Below are positions 1-64,000 of a DNA stretch of 64,000 nucleotides, in pieces. A program made the translations under genes and the position numbers. Source of the DNA: Emiliania huxleyi CCMP1516. Lineage: Eukaryota. The stretch covers positions 121,953 to 185,952 of the forward strand of contig NW_005201381.1 of assembly GCF_000372725.1 (NCBI RefSeq), in the 5' to 3' direction. Within the stretch, counting starts at the first letter, position 1; the number at the start of each line of letters is the position of its first letter. The notes beneath the pieces are model-generated. The model did no database searches and was not told where the DNA came from. It saw nothing but the letters and a program-made list of their open reading frames with translations.

Positions 1-1561
1 CTCGTCGCGCGAGCTGCAGCGGCTCGAGTCCATCTCGCGCTCGCCCATCTACACCGCCTTCACCGAGGCGCTCAACGGCGCGCCGACGATCGCCGCGATG
101 CGCGTCGCGCCGCGGTTCGAGGAGGCGTCGGTTCGCCGCTTCGACGCAAACACGCGCGCCGCCTGCCACCATGCACGCGCCCTGCAATGAATGGATAACT
201 CACGGCGTGCTCATGGACTCATCAAGGCGCGCCGCCTTCCTCATGTGCCTTCCTCATGTACGCGGAACGATCTCGGAACCTTCTCGGAACCTTCCCCTAG
301 GCGCGCTGCCTTCATCATGTACGCGGCCAATCGGTGGCTGTCGGTGCGGCTCGAGTTCCTGTCCAACCTCCTGCTCGCGCTCACGGCGCTCCTCGCCGTC
401 GCCTCGCACCTCGCAAACGGCGGAGGCGGCAAGGCGTCGGCCGGCCTCGCCGGCCTGGCGCTCTCCTACGCGCCGGGCATGACGGACACGCTCAACAACT
501 TGCTGCGCAACTTCACGTCGCTCGAGACGATGATGGTCGCCGTCGAGCGGCTCTCGCAGTATGCGCAGCTCGAGCCCGAGGAGGCGGCGGCCAGGGCGCC
601 GCCCTCGCCCCCCGCGGCGTGGCCGTCCGAGGGCGCCATCAGCTTCGCGGGCGTGCGGATGGGCTACCGGCCGGGCATGTCCGGGACACGACCACGACAT
701 GTCCGAGACATGTCGCATAGGCGTTCGGATGGGCTACCGGCCGGGACTGCCCGATGTCCTCTCCGACCTCCGCCTCGACATTGCGCCGCGCGAGAAGGTC
801 GGGATCGTCGGCCGCACCGGCGCCGGCAAGTCGTCCATCCTGGTGGCCCTCTTCCGGATGGGCGAGGTGCGCGCAGGCGCCATCCTCCTCGACGGGGTCG
901 ACATCTCGGCGGTGCCGCTGCCGACGCTGCGCTCGCGGCTCGCAATCATCCCTCAGGACCCGGTCCTCTTCACCGGCACGCTGCGCCAGAACCTCGACCC
1001 CTTCTCCGAGGCGAGATATCCCCGAGATCACCCGAGGTCGCCCGAGGTCGCCCGAGGTCGCCCGAGATGGACCGAGGTCGCCCGAGATCGCCCGAGGTCG
1101 CCCGAGGTCGCCCGAGGTCACCCGAGATCGACCCCTTCTCCCAGGCGGCCGACGCGCAGCTGTGGGACGCGCTCGACGCGTGCTCCATCGGTGGCGCGAT
1201 GCGCGAGCACCCCGATGGGCTCGGCAAGCCGATCGACGAGCGCGGCGCCAACCTGTCGATGGGTCAGCGGCAGCTCGTCTGCATGGCGCGGGCGCTGCTC
1301 AAGCGCGCGCGCATTCTCGTCCTCGACGAGGCGACCGCTTCCGTCGACATGGAGACGGACGAGCTGATCCAGCAGACGCTGCGCCGCGAGATGACCGACG
1401 CCACCGTGCTCACCATCGCCCACCGGCTCGACACCATCATGCAGGGCGACCGGGTGGTGGTCATGCACGCGGGGCAGGCGGTCGAGTCGGGCCCGCCGCT
1501 TGAGCTCCGCGACACGCCCGGCTCGCGCTTCGCCGAGCTGTGGAGCGCGCAACAGCAGTGA
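1..1561 (+). CDS. ABC transporter C family (MRP-like), 3' part: end of TMD2 plus NBD2; introns ~154-300, 651-720, 1011-1144
   Basis: Spliced frame reads [42 protein letters not shown], Walker [30 protein letters not shown], signature [17 protein letters not shown], Walker [10 protein letters not shown] and TIAHRL; stop TGA at 1559-1561. Confidence 0.95.
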
Positions 1562-1605
1562 GCGCGCGTGCGGGAGCCCTGGCGGCTGTCGCGGGCGCCA
1601 TGGGC

Positions 1606-1606
<1 letters not shown>

Positions 1607-1647
<41 letters not shown>

Positions 1648-1660
1648 TTAGAGAGAGAGA
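1607..1660. repeat. (GA)n microsatellite
   Basis: Directly visible AG dinucleotide run. Confidence 0.95.
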
Positions 1661-2380
1661 GGAGGCATGGTGCGTCGGCGTCTCTAGCTAGGCCCTCACT
1701 GCCCAGCTGGCGCAGCAAAGCCGTGACTGACCGCGCCTCTTTCATCTCTATCTGCGTATCTGTGAGACTGTGACACTGACACACTGTGTTCAATATCGGT
1801 GTTGGCAAAAGTCGGGCTCGGGGAGACGAACACTCCGAGGGCTCGGCGAGCGAGCGAGCCGAAGTAACAAGTATACACCCAGCACGCAGCAGACGCCAGA
1901 GCGCGCGGCGAGCCCGAGCGTCCTGGGGGGCTGCACACAAGCCGCCGCGCAGCTGCCCACAACACGCCCCCGACGAGCGACGTGCCAACTCGTTCTCCGT
2001 TCTCGCATTCAGTGCCTTCCACGCCCTCTTCTTTGAGAAGCCGCCCTCAGTGCTCAGTGAAAAAAGAAGTTTCACCGGCGGTGTGGGTAAATAAAACGAA
2101 AATACACTCTCCGCTTGGGGGAGAGTCGCAGTCGGGGGTGTGCTGCTGAGTGCTGTGAGCTGCTTGCGCGATTGCGCGTTGCGGTGCGCCTCTCAGAGCC
2201 CCTCTCGTCTGGCTCTGCCCCCCCCCCCAGCTCTGGTGCCACGGAGGTGCCACCACTGGTGTGGAAGTAGACGTAGCAGAGGACAGGAGAGAAAGAGAGG
2301 GAAGAGCTAGAAAGTACGTCTACTCAGGTACTCTGACCATCTCTCGCTGCGACGTATATTACAAGGGCGAGGTGTCAACC

Positions 2381-2433
2381 CACATGCACATGCACATGTG
2401 CATGTGCATGTGCATGTGCATGCACATGCATGT
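2381..2433. repeat. (CACATG)n/(CATGTG)n self-complementary hexamer microsatellite
   Basis: cacatgcacatgcacatgtgcatgtgcatgtg... visible. Confidence 0.85.
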
Positions 2434-2560
2434 GAGAGCGAGCGAGCACCAACCTGCATGCACACATGACATCCAGACTCCACTCACCAGCAGGCACGAG
2501 GCGAAAGCGGACTCGGCTCTCGCGTCTCGTGTCTCTGCAGTTCTCGAGAGCCTCACGAGG

Positions 2561-3446
2561 TCACGCCAGCCAGCCGAGCTCCTGCAGCACCCGCCAGTAC
2601 TGCAGCCCGTAGTGGCAGCCGAGCTCGACCGCGCTGCCGCCCGCAGTCAGGCTGATGTCGCGGCTCGTGACGAGCACCACGCGCGACGGCACGAGCATGC
2701 CACCCGCGGCGTCGCCGCCACCCCGCCGGGGCGGCAGCAGCGTGAGCTCCCACACCAGGGAGAGCGAGTTTGAGGCCGCGGAGGCGGTCTCGTACTCAAG
2801 GGCGGCGTGGCGCCTGCCCAGCAGGCCGCGCTCAAAGGCGAGGTCGTTTGCAAACTGCCCCAGCGACCCACGCCCGAGCTCTGAGGCGGGCGGCGCTCCC
2901 GGCCGCGGCACGAGGATCCGCTGAGTGAGCGAGTCTGGCACGACCGAGACGCCGGCGTCGCCCGGCCCGTACCGCCGCACCGCGTGGCCGTGCAGCGAAG
3001 AGGCGCCAGAACCGGCGATGGCGCGCTGCAGCGGCATCAGCTCGCCTGCGTGGTACTCCAAAGAGCCTCTCACACTCCTCAATGTGCCGGGCACACCCTC
3101 TCCGCACGGTGTGTGGTGGCTCGCCTGCGAGTAGCACGAGCTTCTGCGCATCGCCGAACGCAAACGGGACAGCCTTGTCGCCCGTCGCCTCGTCGACCAG
3201 GGTGCTCTCGTCACAGTAGCCGCAGAGAACCTCGCCCGAGGATATCGTCGCCGAGTCGGCACCGTCGGCGAGGCTGACAAAGAGGCCCTGGCCCGCGCCC
3301 GGCAGCCGCGAGTCCTGCACCGCCAGCGTCACGCCCGGGAGCTCGAGGGGCACCTCGACTGCCGCAGTCGCCCGCACGGCCGCTGGATGACGTGGCGCGC
3401 AAGCACGGAGGAGCAAGGGCTGGTCGAGGAAGGGCAGGAGGATCAT
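2561..3446 (-). CDS. SET-domain-like protein; one GC-AG intron 3067-3124
   Basis: VQDSRLPGAGQGLFV, GEVLCGY, SLGQFANDLA, LVTSRDI and ELGCHYGLQYW correspond to SET motifs; removing the intron joins ORFs 2832-3446 and 2561-3280 in frame (LLAG|SLEY). Confidence 0.7.
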
Positions 3447-3549
3447 AGCCTCTAGAACTCTGTGTCACCAGCACGAGCCCGCCCAGCCGGGGTGCGCACG
3501 TCGGGACACGATCCCGGCGTGAACACGACTAGCTGACGGATCCGCTCCT

Positions 3550-3924
3550 GTGACGGTTAGCCAAAGCGACTCCCAAAGGGTGGCCGCCACCCCCATACCC
3601 TCAGGCACTTGCCTACGCCCTGGCCGCGCATGCCGCGCACGCGCGCGCACGCCCGCGCACGCCGCGCACGCCCGCGCACGCCGCGCACGCACGCGCGCGC
3701 ACGCCGCACTACGCGGCACTGCCCAGGTTCCCTCACGCTCAGATTCCCTCACGCTCAGATTCCCTCACGCTCAGATTCCGTGCAAGGGGGTGCCGAGGTA
3801 TGCCGCAGGCCGGGATGGAGTGAGATATTGCGGGGCAGGGCGTGGGCTAGCGGTAGCGCGTGCGTGAGGGCGCAGGCAAGTGCCCGAGGGTATGGGGGTG
3901 GGCGCCACCCTGGGGCTACCCGTC
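3550..3924. mobile_element. MITE-like element with ~45-60 bp imperfect terminal inverted repeats and internal 17-bp tandem repeats (3729-3778)
   Basis: ccacccccataccctcaggcacttgcctacgccct (~3587-3621) is nearly the reverse complement of agggcgcaggcaagtgcccgagggtatgggggtgg (~3867-3901); (ttccctcacgctcaga)x3 inside. Confidence 0.55.
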
Positions 3925-3990
3925 CGTAGCATTGTCGGCTCAGTGATGGGTGTCCAACAACTGGGACACAAAATAATGTGGGCCTGGCTT

Positions 3991-4367
3991 CTCGCTTAGT
4001 GTGGGTAAACGAAAGTAGCGTATACGCTACTTTTGAACGAAGAAGCAGGTGTTCTTTATTTTTGCTTGGCCGGACGTCATGCCGGAACTTCAAAATAACA
4101 TTGGCTAATCTAATCCTACTCATCACAACTCGCCAGGAACACCCCCACACTATAGGGTCATTATGTAGCCCTGCTTAGAAGGAAAAGGTTTACTGCAAGG
4201 CTCACCGTGTAGTCAGCCTTTCAAACGAACACCTACGAATACTTTAAAGTCTCGACAATCACTAAGCAGAGGCTCCCTTGGGGATGCCTGAGGCCACCCC
4301 AACCACTCACGAAGCCGTACGTGGACAATTTGAAACTTACTTTTTTCGTTTACCCACACTAAGCGAG
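3991..4367. mobile_element. MITE-like element with perfect 24-bp terminal inverted repeats
   Basis: ctcgcttagtgtgggtaaacgaaa (3991-4014) / tttcgtttacccacactaagcgag (4344-4367); AT-richer non-coding interior; partial TIR copy near 2081. Confidence 0.7.
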
Positions 4368-4789
4368 TATAAAAGGTTCTCTTAGGCTCTTTTCCGCGCG
4401 CGCCCCCCGCAAGGCGCGCGATAGCCGATACACACACACACACAATGTTCCGAAGCAAAGTCTCGAGGTTCTCCAAGAGAGAGAGACTCACGTCAATAGC
4501 CCGAGAGACTCAATGCACAATGGGAGGCACCCCTCTTCGCTTGAGTGCAGTGTGAGAGAAGCGGCGCTAGCCGCTACTCAGGAGCGCGCCAGCGGCGCCG
4601 GGGCCTCGTCTCTCTGCGCTACACGCCTTTCAGCTCTTAAGAGCTCCACCACTGCACTGCTGCTCCCCACAGTAGAGCCGAATGTAACTCTGTTACTCTC
4701 TCTCTCTCCCCACGAATATTCCACAAGTGACAAGAGCCTCTCACAAACCATGAGGTGCACACGTCCTATTCCGGGGGGCATCGAGCTCC

Positions 4790-5989
4790 TCAATGTGCCG
4801 GGCACACCCTGCCCGCGCAGCGGTCGGGTGGTGGCCGGTGAGAGTGAGGAGCAATGCTCGTCATGGAGTCGCACATCCTGATGAGCGCCCATCGGATGTC
4901 GGGCTTCAGCGGCAGCCGCCGGTGCACTGGGCGGGAGCTGGCGCCGCCCAGCTGCAGCTGCCTCTCAAAGCTCTCGATGTCGTCATCCGAGCAGTCTCCC
5001 AGCACTTGCGCCTGCTGCTGCTGCTGCTGCTGCGGCGGCGGCAGCGGCTGCTCCTCCGCCACCACCGCCTGCAGCTGCTCCTGTCCGCCCTGCTGCTGCT
5101 CCCCCTCCTCCTCTCCCCGCTGCTGCTGCTGCTCCTGCTTCCGCTGCTGCCGCTGCTTCTTCTTCTTCCGCTTCTTTTGAGCCGCGCCACCAGCTGCGCT
5201 CTCCTCATTGATCCACGCCATCAGGCTGTCGAGGTTCGCGCCGGCGGCCTTGGCTGGGCCGCCGCACTCGCCGCTGCTATCGCTCCCGCTGACGGCGTCG
5301 TCCTGGCAGGGCAGCATCTGCCGCCGCCGCTCCTCGAGCTTCTTCCGCAGCCGCGTCGCCCGGTCGCAGCTACCCTTCTCACAGCAGGAGCACTGGCCGG
5401 GCCAGCCGCCTCCGGGATCGGCGTCGAGCGCGTCGTACAGTGCGATCTGGTTCTTCTTGTGCTCCGGAGGTGGCGGCAGCCTCTTTGCCCCCAGCACGCG
5501 GAAGTTCTCCTCCGTGGCCGCCCTGACGACGCAGTCGTCGTCCACAGGGCACCAGATCAGCTTGGAGTTTAGCCCGAACAGGCGGATTTGGTATGGCACG
5601 CGCTCCTCGCGGTCTTCCCAGTAGGGGTCGTTGTACCACTGCTGCGTGACGACGCCGTTGACCCACTGCTTTGACGCGACTGACGCGATCACCTCGTCCC
5701 CGACCTGGAACCGCAGCTCCGTCTCGCTACTGCTGGCGTCGCGCGCGTCGTCGTCGCAGAGCTTGCGGACCGACGAGGCTGGCACGGTGACGTAATAGTG
5801 AGGGCCGTCTTGCTCTCCGCTCGAAAGGTGGGCGGAGGCGGAGGCTGCTTGCTCTCCGCTCGAAAGGTGGGCGGAGGCGGAGGCTGCTTGCTCTCCGCTC
5901 GAAAGGTGGGCGGAGGCGGCGGCTGCGTCGGCGAGCTGCTCCAGCATGTATGTACAAGCAGCGAACGGCAACTTTGCAGAGACTGTCAT
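4790..5989 (-). CDS. Hypothetical protein with an SH3/Tudor-like 'LRF..GD.V...PYQIRL...P.DDD..VRA' domain, a 39-bp x3 coding repeat and K/Q-rich tracts; 3' end uncertain
   Basis: Long ORF with plausible ATG at 5989; LRFQVGDEVIASV...WVNGVVTQQWY...VPYQIRL...IWCPVDDDCVVRA; ASASAHLSSGEQA repeats at ~5810-5920. Confidence 0.6.
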   Translation of the reverse strand: MTVSAKLPFAACTYMLEQLADAAAASAHLSSGEQAASASAHLSSGEQAASASAHLSSGEQDGPHYYVTVPASSVRKLCDDDARDASSSETELRFQVGDEVIASVASKQWVNGVVTQQWYNDPYWEDREERVPYQIRLFGLNSKLIWCPVDDDCVVRAATEENFRVLGAKRLPPPPEHKKNQIALYDALDADPGGGWPGQCSCCEKGSCDRATRLRKKLEERRRQMLPCQDDAVSGSDSSGECGGPAKAAGANLDSLMAWINEESAAGGAAQKKRKKKKQRQQRKQEQQQQRGEEEGEQQQGGQEQLQAVVAEEQPLPPPQQQQQQQAQVLGDCSDDDIESFERQLQLGGASSRPVHRRLPLKPDIRWALIRMCDSMTSIAPHSHRPPPDRCAGRVCPAH

Positions 5990-7659
5990 GCTCGCGTGCT
6001 GGTGTGGTGCCCTAAAACCGCGTTTTCTTCTGTGACCGAGGAAACTTTTTTGTCGAAAAATCACATCGCAAACCCTGTGACCTCCGGGTAAGTTCGTGAG
6101 AGAGAGAAGCGACATATCATGACATTTGTGTATAATACATGTATACACACTGTGGCCAAAGAAAGAAAGAAAACAGACAAACCAAACGAGGGATAGGGGA
6201 GGAGGACAGGGTCCACACCTGCACGAGCAGGATTTTGGAAGGACGATCAGGGGGACAGGTGGGCTCTCCTGCTCCTGACAAGGGACACGACAGACAGGCT
6301 CGCAGCGCGGTGCACGGTGGAATCCCAACTCCACTGGCGGTCTCATCTCAGTCTAGCGACCTTCCTCCGGCTTCTCACCGGCAGTCTCTCACTACCACGG
6401 GCACACTGACACAGGGGTGGCAGGGGTGGCCAGAAAAAGCGCGCGAATGAGTTGTTTTTCCTACAGAAAGGGCACGACCGCACGACGAGTGTCTCGAGTG
6501 ATTTCGTTTTTCTCGACGTCTTCGCCTGCGGGCCACTGGGCGGCGCGCCGCGCCGCGCGCGGGCCGCGGCCCTCACACACCGTTAATATAAATTGTCCAT
6601 ATGCCGAAAAAAAACCTGTCTGGAGTCTGTACTCTGATGTGTGAGTGTGTGATGTCTGTGCCGTGCGGCGTGCGGCGCCGTGTGTGTTCTGAGCGGTCGA
6701 CATCTGGAGCTAGGCGCGTGTGCGTCTTCCCCCCTCATCCGTGGGTCGCAGACTCTGGGTCAAAAAACTGGGACGAGCGTTTGTGCAAAACTTGTTTGTG
6801 CAAAAAGCCGAAAACTACCAAAAAGAGCTACATACACTGGAATAAAAAAAAAACGCTGTCACGGCCAGCTTGGCACTATCTACTCAAAAAAAGTGACGTA
6901 GAGCACCCACTTTTAAAGCGTTCCGCGCACACACAAGGACCGCATGCGTGCGCCGCCAGCTTCCCAGGGCCATCGCGCGAAAAACGACGGAGGAGATGCA
7001 TCCTAGCTGTCGCCACCGAAGGCGACTCGACGCCGCTGAGACCGGAGATCAAGCTCTGACAAGTCGCACGTCGCTCCTTTGACACCGACGTGACTCACCC
7101 GTGCAGAGAACATCAGTACACGGACTTGACGCGCTCGGTACGACGCCTGCGACCCGTCTTGGGTCAGGTGGCACGACGCTCATCGCGCCTACCAGCGCTG
7201 CCGTGCAGGTTGCCACGACGAGGTCGAGCACGCTTCTATACGCTCGCCCAGCCTTCCTTTCCATCCCATTAGGCAGCCCGGGAACGGTGGCGGTCAGAGG
7301 CAAAGCCTGCGAGGGGTGGTGGAACCACATGTCACGGCCACCGCCGGCTCGACGCGACGATAGCCTCCGGAGGCTGACTTTGAGGCACCATCATCGGACG
7401 ATGTCGACGAGTTGGGTCGCTCTCGCGGTATCCAGGTAGCCCCCCATACTAGTAGCACCAGCCATGGCCTCAGGGAGGCGGGCGAGGGCGCTGGGAGCAA
7501 CACGGACAAAAAACATCTCAAAAGTGGTCAAAAGGTCATTTTATGATACCACCCGTAAAGCCGTATTTGCAACTAGTCCTGGAGGCTTCTCTATAACAAT
7601 TCTGTAGAGACTAGAGTCGGTTGTGCGCACACGAACTCCAACAGCGCAGCACTCTCTGC

Positions 7660-9729
7660 TCACTCAACCGACTGTGGCAAGAGCCCCTCGTTCGAGTAGA
7701 GGGCAGCGATGCCGCGGTGCAGCTCGAGGGCGTGCCGCTGCGCGTGCGACGCCGCGGCGGGCGTGTCCCACACACCGGGGTAGCGCGCGAACAGCGCGCG
7801 CGGCGCCCGCGCCAGCAGCCCGCCGATGGACGCGCCAACCTCGTGCAAGCTCTCTGCGCAGTTGGGGTGGAGCGGGCCGAGGAGAGCGCGCTGGGTGCGC
7901 CAGAGCTCGAGGGCGCTCTCGAGGAGCGCCAGCAGGCTCGGCGCACTCGGCGGCGCGCCGCTCTCCTCGAGCTGCAGCCGGATCGCCGCGAGCAGCTCGC
8001 GCCGGACGCGGGCGACGGCGAGGTGCCGCTCGCCGAGCTCTCGCACCTGTTCACGCAAGAGGTGTGAAGAGACGCTGTTCACAGGTGCCGCTCGCCGAGC
8101 TCTCTCACCTTCGGAAAAAAACGAAAGCAAACTCACGCGGACAACAGAACGGCGTGAAGACGCTGTCCGCTCGCCCGGCCCTCGCGCCAGCTCGCGCAGC
8201 ACCGCCGCGCACGCCGCCTCGTCGACGCCGCCTCCCGGCCCCGCACGCGCCGCGCGTCGCACCGCCTCCCTCGCGCCCGCCTCGAGAGTGAGGGTGAGTT
8301 CGTCCGCCTCGGCCGCGCCCGCCTCGGACGCACTTCGCGGCGGCGCGTCCCACTCGCTGTGCCGCTCCGCCTCGCTCGTAAAGTCGAAGTGGTCGAGGTG
8401 TCTGCTGCACGCCGCGGGGGTGAGCTCGGCAGGCTGCGCGTAGCAGATGAGCACCTCCTGCCCCTGCGGTGTGAATGCGCGGTGTGAATGCACAACGCGT
8501 CGGAGTGTGCCTGCGGGCACTGGCCAACGGCACTCGCAGCACCGCGTGGACGGCGGAAGAAAGGGAGCGACTGGCGCGTGACGCAAGGGAACAGTGCGAG
8601 TGTCTTCGCGGTGCTGAACACAGAGATGTGGATTCGGCGTCTGCCGGGGGGGGGGGGGGGGGAGCCTGAGCGATGTGCCGCGTGGCTCGCACGACGCTCG
8701 TCAGCGTGCCGCCTGAAGACGAAAGGGTCCAATCATATGCTACGCCCCGAGTGTGGGTTCGGGGGGTCTTCGCAGCAGTGAGGTAGGGGATACCGTCAAG
8801 AGTGGTTTCTTTTTCCAGGGGGGTGAGCGTGAACGGTCGTATGTGTCTCTGCGTCGCTCCCTCCGTGCCTTAGTCAACCTCCGCCCTGATGTCGCGTGTG
8901 TCTAGTCGCTGGCCAGACACTCTGTTCCGCCTCTCTGTCTACTCCAGCTTGCCGGCACGCAGCGCGGCCTTGTCGGCGTTGGCGCGTCGCGAGGGCGCGT
9001 GGTTGAAGATGGACTGGTGCAGGAACAGGCCCGAGGCGAACGCGTTCCAGCGGCACACGAGGCAAAGCCGCAGCAGCTCGGCCCGCCTGCCCTCGTCGCC
9101 GAGCCCGCCTACAAAAAGAAAGCGTGTCGCCGCACGCGACGACCGCCGTGAAGTCCTGCCCTCCTGCCCTCGCCGCCGAGGTCGGCCGCGCCCGGCTCCT
9201 GCAGCAGCGCGTCGACGCACGCGCAGTGCTCCTCCTCCAGGCGCGGCCGGTCAAAGGCAGACACGCTGCGCAGCTCCATCGGGTGCAGCCGCGAGAGCGC
9301 GGCCAGGGCGACCCGTCGCTCCACCGCGCTGCGCCGGAGCACGGACTGCAACAGCGAGAGCGGCTCGTGTTCGGCTGACGGCCAGGGCACAAAGGGCTGC
9401 TCCCATATCAGGACTTGGCCGGGCGAGATGTCGCGAGCCGCCACGAAGCCGCGGCCCGACCCCGGGATCTGCCGCACCGCAATCGGGCCGACCACACGCG
9501 GAGGGTGCTCGGGCCACACACAGAGCGCGTCGGCGGTGTTGACGTCGGCGGCAGCGGTCAGCCGGGGCGGGACAACGACCTGATCGCCATTGGCATCCGC
9601 GAATGGCGCGAGAGCGTTGCGCTTGCTACTGGCGGCGGTGGCGGGCACAGCTGGTGCGGGTGCGCATCCGGCTGTGCCGACCGGAGACGTGGGAGGAGGG
9701 TCCCCAAAGATGGACCAGACGTCATCCAT
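7660..9729 (-). CDS. SMYD-like SET-domain protein, multi-exon (introns include 9109-9191 and 8047-8187)
   Basis: IPGSGRGFVAARDISPGQVLIWEQPF, RWNAFASGLFLHQSIFNH, GQEVLICY, RHLDHFDF, and a C-terminal LGPLHPNCAESLHEVG TPR-like segment. Confidence 0.8.
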
Positions 9730-10721
9730 GTGCTCGGCGAGGCGGCGGGGCAGGCGAGCAGATCGAGAAGCGCACGCGGGAAGAGCCCTTGCACCGCGGT
9801 CCGAGGGGCAACGCTGTGAACACCACTCGCAACAGCTCTCGCGCGCCGCCGTCAGTGGCGATGCGCAAAACATCAACAACGCTGCTCGCAACATGCGTGT
9901 CGCGCACTCATTCATGACCGGTCTCAATGCCCCACCCCCCTGCGCGCGGGCCTTCTAAGCCCGCGGGTAGTCCCCCCCCATCCCCAGGGCCTCCAGGGCT
10001 CGCACCTCACAACCTCTCACAGGCCAGCGCACAGCGCCATAGGAGGTATTTTCTTCTCAATAACAAGGCTGTGAACAGGCGAGCGATGATGTGGCGGAGG
10101 CGCTCGCCCTCAACCCGCGGCTGCGGGGCGAGTAAAAAGTAGTGCGCCACTTTGCCGGCTGCCGGCAGGAAGTCTGCTCGCGCCCGGCAGCGAGCGCGAG
10201 GCCGAGGCGGCCGACCAGGCCGTAGTCTCGCTAGACAGAGGGCGTCGCCGCCGGCGTTCCCAGGTAACGGCTAGCCGGGGTCGGTGTGCGGCTGAGCGCT
10301 GAGGGCGGGGGCCGCCGCGGGGCCGCCACCCTTTAAGAAAGAAAGAAAGAAAGCAACCGCTCAGAGTCCAGGGGAAACGACTTCCCGGAAATGACTTCTT
10401 TTCTCTTTGTCCGCTACATCGAAGAAAGTTCACAAGAAAGTTGCCTTCATTCCAGGCCGTAGCCGTGTGCGTGCGTATCTGCATCCGCGATGACGCCGTG
10501 CTCCGCGATGCCGAGCGTCTCACCGTCCAGCAGCGAGGACATCGAGATGACTGACGCTGAAGCAACTTCGGTACACGCCACAGCACGCCGCAGCCATCGC
10601 CAGCCAACACAGGAGCGGAATCGGCGGAGGAGCGTCAGCTTCAAGCAGTTCCCTCTCACAGAGGTGGTTCATCGCGTGCCCAGCTGATTTTAAGGTGATG
10701 AGGAGGACAACCCTTGACAAC

Positions 10722-10795
10722 CCTTAAAATCCCTGTTCCGTCCTCCCATCCCTCCCTTGCGATGTCTGTTTTCTGTCTTTCCTTCTTTCTTTTGT
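10722..10795 (+). mobile_element. 3'-end fragment of LINE family A
   Basis: ccttaaaatccctg...tcctcccatccctcccttgcg...tgttttct matches the 3' end of the copies at 11193, 12932 and others. Confidence 0.6.
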
Positions 10796-11192
10796 GATGA
10801 TGATGTGATGGATGCCCTCTCCTGTGTGTGTGAGTGAGTATATTCTCGACTGTCTGTGATTGTGCGTCGTGGGTTCGGGGTTGCTCTTTTTGTGTGAGTG
10901 AGTAAGAAAGAAATAAAAGAAAACAGACCAACCCAAACGAGGGATGGGGGAGGAGGACAGTGAGTATATTCCTCTCCCGGTGTTCGAGTTCAACTGGCTC
11001 AACTCCCCTGAGCGTGCCAACTGGGTCAACGACGTCAAGAACAAGCAAGCGGCAGACGTCCTCTTACCCTCGGCCCCAGTGGAGGGCGCCCGTACCGCCT
11101 AGCTCCGCGGACGGGCCCCTCCACCCTTCACGTATACGGATCATGTAGTCCCCACAATCGCTGTCGTGGGGTCGCTTGTCATGTGAGAGAGG

Positions 11193-14100
11193 TAAGAAAG
11201 AAAACAGACAACGCAAGGGAGGGATGGGAGGACGGCACGCCGCCACCACACAGGGATTTTAAGGAGAGGAGTGTGGTGCTAGCCGTCGCCCACCCTTGGG
11301 CGTCCGCCTCTTCCTGTCTCTCTTCGCAGTCCCTCGCCGACTCTCGCTGCAACCTTCATGCCACCCCGCGGTCGTCCCACTCTCGTCGTTCTCTCCCTTG
11401 TCGCTTCCTCCTCTGTCGCGTCGCTCTCCTGCTCTGCCTCATCCTGCGACGGTGCCGCCGCCTGCCGATCCCTTGCTCTCGCTGCTCGGCGCAGCTCTGC
11501 CCTCCTCGCGGCATATTTTGGCCCCTCGAGTTTATCGAGCTCTCCTCGCGCAAGGACGACTCGACTCTCTTCTGACGCCCACTGCGATCATTTGCCGCCA
11601 AGTCATATCGTTGCTCAGGTCCACTCTCTCTTCGAACACTTGTGCCTTCACGGATGATGCCGGCGCTGGGGTCCCCGTCGGGTGCATCGTGACAGCTGAC
11701 GGCGGGATTTCCACTGGCTCGTCCTCCTCGGAGTCGTCTTCCCCGGCTTCCTTCCGCTCGGCTCTACGTTCATTACGTTCATCGTGGCTCACCCTCCATG
11801 CCGTGAACAGGCGCTTTATCCACCCTATATTCTTCTCTCGTTCCTCTGCCCGTGCCTTGGTCTTGTCGTTGTTTCGCACCCATGTCTGCATGGCAGTCGA
11901 GGCTGCCTTCCCCACTACCTGTAGTTCACTCGTCACCTCTCCTGCGAGCTCCCCTCTGCCCTCTCTTTCTCTCGGGTATGGAGTCCGTGAGTGCGGGCAG
12001 CGTGCAGGCAATCACGGGCGCTATTTTGTCGTACTCCTCTTCGGCGAGCGCTCCAAATCTAGACCCTTTCGCCTTTAAGGAGGCTGCCCTCGCTCGTCTC
12101 AGGAATGTGGCGGTGTCTTTTGAGTCCGGCGCCTCCCGTTCAACTCTTGCTGTCGCCCTCGCCGCGTGTTTGTCAAGCTTCCGCAAGAAGTAACGCGCCT
12201 CTTCCTTATTTCCAGCGCAGCTGCCGCTCAGTATGTGCGCCAACGACGCCTGCGGTGGCTGACTGTCTTCTTGTTTCCAGTCGTCCCAGTCTCTCAGTTC
12301 TCCGAGTCTCCTCCTCGCCTCGCGCGCCTCTTTTTGTGGCCTCATCCCTAGCCGCCTTGCACGCTCTGCATCCCCCAGAACGCACTTCTCGTGGCGGGGC
12401 CCCTCATTCCCCGTTTCTTTTCCCCTTCTAGAATGCGCCTGTGGTGTGCCCCATGTGGCACCCCGACCTGTTGTCTCACCCTGGCTCCCAAGATCGTTTT
12501 GGTCGTCACATTGTGACCCCCGACGTCGTCGAATGTCGCCCGCCTGTCCTTTCCCCGTTCTCGTCTGGTAATCGCATCTTATTATCCCATCGATGCTTCA
12601 GGCTGGCTACAGCCACTTCGCTCCACAACCGTCCCGCCACCCCTGCCGTGTGCGATCCCGGCCTCACCGTTTTTCGATATTGCTCGCACACCCACTCGTG
12701 CGCGCTCTTACACATGTGTCCGTACGTCCGTCGGTCCACTATCTGGGACTATCTCCCTCTTCTGACTTCTCCAAATGACGTGTGAGTGTTAGAGTTGTTT
12801 GGTATTGCTAAAAATCTCTTCTCTGTGTTCCCTGCCGCCTCCCTTCGCGCCGTGTACATGCATGGCCGCGTCCGCACCGCGTCCCGCACCACTTTCGAGG
12901 CGTCCTCTGTGTCGTTATCCCCGAGCCTGTCTGAAAGAAAGAAAGAAAACACGCAACCCAAGGGAGGGATGGGAGGACGGCACGCCGCCACCACACAGGG
13001 ATTTTAAGGAGAGGTGTGTGATGCGCTAGCCGTCGCCCACCCTAGGGAGTCTGCCTCTTCCTATCTCTCTTCGCAGTCTCTCGCCGCTTCTCGCTGCAAC
13101 CTTCATGCCACCTCGCGGTCGTCCCACTCTCGTCGTTCTCTCCCTTGTCATTTCCTCCTCTGTCGCGTCGTTCTCTTCTGCCTCGTCCTGCGACGCGAGT
13201 CTGCTAAAGAAAGAAAGAAAACACACAACCCAAGGGAGGGATGGGAGAACGGCACGCCGCCACCACACAGGGATTTTAAGGAGAGGAGGGTGTGATGCGC
13301 TAGCCGTCGCCCACCCTGGGGAGTCTGCCTCCTCGTATCTCTTTTCGCAGTCTCTCGCCGCTTCTCGCTGCAACCTTCATGCCACCTCGCGGCTGTCCCA
13401 CTCTCGTCGTTCTCTCCCTTGTCACTTCCCCCTCTGTCGCGTCGTTCTCTTCTGCCTCGTCCTGCGACGCCGCCGCCTGCCGGTCCCTTGTTCTCGCGGC
13501 TTCTTTCGCCTCTCGGCGCAACTCCGTCCTCCTTGCGGCGTATCCTGGCCCCTCGAGTCTATCGAGCTCCCCTCGCGCAAGGACCACATTTCTGACTCCC
13601 ACTCCGATCATTTGCCTCCAAGTCATGTTGTTGCTCAGGTCCACTCTCTCTTCGAACACTCGTGCCTCTACGGATGATGCCGGCGCTGGGGTCCCCTTCG
13701 GATGCATCGTGACATCTGACAACTGAATTTCCACTGGTTCGTCCTCCTCTGAGTCATCTTCCCCGTCCTCCTTCCGCTCGGCTCTTCGCTCGGTACGTTC
13801 GGTGTGGCTCACCCTCCGCGAGTCTGCTAAAGAAAGAAAACACACAACCCAAGGGAGGGATGGGAGAACGGCACGCCGCCACCACACAGGGATTTTAAGG
13901 AGAGGAGTGTGGTGCGCTAGCCGTCGCCCACCCTGGGGAGTCTGCCTCTTCGTATCTCTTTTCGCAGTCTCTCGCCGCTTCTCGCTGCAACCTTCATGCC
14001 ACCTCGCGGCCGTCCCACTCTCGTCGGTCTCTCCCTTGTCACTTCCTCCTCTGTCGCGTCGTTCTCTTCTGCCTCGTCCTGCGACGCCGCCGCCTGCCGA

Positions 14101-14277
14101 TCCCTTGTTCTCGCGGCTTCTTTCGCCTTGCGCAACTCCGTCCTCCTCGCGGCGTATCCTGGCCCCTCGAGTCTATCAAGCTCCCCTCGCGCAAGGACCA
14201 CATTTCTGACTCCCACTCCGATCATTTGCCTACACGTCATGTTGTTGCTCAGGTCCACTCTCTCTTCGAACACTTCC
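11193..14277 (-). mobile_element. Head-to-tail array of four 5'-truncated copies of non-LTR retrotransposon family A (~11193-12925, 12932-13193, 13206-13816, 13829-14276)
   Basis: Each copy begins on + with (aaag)n-aaacac/agac-caagggagggatgggag...cacacagggattttaaggagagg and extends a different length; shared decayed ORF (VFEERVDLSNDMTWRQMIAVGVR; ASLAHILSGSC zinc-finger-like remnant). Confidence 0.85.
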
Positions 14278-14501
14278 GCGAGTCTGCTGAGAGAGAGAGT
14301 GTCGGACGTAAAATTCTTCTTCTATCAATGCTGTGAACCGACGCGGTGCGAACCCTCCAAATCGTGACTCTCTTCTCGCGGATCGCTCCCCCGTCCAACT
14401 GGTGTTGCCGAACCATGCCGGCATACGCGCGGCCACGCGCGCGCGCCATCGAGACAGTCGGTCGCAGCGTTGGGCGGCGGATCCGGCCGCGCGCCGACAA
14501 A

Positions 14502-14894
14502 ATGTTTGAGGATATCGAGCGCGCGTGGCACCAGGTCGACGGGTACGGGCAGGTGTGCGGGCGGCTGGCGTCCAAGCTGGTGCCGCTGCTGTGCGGCAAG
14601 CACAAGCCCACCTACCAGCCGCAGCGCGACATGGGCGACTATGTCGTCGTGACCAACGTGGCCAAGACGGTGCACACGGGCAAGGCGCTCGACCAGAAGC
14701 GGTACTACCGCCACTCGGGCTACGCAGGCGGGCTGAGCTACGTGACGCTGCGCCAGCTCATCGCCAGCAACCCGCTCGAGCCGCTTCGCCGCGCCGTCTA
14801 CGGCATGCTGCCCAAGAACAAGCTGCGCGAGCAGCGGATGCGCCGGCTGCGGCTCTACCCCGGCGCAGAGCACTCTCACGGCGCGCAGCCCTAG
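14502..14894 (+). CDS. rplM: Organellar (probably mitochondrial) ribosomal protein uL13
   Basis: RAWHQVDG..QVCGRLASKL...GKHKPTYQP..DMGDYVVVTN, YYRHSGYAGGL, RRAVYGMLPKNKLR..RMRRLRLY. Confidence 0.95.
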   Translation: MFEDIERAWHQVDGYGQVCGRLASKLVPLLCGKHKPTYQPQRDMGDYVVVTNVAKTVHTGKALDQKRYYRHSGYAGGLSYVTLRQLIASNPLEPLRRAVYGMLPKNKLREQRMRRLRLYPGAEHSHGAQP

Positions 14895-15567
14895 ATGCTG
14901 AATACCGACCCCAAGGCACGTGTTCGGCCGTGTCCGGCTGTGCTGCAGGCGTACTCACTGTACTCCGTAGCCCCTTGTAAGCCCTCTGCACGCGTCCGTC
15001 TTCCCGCCCTGAGCTCCCTGCTTTCGTCACTAGGTGCGCAATTCAAGCCGGGCCTGCCCGCCTTCACCGCCGAGTTTGACCACAAGGATTCACCCGCCGT
15101 GCTCAGACCAGTCACGCGGGACGAGACGCCATGAGGGCAAAGAGCAGAACTGGGGGAGGGGGGGGCGAGCGAGCGCCCCTGAGCTGCCATCGCACTTACA
15201 GAGCTTACACATGCACAATGTATTGCACAGCGTTGTATTGCGCGGCGGCGCGCGTGTGGTTGATGTCTTTAGCCGTGTATGTGGAAGAAAGAGGAGGCGC
15301 GTAAAAAACGTCCCCGAGCAGCGAGCTCGCATAACCATAAGCGATAGAGGTTAAAGCACATCATTTATTTTTCCCGAACAAGCCGCGTAACATATAGTAA
15401 CAACAAACAAGCGCAGAAGCGGCATGGGCGGCCATGGCGCACATGCTCAACGAAGGGGCGTGTGTCGTGTGAGAAAAAGTCGACCCCGCGCCATACCGAA
15501 GGTCCGCTCTTTTTTTAATCTTTAAGAGAGGTCTCCAGCAGCTACGTATGGTTTGGGGGCACACGCG

Positions 15568-16515
15568 TCATGACTTGCGCGTGTCTTCGAGGTCGAGCTC
15601 GGCGAAGAGCGCGCGCAGCTGCGCGACCACCTGCTCCATCAGCGGGATGGCCACGCGGATGTCGCTGAAGCAAGCGCTGCGCCGCACCGCCTAAGAGTGA
15701 GAGGCGGTAAGGTGGGACACACACACAGCGTGGTGGTGGTGGTGGTGGTGTGGTGGTGGTGGTGTGGTGGTGGTGGTGTGTGGTGGTGGTGGTGTGGTTC
15801 GGGCTCGGGTTGAGGTTCGGGTAATGGTTGGGGATGGGGGGGGGTGGGCGGTGAGGTGGGGGGTGGGGGGTCCTTCGAGGAGAGGTGGTTGGGCGACAGG
15901 CGCGCGACAAACTCGTCCCTCGACGGCACCTACTCTCGCGCAATCTCGCGTGATCTCGGGTCGGCTCGGCGGCGGTGGCACCGACTCGTCCTCCGACGGG
16001 CACCGCTGCGAGGGCCATCGAGAATGTGTTTTTGAGCAGCCAGCCGTGGAAGGGCTCGAGGATGGCGCCGTAGGCGGTGCGACACTTGGACGAGAGCGAC
16101 GCGCTCGTGTCGCACACCCCCTGCATCACCCCGACATAGTACTGGATCGTCCTCCGCATCCAGAGCAGCGCCATCGCTGCGGACGGGTCGGCGAGGACAG
16201 CGCCTACTCTCGGGTACTCCCGGGCTACTCTCGGGCACTCTCCCCGCTGCGGACGGTCGGCGAGCACGGCGCCCGGCTTGTGGATCCCCGCCTCGCGCTC
16301 TGACTCGAGCAGCTGCCGCACCGTGCTCACCCTGCCGGGCTGCTGCTCCGCGAGCCGCGCCCACACCTTGCGCACCTTTGCGACGTTGGACTCGTCGTTC
16401 TTGACGGAGAGGGCCATCAGCGGGCCGATGGCCTCGCCGAGCCGCCGGAGAGAGGCGAAGGCGGAGAGCAGCGGCTCGAGTTGCACCTGACCTCGGGTCA
16501 ATCTCGGGTGACCGG

Positions 16516-16548
<33 letters not shown>

Positions 16549-17060
16549 GGAGGGAGAGAAAGAAAGAGAGGGAGAGAGGGAGAGCAACGGCATTTAATGC
16601 TCCGGACCGNNNNNNNNNNNNNNNNNNNNNNNNNNNNNNNNNNNNNNNNNNNNNNNNNNNNNNNNNNNNNNNNNNNNNNNNNNNNNNNNNNNNNNNNNNN
16701 NNNNNNNNNAAGGGCGAGGGTAGCAGCAGCGGACGTTGCGGTAATAGCAGCACGACCCAGCAGGCACAACGTGGACGACGGCTTAGTGCTATCCTCGTCG
16801 GGAGGACGACCCCGGCGTCGTATCCAAGTGGAAGTGCTCGTCCTTGCCCACATCAGAGTAAAAGGCACTCTGCGACGAGAACAACGCCGCAGTTGTTTTC
16901 CCCAAGGTGGGCTGGAGAAGGGGTTCGGCACGCTGGAAGACGCACCGCCGGCGGGCAACGGCCTCGCGCCCGGATCCAAGGGCATCCGATGCAGGCTGAT
17001 GTTGTCGAGCGTAGCCTTGTCCGACTCGTCGAGCATCTCGTCCGCGATCGCGAGATCCAG

Positions 17061-17103
<43 letters not shown>

Positions 17104-17700
17104 AAGTGTGAGGGGTGCTGGAGACGGGTCTGTCCGAGCAGCTCGTGTCTGGAGCCTCCGCCTCGCCGCCCTCGCCGCAAGTGGCGACGCACGCGGAGAA
17201 GCCGACGATGATCTCGTGGAAGAGAGTGCGCGTCGAGACGCGCTCGACGATGCGCCCGTCGGGCACCTCCCCCTCCCCCTCGACGCAGTGCTGCAGGAAG
17301 AGCTGGTACTGGTGCACGCGCGGGAACCACGCCCGCGCCGCCGCGACCAGCCGCGCCGCAAACGCCGCGCAGAGCGACACCACCAGCAGCCGCTCCTGCG
17401 GGCGCGTCGCAGGCGTGTCGAAGGTGTCTCGGAGGTGTCTCGGAGGTGTCTCGGAAATGTCTCGGGGTGTGTCGGAGGTGTCTCGGAAATGTCTCGGATG
17501 TGTCTCGGAAGTGTCTCGGAAGTGTCCCTCGCCCAGCCGGACGGCGCCGACTCGCTGCGCGGGGAGAGGAGAGGCAGGTCGGAGAGCCGCTCGAGCGCGC
17601 AGCCGAGCAGCCACGGCCAAAACCCGGCCACCGCCTCGAGCGCCGTCGCTGGCGGCGCCGCCACTCGCTCGCGTGAGGCATGCGGCGGCGGCCGGCCTGG
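15568..17700 (-). CDS. Glycolipid transfer protein (GLTP) domain protein, multi-exon; 5' part lies across an assembly gap and is uncertain
   Basis: KNDESNVAK, SAAMALLWMRRTIQY, CRTAYGAILEPFHGWLLKNTFSMALAAVPSRDEFVARL, C-terminus LFAELDLEDTRKS*; introns 16204-16272 and 15930-16003. Confidence 0.8.
16610..16709. other. Assembly gap (100 N)
   Basis: Run of N. Confidence 1.
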
Positions 17701-18022
17701 TGAGGTGAGGGGTGAGGGGTGAGGGGTGAGAGGGGGGAGGGGGGGCGAGGGCGAGGGCGAGGGCGAGGGCGAGGGCGAGGGTGCCTCCTCCTCCGCCGCC
17801 GCCCTGCCCGCTCGCGCGAGCGCCGAGCGAGACAGCGGCGGCGAAGGAGAGGACGGCGAGCGTCGAGAGCTCCTAAGGTAAGTTAAAGGTGGACCTCCCC
17901 ACACCGCCCACACACACAACGGTGGTGGGGCAAGGGCAGCCCTCGCGGCTCCGCGTCTGAGACAAGAGCCCCACGGCATTCAAAGTGCCAAGGCCCGGTG
18001 CGCGTGGGTGAGCGGGGTGCGA

Positions 18023-18036
18023 GTGTGAGTGAGTGA

Positions 18037-18117
<81 letters not shown>

Positions 18118-18119
18118 CG

Positions 18120-18153
<34 letters not shown>
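18023..18153. repeat. Compound (GTGA)n-(GT)n-(GTCT)n microsatellite
   Basis: Directly visible. Confidence 0.95.
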
Positions 18154-18154
<1 letters not shown>

Positions 18155-19204
18155 GTGCTCGAGAGCTCCTTGGCGAACGGCGAAGCGGCCAGCCGCAGCA
18201 GCAGCTCCAGCGGCGAGGGCGGCAGCTCGCGAGACTCGAAGCGGGCGAGGAGCCTAGGGGTAGGGTAGGGCTAGGGTTCACGACTCGAAGCGGGCGGGAG
18301 GCCACGCCGCCAAGACACGCCACCAAGACATCCGCCAGGGCGCACCCGTCAGCTCAGAGCATCGCGCGGACGGTTAAGGGCGACGAAATGCACACGGCTG
18401 GATACCGCCGAGGGCGTGTGCTCTCGCGTGCTAGTCGGGATACAACGATCTGGGTACACCGGATCTAACACCGCATCTAGGGCGCGGAGCCGCTGGGAGG
18501 TGGCGGCGTCCTTTGCGAGCGAGAACCAGTGCCCGTCGTTGTCGTCGCTCATGTGCGGCACGGTGAGGGTGACGCCGCTCGCGAGCGAGACGTCCACGCA
18601 GAACTCCTTGGACGTCGACCCGATCTCGGTCAGCCACACCCGACTCACCTGGGCAGCCTCTGGCGAGCCAGAGAGCCACACCGCCTCGACGTCCATGGGC
18701 AGCCTCCCGCCACCGCCCCGGGTGCCCGCCGCGCGAACGGCGGGCTCTGGCGTTTGCGACCTGATGACCGCCGGCGCGGCCGATGGCGCGGCTGGCGGCG
18801 ACGTGAGCGGCGAGGCAGCCTCGGCGAGCTGCCGCTTGGAGCGGGCCGCCGTGGAAGGCGACCGGGCCGGGGTGAGAGGATAAATCTCCTCGCTAATTTC
18901 GCTGTAGTGGTTGGCCTCGTCCTGGTCGGACGGCATCGCGCGGCTCTCTCGCGTCCCTGCTGCCTGAGCGACCGCTGCGCGAGGAGAGAAGGACGCAACC
19001 TCAGCGCGGGCGTCCTTCCGTTCACGCCCGGGACCGACGGTCCCCGTGGTTACCGGTAAACACGAATGCACCTCCTACTCGATAGCATGGAGGACGGGCC
19101 CACACGCACACACACACACACTGTGTGTGTGTGTGTCAGTGTGTGTGTGTGTGTGTGTGAGAGAGAGATTTTTGTGTTTTGTGTTTTGTGTGTGTGTTGT
19201 GTGT

Positions 19205-19284
19205 GAGAGAGAGATTTTTAGCAATACCAAACAAATCTAACACTCACACGTCATTTGGGGCCTGGAGCCCTGTTCACGCGCGCG
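19205..19284 (-). mobile_element. 3'-end fragment of RLE-type retrotransposon family B (other fragments at 12772-12820 + and 30794-30817 +)
   Basis: gagagatttttagcaataccaaacaa.tctaacactcacacgt.atttggggcctggagccctgttcacgcgcgcg is near-identical to 38905-38982. Confidence 0.85.
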
Positions 19285-19992
19285 TGTTTGTTGTGTGTGT
19301 GACACGCACGCTGCACACGATTGGCTCGGCAGCCGACACGAGGCACACTGTCACCGGCGGCCCTAGCGCCGGGCCCGGACTGCTGGACACACAGCACACA
19401 GCTCACACACAGGACAGCTCACGAGGTGGCGCTATGTAGTGGGGTTCTCAGGGCCTGACTGACACGGGAGAAGAAGGTGGAGCACAGGGACGGGGACACA
19501 GAACTCACGAACTGATATCCCACCCCGCGCCGGGGGCGGTGGCGCGCGCGAGCGCCGGGGTATTTGGACCCGCAGTCTGGCAGGCGCCAGGCCACAGACC
19601 CGCCGGCAGAGCCTTGAGCCGCATCCGCGATCCGCGCCGGCTCTCAGAAGAGATCCGGCGCGGTGCTGACCGCGCCCTCCTAGTGGACCCAACACGATCA
19701 CCGAGTTCACGATGAAGGGAGGCCGATCTCGCCGGTGGTAGGGCAAACGACTCTCGCACTTGGAGCACTTGGAGTGCAATCAGTAACCTCACATCCAGGG
19801 CCGAGGCGCCTTTTTTTTCTTTTTTGAGAGCGTTGTTATAAGAAAGAAGCAAGGTTTTCTAAAATCTCTCTCTAAGAAAGAGGGTCACACACACACACGC
19901 ACACACACCGCACCGCGCCGCGCGCACACCCCACGCCCCTCCTGTAGGTGGGAAAGAGACGAGGAGAAGCCCCAAACACGCATGGGAGGTTG

Positions 19993-20096
19993 AGTTACCC
20001 CCCCCCCCCCAGTGAACACTCCAGTGAGGGAGGGCGAGACGATCGAGGGGTCCCGTACCACGCGGAATCGACCCTATCCAGTGCTCAAGTGCTCAA
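19993..20096 (+). mobile_element. Dispersed repeat family C (SINE or LINE 3' end, with AGTGCTCA tandem tail); further copies at ~21656-21698 +, 32086-32125 -, 34073-34132 -, 34890-35097 -, 45722-45831 +, 51287-51479 -, 52398-52510 +
   Basis: cccccc-agtgaacactccagtgagggagggcgagacgatcgaggggtcccgtacca.gcggaatcgaccctatccagtgctcaagtgctcaa recurs 8 times, with a shared end and variable start. Confidence 0.85.
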
Positions 20097-20136
20097 TGTT
20101 GAGTTTGGCGGCTTTCTAAAAGAATTCTTAAAATAC

Positions 20137-21655
20137 ACCACACAGGGAATCAGGGATTTTAAGGAGAGGGGTGTGGTGCGCTAGCCGTCGCCCACCCTAA
20201 CCCTTGGGCGTCTGCTTCTTCTTCCTATCTCTCTTCGCAGTCCCTCGCCGTACGCCGATTCTCGCTGCAACCTTCATGCCACCTCGCGGTCGTCCCACTC
20301 TCGTCGTTCTCTCTCTTGTCGCTTCCTCCTCTGTCGCGTCGCTCTCCTCGGCCTCGTCCTGCGACGCCGCCGCCGTCTGCCGCCGATCCCTCGCTCTCGC
20401 TGCTTTTCCCGCCTTTCGTCGCAGCTCTGCCCGCCTGGCGGCATATTTTGGCCCCTCGAGTTTATCGAGCTCTCCTCGAGCAAGGATGAGTCTTCTGACG
20501 CCCACTGCTATCATTTGCCGCCAAGTCATATCGTTGCTCAGGTCCACTCTCTCTTCGAACACTTGTGCCTCCACGGATGATGTTGGCGCTGGTGTCCCCT
20601 TCGGGTGTATCGTGACAGCTGACGACGGGATTACCACAGGTGTTTCGTCCTCCTCGGGTTCGTCTTCCCCGGCTTCCTCCCGTTCGGCTCTACGTTCATT
20701 ACGTTCATCGTGGCTCACCCTCCATGCCGTGAACAGGCTCTTTATCCACCCTATATTCTTCTCTCGCTCCTCTGCCCGTGCCTTGGTCTTGTCGTTGTTT
20801 CGCACCCATGTCTGTATGGCGATCGAGGCTGCCTTCCCCACTACCTGTAGTTCACTCGTCACCTCTCCTGCGAGCTCCCCTCTCTTTCTCTCGGGTATGG
20901 AGTCCGTGAGTGCGGGCAGCGTGCAGGCAATCACGGGCGCTATTTTGTCGTACTCCTCTTCGGCGAGCGCTCCAAATCTAGACCCCATTGCCTTTAAGGA
21001 GGCTGCCCTCGCGCGTCTCAGTACTCAGAAATATAGCTGTGTCCGTTTTGAGTCAGGCGGCGCCCGTTCAACTCTTGCTGCCGCCCTCGCCGCGTGTTTG
21101 TCAAGCTTCTCTCTTGCTGCCGCCCTCGAGTTCTTGCTGGCGCGAACTCAACTCTTGCTGCCGCCCTCGCCGCGGTTCAACTCTTGCTGCCGCCCTCGCC
21201 GGAACGTGCATGGCCGAGTTCGCACCGCGTTCCGCACCTCTTTCGAGGCGTCCTCCGTGTCGTTATTTCCGAGGTATGCTGTCGCCACCGCGTCGGCGTA
21301 TGCGTTGCAGGCTATTCCCACGTGTGCTGGCACCCACATGAAGACCACCGCCTCTAGCTTCGATCTATAGTAAGCAATCCCTCTAGGTAGGAGAACCGCC
21401 TCTCTCCCAGTCCCTCAGGCCTTCTGGCATCCCTTCGCGGTGCGCATTCTCAATCTGCTGCAGCGCGGGTTTGCAGTCGCATAGTACTAAGCACCGTCGC
21501 GATTGCGCATCGCTCGCGCTCGCCATTTTGCGTAGGTAGGTATGCGAGTTGCGCGTACTTCTCCGCGTCTATCGGCTCCCACGTGCTCGGCAGCTTTCCT
21601 CCCCACATGCCCGCCCCAAAGGCTGTCCGTCTCTCCTCTTCCCCACACTGCTGTC
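20137..21655 (-). mobile_element. LINE family A copy with RNase H C-terminal remnant
   Basis: VFMWVPAHVGIACNAYADAVATAYL (~21270-21348) is the RNase H WVP.H.GI..NE.AD motif; downstream sequence is homologous to the 11193-12925 copy. Confidence 0.85.
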
Positions 21656-21826
21656 AGGGGTCCCGTACCATGCGGAATCGACCCTATCCAGTGCTCAACC
21701 GGGGTAAATTCTTGTTGTGCCCACACACCCGACAGAACTCTCTGGTGCCCGGACGTGAGACTGACAGACTGACTGGTACAGTCGGCTAGGGGTGATCGGC
21801 GCACGCATACCGCCAGGAACGCTCGC

Positions 21827-22725
21827 ATGCCAGTCGCGTTCCTCTTCTCGATCGCATACCTGGGCCCGCCTCGGGCCGTCACCTTTGGCGCGGAGCTGCT
21901 CGCTCCGCGGCCCGCCGCCGAGGCGACGCTCCGCGCCCTGCGGGCTGGCGGCGTGTCGCACCTGGCCGCCGTGAGTGGCGGCGACGGCGAGGGCGCTGCG
22001 GCAGCCGCGCTGGTCGCGTGCGGCGCGCTCGACGGCGTCGTGCCGTGCACGCCGTCGGGCGAGCCGGCGGCGCCGCCCGAGGTGCTTCGCGCGGCCGCGA
22101 TCGAGCAGTGGGTGCACGTTTGCTCGACGGTGCCTCAGCTGGCGGCTGCGAAGCGTGCGGGCGCGCGGACCGTCTGGCTGAACGAGCGCGCGGCGGGCGA
22201 CGAGAACTCGCGCGGCTTCGACGGTCCCGCGGGCGAGGCGTCCTCCTACCTCGCGCGCGGCGTCATCGCCGACCTGGTGCGCGCGCCGTCGCCGCGCGCG
22301 TCTGAGCCTCTCCCTGTTTAGCCTCCGCCGTTGTTCGCTGTCAGGCGGGCGCCGTCTGCGCGCGGCTGGACGAGGTGGAGGCCGCGCTGCAGCGGGCGCA
22401 GCAGCGTCACGAGGCCGAGGTTGCGCAGAGGAAGGGCGCGGGCGGCGACGACGACGCCGCCGACGCGCTGGCGAGGCTGCGCGGCTCGCTTCCAGGCGCG
22501 CGCGCCGCCGGTGACGGGGCGGGTTCGGACGGGGCGGGCGCCGCGTCTGGGCCCACGGACTGGGATGCCGTCCTCGCCGCGCCGGGCGACGCGGGCGACG
22601 CGGGCGACGCGGGCGACGCCGATCTGCGAGGAGAGTGCCCCTCCTGCGGCGCAAGGCTGGCCCCGGCGGCGCGCTTCTGCAGCGAGTGCGGACACTCGAC
22701 CGTGGTGCAGACGGTGAGGCTATGA
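21827..22725 (+). CDS. HAD-like protein with N-terminal signal sequence and C-terminal zinc ribbon; one probable intron (~22277-22344)
   Basis: WVHVCS...LAAAKRAGARTVWLN resembles HAD motif IV; CPSCGARLAPAARFCSECG; hydrophobic N-terminus. Confidence 0.6.
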
Positions 22726-23467
22726 GGGTCCACTCGGCGGGTAGGAAGATGCCACATCCTGACCCTCAAGTAGCGCGCACTCGAGCCGAGAGGCACAGGC
22801 CACGCAACTCTCTTTGTGGGTTTGTTCATTTTGCATGGTAGTATGAAAAATGAACGAAGAACGGGACCCCCATAATATTAATATTATTGCGCAATCGTGT
22901 GTCAGAGAGAGACAGAGTGTCTCTGTCTGTGGGCTGGGTTTTATTTATTAGGCACATATTGTGCTTTGTGGGGGGGGTTTGGTTGCACTGTCATGTCTCA
23001 TGAGAGAGCCACCATGTGTGATCCGTATGATGATTCCTGACAACCGCCTCAATCAACTTTCGTCACAGTTCCCGCTCTGAGAGGAGCTGCGGGTCAGTTC
23101 GACAGCTGGAGCCGCTGGAGCTGTGTCGCCGGCGTGCGGCGGGGCCTGCCAGGGTTCGTGATTTCACATGGAAACAGCGAATCGATTTCACTTTCACTTT
23201 CACTTCACATTTCATGTGAAACGAAATTTCACTTTTCCGAGCGAGTGTGAACGTGATAAGGACGGATGCTCCCACCGAGTTCCGACACTCTGACACTCAC
23301 TTCACACTTGCAAGTGTTGGCTCCACCCCATGCACCAAGCAGCAGCCAAGCGATGAAGGAGGCTGGAGATATTGGTCACGCTGAGCTGATGTGTGCACTA
23401 GACCAATATGAATATCTTGGCGTGCTGTGGGCGAATACGGTGCCGATGGTGGGATGAACTCTGGTCT

Positions 23468-23610
23468 ATGATGGCGACACGCACGAGCGACACACAGACA
23501 CAAACAGGCTCACAAGACACACAGCCAGCTGGCTGCCACACACCCTGAGTAGGCGTACACATAACTCAAGGCCACATCCTCCCTGTCGCCCCCCCCAGCA
23601 CTCCGAGTTC
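23468..23610 (-). mobile_element. Dispersed repeat family D (further copies ~49965-50210 and ~52520-52740, both ending in (CTAC)n on the minus strand)
   Basis: gacacgcacgagcgacacacagacacaaacaggctcacaagacacacagccagc.ggctgccacacaccctgagtaggcgtacacataactcaaggccacatcc is near-identical at 52614-52735. Confidence 0.8.
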
Positions 23611-23656
23611 TGACGCGTTTTTTTCCTTCCTTTTTCATTCCGCAGTCTCTCTCTCC

Positions 23657-24159
23657 ATGAGCCGCCTGCTGTTGCTGCTCGTTGCCGTGACGTACGCGCG
23701 CGCAATATCCACGCACATCCCCACCGCCGTGCGCCGCGAGACGCCCTCTTCCTCCCGCGCAGGTCGACGTCCGCGTTTGTGCCCGTCGGCGTGCGGTCCA
23801 GTGTCGCCGCGCCAGCAACAGCTGCTCCCGTCGCCTTCCGCCTGGGCTCGCCGGTCGCGGCGGCGAGGAAGGTGGCGAAGAAGCCTGTCAAGCGCGCGGC
23901 GCCGAAGAAGAAGGTGGCGAAGAAGCCTATCAAGCGCGCGGCACCCAAGAAGGTTGTGAGGAAAGCAAGCGGCGGCTCAACGAGCGGCACAAGTGGCGGC
24001 GCACTGTTCAAACAGCTTCCCGGCCAGACCGTGGGCACCCTCGACGGGTTCGGTCTCGGGCCTGCGCAGATTGGCGGCATCGCTGTGTGGCTGCTGCTGG
24101 TGCTGAAGCTGTTCGGCGTCTCCCCAGGCGGCGGCTTTGGCGCGGCCCCGATGTCCTAG
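23657..24159 (+). CDS. Small plastid-targeted protein with K/A/P-rich repeats and a C-terminal TM helix; intron 23692-23762
   Basis: Spliced N-terminus MSRLLLLLVAVTSTSAF carries a signal peptide plus ASAF-type motif; KVAKKP(V/I)KRAAPKK x2; hydrophobic IGGIAVWLLLVLKLF. Confidence 0.65.
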
Positions 24160-25499
24160 ACCCTTTGCGGCGGCAAGGTGGAGCACGCTCGCTCGCTCCT
24201 ACGTATGTTGGCGCGGCGGGGCCTTGGGACACCCATCCCCCCACGGTCGCGTCTTCGCGTGCCCTGAGCGGATCTTTATATTCGCGGCCGCTCGTCTGAC
24301 CAAAGAGAGGGTCGGTGACGTGTGTGAGATCGAGCGTTGGAGAGACACGCGCCTCTCGCGCCACCGCCCGGTTTCTGTTTTATAACACGTAGCAGCAACG
24401 GACTGTCGCACGCAGGTCTCGCTCTGAGTCTCTGGCTACCGAGACCCGCGTGGCGCGCCGCCTGTGATCGCTGTGTCGCAGCTGTGTCGTGTGTGTGTGT
24501 CAACCTGCTACTACCTGCGCTCGTTCTACGGCCCTGTGGCTGTGCGCGTCCCCCGCGGCGCGCGAGTATAGGGCAGTAGCGTAGAGAAAGTGAAACGTGA
24601 TCGTGAAAGTATGCCATAATGTTGCGTGTGCGTCTGCCTCTCTCGTCCGCCTATACTCGTCCGGGCTCCGGCGCACTTTTCCCCCTCTCCCGTAGCCGTA
24701 CTCCCCCCACATCCCAGAGTAGAGAAAGGCTCCAGCCCCCTCGCCTCGCCAACCCTCGAGACGCACGCGACACACATGGAAGGGTCCTCTTCGTGAGTTC
24801 AAATCGCGACGCCGCGGCGGCGGCGGCTCAGAGCGGCGCGCTCGGCGCGGCAGCGAGCTTCCGTCCAATCCGGCGGTTGCTGACGAAGCGGACGGCGGCG
24901 GCACGCCGCTCGCCGACGAATCGGGAGACAAAGTGGGGCGGCTGTCGGGGGGGGGGGGGGGGGGTCGAGGCGAGGCGAGGGTAAGCGCTGCTTCAGGACA
25001 GGTGAGGGTCAGGACAGGTGAGGGTCGAGGCGAGGGGCAGACCCGTCACAAACTGGAGCAGCCCGTCGTTTTGCTGCTGGTTGCGCCACTCCTTGACAGA
25101 CTCCTTGGCCTGGGCGGGGAGGGCGGCGGCGGGGAGGGCGGAGGGTGGAGGAGGGCGGCGGCGGCGAGGGCAGGGGAGGAGGGCGGCGGCGGTGAGGGCG
25201 GAGGGGGTGAGGGCGGCGGTGGGCTGGGTGGCGGCGGCGAGGGCGGCGAGGGCGACAGAGGAGGTTGACAGCGCGCCGAATGACAGGGTGCTCCGACTGT
25301 CTGGCCCCGTGGTGTGGCGAGGGCTCTCTGTCTGTGCGTCCGCCTCTTGCTCCGCAGCCGCCGCCGGTGTGGCTGCGTGGGGAGGCGGAGGGCTCTCTCT
25401 GCCTGCCTGTGTCTGCCCGTGTGTACGCGTGAGGCGTCACGAGCTTCCCTTGGGAGGGTGGGAGACTCGCCGCCTCGGAGGGGGCAAGCAACTCGTGGC

Positions 25500-26821
25500 A
25501 ACTCGTGTGGCATCTGGGGCTCCTCTGCCACCCACGTCGTGGCCTTGGAGAGCGCCTCCTTCGTCAGCACCTGCGAGGGGAAGAGGGGCCGTGGCAGCGA
25601 GAGAGAAGAGGGGCGGTGCCACTAAGAGCCGGGGAGACAAGGGGGCGGGCAGAGGGGGGCAGAGCCCGCACATTGTACACGGGAGACGGCACCCAGCCGC
25701 GCAGCTTGCACTCGCACGAGTAGTACACCCGCGAGCTCGCCTGATGCATTGATTCCACCATCACAACGATGTGAGAAGCACAGGAGTCGGTGGAGACGCT
25801 AGCTGGCCAACTAGGCTGGCCTAGTTCATCAGCTCCTTGCAACCTCACGGGGCCTCCTCCTTGCACTCGCACGCGTAGCAGAGACGCGAGCTCGCCCGCC
25901 CCGCCCCCGGCTCGACGTACCTGCACCGCGAGACACAGCCGAGGTACAGCCGAGCCATAGCCAAGCCATAGCCGAGCCATAGCCGAGATGAGCACTGCTG
26001 GGCGCGAGCTGGCCGTTGCCACGCGCCGCGACACTACGCCCGCCCTCTCGGCTGTGCCTCGGCAGCGTCTCGCGCGTCGGTATCCGACAGAGACCCTCGG
26101 CGATCTCGCGGCTGCACATCTCGGCTGCGTCTCGGCTGCATCTCGGCTGCGTCGCGCGCCAGTATCCGACGGAGTCGTCGATGTCGGAGCGGCGAGAGTA
26201 GTCGAGGTGGAAGGTCATGCACCGCTTCTCCGGGTCGTACTCGTGCTCCATGAAGTACCTCATCTTCATGTGCAGCACCGCGATGTCGTACGTCGTCTTG
26301 ATCCTCTGCAGCCCTCCCTCCTGCAGCGAGCACGACGCGGCTCTCGCAAGGGCGAGGAGGAGGCGGAGGAGGGGGGGGAGCGGGAGCGGCGGGGTTCGGC
26401 CGGCCGCGCGCGCGTGCGACGCGCCTGCTCGCGGTTGTACTCCACATTCCGCGTCACCCCGTCCACCATCTTGTCGTAGTGCGCCAAGTCCATGATGCGG
26501 CTGCGCGCAGCAGGGCGGGCGAGGGCGCTCAGGCGAGCGCTCGCGCGGGCGGTGCGCGAGGCCGGCGGTGGCCCGGGCGCATGCGCACTCCATCACGACG
26601 TTCGGCGGCGCAGCGATATCCTGCACCATGAGCAGCCGCCGCGCGCCAACAATTCCCGTCTCCATCGCCTGCATCACCGGCTTCCCCGAGCTGAGCCGCT
26701 CCTCGTCGGAGCGCGAGAGCAGCACCGAGGGCGGGCCAATCTCGTAGCGCGTGAGCTTCCCGTTGTGATAGTGCGGCTCGTTCTCCGCCGCCGCGGCGAC
26801 GGCTAAAGAGAGGGTGAGCAT
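25500..26821 (-). CDS. Secreted or organellar START/SRPBCC-like protein, multi-exon; 3' end uncertain
   Basis: Spliced MLTLSLAVAAAAENEPHYHNGKL...LMVQDIAAPPNVVM..IMDLAHYDKMV...MTFHLDYSRRSDIDDSVGYWYVEP...SRVYYSCECKLRGWVPSPVYNVLTKEALSKATTWV. Confidence 0.7.
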
Positions 26822-28009
26822 TGGAAGCCAATCGCAGCTCGTCAACGAGAAGAATTTTAAATAGCTCCGCCGGTATTTATACCTGTAGGGAGGCGTGTGC
26901 CGAATACAAAGTGGAGTCCCGCCCGCCCCGCAATAAGCGCAGATGTCCTCTTCAGCCTGCTGAGAGCTTCCTGGCCCGCGCGCGCGCTCCGCCTGGCGCG
27001 CGGAGCGACTCGGTGGACGTCCGAGCCCGCCGCCCCTCGCCACTGCACCCTGCTGGCCCATGCAGCGCGACACCGCCGGCGCTGCGCCTGCTTCCTTGCG
27101 CGCCGCTGGACGTCGGCCAAAAAGACCGCTGCCCTCTGGGGACCCGACTCCGCGAAGATCGCGCGCGCGTCGTGAATGCGGCGCGCGCGCGATCTCCGTT
27201 CCCGGGCACGCCGGTCGCAGTGACATGGGATCCCAGGCTCAAAACAGCACGCTCAACAGCGAGAGCGCCGCCGCTGCTCCTCCTCCCGCCGCCGGTCCGC
27301 TCACCGAGACAAACTCGGTGCCGCCGTTCTCGCCGCCGCCGCCGCCGCCGCCGCCTCGACCCTCGCCTCCGTCACCGCCGCCTTCCATCTGGGGGGGGGG
27401 TCCTTCTGATGGCGGGGGCGCCTCGTTGGCGGGCGGGCTTGGCCGCTGCCCCCCTTTGGCCGCGGTTCCTTGGTGGCCGCCGCCTCCCCTGTAAATCCCG
27501 CGGTCGGCACCACGGTTGCCACCGCCTGGGGCTTGGCGGCGGCGGCCACGGCCTTCCCCTTGGCCGTTGAGGGGTGCTTGGCCCTTGGGGAGCCTTTCCG
27601 CACGGTCCGGGCCGGGGTGCGCACAGCCTGTGCACACTTTCGCTTTTTTTGTACTCGGATTGCGCCGCGGGCGCCCCCACGCATGCAGTTGGGTGCTGGG
27701 GTCAGCGGCGTGAGCCGAGAGGTGGCCCACCGCTGACAGCCCTCAGCGCGCGCGGGGGGGGGGGGGGGGGGGCACCCCTGGTCCCCTCGCCGCCCAGACA
27801 CACGCGCGGGACGCGCCCCGGCAGCAGCTCCTGCCTCCTCTCCGCTCTCGCGCCACCCCGCGCGCGGGGGCGTGACGTCTGTAGCGAGGCGACGGTGGGA
27901 CGGTGTCCGACCCGTTCTGGGGTTTTCATATAATGCGGCTCTACTCGTATCGACCAATAAAATACCGGGGGAGGCCTGCGCAGCCTCTAACTATTCATCG
28001 TAAACACAG

Positions 28010-28520
28010 AGCGCCAGCATCATCCGTGGAGGCACAAGTGTTCGAGGAGAGAGTGGACCTGAGCAACGATATGACTTGGCGGCAAATGATCGCAGTGGGC
28101 GTCAGAAGAGTCGTCCTTGCGCGAGGAGAGCTCGATAGACTCGAGGGACGAGGGTATGTATGCCGCGAGGAGGGCAGAGCTGCGACGAAAGGCGAGAGAA
28201 GCCGCGAGAGCAAGGGAGCGGCAGGCGGCGGCGGCGTCGCAGAACGAGGCAGAGGAGAGCGACGCGACAGAGGAAGAAGCGACAACGGAGAGAACGTGAA
28301 CGACGAGAGTGGGACGACCGCGAGGTGGCATGAAGGTTGCAGCGAGAATCGGCGAGAGACTGCGAAGAGAGATAGGAAGAGGCGGACGCCCAAGGGTGGG
28401 CGACGGCTAGCGCATCACACCCCTCTCCTTAAAATCCCTCTGTGTGGTGGCGGCGTGGGCCGCGTCCTCCCATCCCTCTTGGGTGGGTTGTCTGTTTTCT
28501 TTCGTTTATCGAAAAAAAAA
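28010..28520 (+). mobile_element. LINE family A 3' fragment
   Basis: Same VFEERVDLSNDMTWRQM segment and ctccttaaaatccct...cccatccct...tgttttcttt 3' end. Confidence 0.85.
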
Positions 28521-29694
28521 CGAGAAAAAAGCCAAGAGAGGGGTGGAAGGGCGGGAAAAGCCGGCGTAAGCCGCGGAAAAAGCCACAAAAAGCCAGCGAG
28601 CCTCCCGTTACGCGATTGCTCGCGAAGCGCAGCATGATCGGCGTGCAGCTTGGGAGGCTGCCGCCGCTGTCAGAGGCGGCCGCCACTGTGAGGTCTCGAG
28701 GGCCGACCGGCCGGGCGAGCATCCGCGCTGCCGACGACGTGCTCGAGACTGGCCGTCTGAACGAGATTCTCGCATGTTTTGAGGAGGCGCTCGGCGATCA
28801 GCTGCCCGAGATGGGCACGGATGCTGCAGCAGGGCGAGAGGCGAACGCCGAGGGTGCGGAGGCCGCACGGCGACTGGAGGCTGCAGCGGAGCAGCAGCGG
28901 GGAAGGATCTTTCCCTGCTTGCACCAAAGACGCCGTACTCCTAGGCCCAAACTCCAAAGTTAAATAAAGGGTGTGGATGCTGGGTTGAACAAAACGAGGG
29001 ACGCGACCCACTTCGCCACTTCGCCACAGACGGTCCCGCGCCTCGCCGCTATGACGGCCGCACGACCGCAGCTCGTGTGCGTGCGGCCGTCTTTGTCCGG
29101 AGTGAATACTCCAACGCGCTCGTCGGTGGCGGCTTCCCTCAACCTGCGCCGCGCTCGGCGAACCTCGACAGCGCTTTCGGTGGCATGCAGCTCTTTGCGA
29201 CAGAAGCCTGGAGAGCAGCTCCTCTGCTGCTCACACACTCTGCACAGCTGACACAGCCTACTGTGCGGCTGCCACAGCTGTGACAGCGATGGGCTCGCCC
29301 TCACTGGCCCTCAGTCACTTGTGCTGCGGCTTGTGTGAGCGACACTGCTCGGCGACTGCCGGCACACTGTGAGATCATGGGTGTGAGGTAAAACTACGCT
29401 ACCAGCGCTTGGTCACATCGGCCCCGAGGTCAGATCCTTCTACTCTGTTGATGACAAGACTTGTCTACCGGCTGGAGCCGAGCAAAAGGGCTTGGCGCAC
29501 AACCCCTGTTCAACTCACCCTCCACACCCGTAAGCCGTATCGCTCTTTTGTGTTTTGACAGCTCTATACCTGAGAGTCGTCCCAACGCAAAAGCCGATCG
29601 TCCAAGAGGGCACCATGGTCCCCATGCACTCATGCACACACCCGAAAGTTATGTAGTTATCGGACTATCAGAGTACGGCACAAGCAGGCTGCTG

Positions 29695-30508
29695 CTACAA
29701 GAAAGGATTGTGTATCGTGGCAGCGCGGTCGGCCAGCAGTCCCGCCGCGGCAGCAATGTCGTTCCCCGAGCGGTTGAGCGCCTCGCGCGCGTCGGCGAGC
29801 GCAAACCCCATCTCGACGAGGGACTCGGCCGCCGCGCACGGTGGTGATTCCTGCGACCGCGCGTATTGCGGCAGCCATAGACCCTGCGGCGGCGGCAGCG
29901 GCGGCGGCTGCGGTCGCGGCGGCGGCGGCTGCGGCGGCGGCCGCCAAAACACCTGGACGTGGTGGAGCCTCGCGTCCACGACCGACTTTTTTGGGTTCTC
30001 GTACCACACAAAGTCACCGCCGCCGCCGCTCCTGCCGCCGCCATGCTCCGCGTCGAGCGCGTCGGCGATCGCCGCCGTGATGGCATCCGCGGAGGTCGCA
30101 GCGCGCGGGGAGGACGACCAGAGCACAAGGTGCTGCGTGCCCACCGGGAGGAGGTACGGGAAGGGCTGCGGCCTCAGCGCAAAGCGTCCGGGCGGCGGCG
30201 CTTCGACGACGCACCGCCTGCCGTCGGCGCGCCTCTGCGTGGGAGACGAGAACACCTGGTGCATCACCTGGGCGGCGGGGGCGGCGGCGCGTCAGACGAG
30301 GGCGAGGGCGGGGCTTTGGCGTTGCGCGCGCGGCCGTCCTCACCCAGTCTCCTGGCGAGGCCCACATCGTGTCGAGGTTGGAGAAGAGCAACTCCTTTTG
30401 CGCCCGCGACGCCGCGTCGGGCCGGATGTGCTCGGCACCTGGAGTCCAGCCCGTCTGGTCGTGCAGCTGCTGCAGCGCCGTCTCGTCGGGCGAGACTTGG
30501 CAACGCAT
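29695..30508 (-). CDS. DUF3605-like protein with C-terminal UBA domain; intron ~30268-30342
   Basis: LRPQPFPYLLPVGTQHLVLWS, DFVWYENPKKSV...LHHVQVFW; ESLVEMGFALADAREALNRSGNDIAAAAGLL. Confidence 0.8.
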
Positions 30509-31719
30509 CGACTGGCGATTGGTCAGATTCTCGCCGGCGAGCCCCAAGCGAGCAAGGCGAACTGCCGGTTGCGCGCCACGCGCTCTGCGCCCGGCGATTG
30601 TACGCACTCTCACGTGAAGCTAACGCCAAGCTGCCGGGGTTCGGACTTGCTTGGGGGTATGGTAGGGCTGACTCAGGACCATACCCCCCCACCCCTCTGG
30701 GCCGTGACCTTAAAGGCTATATCCATGTTTCCTCGCGCACCCCGTCTCGTGTGTTTCTCCACAGTCCACACACACCAAACAACTCCCACACCATGGTATT
30801 GCTAAAAATCTCTCTCTCACACACCACCCTCTCGTTTCCTCTCTAGTTTCCCGAGGAAACTCGTGGAAATCAGCTGGTTTGGGACCAAAATCAGCCAGAA
30901 TGGAGCACCAAACACCCTCTAGTTTCCCTGGAAATTTCCGGAAACGCAAAGATGACCAAAGTGCGCTGGGGATTCTAAATGCGAAATGGTACCATACCAA
31001 CCCCGGAAAAAAATGGAGCTCGCCTAGGGTTGCGCAGCGACAGGAGCAAGGGCGTTCGCGCTGCGCTAGGTTCAGACGGCGAGTTCGCGCTGCGCTAAGG
31101 CTCAGAAAACGGCGTGGTGAGTTCGCGCGTTGTGCCTGTGGCTGTGCGGGCCTGCGCTACCGCTAGGCTCTTGCGGAGATTTGGGCTGCGTTGGCTCGCC
31201 AGAGTCTTCTTCTCGATGGCGCTGACTGGCAGTGTGTGATGACCTGTGTGTGTGTGTGTTTTAAGCAAACGTGCAGGAATTCTGTCACAGTGTCTCGATT
31301 GGGCGCGGAGGCGGAGGCGCTTTGCCGTGAGAGTCACACACGACACACACGACACAACAGAGACATAGAGACACAGACGCAGACGCAGACGCAGACACAG
31401 ACATAGACACACACTGCGCTCCCCTAGCTCCCGCGCGGGCAGGGAGACGCGAGCCTGACGGAGTCCGGTGGTGGGGGCCCACGCAGCCAGCCAGCCCCTG
31501 CCTGCGCGGTATACAAAATGCGCCTGGAGCGGACCAGGGTTCCGGCTCCACCCGGATAGGGGGTCTGTCCCCACTGGCTGGCCCCTGCCAGATAGGTAGG
31601 TAGGTTGGTCTGGTTTGGCCCAAAAGGGCCCTGCAATAGGTAGGTACCGCCTATTTTCATCTTTTTCGTTCACTTCGCTGCGCGGCCTGGGGTAGGTAGG
31701 TAGTAGGGCGGTTTGTTTG

Positions 31720-31912
31720 GAGCGGCCGCACACTGCTCGGTACCCCCCCTCACATCTAAAGTCATCGCTGCTGCTAGGGGGGGGGGTCTGACCCCCCCAG
31801 CAGCAGAGCGTGCTGCTGGGGGGGGGGTCCCGACCCCCCCAGCAGCAGAGCGCTGCTGCTTGGGGGGGGGGTCCCGACCCCCCCAGCAGCAGAGCGCACT
31901 GGACCCAGCGCT
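31720..31912. repeat. Array of G-run/C-run hairpin repeats; inverted partial copy at 34531-34612
   Basis: gctgct-gggggggg-tcc/tga-ccccccc-agcagcagagcg x3; gagcggccgcacactgctcggtaccccccc is reverse-complemented at ~34583-34612. Confidence 0.7.
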
Positions 31913-33511
31913 CCCGCCTCTTCGCCGCCGCCCCCCCCTCCCCCCTCGGCTCGTATTTGAGCGGTACGCTCGAGGCGGTTGTGTTCACCGCGCCTTCGAG
32001 CCCAATATTACACCTTCGTCGTGTCTCGAGACTCGAGTGCTGGCGTTTTACTAAAGACTTGTGACCATGTGAGTCTATCTTGTACTTGAGCACTTGAGCA
32101 CTGGATAGGGTCGATTCCGCGTGGCATATTACTCGAGGTTGCTCGCTTCTTGTCCTTCACTTGTACATGTAGCTCAAAAAAATGGCACTTTTCGGTGCTG
32201 GTAGTCCCCCCAAAACAGGCGCGCGCAGCGCGCCCAGGGGCGCCGCAGGCGCCCCAAGCGGCGCGGAGCGTCGCCGCAGGCGGCGGACAGCAGGGGCCCG
32301 AAATTAAACGCCATTTTTGGTTCCGCGGTTTTGCCACTAACATTGAAATCCGGTACAAAACGACTTACCCGAAACAGCTGACAGACAGACAGAGAGCACA
32401 CACGTTCGAGACGGGGGTGCGCCGACCGCCGTCGCGGACCCAGTAGAGCTAGATGGTCCCACAGGACGCGCCCTTAGCCTCTGAGCTCGTCCTAGACGTT
32501 TTAGGGGAAGCGTGGGCAGACCAGAACGCGGCCACGGCGACGCTCCGAGGCTGTCAGCAGCGCTGGCGGCGATCGTGGCGACGGCGCCTCGCCGCGGCAG
32601 CGGCACAGAATCGAGGAGGTGGCGTTGGTGGCAGCATCAATGAGATATGAAGGCGGCCGTAATGCTGGTGGCGCCTTCGAGGGCGGCGGAGAGGGCGGTA
32701 GCAGCGACGGCGATCGAGTCATGTGGCAGGGGTGCGAAGATGCAGCAGGGAGGCTTGAGTTAGCGACGCGGGGCGGTGGCGTGCCAGCAGGTAAGCGGCG
32801 GCGGCGGAGAGCATGTGCGCGAACTAAAGGCCAATCTTGAGATATCCATTTTGCACCACCTTTGGATTTCTGGTACAAATTGACTTGTGGATCTTGAAGG
32901 CACGCGCAAGAGCGCACCAGGCAAGTTGAATGAACCTCGGCTCAAAATGCGGATCTCGCTGCCGCTAAGCGTGGCATCGATGATCAAACGAGCGGTGACA
33001 GATAGGTGGCAACGGCGGCAGCGTCGACCGGAGCACCTACTGCGGTGTGAAATGTGAGCTGGGAGGCGGGAGGCAGATGCAATAGGAGCGGGAGAGTGAG
33101 ATCGTCAGCCAGCACGGCAGACCTTTACGGCGCGGCTGCGGGCGCGTTTGCAGTGACATGCGATCCATGTGGTAGCAAAGGCACGGCGGGAGTAGCGTAT
33201 GCAGGCTGTGAGCGAGGGTGGGTGGCGCGTCGCGAGTGGCGGTGCAGCTAGTCGGTGGCGCGGGTGCTGGCGACCGGCAGAGAGATGCAGCCGGCGCGAG
33301 AGATGAACCCTGCGGAGAGGCGAGGTGACGGGCGAACCGCGACGGTGGGAGAGGGCTGAGCATCGGCTTCACCGGAGGCACAGGAGCCTCGCACGCCCGA
33401 CCGTGACGAGAGCGAACCGACGCTGCAGGTCAAGCAGCGTCGGTTCGCCACCAACAGCGAATGGGTACCCTCCCCAAAAAAATCGTCTGCTCGACAACGA
33501 CTTCGTCATCC

Positions 33512-34006
33512 ATGGAGGTCAAGGAGCTGCCTCCAGTCGTGCTGGCCACGCCCGTGCCCACCGCTGCAGCCGTGCCGTGCGACGACAATCCCGATCTCAT
33601 GGCGATCATCGACGAACCAGGTGTGTGGCAGGGCAGTATCAAGATACCTTGTTTCCCGGTTTCCTTCCACATTCAACAAACGCATGCGAGAGGTTCGCTG
33701 ATGGAAAGCGGAACGACCAAGCCGATGTTATGCGGGTGCGCCCTTGTGGACGGCACAATTTTCGACACACTGCAAATCTCACCGGACTTCAGCTCGATGA
33801 CACGGCAATACAGCAACGGAGATGCACACCAGTTCACGCTGACTAGCTTCGACATCGGCGCCAAGACCGCTTCGTACCAAGTCACCGGATTCATGCATGG
33901 CAAACCGACGGCAGGCACGATGCTCGTCGACGGTCGCGCACACACCCGCACCGTGACGCTGACTGCGCCGCAGAGTTTCACGTACACGCTGGAGAAGGTG
34001 GCGTGA
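33512..34006 (+). CDS. Hypothetical protein (~164 aa), intronless, predicted beta-rich
   Basis: ORF with ordinary globular composition (MEVKELPPVV...GVWQGSIK...FTYTLEKVA), unlike the R/P/A-rich shadow ORFs; no family recognised. Confidence 0.5.
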   Translation: MEVKELPPVVLATPVPTAAAVPCDDNPDLMAIIDEPGVWQGSIKIPCFPVSFHIQQTHARGSLMESGTTKPMLCGCALVDGTIFDTLQISPDFSSMTRQYSNGDAHQFTLTSFDIGAKTASYQVTGFMHGKPTAGTMLVDGRAHTRTVTLTAPQSFTYTLEKVA

Positions 34007-35927
34007 GGATAGTTTCGGCCGAGGAGCCGGCCCACATGAATCGCGATCCGCTGAGAGTATCCCACACTGAACTGGACCCCTCGATTGTCTCGCCCTCCCT
34101 CGCTGGTGTGCTCATTGGGGGGGGTCATAACAATCTTGTACTACCGCCACACTAAATCTAAAAGCCGTATATAGTGAGCCACTCACTCGGGCGTCTCGGC
34201 TCCTGACGTTGATCGATCTCCCTAGCCTATCGATCCCCCGCTCGATCCTCGGATCGCTCGCTCGTCGAAATCGATCGACTGAAGTCATCAAGGTGGCCCA
34301 GCCTTTTCTTTTTTCGAAAACGCGCACGCGCGCGCGCACGCCCGTCGCCCGGCAAAACTGTCAGGTCCGCCGCGACGCGTCGCCGCAATGGCGGGCGGCG
34401 ACGTGGTGGAAGCCATGCAGCTCGCCCTCAAGCCATTTCATATGCAGCACCTTGCCGACGACTGGGCGGCGCAAGCCGGCGAAAAAAAGCTCAGCTGTCT
34501 GTAAGGCCGTTCAGAGCTGCCACTTGCCAGCACCCCCCAGCACCAGAGCTCTGCTGGGGGGGGGGGTCGGCCATGATGAGAAGGGGGGGTACCGAGCAGT
34601 GTGCGGCCGCTCTTGGCGCGCGTCAGACCCCCTACAGTGGGTTGCAGGCATTAAGAAAACGTACCATTAAGAAACCACGCCGAGCGATTGCCGCAAAAAT
34701 CTAAGAAACCCCGGCGCGCCGCAGCGCGCAGGCGCGGCCCCGAGAAAAGGGCCAGACACTCAGGCCAGACACGAGTGTGAACGCTGAACGGGAGCCCCAG
34801 CTCAAAATTTCTCTTCGCCTGCGTCATCCAGAGAGCCGACTCGACGGCAGACTCTGGCATCGCCCTCCGGACCGCAGCTTACCTCTTTCTTGAGCAACTT
34901 GAGCACTGGATAGGGTCGATTCCGGATGGTACGGGACCCCTCGATCGTCTCGCCCTCCCTCACTGGAGTGTTCAGGGGGGGGGGGGGTGTCATAACAAAC
35001 ACGGTACAGGATCGAGGTGCACGCTGCCGAAGCAGTGTCGTCCCCCCTCTCCTCGACGGTGGTGGCGGTGTGACCGATCGAGCTACAAAGACGGTTACTG
35101 GACCGACACCAGTTCGACGTCGTCGAACAACGTTCGACCATGGCACTGTTCACAGCGCGCGCGGACGGCGGTTCTGCGAGTCCCGCTCAGCAGGACTTTT
35201 GTAAAGCATGCTTGTGGCAAGTTATAGACGCTAGTATCGACCTCAGAGACCCAAACACGAATGAATATTTAAGGCTCAAAGTATGGTCATACAAACAGGT
35301 CAAACAATGAGGCGACCGCTAGACGGCGGTCTCCGCCGGCCCCAAGGCTGCCCAGCCCCAGTACCACACCGGCCACGTACACCGTGGCGCTGGAGCCGGT
35401 CAGTGAGGCACTAGACGGGCTACGGAACCATGCGCGCGCCGGCCGGACAGGCTGCGCGCAGGGGCTGCGCCGCCTCGATTTCGCACCTCCGCTCCGCGGC
35501 CGACTGAGGGGCCAGCTCGCCCGGCACAAGCCCAGCCATCGCCCAGCGCCCCGTATCGACGGGGGGCACGCAAAAAAACCGCACCTACGACTCAGGGGAG
35601 TCCGTGAGGGCGTCGGTGTCGGCCGCGGGCGGGCTGCGAGGAGGGCGCGGGGGGAGCATGGGAGATGCACCACCGCTCGACGAAGACGCGCCAGACGAAG
35701 CCCTGCTTGCGGAGGATGGTCGATCCTCACCTACTAGTGTCGGGCGTGTGCGAAAAAGAGCGCAAATCGGAGCTCAACTCGCGCGCGGCTGGGATAGGGG
35801 TGCCACACCCCTCCGAAGGCGCCTCGGGCAAAATGTGGGGAAAATGGTCATGTTGAAAAATGGCCATGTTTTCCGACCCTTCACGGCGACTTTAGTCACA
35901 GGGCGGGACAGCTCAGGAAAACAACAG

Positions 35928-36691
35928 CTAAAGAGAAAGTTGTAGCCGCGAGAGAGCAGAGAGCGGGCGGCGGAGAGCGGAGCGAAGCGGACGGCGAACT
36001 GCAACTCCATCTCCAACTGGGATGAGACGCGTACACTCGCGCTGCTCCTCAGGCGGAATCGGACGCTGGCATACCGGGCAGCAAGGGGAGGCCTGCTGGC
36101 AGTGGCGCGCGATGCACTGGCCGCAAAATGTGTGCGCGCAGCCGAGCGCCTGCGCGCTGCTGAGACCATCGAGGCAGATGGGACAAGTGTGAATGGACCT
36201 CCCCTCCCACTCGCCATCCGTCGGGGCCGCATCCTGACTGGCCTCGACGACGATATCGCTATGGTCTGCCTCCCCCCACCCCTCGAGGATGCGCGCGCAG
36301 TCGGCGTGGCCGTTCGCCTCAGCAAAATGTCGCGCAGTGTTGCCATTGGTGTCGATCGCATTCAGATCTGCTCCTGCCCGCAGCAGCCGGAGCAGAATGG
36401 GATGTTTGTACCAGTAGGCGGCGTTCATTAGCGCGGTGCGGCCGCTGCTGGCCTGCTGGTTGACATCCGCGCCATGCTGCAGCAGCAGGTCAACCAGCCG
36501 CGCGCGTCTGAGGCGGGCGGCGAGCATCAGCAAAGAGATGTCGCTAACATCACCATCCTCGTACGTCGCGCTCGCCCGCCCGCCGCGCTCGAGCCACACC
36601 CGCACCGTCGCTTCGTGGCCTCGCGCAACCGCTTTGCGAACATGGACAGGAATCACGCTACTGCTCGGCGTGGCACCACACGTGCTCTCAA

Positions 36692-36737
<46 letters not shown>

Positions 36738-37775
36738 AGGAGGCTCGATCGAAGCAGTTGGTCCCTCGCCAGCGGCGTCACCGCACCTCACGCTCACCTC
36801 GAGTTGTGCGCACGCGTCCAACCTCACTGGGACAATACCGAGCTCGATCGCTCTTTCAAGCCTTCCCTTTTCCGCCTGCGCACGGGCAGCAACGCTCGCA
36901 GCCGTCGCTACTGCCACCCGTTTCGAGTTCCTCTCTCCGGCGACAGCATCATTTTCCGTCTCCCACGCTGTCAGCGCCGCTTCGGCGCGCGACAACACCT
37001 CGCGGCTGGCTTCCAGCTCACGATCGTACTCCCACGCGATCGCCAGGAACGTGCTCTGCACAGTCGCGTCGAGCGCCTTGATCTTTGGCAGCTGCCCCTC
37101 CTTGTCGCTCTGATTCGTGACAGTCACGTCTGGCCTTGACAGGAAGGCATGTGCCTCGTGCGGCGGCTTTGTGGCCCAGTTTTCAACTTGCACCCGGGTG
37201 TACAGCTCGGCTTGCGCAGCGGCGTTCTGAATGCACATGATGTGGTGCCGTTCGTTCATGGTGCCCACCGCCGGCTTGAGGCCGCCCGGAGTCATGTGCT
37301 GCATGGCGAGCCACGACTCAAACTGCGTCCAGAAGCGAGACACATAGGACAGGTCGAGGAGTATCAGGACGGTGGTGCCAAGGTAGAGCAGGTTCACCTC
37401 CGAGAGCATCGTCTCGAAGGAGGCCGTGTCCTCCGCGCTGCGCGAGCCTTTAGGCTGGTCCTGTGGCATGCAGGCGCTGTCAACCCAGACGCGTTCGATC
37501 ATCTTGCCATTCGGCGAGTTGAGAAACGCCTTGATCGCCTTGAGCTGCTCGCCGTCGGGATCGGGCTCATCGGGTTTCATCCAGCGGTGCGAGACACTGA
37601 GGGCTGTCTCTAGGTGGGTGCCCTTGACTGCCTCGGCATAGTCAATTGTGGTCTTGACGAGCGCCTGCGGGTGCTCCTCCCGGATCTGCTGAAGGAAGGG
37701 CAGGTACGTGCCGTGGAAGTAGCGCACAAAATCGGCGTCGAGCATGTAGAATGTGCAAGAGGAAACCGCCGCCAT
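35928..37775 (-). CDS. HET-like domain + poly-Pro + ankyrin repeats + RING finger protein
   Basis: LSVSHRWMKPDEPDPDGEQL, VWVDSACMPQ, YVSRFWTQFE; LLLQHGADVNQQASSGRTALMNAA, RAGADLNAIDTNGNTARHFA; CPICLDG...CAHTFCGQCI...CPVCQRPI. Confidence 0.85.
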
Positions 37776-38194
37776 GGCGCGGATAAAGGGCGCGACGGTG
37801 GGTTCGCGCCAAAACGATGGGAGTTGCGGGATGCGACTGAGGTCGATTAAACGTAACCGCTGTTCGTCCGGGACGGGCAAAAAAAGATGAGCTCGTTCGC
37901 CGCTGATCCTAGTAGTACGTTGCACGCCACCCTTTACGGCGCGGAGAGGTGTCTGTGTGTAGGCTACAACGCCGCGGGCTCGCGGCCGGGGCGGGAGGGA
38001 GCTATCGGCTTAAGGGAGAGGGGCGCGAGAGGGTCCTCCCAGTCCGCGCGCCGTGGGGGCGGCGCGACCCGCTACGCTGCAGAACATGTGCGGACAGGCG
38101 CCTATGACGCTCAAGGAGTCAGGCGCGGAGCACGGCCGGAAGAAAACTTTGAGGGTTGAGGAGGGCTCTCTAGACACAAAAGCTCGGTTTTGCA

Positions 38195-38367
38195 TCGAGC
38201 ATGTAGAATGTGCAAGAGGAGACAGCCGCCATAGCGCGGATAAAGGGCGCGACGGTGGGTTCGCGTCAGCCAAACGATGGGAGTTGCGGGATGCAAGTTT
38301 GAGGTCGATTACAGTTGAGAGGGGTTGTAAACGTAACCGCTGTTCGTCCGGGACGCAAAAACGATGA
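38195..38367 (-). repeat. Diverged duplicate of the upstream region and first codons of the HET-Ank-RING gene (copy of ~37738-37890)
   Basis: tcgagcatgtagaatgtgcaagagga...ggataaagggcgcgacggtgggttcgcg...aaacgtaaccgctgttcgtccgggacg occurs at both positions. Confidence 0.9.
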
Positions 38368-38894
38368 AGGATTTCGTCTGGGACGTCATTGTATTTGTAC
38401 TTTTAGCTTACTGGGAGAAAAGAGAGAGGGGGTTGTGTTCTCTAGGCCCCTTAGGTAGGGGCCTACGCGCGGCGTGAGAGCTCGCCGAAGCGAGCTTTGC
38501 ACGGCGATCGGCGGAACGAGTCGGATCGACGACTCGCCGCCTGCACCAGCGTGTGCGCCTCGCAATTCTATACAGAATCGACACTTGGTACGTCGTCTCT
38601 CGTCTGAATCGCTCGTGGAGAGGAGCTACGCCTACGGCCATTCCGAAGTTGCGTTCGACGACGTCGAACACTGTTCGACGACGTCGAACACGGTCCTGTA
38701 AGTAACCGAAGAGGAGCTTGGTCAGCATGATCAGAGCCGGACCGAGCAGTTCCTCACTCACTTCCTCACTGGGTGAGCTTCAGTCTCAAGCCCACAACCC
38801 ATCACCTTCGGCTCGTGTGGATTCGAACACCGCCGGGATGGAAGCTTCCTGCTTCCATCTGTGTAATGATGCCAGCACTCCACCTACCCGAAGA

Positions 38895-40347
38895 AGAGAG
38901 AGAGAGAGAGATTTTTAGCAATACCAAACAACTCTAACACTCACACGTAATTTGGGGCCTGGAGCCCTGTTCACGCGCGCGCGAGACGTGCAGACAGGGT
39001 TGCCAGGTGAGAGCGAATGGCGCGGTTCACGCCTCGCACAACAGAGAGAGAGATGCGCTCTGCATGGTGGGACATAAAAGAGAGCGAGTACTTGGGCGAG
39101 TAGGCCGTGCGGTCAACGCTGCCGCGCGCGACTTTGCGCGCGAGGCGGCGCAGCTTGAGAACGGCGGTGGGCGAGAAGCCGCCGCCGAACGTCTCGTGGA
39201 GCAGCAGGTTGAAGTTGTTGCGCTTGACAAAGATCGCGTCGTGGTAGAAACCGCGATGCGCCTTGACGTAGCCGTGGCCGGTCTTGTGGGAGAAGGGCTG
39301 GCCGGGCTGCCCGCGCGCCTTGCAGCCCATGTTTAGGCGGCGGGCCTTTTCTTCGGTGTTGCCGAAGGCGTAGGAGTGGCCAACGGAGGCGGGCGTGCCG
39401 CCACTCGAGGCGTTGCCAACGCCCGGCGAGGAGGTCTTGAGGAGGGGCGTCCAGAGCTTGACTTCATTCACCTCATCGCATCCTCCCGGGCCAGCGTGGG
39501 GTTCCGCGAGGTCGACCTTGTACCCCTCGTTGTACTGCCGGGTGAGCTCTGGTTTCTCCTTGTCGCCGTGCACGACCGGCGCGTTGGCCGGGGCGCGCAT
39601 CGCGTCCGCCCAGGCGGCGAGGACGCCGTCGTGGGGCCGCCGGTGGTGGGCCTTGTTGTAAAGGTAGTCGCCGAAGAAATCGACTGGCATGCCCCGCTCG
39701 AGCGCGACCCGAAGGGTGGGAAGCGCCGCGGAGAGCCAAAGGCCGAGCTTTCGCTGGAGCTCGTCTTGGAGGGTGTCGGAGGAGAGGGCGGTGGCGTACG
39801 TACCGTCGACACGGACATCGAAGGCCTTGCCGGCGAAAGGCGTTGAGGCGGAGACGAAGCGCGCGGCTTCGCGGTTGTTGACGGCGCTGTCTCCGAGGGA
39901 CGGGTTGTTCTTGACGTGCACATCCCGCGCCTTGACGAGCTCCTGGTGCGCGTACCAGTCCTTGTGATTCTTGATGGCAGCGAGCGCCCGCGGCCGCGGG
40001 TACGTGGATTTGCAAGTGCCATTGAGAATCGCGTCGGTAGCTGGAAGGGACTCGGGCTCGGGGAGCGGGACGCTCTTGGGGTAGAACTCAGTCAGGTAGC
40101 CGCCGCGGACGGTGTAGTACTTGTTTTTGTCGCGGGCGGCGCGCTTCTCGCACACCTCCTTCCAGTCCGAGAGGGCGGACTCGTAGGTGGCGATAGCTGC
40201 GGCGATGGCGGGGTACTTGGACGCACCTCCCTCGTCGTGGGCGAAGTCGGGGTTGTGGGCGACGAGGGTGCGCCAGTTCTTGAGGAGCGACATGGAGAAG
40301 TCGCTGTCGGCGCGCGAGAAGGCGGTGTCGATGTTGCACCCGCCCAT
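38895..40347 (-). mobile_element. 5'-truncated non-LTR retrotransposon family B with restriction-like endonuclease ORF end (CRE-like), 3' end ...gctaaaaa(TC)n
   Basis: Open 458-aa frame 38971-40347 with RPHDGV, VDLAEP..EVK, EEK...Y, FNLLLHETFGGGFS, ERISLSVVRG resembling the RLE C-terminus; its 3' UTR is repeated elsewhere in the window; no RT core present. Confidence 0.75.
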
Positions 40348-40650
40348 CTAAGAAGAATGCCACATTTCTTGTTGGCTTCTAAAAATCTCTCTCTCCTACC
40401 CGTTCCAGGCAGGGCTCTTTCTTACCTAAAAATCCTTATTAGGGCCGGCTCTGGCCTGAGTGCCGGCCGGAGCTAAGAAACCACGGCATGGGGTGGGCGA
40501 GGGGTGTGGAAAGGCTTAGAAACGGCGGCGTGCCGGAATTCTGTTTTCTTAATGCCCGGCGAACCCAGCGTCGGTTCTGGACTTCTCCCGCGATTCACCT
40601 GGCACGTATTGTGCATGTCGAACACCATCACGTGCACCGCGTCCGCCGTC

Positions 40651-41568
40651 ATGGCGAGCGTTGTCAAGAAGCCTGCCGCCTCGCCGGCCGCGGCGGCGGT
40701 CTACTCTTTCCGCGAGCCAGTGGAGAAACTTCCGTGGCGCTCGCACTTCTCTTCGCTCCTGCTGTCGGCCGACTGGCTGAACACCGCCATCGAGCTGACG
40801 GTCCTGCTGACGCTCACCGCAATGGCGACGCTGCTCCCGGCGTCCCGAGTCGACGTGCCTGGGTCGATGCGGCTCGGTCAGCTCTCCGCCTTCCTGTGGG
40901 CTGCGTCGCTCACGCGGCGCGTCTACAATGCATACCTCGAGGCCGTCTTCTTCGCCTGTCCTGCGCGGCGGACGCAGCCGCCACGCGAGCACGCACTCAA
41001 GGCGGAGAGCGATCTGTGCGGTCGCGACCGCGAGCAGCTCGCCGCCCTCGTCTACCACGACCGCATGACGCTCCTCTCGCAGCTCACGCTCGTCCTGGCA
41101 CTGTCTGCGACACTTCTGAGACACACGTCCTTCCCGTCCCCACCACGCGCACCTACGCACGGCACCACCTCTCATCGCCTCGCCTTCGGCACGCCCGTGT
41201 GGCCTACCCGCGGCCGCTGCCCGACGTGTCCCGGCACACTGCCCTGCAGGTACTACGGAGTGCCGGGCTTCTACCCCGCCTTCGACTCTCGGCTGGCTGG
41301 CGCACCGGCGACACGAAGCTGGCCACGCTCGAGGGCGACGAGAGGCTTCTCGGAGCCGTTCTCTGAGCCTCGCTGTAGGTTGCGGTCCGGCTGGCCCGTC
41401 TTGTGGCCCACCACTACCTCCTCTCCTTTGGCATGTGAAACCACACGATTCCGCAACTCCGGCTCCCGCCGCCGCAGAGCCCCCAGGGCACCGTCCTCGG
41501 CACCTTCTCGTAGGTACTGGGCCCACCGCGCGCTCCACGTCGTGCCGTTTCTCTGGCGGCGCATCCAC
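40651..41568 (+). CDS. Fatty acid hydroxylase/sterol desaturase superfamily membrane protein (possibly CER1/CER3-like), 5' part; remainder probably in or after the gap
   Basis: Spliced LVAHHYLLSFGMYWAHRALHVVPFLWRRIH gives the first His box (HxxxH) and the start of the second; hydrophobic N-terminal helices. Confidence 0.75.
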
Positions 41569-42040
41569 GTGCGCTTCCTCCCGCCTCCACTCCCGCCTCT
41601 CCCCTCCCGCCTCTCCCGCCTCCACCTCCACTCCCGCCTCCCGTCCCCGCCTCCACCTCCCGCTGCCTCTCCACTCCCGCCTCCACAGCCGCGTCTCTCA
41701 TGCCGCTTCCAGCCACCGCCGCTGCCGCCGCTTCTCTCATCGCCGCCTACGTCGCCGCTGCCGCCTCTCTCCTTTCGCCCTCTCTCTCTTTGCTGCTGCC
41801 TCTCTTCTCGCCACCTCTGCCTGCCCTGCCGCCTGCCTGCCTGCCCGTTCGCTCCCTCCCCGAGCGGCAGAGGCGAATAGAAACGCGTCCCTCGATTTCC
41901 TCCACTCACGGTCCTCTCCCTCTATAACGTAATTCGGATCAAGAAGGTAACGTAATTGAATTTCGCCCAAGTGACGAAGCCGGTCGAATGATGTGACGCA
42001 AAATCCACGCACGATCCGCACACTCGGGACCGACACTCGG

Positions 42041-42704
42041 NNNNNNNNNNNNNNNNNNNNNNNNNNNNNNNNNNNNNNNNNNNNNNNNNNNNNNNNNNNN
42101 NNNNNNNNNNNNNNNNNNNNNNNNNNNNNNNNNNNNNNNNNNNNNNNNNNNNNNNNNNNNNNNNNNNNNNNNNNNNNNNNNNNNNNNNNNNNNNNNNNNN
42201 NNNNNNNNNNNNNNNNNNNNNNNNNNNNNNNNNNNNNNNNNNNNNNNNNNNNNNNNNNNNNNNNNNNNNNNNNNNNNNNNNNNNNNNNNNNNNNNNNNNN
42301 NNNNNNNNNNNNNNNNNNNNNNNNNNNNNNNNNNNNNNNNNNNNNNNNNNNNNNNNNNNNNNNNNNNNNNNNNNNNNNNNNNNNNNNNNNNNNNNNNNNN
42401 NNNNNNNNNNNNNNNNNNNNNNNNNNNNNNNNNNNNNNNNNNNNNNNNNNNNNNNNNNNNNNNNNNNNNNNNNNNNNNNNNNNNNNNNNNNNNNNNNNNN
42501 NNNNNNNNNNNNNNNNNNNNNNNNNNNNNNNNNNNNNNNNNNNNNNNNNNNNNNNNNNNNNNNNNNNNNNNNNNNNNNNNNNNNNNNNNNNNNNNNNNNN
42601 NNNNNNNNNNNNNNNNNNNNNNNNNNNNNNNNNNNNNNNNNNNNNNNNNNNNNNNNNNNNNNNNNNNNNNNNNNNNNNNNNNNNNNNNNNNNNNNNNNNN
42701 NNNN
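42041..42704. other. Assembly gap
   Basis: Run of N. Confidence 1.
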
Positions 42705-45700
42705 GTCATCCGATTGGCCCACGAGGGAACAAGAGCTGCAACTTCACTTTCGCCGCGCTCGGCGGCGTCTGGGACTGCTGGCGCGGCGCCGTAGAACTGC
42801 AGCACAGTTCTTGCACTCTGGCGAAGGGCACACGTGTCTTGCTGCATCCAGCTGCTACTGGCAGCCGGACTCAGCTGCCAGTGCACAGCCGGACTCCTTC
42901 ACGCTCCGTGCACTCTCTGTACGCTCTCTTCGTACACGCTAGGTTCGGCACGCGCAAGACCGGGCGCGCGATGCGCTTCCCCGAGTGCGCCACGTCTCGC
43001 GACGTCGCCGACGACGCCGCGGGCAAGCGGCGGGCGACCAACCCGTTGGGTAACATCACCTCGCCGGCGATCGTGCGCAGCGCCCAAACCGCGCCCCTTG
43101 TGTGTAGCCGAGCCAGCAGCCGCGAAGACGCATCCTCGACATTGCTGTGTTCGGTCGTATTCTCGCGACGCTCTGACTGCACCACACGACGCCGTGAGAT
43201 CACGCCCTCTTCCCCCCGCATTCCCACCCGTACAGGTCCTCAGCCCCGTGCTAGCGGTGGTCGCGCTCGCGGCGGCCAAGCTGGCTGCCACCCGCTTCTC
43301 GATCGCCTGAGGCCGCGACTCTCGACTCCCCGCCCGCCGCCGGCCTTTGGTCCCTTTCCCGCCCCCCCCCCCCCCCCCGAGTCCTGGGGGCCGGGGGGGA
43401 AGGGGGGGGCTGCGGGAGACGCGACTGACGGCGACGATCGGGGCGCGCGACGTCAGTCGCGACACGTGTAGGACTACGAGTTAGGAGTGTCAGCGGTAGA
43501 GCGCCGCCGGGGCCACAACACCCGGTGGGCGCATATGCTGGAGAGAGAGAGCCACAGTCTCTCAGCGCGTGGGGGGCGTGGCCATGCAAAGCGATGGGAT
43601 TTGTGGGTCGCGGGTAGAGGGTTAGGAGCGCGTACAGTGGTTAGTGCAGCAGCTCGAGTGCAGCAGCGTGATCAACAAAACCATGTTTCGCCGTTCTTTT
43701 TTTACTTTTGTTTTCATGGGAATTCGGCGTATTGCGGCGCCATCGGTTCTCTGGTAGGACGGGAACGAGATGATAGTAGGGAGTAGAAGAAAGCAAAGAG
43801 GAGCCCTGCGCACGCACGACTCCGCAGGAGAAACCCCTTCACAGAAAACTGCGGCCGCCAGCGACTGAGCGTCTCGCTGGCGGACGGGGAGAGGAACACA
43901 AAGGGACGTCCGGACGTCCATCCACTGGGATGAGAATACTGCTTACTGGAGATCTGAGGTCGAATCTGCCGATTCCACAGCCGCCCACAGGAGCGCCGCC
44001 TCAACACGGGGTCTCGGCTCTATCGAGCCATGCTAGCTCCAGCCGCAGCCCCACCCGGCCGCCCGAGGGTGTTCCCGCAGGCAGAGAAGACCAATCCTGG
44101 GGGAAGTAACCCTATCACGCCTTGCGACAGCCTGTCGGCGCTGCTGACCGTGCCACCTCTCTGCTGCACAATTGATCACCTCGACCTGCATAGCTCCGCG
44201 GCCTTAGTATCCAGCATTCAGTGACTACCTGATCGTACGGCCAGTATAGGAAGGTGTCCTTCCAGCTGCGTGCACGCTTCTGACGCAAATCGCAATGCAT
44301 TCGCAACGCAATATATGCGCGTCACACACACTGCCTTGGATATTGGCTGCTGCCCGCTGGCACTCTCGAGGCTATGCCTACACAGCCTCGCGCGCATGGC
44401 AGTCAAGAGGAACCACGCACCTTCTCAGGACAGCGCCGGCGCCTCTCTCTTGGACCGGCAAACGTGTGGTGTCGTGTCACCAATGTGCGACCAGTGCGGC
44501 ATCGCGCCATCGACAGCTCTGAACTGCGCCTCACCACTGACCGGGAAGGCCGCCAAGGGGCCAGCACAGGTCGCACATTGTGGCAGCAGTCAGCAGTGCA
44601 TGTCTGATAGCTAGAGCAGCAGCGTCGGGGTCGCAGGGTTGGTCGGATCGTGTCAAGCCTCTCGCCCGGCCGGCCGCGTGCAGACGTCGGCCTGTCTGCT
44701 GTCTGGAGTGATCTGTCGGCGGTCACGGGTCACGCGCCGCTCGGGAGCCGCGGCGCAGCCTCCAGAGACTGCAACGACAGCGAGCATACGCGCACGCGAC
44801 TAAGCAGCTAACTCGAGGGGTTTCCTCAATCAACCGAACGCACTAGGCTGGCGAAAAAACCGGGGCGCGGGATTAGTGCGCGACGGGACCCTTCCCGGGC
44901 CCCTCCGGGGGGGGCCCGGTGCACCCGGTCGGTGCTAATAGAGATAGTAATAGAGCCGGGGCCCCGTTTCCGCACTGCTGCGCGGCGCACGGTGCCTCCG
45001 GGCCGGGCCCCCCCGCGCCCCCCCAGAAACCCCCCCCGGGTAAACCCCGAAAATTCCCGGATTTTCCTAGGCATGTTCGGGTATTACCCGCTAGAGATCG
45101 CCGTGGGTCACTGGTAGGCCTTCCTTATTGTTGTTCAGCTGGCCTATCGGCTAACGCGTTAGCTGCTGTAGTTTGTTGGGGCGCCCCACTGTTGTTCTGT
45201 TGTTACTGTTAACACTAGCAACACCCAACACTGTTCAGCTCCCAACGTTTGGCAGCTCTAAGGACTAAGCCTGGTGGAGGCCTCGACCATTTCACGCCGC
45301 CTAAGTTCTTTTTCTGGGAGTTGCATTCTAAATTTATTTGGGTTTACTTGTGTTCCTGTTAGTGCCAGTGCGCGCCAGTCCCGTGGCCGTGCCCAGTGTT
45401 GTGCGAGAGGTTACCAAATTCTTTTTTTCGGCACGGGACTGGCTCCTGTGTTTAGTGCCAGTGCGCGCCACCGCCAGTCCCGTGCCTAGCCCTAGGAGAT
45501 AATTCCAGCAGCCACGCCCACGGCCACGCGCTAAAATTCTTTTGGTGTGTGCCGTACCCGACCCCCCCCCCCCACGATTTCTTTCGTCATCGTTCTTTTC
45601 TCTTTTGTTTTTAAAACTGCGCTTCTCTTATTCTATGTTCTTTTTTCGCACACCGTCCTCGCAGGAGTCGCTTAGGTGGCTCCCGTGGTGTACCTGTGTC

Positions 45701-46025
45701 TCGAGACCTGTGTTAGTGCCAGTGTTTGTTATGACCCCCCCCAGTGAACACTCCAGTGAGGGAGGGCGAGACGATCGAGGGGTCCCGTACCATGCGGAAT
45801 CGACCCTATCCAGTGCTCACAAGTGCTCAAGTGCCAGTGGCAGTATGCGCGCCAGTCCCGTGCGGCCCAGTTGTGCGAGGGAGTTTTGTTGTCTAGAACT
45901 TACCCAAACGAGCGATTTCTTTTCCCCGTTCTTTTGTTTTGTTTCGTCGCTGGCTGGTGCGGGCTGCGCTTTGTTTGTTTGCCACACACACGCACGCTTT
46001 TGGGGTCACCCCCCCCCCCACCCCG

Positions 46026-46225
46026 AAAGAAAGAAAGAAAGAAAAACAGACAACCCAAGGGAGGGATGGGAGGACGGCACGCGCCGCCACCACACAGGGA
46101 TTTTAAGGAGAGGAGCCGGCGCCCACCCTAACCCTTGGTCGTCTGCCTCTTTCTATCTCCCTTCGCAGTCCCTCGCCGATTCCTCGCTGCAACCTTCTTT
46201 TCACCTTTTGTCGTCGCTCTCCTCT
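46026..46225 (-). mobile_element. LINE family A short 3' fragment, adjacent to (GA)n at 46235-46282
   Basis: (aaag)n aaaacagacaacccaagggagggatgggaggacggcacg...cacacagggattttaaggagagg. Confidence 0.8.
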
Positions 46226-46233
46226 TGAGCTCT

Positions 46234-46285
<52 letters not shown>

Positions 46286-46498
46286 CTCTCTTGAGCTCTC
46301 CTCCCTCTCTCCGACCCGCTTTTCTTTTTCGGGCTCCGCCCAAGAGCCTGCAGAAGCGCGTCGTGCAACAGGCTCACTGCCCGCTCCGCGGGCCACCGCA
46401 CCCGCACCCGCACCCGCGCGCCGCGCCGCGCCCGCGCCGGCGCCGCCAACGCACCGTGTGCGCCACCGACGCGCTGCGCGCCCGCCGCCGCAGGCCCG

Positions 46499-48468
46499 AT
46501 GGCGCGCAATGAGGAGAAGGCGCAGGCGATGCTCAACCGCTTCGTGGTGGCGAAGCGGGACGCGAACCGGGTGGACATGACGAAGCGGCCGTACCTCGCC
46601 TCGGAGTGCGAGGACGTGTCGCACTGCGAGGTTTACCGCGGCCAGATCCTCAAGGAGCTGTCGAAGAAGGTGTCGCTCATCCAAAACGAGGGGCTGGATG
46701 AGCACCGCGTGCGTGACCTCAACGACGCGATCAACAAGCTCATCCGAGAGAAGGGGCACTGGGAGCGCCAGATCAAAAAGCTAGGAGGCGCCCGCGCCCC
46801 ACCACCCCCTCCGCCCCCACGCCCGCCGCCCGCCGCCCGCCGCCCCCCTCCTCCGCCGCCCTCCACCGCTCCCCCGCCCCAGCCCCGCCCCGCCCCGCCC
46901 CACGGCTCGACCTTACCGCCCGCTCCAAACCGCGTGCGCGTCAGGCGCGGACCACTTTCGGACGGCGCCGCGGTTATTCGAGGACGACGCGGAGGAGGTT
47001 GCGACCACACCGCTCACCCACACTTTGAATGCCGTGCCAGCTCCTCTCGTCTAGACGTGGAGTCGCGTTTGACTAGCCTGGCCCTCGCCCCACCACCTTG
47101 CGTGTGTGTGGAGAAGTTCACCGTACCTTCCCTTACCTTAGGTTGTGCCGGGGAGAGGGTCGACCCGCTGACTTTACCGCCGCCCGAAGGCCGAGCGACC
47201 GCTCCCTGGAGCCTTCCCGACGCCGTGAATAGGTACCGCTACTTTGGCGCCGCCAAGAAGCTGCCGGGGGTACGAGAGCTCTTCCGCAAGCGCGCGGCCG
47301 GGGGCGGAGCGGCAACCCTCCTGGTCTGTTTGTGTCTGACAGCCGGCGTGTCTTTCTTGTCTTCAGGCGCGCGCCCGAGCGCGAGAAGCGGACGCGATTC
47401 GAGATGATGAAGGGCATCGACGCCGACTACTACGGGTACCGCGACGACGACGACGGCGTGCTCGAGGAGCTGGAGCGGGCGGCGGAGGAGGGCTCCCTCC
47501 AGCAGGCGCGCGAGGGCGGGGAGGGGCAGCGGGCAGGCACTTTTCCGAGAACGTTCCGAGACACCTCAGAGCTCTCGAGGCACCGGAGCTTCCTAGCTGG
47601 AGAGCTAGCTGGAGAGGGAGGGGAGGGCGGGGGGAGGGGGAGGGTGTGTGTGGGTGTGTGGGGGGGGGGGCGGGGGCGACACACTTCCAACACTTCCGAG
47701 ACACCTCCGCGACGTTTCCGCAACACCGTTCGGACCCTCCAGCTGGCGCGCCAGGACGCAGACACCTTCCTACCGAGCCAGACCTGCCAGAGACACCTGC
47801 AAGAGACCTCCCGCCTTCAGGACGCGCAAGCAGGCGCCTGCCTCCTCCTCTCTCTCCTCACACGCCGCGTCTTCCTTTTTGTCTGCAGGCGCGCGAGGAC
47901 TGGGAGGCGCGCAAGGCGGCGCGGCTGGCGGCGGGCGAGCCCGGCGGGCGGGGGCCGAGCCGCCGGCGACGCGCCCCCGCGCTGAACCTTCTCGGAACTT
48001 TCGTGCAGGCGAGCCGGCGGACGAGGAGGAGTCGGACGGGGAGGGCGACGGCGAGGACGCGCGGAGAGCAGAGCGGTTCCAGGTGCTCTCGCCGCTCCCG
48101 CCCTCCCTGCGCCTCTGCTCTCGCGGTCCCTCTCCCCTCGGCGAGGATGCCTCTCCCTCCCCTTCGCCGCCTCTTCCCTCCCAAACTGCCCCCCTCCTCC
48201 CTCTCTCCCGACTGCCCTCGCCGCCTCCCACTCTCCGCCTGTACCCGCCTGTACCTCACCGCCCTGGCTCCATGATCTCTCTCTCCCCAGCCCTCATCCA
48301 CTCCCCCGCACCTTCCAGGAGGCGCTGCCAGACCGCGAGGCGATCGAGCGCGCCATCCTCGAGAAGCGGAAGCGGGAGATGCTCGCGATGCTCGGCGGCG
48401 GCGACGCGGGCGGCGCGCCCAAACACAAGGAGGAGGGGTCGATCAACCTCGTGCCGAAGAGCTGGTAG
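46499..48468 (+). CDS. ISY1: Pre-mRNA splicing factor ISY1, multi-exon
   Basis: MARNEEKAQAMLNRF, KRPYLASEC, RVRDLNDAINKLIREKGHWERQIKKLGG, YRYFGAAKKLPGVRELF, IDADYYGYRDDDDGVL, IERAILEKRKREML. Confidence 0.95.
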
Positions 48469-49096
48469 CGAGGGAGCTGCCCTCCCGCGGCCGCCGTGTC
48501 GCAGTGGGGCAGCGCCGGCCTCGGCATGGCGCGTACTTAAACTACTAACATTGTCGAGTCGGTCCGGCAGACTGAGTCCAGGAGAGTCGAAGCGCATGGA
48601 GTTTAGAGAGCGGGCAGCGTCACGGGGAGAGAGGTTCCAGGGGCAGGGCCGCGCGCTCACAGTGTGTCGCTGGTGTGTCGACTGTCGTGTGCCGTGTGTG
48701 CCGGAGGTGTGGCGTTGCGTTTATGCTGTTTTCATGTTCTGTCCCTTAAGAATTGAGAGGAACACGCTAGCAAACACACGAGATACCAACGAACCGCATT
48801 ACTCGCGAGCTCGTTTTCTCATCTCCTAGAGCGCGTCAGTCTCAGTGACAGAGTGTCGTTATTCTCCCCTACCGCCCTAGAATGTAGAAACTTGCTACTT
48901 GGTACTGCATTGTTGAAACGTGGGCCTACCAAGCGCCGAGAACAGGCCGTGTGCCGCGAAAGTAGACCTCGGGTCACCGGTCACATGTCTGGGGTGGGGG
49001 GGGGAGGGGGGGGGGGGGCAGTCAGGGGGGTGGGCCCGAGGCGCGAGGGGCGCCGGCGGGAAAAAGGGGGCAGTGGCCGAGCGGTGGCGGCACACA

Positions 49097-49718
49097 TGAG
49101 CTCAGGTCCGCGTTGGAGGCGGGCACGAGCGCAGTGAGGCCGTCCATCTCCTTGGTCAGCACAACACACGACGCCAGCCGCGAGCTGCGCGGAGCGGGGG
49201 CGTGCAGTCGGGTCTCGGGCGGTGGGGGAGACACGCTGTGACGCTGCTCCCACTCCCCGTGCATTCGCGCTGCTCGGCGCGCACTTGGGCTGCACGTGAT
49301 CGGCGGCGCTGGCATCGAGGAGCTCCTGCTCCTGCCAGCTGCACGGGCCAACCTTCTCAAAGTCGGCCACCGGAAGCACAATGTGGTCCTCGACTGAGCC
49401 GGGACCCTCGCCGAGCGTCACATAGTCCCAGGGCGAGTCGGCGCGCGCGCCGTGCAGGGGCAGCCCGTGGTGCTTTGCCGTCTCCAGCAGCGTCCAGCCG
49501 ACCATTCCCGCCACCGTCACTCGCTTCTTGTGCTTCTCAAAGATGAAGTTGACCTTGAGCCTGCGGGCGGGCGCGGAGGGCGGCGCGGCGTGTCGGCGCG
49601 GGGCTCGGCGCGGCAGCACAGGCGGCAGGGAGCGGCGCGCTGGGGCGGGAGCTCACGAGCTGTCGGCGACGGTCGCGAGACGCCGCACAGCCGCGCCGCG
49701 CCGAGCAAAGCCTAACAT
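49097..49718 (-). CDS. Mitochondrial adrenodoxin-fold ferredoxin-like protein lacking canonical 2Fe-2S cysteines; last exon uncertain
   Basis: Presequence MLGFARRGAAVRRLA; KVNFIF...VTVAGMVGWTLLETAKHHGLPL; EQELLD; NSRLASCVVLTKEMDGLTALVP. Confidence 0.8.
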
Positions 49719-50425
49719 TTTTCGCTGCCCGGCTCGGTTCAAGAAGAAAACCATCCCAGACAACACAGAACACCAGCGGAGCCCGGTCGGCTCCATCCCC
49801 ACGCCCCACTTCGCCGCCTGCCAAATCCGTGTGGGGGCGCCTGGCACCGCGGCGCGATTAATTCTTTAAGTGAGTTGTTGTAGTAGCAATCCTGGTCTGC
49901 GCTGAGTCCTGAGACGCAAGGATTGCGAGGAGTGCTGCTCACAGCCCCTAGTGCGAGACAGAATGTAGGTAGGTAGGTAGGTAGCAAGGTAGGAAGGTGA
50001 AGAACAGTCAGGCTCGGACTGGACACCAGCGCGGTATGGGTGGACGCGGGACAGGACACAGGAGAGTTGACTGACGGCACGCGTGAACGACACACACACA
50101 CACACAAGCCGTCACAAGACACTCAGCCATCTGGGCTGCCACACATCACGAGTAAGCGTACGGCACTACGCCACTCGCGGCCACGTCCCCCCCGTCGCCC
50201 CCCCCAGCACCCAACCGAGCCCCAAGAGGCGGCTAAGGCACAAACAACAGCACAACATCACAGACAGGCGCGACAGGGCACGCGACGTGTGAGACTAGAG
50301 CAGGACTACAGCAGGCTGCTCCGCCTCTAGCAAACTCGCCGGCTGGCGGGGCACGGACGAGCACGCGTGTGGGTTCTTGTGAGGTGTCTATTGGACGCTC
50401 CCTCGCGAGCGAGCGACGTATGGGT

Positions 50426-52094
50426 AATTTGGCCTGTGCGCGTTATTCTCGAATATCTTTGAGAATATAGAAGGTCCCGCGCACTTTCATATTCGAGAAT
50501 ATTCTCGAGAACATAGATGCCCCGGCCGGCTTTTCCCTCAAGAATATACGAGCTTTCCGCAGCCCTTGCTGAGGGAGGGTGTAGAGGATGTAGAGTGTAG
50601 AGCGCTGTAGAGCTGTAGAGATGTAGAGCGCTCTGGAGCGCTGTAGAGCTGTAGAGCTCTAAATCCGGCGCGTGACGATGTGAGTCCGATGTAGAGCGAT
50701 GTAGAGCGCGATTTTGTTGTAGAGTTTGTTGTAGAGGCTCTACAGCCAAACCGCCGGGAAGGCAGTTAACTCAAAGAGGTCGATCCGCGCTAATGGGGTG
50801 TCTCCGAGCTTACTGGAGCTCTGATGGACGGCCCTGACTATCCCTGACACACAGAGAGTCACTCTGACGGCACACAACACCCTATAACTGCGTCATGACC
50901 AGCCTGCCATGCGTCGCCGGTGCCGCATTCGTCGCAGTGCTTCTTTAGCAGGCGGTGGACTGTCGGCTGCGAGGACGGTCGCATTTGCGCGAGGCGAGGC
51001 GAGCATTGCTGCGCATTGCATGCGCCATGACTCGCGCCAGCGCGTGCGGGAGCTCCTGGCTGAGCGTTGAGTCCAGGCGAGTTGCGCTGGCCACGATCGT
51101 AACGCCGAGCCGAGCTGACGCGCCGAGGCGCCGGTCAGTCGCAGCCGTGAGGCATGTCACTGCAGCAGAGGCACCTGCCACCCATTGGGCGGGCAGACAG
51201 AAGGCCAGGGCAGCACTGGCAAGCGCAACGCGCCTCATGTCGGAGAGCGACCGTGCCTCGTTCGCCGCTTATGATGTAGAGTTTGTTGAGCACTTGAGCA
51301 CTGGATAGGGTCGATTCCGCATGGTACGGGACCCCTCGATCGTCTCGCCCACCCTCACTGGTGTGTTCATTGGGGGGGGTCATAACAAACACGGTACAGG
51401 ATCGAGGTGCACGCTGCCGAAGCAGTGTCGTCCCCCCTCTCCCCGACGGCGATGGCGGTGTGACCGATCGAGCTACAAGAGGAGCTTGTTCAGCAGGATC
51501 CGGGATAGTCAGATGCACTACTAGAGTTTGTTGTTGTATGATAGTAGTGTGGCAGTCTGGTCGGAGGGCGCCCGGGTCGCCCCGGAGCGGCCCCGCGCGG
51601 GGAGGTGGGTGGAGGGCGGGCACCACGCCATCGGGCAGGCCACGCGGGGACGCAGCCGGGGCCAGCGCGCGGCGCTAGAGGAGAGATTTCACGTTGTAGA
51701 GCGCCTCTACATCGCTCTACATCGGACTCACATCGTCCCGCGCCGGATGTAGAGCTCTACAGCTCTACAGCGCTCCAGAGCGCTCTCTCTACATCTCTAC
51801 ATCTCTATACCGCACAGTAGGTTTCAGGTCGAGAGAGAGAGATATTTTAGAAACCAGGTCGATGCCGACTGAAATCTTTAAGTTTTGGAGGTTCTGGAGC
51901 GGGTTTGGGAGCGACTTTTGGCACTTTGGAGCGATTTTTGGCCTCCGAGCTCCGTCGACCTGTCGGTCGAAATATTCTCCGTTTGTTGTAATATTCTCAT
52001 TATTCGAGAATATTCTCGAGAATATAGAGGGTCGGGGAGAATATATGCAAAAGATAGATAGTACTGGGCGAGAATAACGCGCACAGGCTAAATT
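50426..52094. mobile_element. Possible composite or nested inverted-repeat element
   Basis: Outer IR 25/26 identical (50426-50451 vs 52069-52094) with gagaatattctc-rich subtermini; inner ~80-bp GTAGAG-rich IR (50625-50706 vs 51705-51786). Confidence 0.55.
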
Positions 52095-53000
52095 GGGTAT
52101 GCCAGCCCGTGCTGCGGAGCAGCCTCGCCATTCGGAGCCGCATTCCGCCGGCACCGTCCTTGAGAGATTTTTAGAAGACAAAAAATCTGCACTCACAGTG
52201 ACTTGGGCTCGGCAGCTTGTTCCTTGAGTGCGCCCCGCCGTGGCGAGACGCACTCGACGAGGACGGCTTCGCCGGCGGTACCGAGTCGCACAGGCCGGCA
52301 ACAGTTGCAGCGAGGTGTGTGTGTGTGTACGAGGCGCCGCTTCGACGAAGCGAGGTTGGTAGGCGAGAGTCTGTCTGCGGGGCTTACGAGTCGCGCTGTT
52401 TGTTATGACCCCCCCCAATGAACACACCAGTGAGGGAGGGCGAGACGATCGAGGGGTCCCGTACCAAGGTACCATGCGGAATCGACCCTATCAAGTGCTC
52501 AAGTGCTCAAGAGTCTGCGGTAGGTAGGTAGGTAGGTAGGTAGAAAGGTGAAGAACAGCCAGGCTCGGACTGGACACCAACGCGGTATGGGTGGACGCTA
52601 GACAGATGATGACGACACGCACGAGCGACACACAGACACAAACAGGCTCACAAGACACACAGCCAGCGGGCTGCCACACACCCTGAGTAGGCGTACACAT
52701 AACTCAAGGCCACATCCTCCCTGTCGCCCCCCCCTGCACTGCGTTCGAGTCGCGCTGAGTAAAAAAAATTGTGCGTGTCACGGCGTGGAGACACTCGACG
52801 ATCGCGCAGTCCTCGAGTTTACGCCTTGGCCCCATCAATCCTCTCGATACTCCGAGCTTGTTCGCGCGCCCTGCACAGCGCCGCGGCGGCGACCTTTCGC
52901 ACACCCACGCCCCTTCTCCTCCCTCCGCCCGCGGCAGCGTGCCTCGCAGCCACGCACGCCTCCGACCGCCGTCGCCGGTGCCCCACCGCCACAGGCTCTA

Positions 53001-56000
53001 ATGGCCCATGCCCCCCACGGTCAGATGGAGCACGCCCCAACCGGGCGGGATTACGCGCCGCACATTGTGTGGAACGTCGTCACCCGTGCGCGCCGCCTCC
53101 CCCGCATACCCCCCCCCCCCCCACACACACCCACACATAAACTCAGCTCCGCCGCCACTGCCCGCTGCTGCAGATGATCTCGCACGGCCAGATCCGGCGC
53201 GCAGACTTCGCCGCCGGCCGACGCACAGACATAGCGTCGCAGGCGGCGATCCGGGCGGGGCAGCCCCAGGCGATCCAGTGCCAGCCCGGACTTGCCGCTC
53301 CGGGCACCGCCGTGTCGGTATCCGCCCCTAGAAGCGGATACGTGCTTTTGTGATCCGCGTATTCGGCTGTATTCGTACCCCGCATCTTCACGCGTTGCTC
53401 TGAATCCTCTGCACAATGTCGTATTCCCGCCCTAAGGTTGGCGTATCCGATATGTAGGTCTCCGCCCCGCCGAACCCGGGTGCTGCGGTTGACGTGTCGG
53501 TCCCTGCCGGTGGCGCTCAGCAGACGGAAGCGGCGCAGCAGCAGCTGGCACTGCAGCAGCAGCAGCAGGCTTTGCAGCAGCAGCAGTTGGCACTGCAGCA
53601 GCAGCAGCAGGCATCGCAGCTCTCGATGGCCCTCCCGATGGCGATGCAGCAGCAGCAGGCGATGGCGCAGCAGCAGCGCGCCATGGTGCAGCAGCAGGTG
53701 GCGCACCCACCCCGCTACCCCCCACTCGGCCTCCAACCTAGCTTCTTTGCCCGATCCCCGCCACATTGCGCCTCCTTTCCCAACTAAAGGGGGCTGACCC
53801 CCCCCCCCCCCCCCGTTCAGCCCGGCGGCGCCGCCGCCGTCGCTGTCAGCGCCCCCCCTCCGGGTGGCGGCCCTCCGGGTGGGATTCCCGCGTCCGGGCT
53901 ACCCCCAGGGTACGGTCTCGGGCCCGAGGCGCTGGCTGCGGCCAGCGTCGCGGCCAGCGTCGCGGCCAGCGTCGCAGGCGGCGCCCCGGCGGCGTGCGCC
54001 CCTCCGGCCATGGTGCCCGGAGCACGCCCCCCTCGGCGGTGCCTCGGCTACTCCTCGGCGTCACCACGTGTGCGCTCCGGCTGCAGGCGCAACCGGGCCA
54101 GTTGGCGCAGCTGGGCTACGCCGACCCGCGCTTCTACCACGGCATGATGCCGACGCTGCCGGCCATGGCCACAGCGGTGCATTACCCCCCCGGCTACCCG
54201 GGGGCGTGCTTGGGCGCCTACCCCGCCCCGGGCCACCCCCCCGCGGCGGCGCAGTGGCCGCCGCCGCCTGCTGGTTTCGGATCATTCGCTTTTGCGCCGC
54301 CGTCCGCCAGCAGCGGTGGGATGCCACCCACAAGCGGCGGGATGCCGCCCACAGCGATGCGGCTGGTCGCACCGCCGCCGCCGGCGGCTCCGCCGACAAT
54401 GGCGCCTGCGCCGGCCGTGGGCAGTAGTGCGCCGGGCTCGGCGTTGCCGGCGATTTCGCCGCAGCGGCCGCTGCCGCAGCCGATGCCGGCGCCTGTCCTG
54501 CCGACCGTGCCGACTGTGCCGGCGCCGGCTGTCACGCCGGGGCGACTCCCACCCCTCGAGAACCGCATCGCCGATGCCAGCCCGCCCGCCGCCGAGCAGC
54601 CACCCGCCTCCGTCGCGAGTGCGATCGCGGCCGCAAAAAGCGCGGCCCCAAAAAGCGCGGCCCCAAAAGGCGCGGCCCCGCCCGCGCTCGCGCCGTCGGC
54701 GTCCGCCGAGTCTGAGGGTGTGGACGAGGGGGCGGCGGCGGCGCTTCGCGCATTGGCTGGCGCCGGCGCGTCCTCTGCGCTCGTGGCCGCCTCGCCGGCG
54801 GCGGCCGGCGGCGAGACTTGCGCCTATCCCAACTACCCGCCGCCGCCGCCTTGCGGCAACAGTGGGCTCGCGGCGGACCGGTGGCAGCCATCGGCGGGCG
54901 ACGTGATGTTGCTCGAGCGCGTCTTCGAGATGGAGCCGCTGCCGTGCCGCGCCACCCGCGAGCAGCTGGCGACGCACTTCAGCATCACCTCGCGGCAGGT
55001 GCAGGTCTGGTTCCAAAACAAGCGTCAGCGCGTGCGCGTGCGGGCGGCCCGGGACGGGTTGCTGCCCCCCCCTGGCCAGCCGCTCGAGAAGCGGCCTGCC
55101 GAGCCCAGCGACGCTGTCGGAGGGGGCGGTGGAGGGAGCGGTGGCGGCGGCGAGGCGGCGAGGGGTAGCGGCGGGGGCGAGGCCAAGGGCCAAGGGTTGG
55201 CGGCGAGCGCGGGCGGCGGCGCCCGCAGCGGCGGCGCCACCGGCCGTCCGACGCGAGAGGAATCGGCGAGCGAGTCCGCGCTCGACGGCTTGGTCGCACT
55301 CTTTGACCCCGCGGCGCGCGTGGCGCGGACGACCAGCGGTGGCCGCGAGATCTACCATCTCAAGACGGCCGCGTCAGGCGAGGGGGGCAGCGAGCAGGGC
55401 GCCTCGAGCGGGTCGGACTTGGTCAAGGCGGTGCAGGCGCGGCTCAAGCCCGCCGCCTTCGACCAGGGGCGGCTGCAGCCTAGGGCTGGCCACCACGGCC
55501 CCGCTCTGACGCCAAAGCTGAAGCTGCAACCGCGCGGCAGGGGCGCGGGCAAGCTGGGCGAGGGGGGCGCGTCCTCCCTGAGCCACGCCGAGGTGATGCG
55601 CCGGCTCGCTGCGATGGGCTGCTGTGAGAAGGACCCGCTCTGCACCCGCGGCTTCAAGCACGGGGGCAAGGGCGGGCCCTGTTCGCGCAAGCGCGTGCGC
55701 GCGGGCGCCGATGCACCCGCCACCGCGGCCGGCGGTGGGGCGGAGGCGGATGGCGGCGGCGACGGCGACGGCGACGGCGAGCCGCGGCTGCTCCTCGAGG
55801 CATGGGCCGAGGTGTTGCGCAAGTGCGAGGAGTCGGCCGACTGGATGCCGAGTCGCGTCCTGATCCAGCGCTGCCTCAACGCGGACGGCGTGAGCGCCGA
55901 GGCGGCCAAGCGCATCAAGCAGCTCCTCGAGCGGTGCGTTGCTGAACCCGACAACGAGCGTTCCCGTTCCTCGCTGCACAGGGTGCTCCTCGCCACGGGT

Positions 56001-56698
56001 CGGCCGATCGTCGCGCGGGCACCCGCCGGTTGGGGGTCGTCTGACAGCGAGAGCGACGAAGGCGGCGGCGGCGGTGGCGGCGGCGGCGGCGGCGGCGGGG
56101 TGGGGACGTACGAGGCAGCGAGGCTCGCGCCAGGGGACATTGGCCAGTGCGCGAAGGCGGGCTGGCGACGTTCACACGGAGTGCGCATGGAGGCGGTGGT
56201 TCTCACGGTCCGCGCGCACATGCGCTGTAGGACCCGCTGTGCACGCGCGGCTACAAGCATTGCGGCAAGGGGGGCCGCTGCTCGCACGCGCCCCGGCAGG
56301 CAACCTTCCTGCCGCGCCTCAACCGCAGGTGGCGGGGCAGCGAGATCGTGCCCGCCGCCGGCTCGGCTGCCGGCGCGGGGGACGGCGAGCCGGGTTTGCC
56401 CAAGAGGCAGGCCGTGGCGGCCGGCACGGACGTGGCAGGCCCCCCGACAAGCGCGAGTGGCGCCAGCGGGGCTGAGATCACAGAGGCGCCAGCCTCCGGC
56501 GAGAGCGCCGACGGCGCCTCCGAGCCCGGGGGCGGCTCGGGTGGGTCTAGCTCTGAGGGCTCCGGCGAGGAGGGGAGCTCGGATGAGTCGAGCTCAGAAT
56601 CGGAGGACGACGACGATCGCGAGCTGGTGGAAGAGTCGCCGATGGAGGAGAGCCCCCCCCGCCGCCCCCCCACCTCAGACAGCTCCCCGAGCCCTTGA
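53001..56698 (+). CDS. Homeodomain transcription factor with poly-Q/Pro-rich N-terminus and two C-x4-C-x5-H-x6-C motifs; multi-exon, start uncertain
   Basis: LLERVFEMEPLPCRATREQLATHFSITSRQVQVWFQNKRQRVR (~54907-55040); CEKDPLCTRGFKHGGKGGPC and spliced CAKDPLCTRGYKHCGKGGRC. Confidence 0.85.
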
Positions 56699-57656
56699 CC
56701 ACCGCTCGGCGGTCCATCGCAGGAGGCGCCAGCTTTGTTGGACGGGGGCGACAGCGAGCAGTAATTCGAGGCGGCGTAACTCGGCCTAGGTCGAATGCGA
56801 ATAGTTTCGCACCGTGAACGCACCAACCATCCGCCACGCGCGAAAGACCGGGGCGATGCACCTTCTGAGTCTGTACTTTTCTCCTCGTGTTGCTTTGTAC
56901 TTCACCCTTGCGCTTGTGTCCCCCCGCGCGGGTCGTACTACAGGACGCGCGTTTGGGCAACGACTTGTGTGAACACGCGCGATATACACATATTTACTCT
57001 CTCGCTACATTCAAATGAGTTCCGCACACGCACAGCCGGCTGCGCGCTGCGGGCCCCCATGACCCGCACACCCGCGCCGCCACCTCCGGCGCTCCGCCCG
57101 AGACCCTCCGTTCACGGCTATGCTAGAATGCTTAAAGCCGTACGTACCCAGAGGAACCCAGTACGACTTTTTTTTGCGACTAGAGAGAAGGTATAATATA
57201 AAGGGTTAGTCAAGGTAAACCAATTATAAATTTCTCTTGCGACTAGTCCCCCGCGCCGCCCCGCTTTCGGAGTCCACAGCCAATCGACAGGACTTTTGCA
57301 TCTCACGCCGCCCGTGCTGCGGTGTGCGCGCACAGCTCTTGAGCGCTCGCTATCTATGGATGGCCGTCTGGCGCGGGCGGGTGGGGGTGGGTGCGTGCGA
57401 TATCCCTCTTTGTCGTGTACGTACTTCTGTCGTCTGTGCACACGGTCGTTCTCTTCTTGTCGTACGTCAAGTCTCGCATCGCTCATTTCACAAATGGGCG
57501 CAACTACGCCATAAGAACGTCCGAGTAGCAAGCGCACATTCGCCTATATCAAAGGTAGCTCGCCGAAACGGCCGGTCCCTTTTATCCAACCGAGTTTGTT
57601 GGCGCTAGCGCTCCAAGTTTGTCAAGAGGGCGCACGGCCAGGCGGAGCGGCGGACC

Positions 57657-60600
57657 ATGCTCGGCCTGCTGCTGCCGTTGGCCGCGCCGGCACAGGTGAG
57701 GCACGCAGCATGGTTCGACCATGGGCTGTTCTCCGCCTGCGAGGGAGGGTCGTACCCAAAGGGACTGCTCATCGACTTGAACAAGGAGAGGAGTGACGGC
57801 GGCGCGACAGTAAACAACCTCGGCGGCTACAAGGGCGTTGATGCTGGGGCGTGCGCCCCAATCTCCGCCGAGACGTTCACCCCAGGCGAGTGCGGCAGCT
57901 GCGGCTGCGGCTGCCCCGATTGCGGCCCCCCCTCCAGTGATCCAAAAGAGATGGTGCTCGGCCGAGTCGTACACGTCTTTGATGGCAGTGGGCTGAGCCC
58001 GAGTCAGGAGCTAGACCTGGTCATCACAAACATGACCACGTACATGCCGTGGACTTCAGCGGCCAACCGCGCGGTTGGCACCTTTGGCGAGATCAGCGTG
58101 GCCGCGAATACCGAGACCAAATTCCGCTTTTCGTTCCGGGACCCCGACACGGGGGAAGAAGTCGCAGTCGAGGCAGGTGACGTGATTCCCACTGCACCAG
58201 CGAGCGCCCCAGTTGCCCGACGTCCCTAGCCTGATCTGTGCCTCCCCCCCCCCCCCCCCCCCTGCGCTGCTTAGGCTACGAGTTTTGCTACATGGACTTT
58301 GACACGGGGCCCCAGCCGAACAATCTCAACGAGGAAATGAGGCTCTGTGGTTTCGACAATTACTTCTCGCACGGCAAGCTCCCAACGTATTCGACGACCA
58401 AGGATTACTTGTGCGAGAATATCCCAACGGCAGATTACATTCGCTTCACCGAAGAATCGAACGGCTGTCTCACAGCAGTCGCTCTGAAGGAGGGCAAGGG
58501 GTCGGACAACCCCAAAACGTGGAGCGATATTCTAATGAACCTCGACTCCTCAGGAGATGGCGATGGCCGCTTTGCCACGGAGATACTGCTGGGATCGTCC
58601 GGTCTTACGTGCGCGGACTACGACAAATGCCCCGCATCCGGACAGTCCGGATACAAACGCAAACTCATCGCGGACGACATAATCGAGTGCACCCCTGGCA
58701 CGACGCACCCCCAGGCTGGCGTCTACCCAAATGGCCAGGGCCCGTCCGGGGTGATCGGAGAGGACCCGTTGCGCTACACGCTGCCCAAGTTCTTCTGCGC
58801 GCAGTACCCCGGCGGGACGAGTGGCTTTGAGGTCACCTACAAAGTCGGGCCGAGTGATTCGGGCATGTTTGGCAGAAACTTTGTCTTCGGCGGCACGGGG
58901 GCACCAAGCTCCTGCGAGCTGGTGCGCCTCCCCGCCCTCACTAAATCCCCCCCCCGTCCCTGACCCCGCCCATATCCCTGAATCGCGGGGGGGACTCCCC
59001 CCCCCCCCCCCCCCACCCCCACTCCGACGCACGCCATGGTCTCCGCGTTGGCCTCTCACATCCCAGCCACGCTGCTAGGCGTGCGAATCAACTGGATCGC
59101 CCGAGAAAGTGATCTTCGTCATCATACACGGGGCAATCGGCAACGAGTTCTGGAACACATGGTATGAAGGGGCGTACAATGCCTTGCCGCCGAACACGGC
59201 CGCCAAGCTCGTCTACCTGCGCACTGGCTACAGCATCCCCGCAACGGCGAATTACCTCGACCGAGCGTGCTCGGAGGCCGACGGCGTCATCATCAGTGTC
59301 CCATACGCGGATGAGGCGAGTCGAAGATCTATCGCAGACAGGATCAATTCGTGCCTAGAACAAAAGCCCGACAAGCCATACCTCCTCACCAACACCGACA
59401 CCGCCTATGATATGACCGAGTACTTTTCTTCCGGCAGCCGGCTGTCGGCGACGTTTGACGGGTACATTGGCAGCGCCAACTATGACATGGGCACCACCTG
59501 CGCCATCCTCGCGGTCACAAAGAGCATGGACTCCGCCATGTCGGGCGTCCTGCCGACCGCAGATGCTGTTGATTCATCGATGAAGATCGCCGTCTACTGG
59601 TCCGAAAACGAGCAGGACAACGCAGGCATCGAACAGCGAAAAGAGGGCATCTACCAGGCGGTGCAACAGATTGGCGGCATGGACCTGGTCAAGGTGGGAA
59701 CGACCGTGAGCGAGATCAGGCCTCTCTCACTCTCAGGGCACTACGTAATCGCCCTGGGAACGGGGGCGGCGTCGGAGCTGCAACAGGCTGGGGTGTCGGT
59801 AGACTTGCAGTGTGGCGACGACGTCGATCGCGGGCAGCTGTCATTCTACGGGCAGTCGACTTACACGCAGGGCCTGCAGGCGGCCGGGCAAATGTACGCG
59901 TATCTGATCCGGCCAACGGACGGCTTTGGCGAAGAGGGTTCGCCATCAGCCAACTTGCTGCCCGGGGCGCCGCAGCAGACGGTGGGAGTCGTCGGGGTCG
60001 ACAGCGGCGAGTACGAGGTCGTGAGCCCCCCATACGAGCCAGCTTTCCAGCAGCCTAGCTGCCCGCTGAAGTTGGCCGTGATCACGCACGCTCCGACCAC
60101 CGACGACATCCCGCCCAGCCCCCGCAAAGACGCGGACACCTTTTGGGAGATATGGTACGTGGGCTCCGAGGACTCAAAGCAGGACTTTGACATGACTTGG
60201 TACGCCTTGGGCAGTGATGCCGCCAGCATTGCCTCCGAGATGGCGAAGGAGTGCGACCTGGCCGACGCCATTGTAATAACGGTGCCCTTCGAAGAAGGAT
60301 CATCGAACTACACCACGGTCGATAACGCAATCAAGGCCTGCCAGGACAAGAGACCCTACCTGCCCATCGTGACGACCAACACAGACACGTACCACAACCC
60401 CAAGGTGATCAGCTACGTCGGCTCGGACAATTTCCACATCGGGAAGATGTGTTCGTACGCGGCCTTTAGCGCCGACCCGCAGGTGTTCCTTGGCATCACG
60501 GAGCCCACGCCCTCTGCCGATTTGATTGAATCCACCTACATCATCGCGTACGTTCCGGCAGTCGACTCGCAGAACCCCAGCGTCCTGCGGCGCTTTGAGG

Positions 60601-61485
60601 GAATCGTGGAGCGGCTGAAAGAGATGGGATTCCCGGAAGGCACTGCGGTGAAGGCCACCAGCGTGGAGTTTGTGGAATCCTCTAAACGCGCAAGCAACAA
60701 GGACAATGTCAAGATCATATCCCTCACCTTCGGCGGGCTGGCAGACCTTGCGTGCGAGACTGGGGTCACCTGCGACACAAAGGCCGACTTCTCCTGCGGA
60801 GACAACCTCGGCTCAACTGACTACTACGGGCAGCACGTCTGGTCGCAGGGCGCAGGTGCTGTCATGCAGGCGCTCACCGCCGCACGTGCCAAGTGGATCG
60901 GCGCCGTGGGAAATGCGGACTCCGTTCAAAAGCCGGTCGGTGTCCAAGCACCGGCGCAAGAGAGGGCGCCTTTCTACGACCCATTCTCGTACTCGCAAGA
61001 CAAGGGCGACTACGGCCTCCGATATAAGTGTACCGCAGGGACGTTCCCTGTGGGCATCTCGCTCGAATTCGACGTCGCGACTGAGTTCATCAACAACCTC
61101 GGTGGCATCCCCGGCGGACCTACCGTGGAGTGCACGGTCGAAGCGAGTGATGGGATCTACCCGCCCGGCGGACCGGACGCCGACTGCCCCTGCGGCTGCG
61201 GCTGCGTGTGCTCGGACCCCAGTAGCACCCTTCCGAAAGAGCTTCGGTATAAAGCGGCTGGCAAGTACTACGACGGCAAGAGCCACGAACCGATGGAGTT
61301 CGACTTGGTGTTGACGAACCTCACGCACTACAAGCCATTCAACTCCAAGTCGAACGGCCGGGGTCTCGCGGATGTAGACGGTCTATACGAGCACTCGTTT
61401 GCCGACGTCTCCATGGCCGCGGGCACAGACACCACCTTCCTGCTCACGGCAGTATTTGAAGGTGGCGATATCAACGAGCCAGAGC
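57657..61485 (+). CDS. Secreted multidomain protein: Cys-rich 'NNLGG' domain, two periplasmic sugar-binding-protein-like domains, then a second NNLGG domain that appears truncated; introns 58177-58274 and 58922-59078
   Basis: Signal-like MLGLLLPLAAPA; repeated NNLGG..CGCGC..PKE..(L/F)DLV.TN.T.Y.P; IIHGAIGNEFWNTWYEGA..ADGVIISVP..TNTD..YIGSANYDMG..QRKEGI and ITHA..TFWEIWYVGS..ADAIVITVP..PIVTTNTD..YVGSDNFHIG..RRFEGI. Confidence 0.8.
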
Positions 61486-62206
61486 GTCGCTCGCGCGGCG
61501 GCACACCTGCTCAAAAAAGGAAGGGCCCGGTTGGAGCCACGGGGCTCACGTACTCGCTCGGGGCGCCGCCTCACTCTGCGCCACTTTTGAGGCGTCGAGC
61601 CCATGAAGGTGAGGCGGCGCCCCGCGCGGCGCGTTCCTCGCCCTCCACGCCGACCCCTGCGCGCACCGCTCATCTTGGCCCTTCTTGGTTTACTCTCGCC
61701 CCCCCTGCTTGGGGAACCCGGCGGGACTCGCTTCTTATTTTTCGTAATGATTGTCGCCCTCGCAGCATTCGCTCCCCCCCCCCCCCCCCCGCCCCCCCCG
61801 GGGCCCTCTCCTGGCCCGCGCGCTTGCCGACGCGAGAAGATCGCGCGAGAGGGCAAAATGTGGGCAAAATGGCCTGTTTGCCCACCAACCCTTCATCGTT
61901 TGCACGTGTGGGACCAAGAAGCGCGGCCGCCCCTTCGTGGTGCCGCCAGCGCAGCCGTGGCGATGCACGTCGTGCCGAGCGAGTTCCAGCGAGCCCCCGC
62001 CGCCTCCACCCCCGCCGCCCACCGGCGGCGCGCCGCGAGCCTCTCTCTCTCGTTCACGCCATGTCTGATTGAGCATGTGGTACGCCTCACCCCTTGCAAA
62101 ACTCCGAGCCCTCACACGCAAAAAGACAATTCACCGGTGAGCCCAAGACTGAAGACGCAAAAACGATCTCGCAAAGAAAACAAAGAAAACCAAGGGGTCT
62201 GTCGTA

Positions 62207-64000
62207 ATGATGCTGTGGCTCGCGGGGGCGATCACTCCCTCGGCGTCGTTCGCTGGTAGGCCGCCTGCCCACCGCGTGGCACCGGCTCGCGCCGTGCAGC
62301 GCGCGCCAGCGCCGGCGATGCGCGGCGAGCAGGCCTTCTCCTTTGGCCCTGCGGCAGCGCTGCGGACGGCAAAGCGCAAGCTCCCGCAGGTCGAGTGGCT
62401 TGCGGCCGGCGAGGGCTCGGCGGAGAACAAGGTGGACATGCCGGACCACGTTGCACGCATCCTCTCGCAGCCGCACGCGCCGCAGCGCGAGGCCGAGAAC
62501 GATGAGAGGACGCACCGCATCCGCACGCGCTACGAGCAGGCTGCTGCCGATGCGCAGGCGCTGCGCGGGATGCTGGTGGGGGAGGAGGATGAGAAGGCGT
62601 GGTGGCGCACGCCGCGCGAGGTGCCGGCGGGTGGCCGGCCGGTGAGCAAGGACGACCCACTCACCGTGCTGGTGGCGGGTGGCGGGCTTGCCGGCCTGGT
62701 GACAGCGGCGGCGTGCCACGCGGCGGGCATGCGGGTCGCGCTGTTCGAGCAGGCGTCTTCGTACGCGCCGTACGGCGGCCCCATCCAGATCCAGTCCAAT
62801 GCGCTCCGCGCCATCCAGCGCATCTCCCCAGCCGTCTTTGAGGAGCTCGTCGCCGCGGGCACCGTCACCGCCGACCGCGTCTCAGGCCTCAAGATCGGGT
62901 ACCGCAAGGGCAACAAGCTGGCGGGTCTGTACGACCGAGGCGACTGGCTGGTGCGGTTCGACACCATCGGCCCTGCCCTCGAGGCGGGGCTCCCTGCGAC
63001 GGTCGTGGTCGACCGGCCGGTGATTCAGCAGATTCTGGTCAAGCATGGCTTCCCCGACGGCACCGTCCGCATCAGCTCGCGCATCGAGGGGTGGGAGGAC
63101 CGCGGCGACGGCCGCGGCGTGGTTGCGACGCTCTCCGACGGCACCAAGGCGCACGCGGACGTGCTGGTCGGCGCGGACGGCGTCTGGTCCCAGATCCGCA
63201 AGCAGATGCACTCACTCGGAGAGGGCGCGGGCGGCTTCGCCGCGTCGGGCGCGGCGGGAGGTGCGCTCGACGAGGCGGAGGCGCGCAAGCTGTGAACAGC
63301 GTCTCTTCACACCTCTTGCTGTGAACAGGTGCGCTCGACGAGGCGGAGGCGCGCAAGCTGTGAACAGCGTCTCTTCACACCTCTTGCTGTGAACAGGTGC
63401 GCTCGACGAGGCGGAGGCGCGCAAGCTGTGAACAGCGTCTCTTCACACCTCTTGCTGTGAACAGGTGCGCTCGACGAGGCGGAGGCGCGCAAGCTGGCGC
63501 GCGACACCGTGCGGATCGCGGCGCAGGCGGATCGCCGCTTCTCGGGCTTCACCTGCTACGCGGCGCTGGCGCCGCACCGCGCATCAAACATCGAGGACGT
63601 CTCGTATCAAATCCTGCTCGGAGAGAAGAAGTACTTTGTGTCGACCGACGGCGGCGGCGAGCGGCAGCAGTGGTTTGCGCTCATCCGCGAGCCGGCGGGC
63701 GGCGTCGATCCGGAGCCCACGGACGAGGACCCAACGCCAAAGCTGACGCGGCTGCGCCAGGAGTTCTCGTGCAGCAGCGGCGACGCCGACGGCAACGTCT
63801 GGGACCCGTTCGCACTCGAGCTGATCGAAGCGTCCGCCGAGAGTGACATCAAGCGGCGCGCCCTCTGCGGCGGGTCGCCGGGTCGGACATGTCGAGGACG
63901 CGTCCACGACATGTCCAAGACATGTCCCGTAGGCGCGACCTCTACGATGGGGCGCCCCTCCTCGCCACTTGGGACCCGCGTCGCTGGTGGTCGCCGTGGG
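62207..64000 (+). CDS. ZEP: Zeaxanthin epoxidase-family FAD monooxygenase, plastid-targeted, 5' part; introns 63261-63464 and 63856-63932
   Basis: Signal plus SASF motif; [14 protein letters not shown]...[69 protein letters not shown]. Confidence 0.92.
63261..63464 (+). repeat. Three perfect 68-bp tandem units forming an intron
   Basis: (gtgcgctcgacgaggcggaggcgcgcaagctg-tgaacagcgtctcttcacacctcttgctgtgaacag)x3. Confidence 0.95.

Follow-up and report, generated by a model that had tools for sequence, protein, structure and literature searches.

Introns made of an exon duplicate and a recurring filler in Emiliania huxleyi suggest a copy-and-paste route of intron gain

The question of where introns come from is an old one; most introns that were gained carry, according to the part of the literature drawn on here (PMC3443670), no trace of their source. 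A stretch of 64,000 nucleotides of Emiliania huxleyi CCMP1516 (contig NW_005201381.1, positions 121,953 to 185,952), here called the window, raises the question of what builds introns that do carry such a trace. An earlier note on this DNA had claimed that about a dozen introns in unrelated genes begin with a copy of the exon that follows them, and that a short filler ending in AG completes the intron. These introns are real and more numerous than claimed. All 12 intervals listed in the note have GC or GT donors and AG acceptors, their removal restores an open reading frame, and the identities quoted for three of them were reproduced (24/25, 31/36 and 32/32). The exon-copy introns and associated segments of the window are as follows.

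154–300, forward strand: ABCC transporter intron of two units (154–226 and 227–300) with unrelated fillers
651–720, forward strand: ABCC intron, 24/25 exon copy and a filler of 11-nt repeats
1011–1144, forward strand: ABCC mirror intron, in which a duplication of 20 nt spans the splice site and gives both intron ends; 10-nt minisatellite filler
8047–8187, reverse strand: SET-like gene intron, an old decayed unit (8109–8187) and a young unit (8047–8108); junction placed from the reading frame only
9109–9191, reverse strand: SET-like gene intron, exon copy starting 6 nt inside; junction placed from the reading frame only
15930–16003, reverse strand: GLTP intron, decayed exon copy and a filler of 10-nt repeats
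16204–16272, reverse strand: GLTP intron, exon copy and a filler of 10–11-nt repeats
22279–22344, forward strand: anchored exon-copy intron absent from the earlier list, in a gene that we take to be HAD-like
25741–25895, reverse strand: intron with a 31/36 exon copy in a gene for a conserved secreted protein, presumably START-like
47159–47232, forward strand: ISY1 intron added to the earlier list, decayed exon copy at offset 3
47290–47366, forward strand: ISY1 intron added to the earlier list, weak anchored exon copy (p = 0.007)
47506–47888, forward strand: expanded ISY1 intron, exon copy at the donor
47935–48008, forward strand: ISY1 intron, decayed exon copy and an 11-nt-repeat filler in common with 227–300
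63261–63464, forward strand: zeaxanthin epoxidase (ZEP) intron of three identical 68-nt units, each a 32-nt exon copy and a 38-nt shared element; GT donor
63427–63464, forward strand: the 38-nt mobile filler in its type copy, from the 3' unit of the ZEP intron; it supplies the AG acceptor
63465–63496, forward strand: ZEP exon segment copied at the start of each unit, 32/32 identity
63856–63932, forward strand: ZEP intron, decayed exon copy and an 11-nt-repeat filler in common with 651–720

Of the 11 forward examples, 10 do have the copy placed at the donor (p ≤ 0.005, with 604 cross-gene pairs as the null). The exception is 9109–9191, where the anchored copy gives p = 0.68 and the internal copy scores 15.5 against a null maximum of 9.5; the mirror arrangement of 1011–1144 was confirmed. 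Across the 27 window introns modelled by hand in eight genes, 12 open with a copy of the exon that follows (p ≤ 0.007); a further two have an offset copy and one is the mirror case. The 27 introns are those of our own gene models, and because the genes were partly chosen for containing the earlier examples, the 12/27 share is probably too high for the genome as a whole. This count excludes a two-intron gene model near 17.4–17.8 kb as well as doubtful models at 23.7, 41, 53–56 and 57.6–61.5 kb. Shuffled controls gave 0–1 matches at a score of at least 12 in six replicates, and a second control gave none in one replicate.

In these introns the donor (GC, GT or GA after G) comes from the duplicate and the AG from the filler or a second duplicate; taking out one duplicate together with the filler restores the protein exactly. 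The evidence for junctions comes from proteins. Exact restoration, also claimed earlier, stands for ABC and ZEP, whose junctions agree exactly with transcript-type proteins; it does not extend to the SET-like gene, which is without protein support, or to 25741–25895, where the exact donor is uncertain because all four homologues displayed are one residue shorter. The latter gene gave no Pfam match. The GLTP profile of Pfam aligns at positions 3–66 and then 70–133 around intron 16204–16272. Among 61 ISY1 homologues, 49 are ungapped across the junction of 47506–47888, the other 12 not covering it, and 15 are ungapped across that of 47935–48008, a poorly conserved region. Homologues on contigs of 10–31 kb appear, by gene calls, uninterrupted at the two ZEP intron positions (8/8 and 7/8) and at the ABC positions (3/3), which suggests that these positions are not ancient. 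Two proteins read into ZEP intron 63856–63932, so this intron is present in other assemblies.

Parts of the earlier description had to be revised. The description of a single exon copy and filler per intron fails for 154–300 and 8047–8187, which hold two units, and for 63261–63464, which holds three. A metagenome locus (L053) carries one 69-nt unit where the window ZEP gene has three; the copy number may therefore be an allelic or assembly effect. The fillers are moreover not unique, a point that the earlier note had missed: SET-like filler 8042–8084 matches the ZEP filler at 43 of 44 nt, and the young SET-like unit joins a 25/26 exon copy to the same element at 8047–8083. The 38-nt element has a 10-nt direct repeat at both ends and internal inverted hexamers. 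The statement that fillers lack terminal inverted repeats holds only in part: this element shows no inverted repeat of greater length at its ends, but the 10-nt terminal repeats are themselves imperfect palindromes, self-complementary at 8 of 10 positions. A selected hairpin in the element found no support: it folds no better than shuffled sequence (z −0.5), and covariation is not significant (p = 0.31 and 0.05). Rfam returned no match across 63200–64000.

This 38-nt filler, known in the window from two genes, is present far beyond it. A metagenome search with a 20-mer of the element gave 130 matches in 120 stretches, of which 109 had the canonical 3' end and sufficient flank, and these resolve into 100 distinct downstream flanks. 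The exon copy exceeds the 99th percentile of the null at 83 of the 100 sites and the null maximum (300 cross pairs) at 75. In these 75 best sites the introns are 59–79 nt long (median 68), with lengths modulo 3 distributed 24/25/26; the copies start with GC in 40, GT in 22, GA in 9 and another dinucleotide in 4, and G occupies position −1 in 60 of 71. Over its first 18 nt the copy is about 0.9 identical to the exon, and this identity falls to background near 30, so that the 5' ~30 nt are specific to each locus. The 3' end is the canonical one in 109 of the 130 matches, a fixity that selection for splicing could mimic. Most sites hold a single unit with the exon directly upstream; another unit follows 6 of the 100. 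Two loci in different genes (L032 and L058) share a whole 67-nt intron, the sharing ends 3 nt before the donor, and the 5' half of the shared intron resembles the L058 exon. This is the only whole-intron transfer seen among 4947 pairs. None of 73 probes found an empty allele outside its own tandem units, at loci that were selected for the element. The 20-mer did not occur in viral contigs, and a single prokaryotic match was dismissed as chance because the rest of the element is missing there. Of 90 flanks, 72 score best as sense coding under a rough model, one that got a known gene wrong, and clear non-genic copies were missing among the 100 flanks. The recurrence of one filler at about 100 unrelated sites is likely the signature of a copy-and-paste process that creates introns.

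The same layout bears on donor usage. GC donors reportedly make up 56–65% of donors genome-wide in E. huxleyi, a majority so far unexplained. The donors of the new introns are GC in 52, GT in 33, GA in 9 and GG in none of 100 cases, while exon G-G contexts are followed by C in 416, T in 93, A in 154 and G in 189. Likewise none of the 100 downstream flanks begins with GG, though G follows 22% of exon GG (189/852). The proposal that duplication could account for the excess of GC donors thus gains support, recruitment of donors from exon sequence being a source of GC and a quantitative route toward the majority.

Perfect duplications are 16–37 nt long (n = 52), with a mode of 24–25 and no evident 10.5-nt periodicity; the strict ungapped scan behind these lengths recovers only three window introns. 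The argument that long, variable duplications set these introns apart in origin from MITE-type introners is borne out by this range. Copy length and filler length are negatively correlated (rho −0.70, n = 98; −0.73 in 42 perfect cases), a relation that is partly built in by boundary placement and fits a length filter. Several further filler families have the same layout, and AT-rich fillers share motifs without a fixed sequence. Templating of fillers from their own flanks was rejected (p = 0.76). The idea that the duplication corresponds to a methylated nucleosome linker found no support, the duplicated segments having no CpG excess (p = 0.70, n = 59).

The element behaves like an introner with a long, variable target duplication that makes up about 40% to nearly half of the intron. 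Similar sequence lies in introns with 100 distinct flanks, and splicing is precise through carried or recruited splice sites. The survey of Gozashti et al. 2025 (PMC12130899) defines introners by similarity near both intron ends, which these elements lack; surveys of this kind would overlook, or list too few of, the elements that have a local duplication as their 5' half. The supplement of the survey lists an E. huxleyi family, fam24, with spans of ~68–70 nt and '10bp terminal direct repeats' that co-opts its 5' site and carries its 3' site, but differs in its count of five copies, in having only GT donors and a duplication of 2 bp, and in its unknown class. On this table description, fam24 may represent the 38-nt element. 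An arrangement in which the duplication gives the donor and the insert the acceptor is already known. As far as the preprint was consulted, dinoflagellate introner-like elements of Symbiodinium and Polarella (bioRxiv 10.1101/2020.10.14.339549) take the donor from the 5' end of the duplication (G then A, C or T) and share the insert-borne acceptor, flexible registers and GA and GC donors, but their duplications are fixed at 3–8 nt per class and accompanied by inverted repeats. The introns attributed to staggered double-strand-break repair in Daphnia pulex likewise have a direct repeat common to the intron end and the neighbouring exon, inserts with internal repetition and repeated events at one site; their repeats are shorter (4–12 bp, 33 cases), and the portion of that paper used describes no multi-copy filler family (PMC4202315). 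The tandem genomic duplication of Rogers (PMC3443670, in part) likewise leaves an exon copy in the intron and can derive both splice sites from a duplicated AG-G. In E. huxleyi, however, the copies are separated in all counted cases by foreign filler, the usual source of the acceptor, and the duplication alone is shorter than the intron.

Among mobile elements, the variable duplication departs from the short, fixed one of MITE or DDE-type elements and matches non-LTR and Penelope-like retroelements (PMC9977147, PMC8557442) and Replitron-1 of Chlamydomonas (PMC10288648), which are copy-and-paste elements with one fixed and one variable end and head-to-tail copies, traits that the E. huxleyi introns appear to have too. 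Replitron-1 further has short terminal direct repeats and a fuzzy end derived from its parent. The sections of these papers drawn on do not describe intron-making in this way, and the likeness is one of insertion pattern.

We place at somewhat below an even chance the reading that these introns, each a 16–37-base exon duplicate and a 30–55-base filler of a recurring family, are new insertions at staggered nicks, most likely made as the reverse transcriptase of a retroelement copied the 3' portion of intron RNAs at the nick. Nicks about 25 nt apart would duplicate the target, and the filler would be copied from a different intron, in most cases from its last ~38 nt and now and then from its full length. 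Selection would keep only inserts that lie on a usable donor and total about 60–80 nt; every surviving insert could serve as a new template, and the flanking direct repeats would then permit tandem expansion of the unit. The recurring families, one of them a discrete multi-copy element, argue that fillers are copied from elsewhere and are more than random filler left by repair. Insertion in a target-primed style, with duplications of variable length, seems to take place in this genome, since an RNase-H-like repeat in the window includes one truncated copy flanked by direct repeats of 43 nt, along with three fragments arranged head to tail and bounded by one 11-mer. Its RNase H match lies below the Pfam cut-off (E 0.008), no reverse transcriptase or endonuclease turned up, and the fillers bear no likeness to its tail, the one candidate partner examined. 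The absence of clear non-genic copies speaks against random target-primed insertion, which predicts no such bias, and splice sites deep within the duplication, with both sites taken from the duplicate (21 of 46 non-element cases), also count against the reading, as do the failure of the probes to reveal an empty allele and the single whole-intron transfer. Target-primed reverse transcription is our best guess for the enzyme, with insertion by a repair polymerase as its main rival. A bolder extension, which we hold to be doubtful, is a transposase-free cycle in which reverse transcriptase pastes 3' halves of excised introns into staggered nicks, the duplication providing donor and length; it would have built perhaps at least 40% of E. 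huxleyi introns and driven the predominance of GC donors.

The repair rival, tentative in our judgement, would have paired nicks filled in and the filler added by a Pol theta-like end-joining polymerase through slippage, snap-back or template switching onto intron DNA, selection keeping what can be spliced. Significant internal direct repeats in 29 of 46 fillers, slightly raised inverted repeats (mean +0.55 nt, p = 0.006), the variable splice register within the duplication and the resemblance of the L032 target to the L058 donor region fit it, and AT-rich fillers, which adjoin perfect copies more often than others do (8/11 vs 10/35), suit a slippage-prone polymerase equally well. The Daphnia introns are a precedent, although with much shorter repeats. 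A non-repetitive 38-nt filler with one 3' end at 100 sites and the lack of local templating weigh against repair, as does the expectation that neutral intergenic events would be common, whereas none was seen. Selection for splicing could, under any mechanism, account for the constant 3' end as well as for the G-G start.

It is improbable that the 38-nt filler is a very small non-autonomous DNA element mobilised by a HUH (Replitron-like) or other transposase, with the other fillers as further families. The 10-nt terminal direct repeats, the fixed and fuzzy ends and the variable duplications resemble Replitron-1 in outline, and putative Replitrons are reported from two haptophytes (PMC10288648, in part). 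The fixed end, however, does not follow the RG-3' insertion rule and abuts G then C, T or A on the sense strand; the hairpin is unsupported, other Replitron families in the same source lack duplications, and minisatellite and AT-rich fillers have no defined termini. It is similarly unlikely that no new positions arose and that a duplication over an old 3' splice site, followed by precise loss of the old upstream intron, left an exon copy and an old tail. The multi-unit introns agree with this, and G directly follows AG in 26 of 27 window introns, so any 3' site is a potential donor; but single units predominate, relatives appear uninterrupted by gene calls, and one tail at 100 genes needs a separate explanation. 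An origin in assembly errors, to which the single ZEP unit of L053 might point, or in chance likeness between GC-rich sequences is already largely refuted and highly improbable given the same structures in independent assemblies (L012, L053), the nearly empty shuffled controls and the lone, incomplete prokaryotic match.

Each of these introns records its target length, its filler family and its relative age, the last readable from decay of the exon copy. The process appears to be genome-scale in a globally abundant, bloom-forming alga with many sequenced strains, which makes gain rates, polymorphism and the enzyme directly testable. The range from perfect to decayed copies had been likened to an age series, and this is supported: the more an element has diverged, the poorer its exon copy tends to be (rho −0.29, p = 0.007, n = 84), and differences from exon to intron run 21 to 9 in the AT-to-GC direction.

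Introns of Emiliania huxleyi that begin with a copy of the following exon are real and general in this species. For the gene at 62207, two proteins assigned to E. huxleyi CCMP1516, one of which is also present in a transcriptome set, match the first exon at 100% identity. Hand modelling gave 27 frame-restoring introns in eight genes, a set biased toward the examples of the earlier note, and their copy scores were set against a null of 604 cross-gene pairs. A donor-anchored exon copy (p ≤ 0.007) is carried by 12 of the 27, a copy offset by 3–6 nt and scoring above every cross pair by two, and the mirror case, with the copy at the acceptor (intron 1011–1144), by one. Intron and following exon have the same first four bases in 13/27 (null 12%), and the first exon base after the intron is G in 26/27. 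When the window was scanned blind, seven of the 12 introns originally listed came up again, together with two new ones, and six shuffled replicates gave 0–1 matches at a score of at least 12.

The junctions are predicted from protein, Pfam or frame comparison. In the zeaxanthin epoxidase (ZEP) gene, excision of introns 63261–63464 and 63856–63932 gives a protein matching database protein P0001 across the window-covered part; junctions 1 and 2 are ungapped in 102 and 97 of 120 homologues and gapped in 3 and 0, the remainder not covering them. Within a near-identical cluster of eight ZEP proteins, junction 1 is spliced in six, and junction 2 is spliced in three, read into the intron in two and not covered in three. 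Excision of all three ABCC transporter introns exactly reproduces the C-terminal 402 residues of P0121, which has 1027 residues and is encoded on a 3179-nt contig. Of 11 cluster members, two of which come from a transcriptome set, 9, 10 and 10 agree at these junctions, the others not covering them. Among 61 ISY1 homologues, 60, 54, 58, 56 and 49 align without a gap at junctions 1 to 5; at the final two junctions just 15 and 8 do so. Pfam coordinates are contiguous across GLTP intron 16204–16272, and homologues are one residue shorter than the spliced prediction at intron 25741–25895, in a secreted-protein gene. Junctions of the SET-like gene are predicted from reading frame alone; this label, like START-like, HAD-like and ferredoxin-like for other genes, is assumed from motifs.

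The fillers are shared, a point missed in the earlier note. The ZEP filler, a 38-nt element, and the end of the SET-like gene intron are identical at 43/44 nt, and a 20-mer of it matches at least 120 metagenome stretches (about 350 estimated); other window fillers pair off by 10–11-nt repeat type. Two of the matching stretches correspond to loci of the window itself as found in other assemblies (96–98% identity), which rules out an assembly artefact except for the ZEP unit copy number, 1 in stretch L053 and 3 in the window. From 130 hits listed, 14 lacked the usual 3' end and 7 lay too close to the edge of a contig; the other 109 were analysed and represent, among the matches listed, 100 distinct downstream flanks. 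Among these, the exon copy exceeds the 99th percentile of the null in 83 and its maximum in 75; scores are inflated in 6/100 because another unit follows. The 75 above-maximum sites have donor-to-acceptor lengths of 59–79 nt (median 68) with even mod-3 classes, and their copies start with GC (40), GT (22), GA (9) or other bases (4). Flanks score best as sense coding in 72/90 cases under a crude coding model. Several of the 14 hits without the usual 3' end are loop-inverted or on the opposite strand and still read as introns. In stretches L006, L034, L071 and L100, the element's 9-nt loop between inverted hexamers is flipped and the 3' end is canonical.

Exon-copy intron formation is a general process that extends beyond a single element. 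Other copy-plus-filler cases in 168 kb of flanks amount to 63 rows, some of which overlap, whereas one shuffled control yielded 0. When spacer-separated direct repeats were sought by an unconstrained scan, 120 events emerged, 64 with the element and 56 others; the splice register is usable in 61/64 and 46/56 (chance 60%) and lies at the edge in 54/64 and 25/56 (chance 23%), respectively. Perfect duplications span 16–37 nt, with a mode of 24–25 (n = 52). Filler types comprise several 10–11-nt minisatellites and very AT-rich sequences (GC 3–35%), the latter adjoining perfect copies in 8/11 cases versus 10/35 for other fillers. Internal direct repeats are enriched in fillers and inverted repeats weakly so; compared with their own flanks, fillers are not copied from them. 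Introns are reportedly described in the 2013 E. huxleyi genome paper as favouring 10–11-bp tandem repeats. At six metagenome loci (L045, L073, L025, L112, L099, L001), fillers of 3–25% GC, with frequent stop codons on either strand, lie in a gene context of about 70% GC and adjoin perfect 17–37-nt duplications; these fillers are probably the youngest family. By eye, introns 46998–47141 (+) and ~17873–17988 (−) of unrelated genes have in common a degenerate sequence of about 115 nt that starts and ends in matching motifs, possibly a further intron family without an exon copy.

Exon-copy introns very probably represent a distinct variant of insertional intron gain in which the donor is recruited. 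Introner surveys already describe donor recruitment from target duplication; the duplications are 3–8 nt in dinoflagellates (10.1101/2020.10.14.339549) and intron-exon repeats are 4–12 bp in Daphnia (PMC4202315), whereas perfect duplications here are 16–37 nt. A 2025 survey (Gozashti et al.; PMC12130899) lists three E. huxleyi introner families, of which fam24 (5 copies, 10-bp terminal direct repeats, 5' site co-opted, 3' site carried, 2-bp duplication) may, by its table description, be the 38-nt element. No paper listed in the literature searched, which takes in few subscription journals, describes exon duplications of such length for introns of E. huxleyi. The idea that the copy mechanism could explain the excess of GC donors gains support: the 100 element sites use GC 52, GT 33, GA 9 and GG 0 times, against exon availability of 416, 93, 154 and 189; GT is accepted about 3 times better per available site, but GC sites are 4.5 times commoner in exons. 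GC is given as 56–65% of E. huxleyi donors in PMC4028052.

These introns combine duplication, precise splicing and shared fillers. Duplication-plus-insert gains of some kind very probably produced them, and insertion would occur at staggered nicks. Two metagenome loci in different genes, L032 and L058, have a whole 67-nt intron in common whose 5' half resembles the L058 exon; intron sequence was therefore copied between loci with variable 5' extent. Target-primed reverse transcription, the leading candidate for the insertion route at somewhat short of an even chance, is consistent with a 3' end that is fixed and with a 5' end and a duplication that both vary. An RNase-H-like repeat in the window is flanked by a 43-nt direct repeat, and truncated fragments of it, arranged head to tail, have one 11-mer at their boundaries. 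Against this route, fillers and repeat have no tail in common, no enzyme was found in the window and the element matches listed include no clear non-genic copies; fixed ends could be due to selection under any route. Insertion by a repair polymerase is the main rival and somewhat less likely; a DNA element of Replitron type is improbable, and equally so an origin by duplications that spanned old splice sites.

Mismatches between the two copies, compared over their first 16 nt, occur at 32/896 positions; in 21 of them the exon has AT and the intron GC, and in 9 the opposite holds. More diverged elements have poorer exon copies (rho −0.29, p = 0.007), in keeping with the suggestion that perfect-to-decayed copies form an age series. 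The ZEP intron positions are uninterrupted in 8/8 and 7/8 homologues of about 80% identity, chosen from earlier match lists for lying on 10–31-kb contigs; the positions are young if these proteins were called from genomic DNA without splicing. No empty allele was found at element loci, which were selected for carrying the element.

Further repeats in the window are as follows.

20089–21655 (−), degenerate retroelement-like repeat, weak RNase H match, short T-rich tandem tails
11183–12181, 12933–14275, 28010–28500, 46025–46197, its 3' fragments
20003–20096, 32086–32124, 34074–34133, 34897–35088, SINE-like dispersed repeat
45722–45831, 51286–51478, 52397–52511, further SINE-like copies
12771–12819, 19199–19284, 30794–30824, 38902–38981, short dispersed AT-rich repeat adjoining (GA)n tracts

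One copy of the retroelement-like repeat has its flanking direct repeat matching at 42/43 nt, and the truncated fragments number three. The second dispersed repeat, of 100–190 nt, ends in an 8-nt tandem tail and is SINE-like in look. An inverted repeat pair, 50420–50730 and 51700–52094, about 1.3–1.6 kb apart with a dispersed-repeat copy between, is a possible MITE-like composite. Long intron-poor ORFs at 57.6–61.5 kb (+), 38974–40347 (−) and 37143–37790 (−) look unlike the intron-rich genes, and a Pfam search of them gave no confident match. Perfect or near-perfect tandem triplications of 39 and 44 nt, without filler, lie at 5809–5926 and 31766–31897.

Follow-up and report, generated by a model that had tools for sequence, protein, structure and literature searches.

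Our analysis shows that a 39-nucleotide (nt) filler, CTGTGAACAGCGTCTCTTCACACCTCTTGCTGTGAACAG, found between two copies of a host stretch in unrelated genes of Emiliania huxleyi, represents a real family of intron-forming repeats. The family acts like an introner that co-opts its donor and carries its acceptor: at the tested sites, the upstream host copy gives the 5′ splice site (GT or GC) and the filler gives the 3′ AG. As to its origin, we see about an even chance that this E. huxleyi repeat, which lies between 26- to 39-nt host copies and is removed by splicing together with the upstream one, has spread as a noncoding introner through templated synthesis that is primed by microhomology where the strands carry staggered nicks. 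The origin of new spliceosomal introns is a long-standing question, many introner families being without a known mechanism, and E. huxleyi is an ecologically important alga. The sequence analyzed (here, the window) is a 64,000-nt stretch of the E. huxleyi CCMP1516 genome (contig NW_005201381.1, positions 121,953 to 185,952), to which all coordinates refer.

A 26-mer of the filler has four exact matches in the window, a number reached by none of 100 shuffles. One filler lies on the minus strand (8047 to 8084), and three lie in tandem in a zeaxanthin epoxidase (ZEP)-like gene. The initial annotation had reported a shared filler in two unrelated genes with a one-indel difference between them, and both statements hold: the minus-strand copy is 38 nt long, with a single base deleted relative to the 39-nt full form of the ZEP copies. 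Since the full 39 nt are present at this first site in a wild allele (L001) and in DNA run X5, the deletion in the window is allele specific. Direct repeats had also been noted at the filler ends; they are present, but their length is corrected here to 10 nt (CTGTGAACAG). These terminal 10-mers are nearly self-complementary (8/10), so that both strands start with CTGT. The GT...AG stretch inside the filler is exactly 37 nt, and the GC content of the filler is 51%.

The three tandem fillers are on the plus strand behind the first coding exon of the ZEP-like gene (62207 to 63260), which matches two E. huxleyi CCMP1516 gene models at 100% identity and whose product has homologues named zeaxanthin epoxidase. 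Positions 63259 to 63496 form a perfect 68-nt tandem repeat of 3.5 units, composed of four 34-nt host copies (starting at 63259, 63327, 63395, and 63463) and three 39-nt fillers (63290 to 63328, 63358 to 63396, and 63426 to 63464); the last AG of the third filler is the 3′ splice site. Removal of a 204-nt GT-AG intron (63261 to 63464) restores the conserved ZEP protein, as supported by tblastn, the homologues, and a poly(A) contig. The duplicated peptide exists as a single copy in 28 of 28 printed homologues, and the tblastn alignment resumes at 63464. A poly(A) contig (X13) that extends from 63292 into the sequence beyond 63496 has one host copy and no filler. A depth-2 DNA contig in run X10, from a relative about 88% identical, lacks the insert with the same net 204-nt gap as X13 and is the only empty site seen at the DNA level. 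RNA run X11 is interrupted at the 34-nt repeat and contains filler-junction contigs as well; the spliced share is therefore not readable from it. The initial annotation described this locus as a single unit with a 32-nt copy. The duplication was correctly recognized, but there are three fillers, and the host duplication is 34 nt counting its AG (32 nt without it).

At the first site, on the minus strand, the filler is flanked by an intronic upstream host copy of the young round (8083 to 8110, beginning AG|GT) and a downstream copy (8021 to 8048), which is the exon start retained in the mRNA. The two are identical at 27 of 28 bases, which bears out the flanking exon copies described before. An oligo-dT RNA contig (X16; depth of 17.8, with 89 letters on its shorter side) skips 141 nt in the range searched (7400 to 9600), and its joint (8045-8187) reads as a GC...AG intron from 8187 to 8047. 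The 3′ end of this intron is at the filler AG, the acceptor role that had been proposed for it, and its 5′ end is in an older, decayed exon copy (8167 to 8187) whose GC is the 5′ splice site used. This exon copy and a decayed filler (8133 to 8166) make up an older round, and the 141-nt GC-AG intron contains both rounds. Aligned with the young unit, the older round (8187 to 8109) scores 36, against a maximum of 34 in 2000 shuffles (p = 0.0005). The decayed filler part alone scores 26 (p = 0.004), a value reached by 10 of 2175 window tiles, four of which are far higher, as expected of the real fillers. Thus, the proposal that the site was hit twice is backed by the RNA intron start at 8187 and the alignment of the older unit, the filler remnant alone being the weaker part of it.

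Run X12 contains a 120-nt contig on 8083 to 8199 with one differing letter and three left over. By its coordinates, it fits a direct 8109-8046 join, produced either by splicing at the inner GT or by an allele without the young insertion. In the minus-strand frame at 7663 to 8700, the 141-nt intron is in frame and stop free via the one-base deletion, and its retention would still give a protein; retention of the 142-nt intron of the L001 allele would shift the frame. The host gene looked SET-like by eye, an assignment rejected after Pfam returned 0 families for four exon pieces and the long frame.

A search of metagenomes by an exact 25-mer of the filler returned 12 loci, all 12 containing it. 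L012 (the same as L006), L001 (the first-site allele), L002, the three window units, and L013 were set aside before counting, and ZEP was counted once, through L008. Together with the window, this gives 12 distinct sites, a small set biased by the exact 25-mer. The search for further copies, suggested by the initial annotation, reveals a dispersed family and not just two copies. A host duplication flanks 11 of the 12 sites, with own-flank scores of 32 to 68 compared with at most 26 in 128 mismatched pairs; the remaining site, L004, scores 20, which is within the null, and looks decayed. The repeat unit is 62 to 76 nt long and the target span 26 to 39 nt. At L003 and at L010, two separate hits lie within about 50 nt of exon. 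The closely similar sequence is found in introns of unrelated host genes, which include ZEP, a RAD16-like helicase, WD40, and Kelch genes.

Public DNA runs point to a larger family. Among the matches listed, X1 has at least 55 loose ends before the filler and at least 66 behind it, and X10 has at least 66 and 49, respectively. Agreement among the flanks is 0.43 to 0.50 in both runs, indicating that they are unrelated; contigs of this kind number in the dozens. The filler depth in X1, about 1000 times that of the flanks, was unusable as a copy number, and contig and loose-end counts were used in its place. Two scans of viral contigs gave 0 filler matches, and prokaryote genomes yielded no real copy (0 in the first scan); one 20-mer match in a bacterial coding context, without a duplication, was taken as chance. 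No Pfam family was found for pieces of L005, L007, L010, and L011.

The filler is in sense orientation at all five loci whose gene strand was fixed independently by RNA or homology (the first site, ZEP, L003, L004, and L009), as the initial annotation had it for its two genes. At L005, L007, L010, and L011 the strand comes from open frames only, and none was assigned for L006; no antisense copy was found among the 12 distinct sites. The base after the filler AG is G at 9 of 12 sites, compared with 583 of 2405 CAG in the window (24%). The host reading frame is restored by splicing according to the RNA joint, the RNA read-through, and single-copy proteins. The conserved WD40 protein at L009 has a single copy, and so does a transcript-derived version that is 98% identical; on this protein evidence, exact removal would need a GA donor (AG|GA), unless that strain lacks the insert. 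Exact removal at L007 likewise requires GA, and GA-AG introns may thus exist in E. huxleyi. L003b, L006, and L011 have no GT, GC, or GA donor for exact removal, and at two of these three a GC located three bases upstream would drop one codon.

The junctions differ in character. The right junction is exact and shares between G and AGGTG with the target. Its left counterpart is ragged: at four sites (ZEP, L005, L010b, and the first site) the start of the filler coincides with AGCTG or CCT of the target, and L003b, L006, L007, L010a, and L011 have 1 to 7 extra or changed letters that resemble donor flank (CAG, CAGG, and CAC). Head-to-tail dimers of the 39-nt filler occur as joints in one contig each of X1 and X10. 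A long duplication of variable length with microhomology at its borders would be the expected trace of templated synthesis at two staggered nicks, and the variability of the target span (26 to 39 nt) argues against a cut of fixed stagger. In non-LTR retrotransposons and in SINEs whose target duplications are long (CRE, R4, and R9), the distance from nick to nick sets the length of the target duplication, according to the part of PMC3636483 consulted. Unlike these, the element described here is 39 nt long, without a tail and without a single fixed target site.

We therefore propose the following order of events, reconstructed from the products. (i) Both strands of a gene would be nicked about 30 bp apart. 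(ii) A free 3′ end would pair over 1 to 5 nt with the end of an existing copy; the template may be an RNA copy, which we prefer and which a borrowed reverse transcriptase would read, or alternatively a DNA copy. (iii) Some 37 to 45 nt would be copied. (iv) The new end would rejoin the other nick via AG/AGG pairing, and fill-in would duplicate the stretch between the nicks. Exonic insertions would survive only where removal preserves the frame, a requirement that would account for the sense orientation and for the G that follows the AG. Later, the unit so duplicated could amplify in tandem (three times in ZEP) or be hit again (the first site, L003, and L010). The initial notion of a mobile splice-acceptor cassette is supported as to the dispersed family, the duplications, and the acceptor role, whereas mobility itself is deduced from the product. 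The filler has no poly(A) or simple-repeat tail, which counts against templated synthesis, and no candidate enzyme, a transposase included, was found in the 40 open reading frames scanned of 80 selected from the window. Neither a parent or partner element nor a free RNA turned up in the sequences analyzed. The duplicated stretch at the first site has 6-nt inverted ends. A target hairpin was considered and rejected, as the duplicated stretches fold no better than shuffles (z of -0.07 at the first site and +1.02 at ZEP).

Typical SINEs have a 3′ poly(A) or simple-repeat tail and a tRNA-, 5S-, or 7SL-derived head. The filler shares with SINEs and non-LTR elements a duplication of variable length with a ragged 5′ junction and shows neither tail nor head, by its sequence and by an Rfam search of 7900 to 8300, in which three matches were all far below the gathering score.

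Foremost among the alternatives, and in our view unlikely, is a 37-bp nonautonomous DNA transposon bounded by TG...CA, joined at both ends by an integrase or transposase that would attack the two strands at loosely spaced points, some three helical turns from each other. The filler termini read TGT...ACA, and the nearly self-complementary terminal 10-mers, although direct repeats, may suit such an element. At most sites, a target G coincides with the base that follows CA, and at about 7 of 12 a target C coincides with the one preceding TG; a target bounded by G...C is suited to an integrase. Most catalogued introners are classed as DNA transposons, in the part of PMC12130899 consulted. On the other hand, the duplications quoted for DNA transposon introners in the portions of the literature at hand are 2 to 8 nt and fixed per family, while those found here vary from 26 to 39 nt and are thus also unlike the short, fixed-length duplications of MITEs and other terminal-inverted-repeat transposons. 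The left junctions are ragged, the sense strand of the filler folds no better than shuffles (z of -0.42; -2.21 for the antisense strand), and the scanned reading frames include no transposase.

Ranking behind the transposon, and doubtful as well, is an origin without dedicated mobility, in which end-joining repair of staggered breaks makes tandem duplications patched from abundant repeats, and patches that can be spliced survive and become templates. The microhomology at the junctions and the existence of several unrelated fillers with the same anatomy are in keeping with this, and intron gain through a repair filler that has direct repeats on its sides has been described (PMC3296678, in the part consulted). 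However, the filler boundaries are nearly constant at the 12 sites (full length, 37 to 39 nt), whereas random capture should yield variable fragments and longer stretches of donor flank.

A third alternative, partial reverse splicing, appears improbable. The 3′ end of an excised intron would join an mRNA at an AG|G-like site, a reverse transcriptase would copy the exon and the last 39 nt of the intron, and the cDNA would recombine with a microhomology join about 30 nt downstream. The right end, exact at AG and followed by G at 9 of 12 sites, the ragged left end, and the sense orientation at every locus tested all fit this scheme. It requires, however, a fixed stop 39 to 41 nt from the 3′ end, and the best motif of the filler that we take to be branch-point-like, TTCAC by the branch-point consensus, sits about 20 nt from that end. 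Reverse splicing also leaves unexplained an ABC-gene intron (1014 to 1143) whose acceptor comes from the downstream copy. Finally, an assembly or adapter artefact, for which the perfect triple ZEP array of the window compared with one unit in metagenome contigs L002 and L008 might speak, is largely refuted by the same sites in independent contigs and runs, by the point variants in the filler and the decayed copies among the sites, and, weakly, by ZEP junction contigs whose depth in X1 and X10 is 2 to 5 times that of the flanks (X1 being a possible source).

Templated synthesis at staggered nicks, the reading we prefer, has to be placed among published introners. Supplementary Table 6 of Gozashti et al. 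(2022; PMC9860276) gives five CCMP1516 families: families 2, 4, and 5 average 37 nt, with 30, 138, and 308 copies (476 in total) and target duplications marked "?" or "N", and families 1 and 3 average 70 nt. Dataset S2 of Gozashti et al. (2025; PMC12130899) contains fam24 (about 70 nt, with a co-opted 5′ site, a carried 3′ site, and "10bp terminal direct repeats") and fam4 (45 copies, a 38-column intron, and 4-nt repeats, classed as LTR). The averages of families 2, 4, and 5 equal the 37-nt GT...AG stretch of the filler, the full units (62 to 76 nt) are like the 70-nt families, and the 4-nt repeat offsets of fam4 match the two ACAG of the filler to within one base. The tabulated families have a GC content of 54 to 57%, 3 to 6 points above that of the filler. 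It is likely that the filler belongs to these families, a comparison made by length and repeat geometry and not by sequence, and probably it is a catalogued introner family with misdrawn boundaries. If nothing but the 37 nt were removed, 9 of 12 sites would have a shifted frame. The long duplication also suggests that E. huxleyi gene models with 37-nt introns are often wrong. The ZEP identifiers (440259 and 444553) and the L004 gene (427067) are absent from the 35 genes listed in the introner tables.

What looks new is the long variable duplication, the ragged microhomology junctions, the repeated hits, and the same anatomy with other fillers. The E. huxleyi tables give the duplication as "?", "N", 2, or 4 nt and family unknown; here it is 26 to 39 nt and included in the intron. 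For other introners, the consulted parts of 10.1101/2022.06.06.494994, PMC11282704, 10.1101/2020.10.14.339549, and the first rows of Dataset S2 give target duplications of 2 to 8 nt. Emiliania is absent from the available main text of 10.1101/2022.06.06.494994 and PMC12130899 and is named in their supplements; nothing relevant was found in the consulted part of PMC2784329. In the literature searched, with introner supplements partly covered, we found no description of long exon duplications in E. huxleyi introns. Family similarity near both intron ends, which serves as an introner filter, does not apply to the introns described here, in which the 5′ 25 to 38 nt are host copy; it is a filter for detection, not a mechanism, and would be passed if the intron were called as the 37-nt GT...AG stretch. 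The host-derived half would hide such elements from end-to-end similarity screens.

Introners of classes 4 to 10 in Symbiodinium and Polarella show the same split, with the 5′ site from the target duplication, a carried 3′ site, and GT, GC, or GA donors, as far as the consulted material extends. They have fixed 4- or 8-nt duplications and terminal inverted repeats, while here the host duplication makes up nearly half of the intron. In intron gain by tandem genomic duplication or break repair, the donor likewise comes from an upstream AG|GT copy and direct repeats surround the insert (PMC3296678, same part), but such tandem-duplication introns hold only host sequence; in our case, one shared foreign filler occurs at many unrelated sites and supplies the acceptor. 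With a long duplication, the host provides half of the intron, the donor being part of it, and this connects the tandem-duplication route with the introner route. For each event, both cut positions and both junctions are preserved, as is its age (in the divergence between the two copies); with probably hundreds of such sites, the mechanism is testable from the existing genome.

The anatomy extends beyond the 39-mer. The two host genes have six introns with RNA support; in four of these, a copy of the next exon stands at the intron start or overlaps it (scores of 24 to 68), and in two it does not (12 and 15). Fillers with 10- to 11-nt units lie between host copies at 249 to 300, 651 to 720, 1014 to 1143, and 63856 to 63932 and in L003 and L005. 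Seven of ten listed filler clusters score at least 25, two entries being one L003 intron and two being one L006 intron; this sample of six introns and ten clusters is small and selected. The 2013 genome paper is reported to describe 10- to 11-nt tandem repeats in introns of E. huxleyi. Three other short-unit fillers come with the same duplication-plus-filler anatomy, which suggests a shared pathway. Tentatively, a genome-wide intron factory unlike the catalogued introners might be at work, in which a single pathway of templated synthesis would duplicate exon stretches of about three helical turns and place between the copies one of several short, near-palindromic fillers (the 39-mer or a member of the GACATGTCC, GGAACCTTC, and CCGAGATCG unit families). 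Small RNAs or circular molecules might serve as templates, in the fashion of telomerase. If true, this would account for a large share of E. huxleyi introns and for GC and GA donors, and hundreds of reference-annotated "37-nt introns" would be miscalled.

Several individual introns are worth recording. A next-exon copy with a GACATGTCC-unit filler is present at 651 to 720 (+), at 63856 to 63932 (+), and in L005 (about 470 to 540); the first two introns share 55 nt at 84%, and the one at 63856 to 63932, in ZEP, is RNA supported. Exon copies with a GGAACCTTC-unit filler occur at 170 to 320 (+), an ABC-gene intron with seemingly two rounds, and in L003 (about 230 to 430), where the unit is tandem amplified as in ZEP. 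In another ABC intron (994 to 1147, +), a 20-nt host duplication surrounds eleven 10-nt CCGAG(A/G)TCG units, and the acceptor appears, from the sequence, to be at the end of the downstream copy, a mirror anatomy. An RNA-supported 65-nt GC-AG intron (9109 to 9173, −) overlaps a 23-nt host duplication that is offset from the splice site, and the mRNA therefore likely gains 12 nt. A 155-nt candidate intron (25741 to 25895, −) has at its start a copy of the next exon, 36 nt long and diverged, and contains an unrelated filler.

Elsewhere in the window, a dispersed repeat family of 0.2 to 1 kb with copies 80 to 96% alike is present at 11194 to 12181, 12938 to 14275, 20136 to 21109, 28010 to 28506, and 46029 to 46206; two copies carry GTGAACAG, with no relation to the filler seen. 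A second dispersed repeat of about 100 to 200 nt occurs in both orientations (19997 to 20096, 34886 to 35088, 45722 to 45831, 51282 to 51478, and 52397 to 52512). Runs of N mark assembly gaps at 16610 to 16709 and 42041 to 42704. Two long plus-strand open frames encode 997 amino acids without a Pfam family (59079 to 62069) and 1015 amino acids with a homeodomain (53742 to 56786), and a 34-nt telomere-like (TAGGG) stretch lies between the copies of a 15-nt direct repeat at 18233 to 18296.
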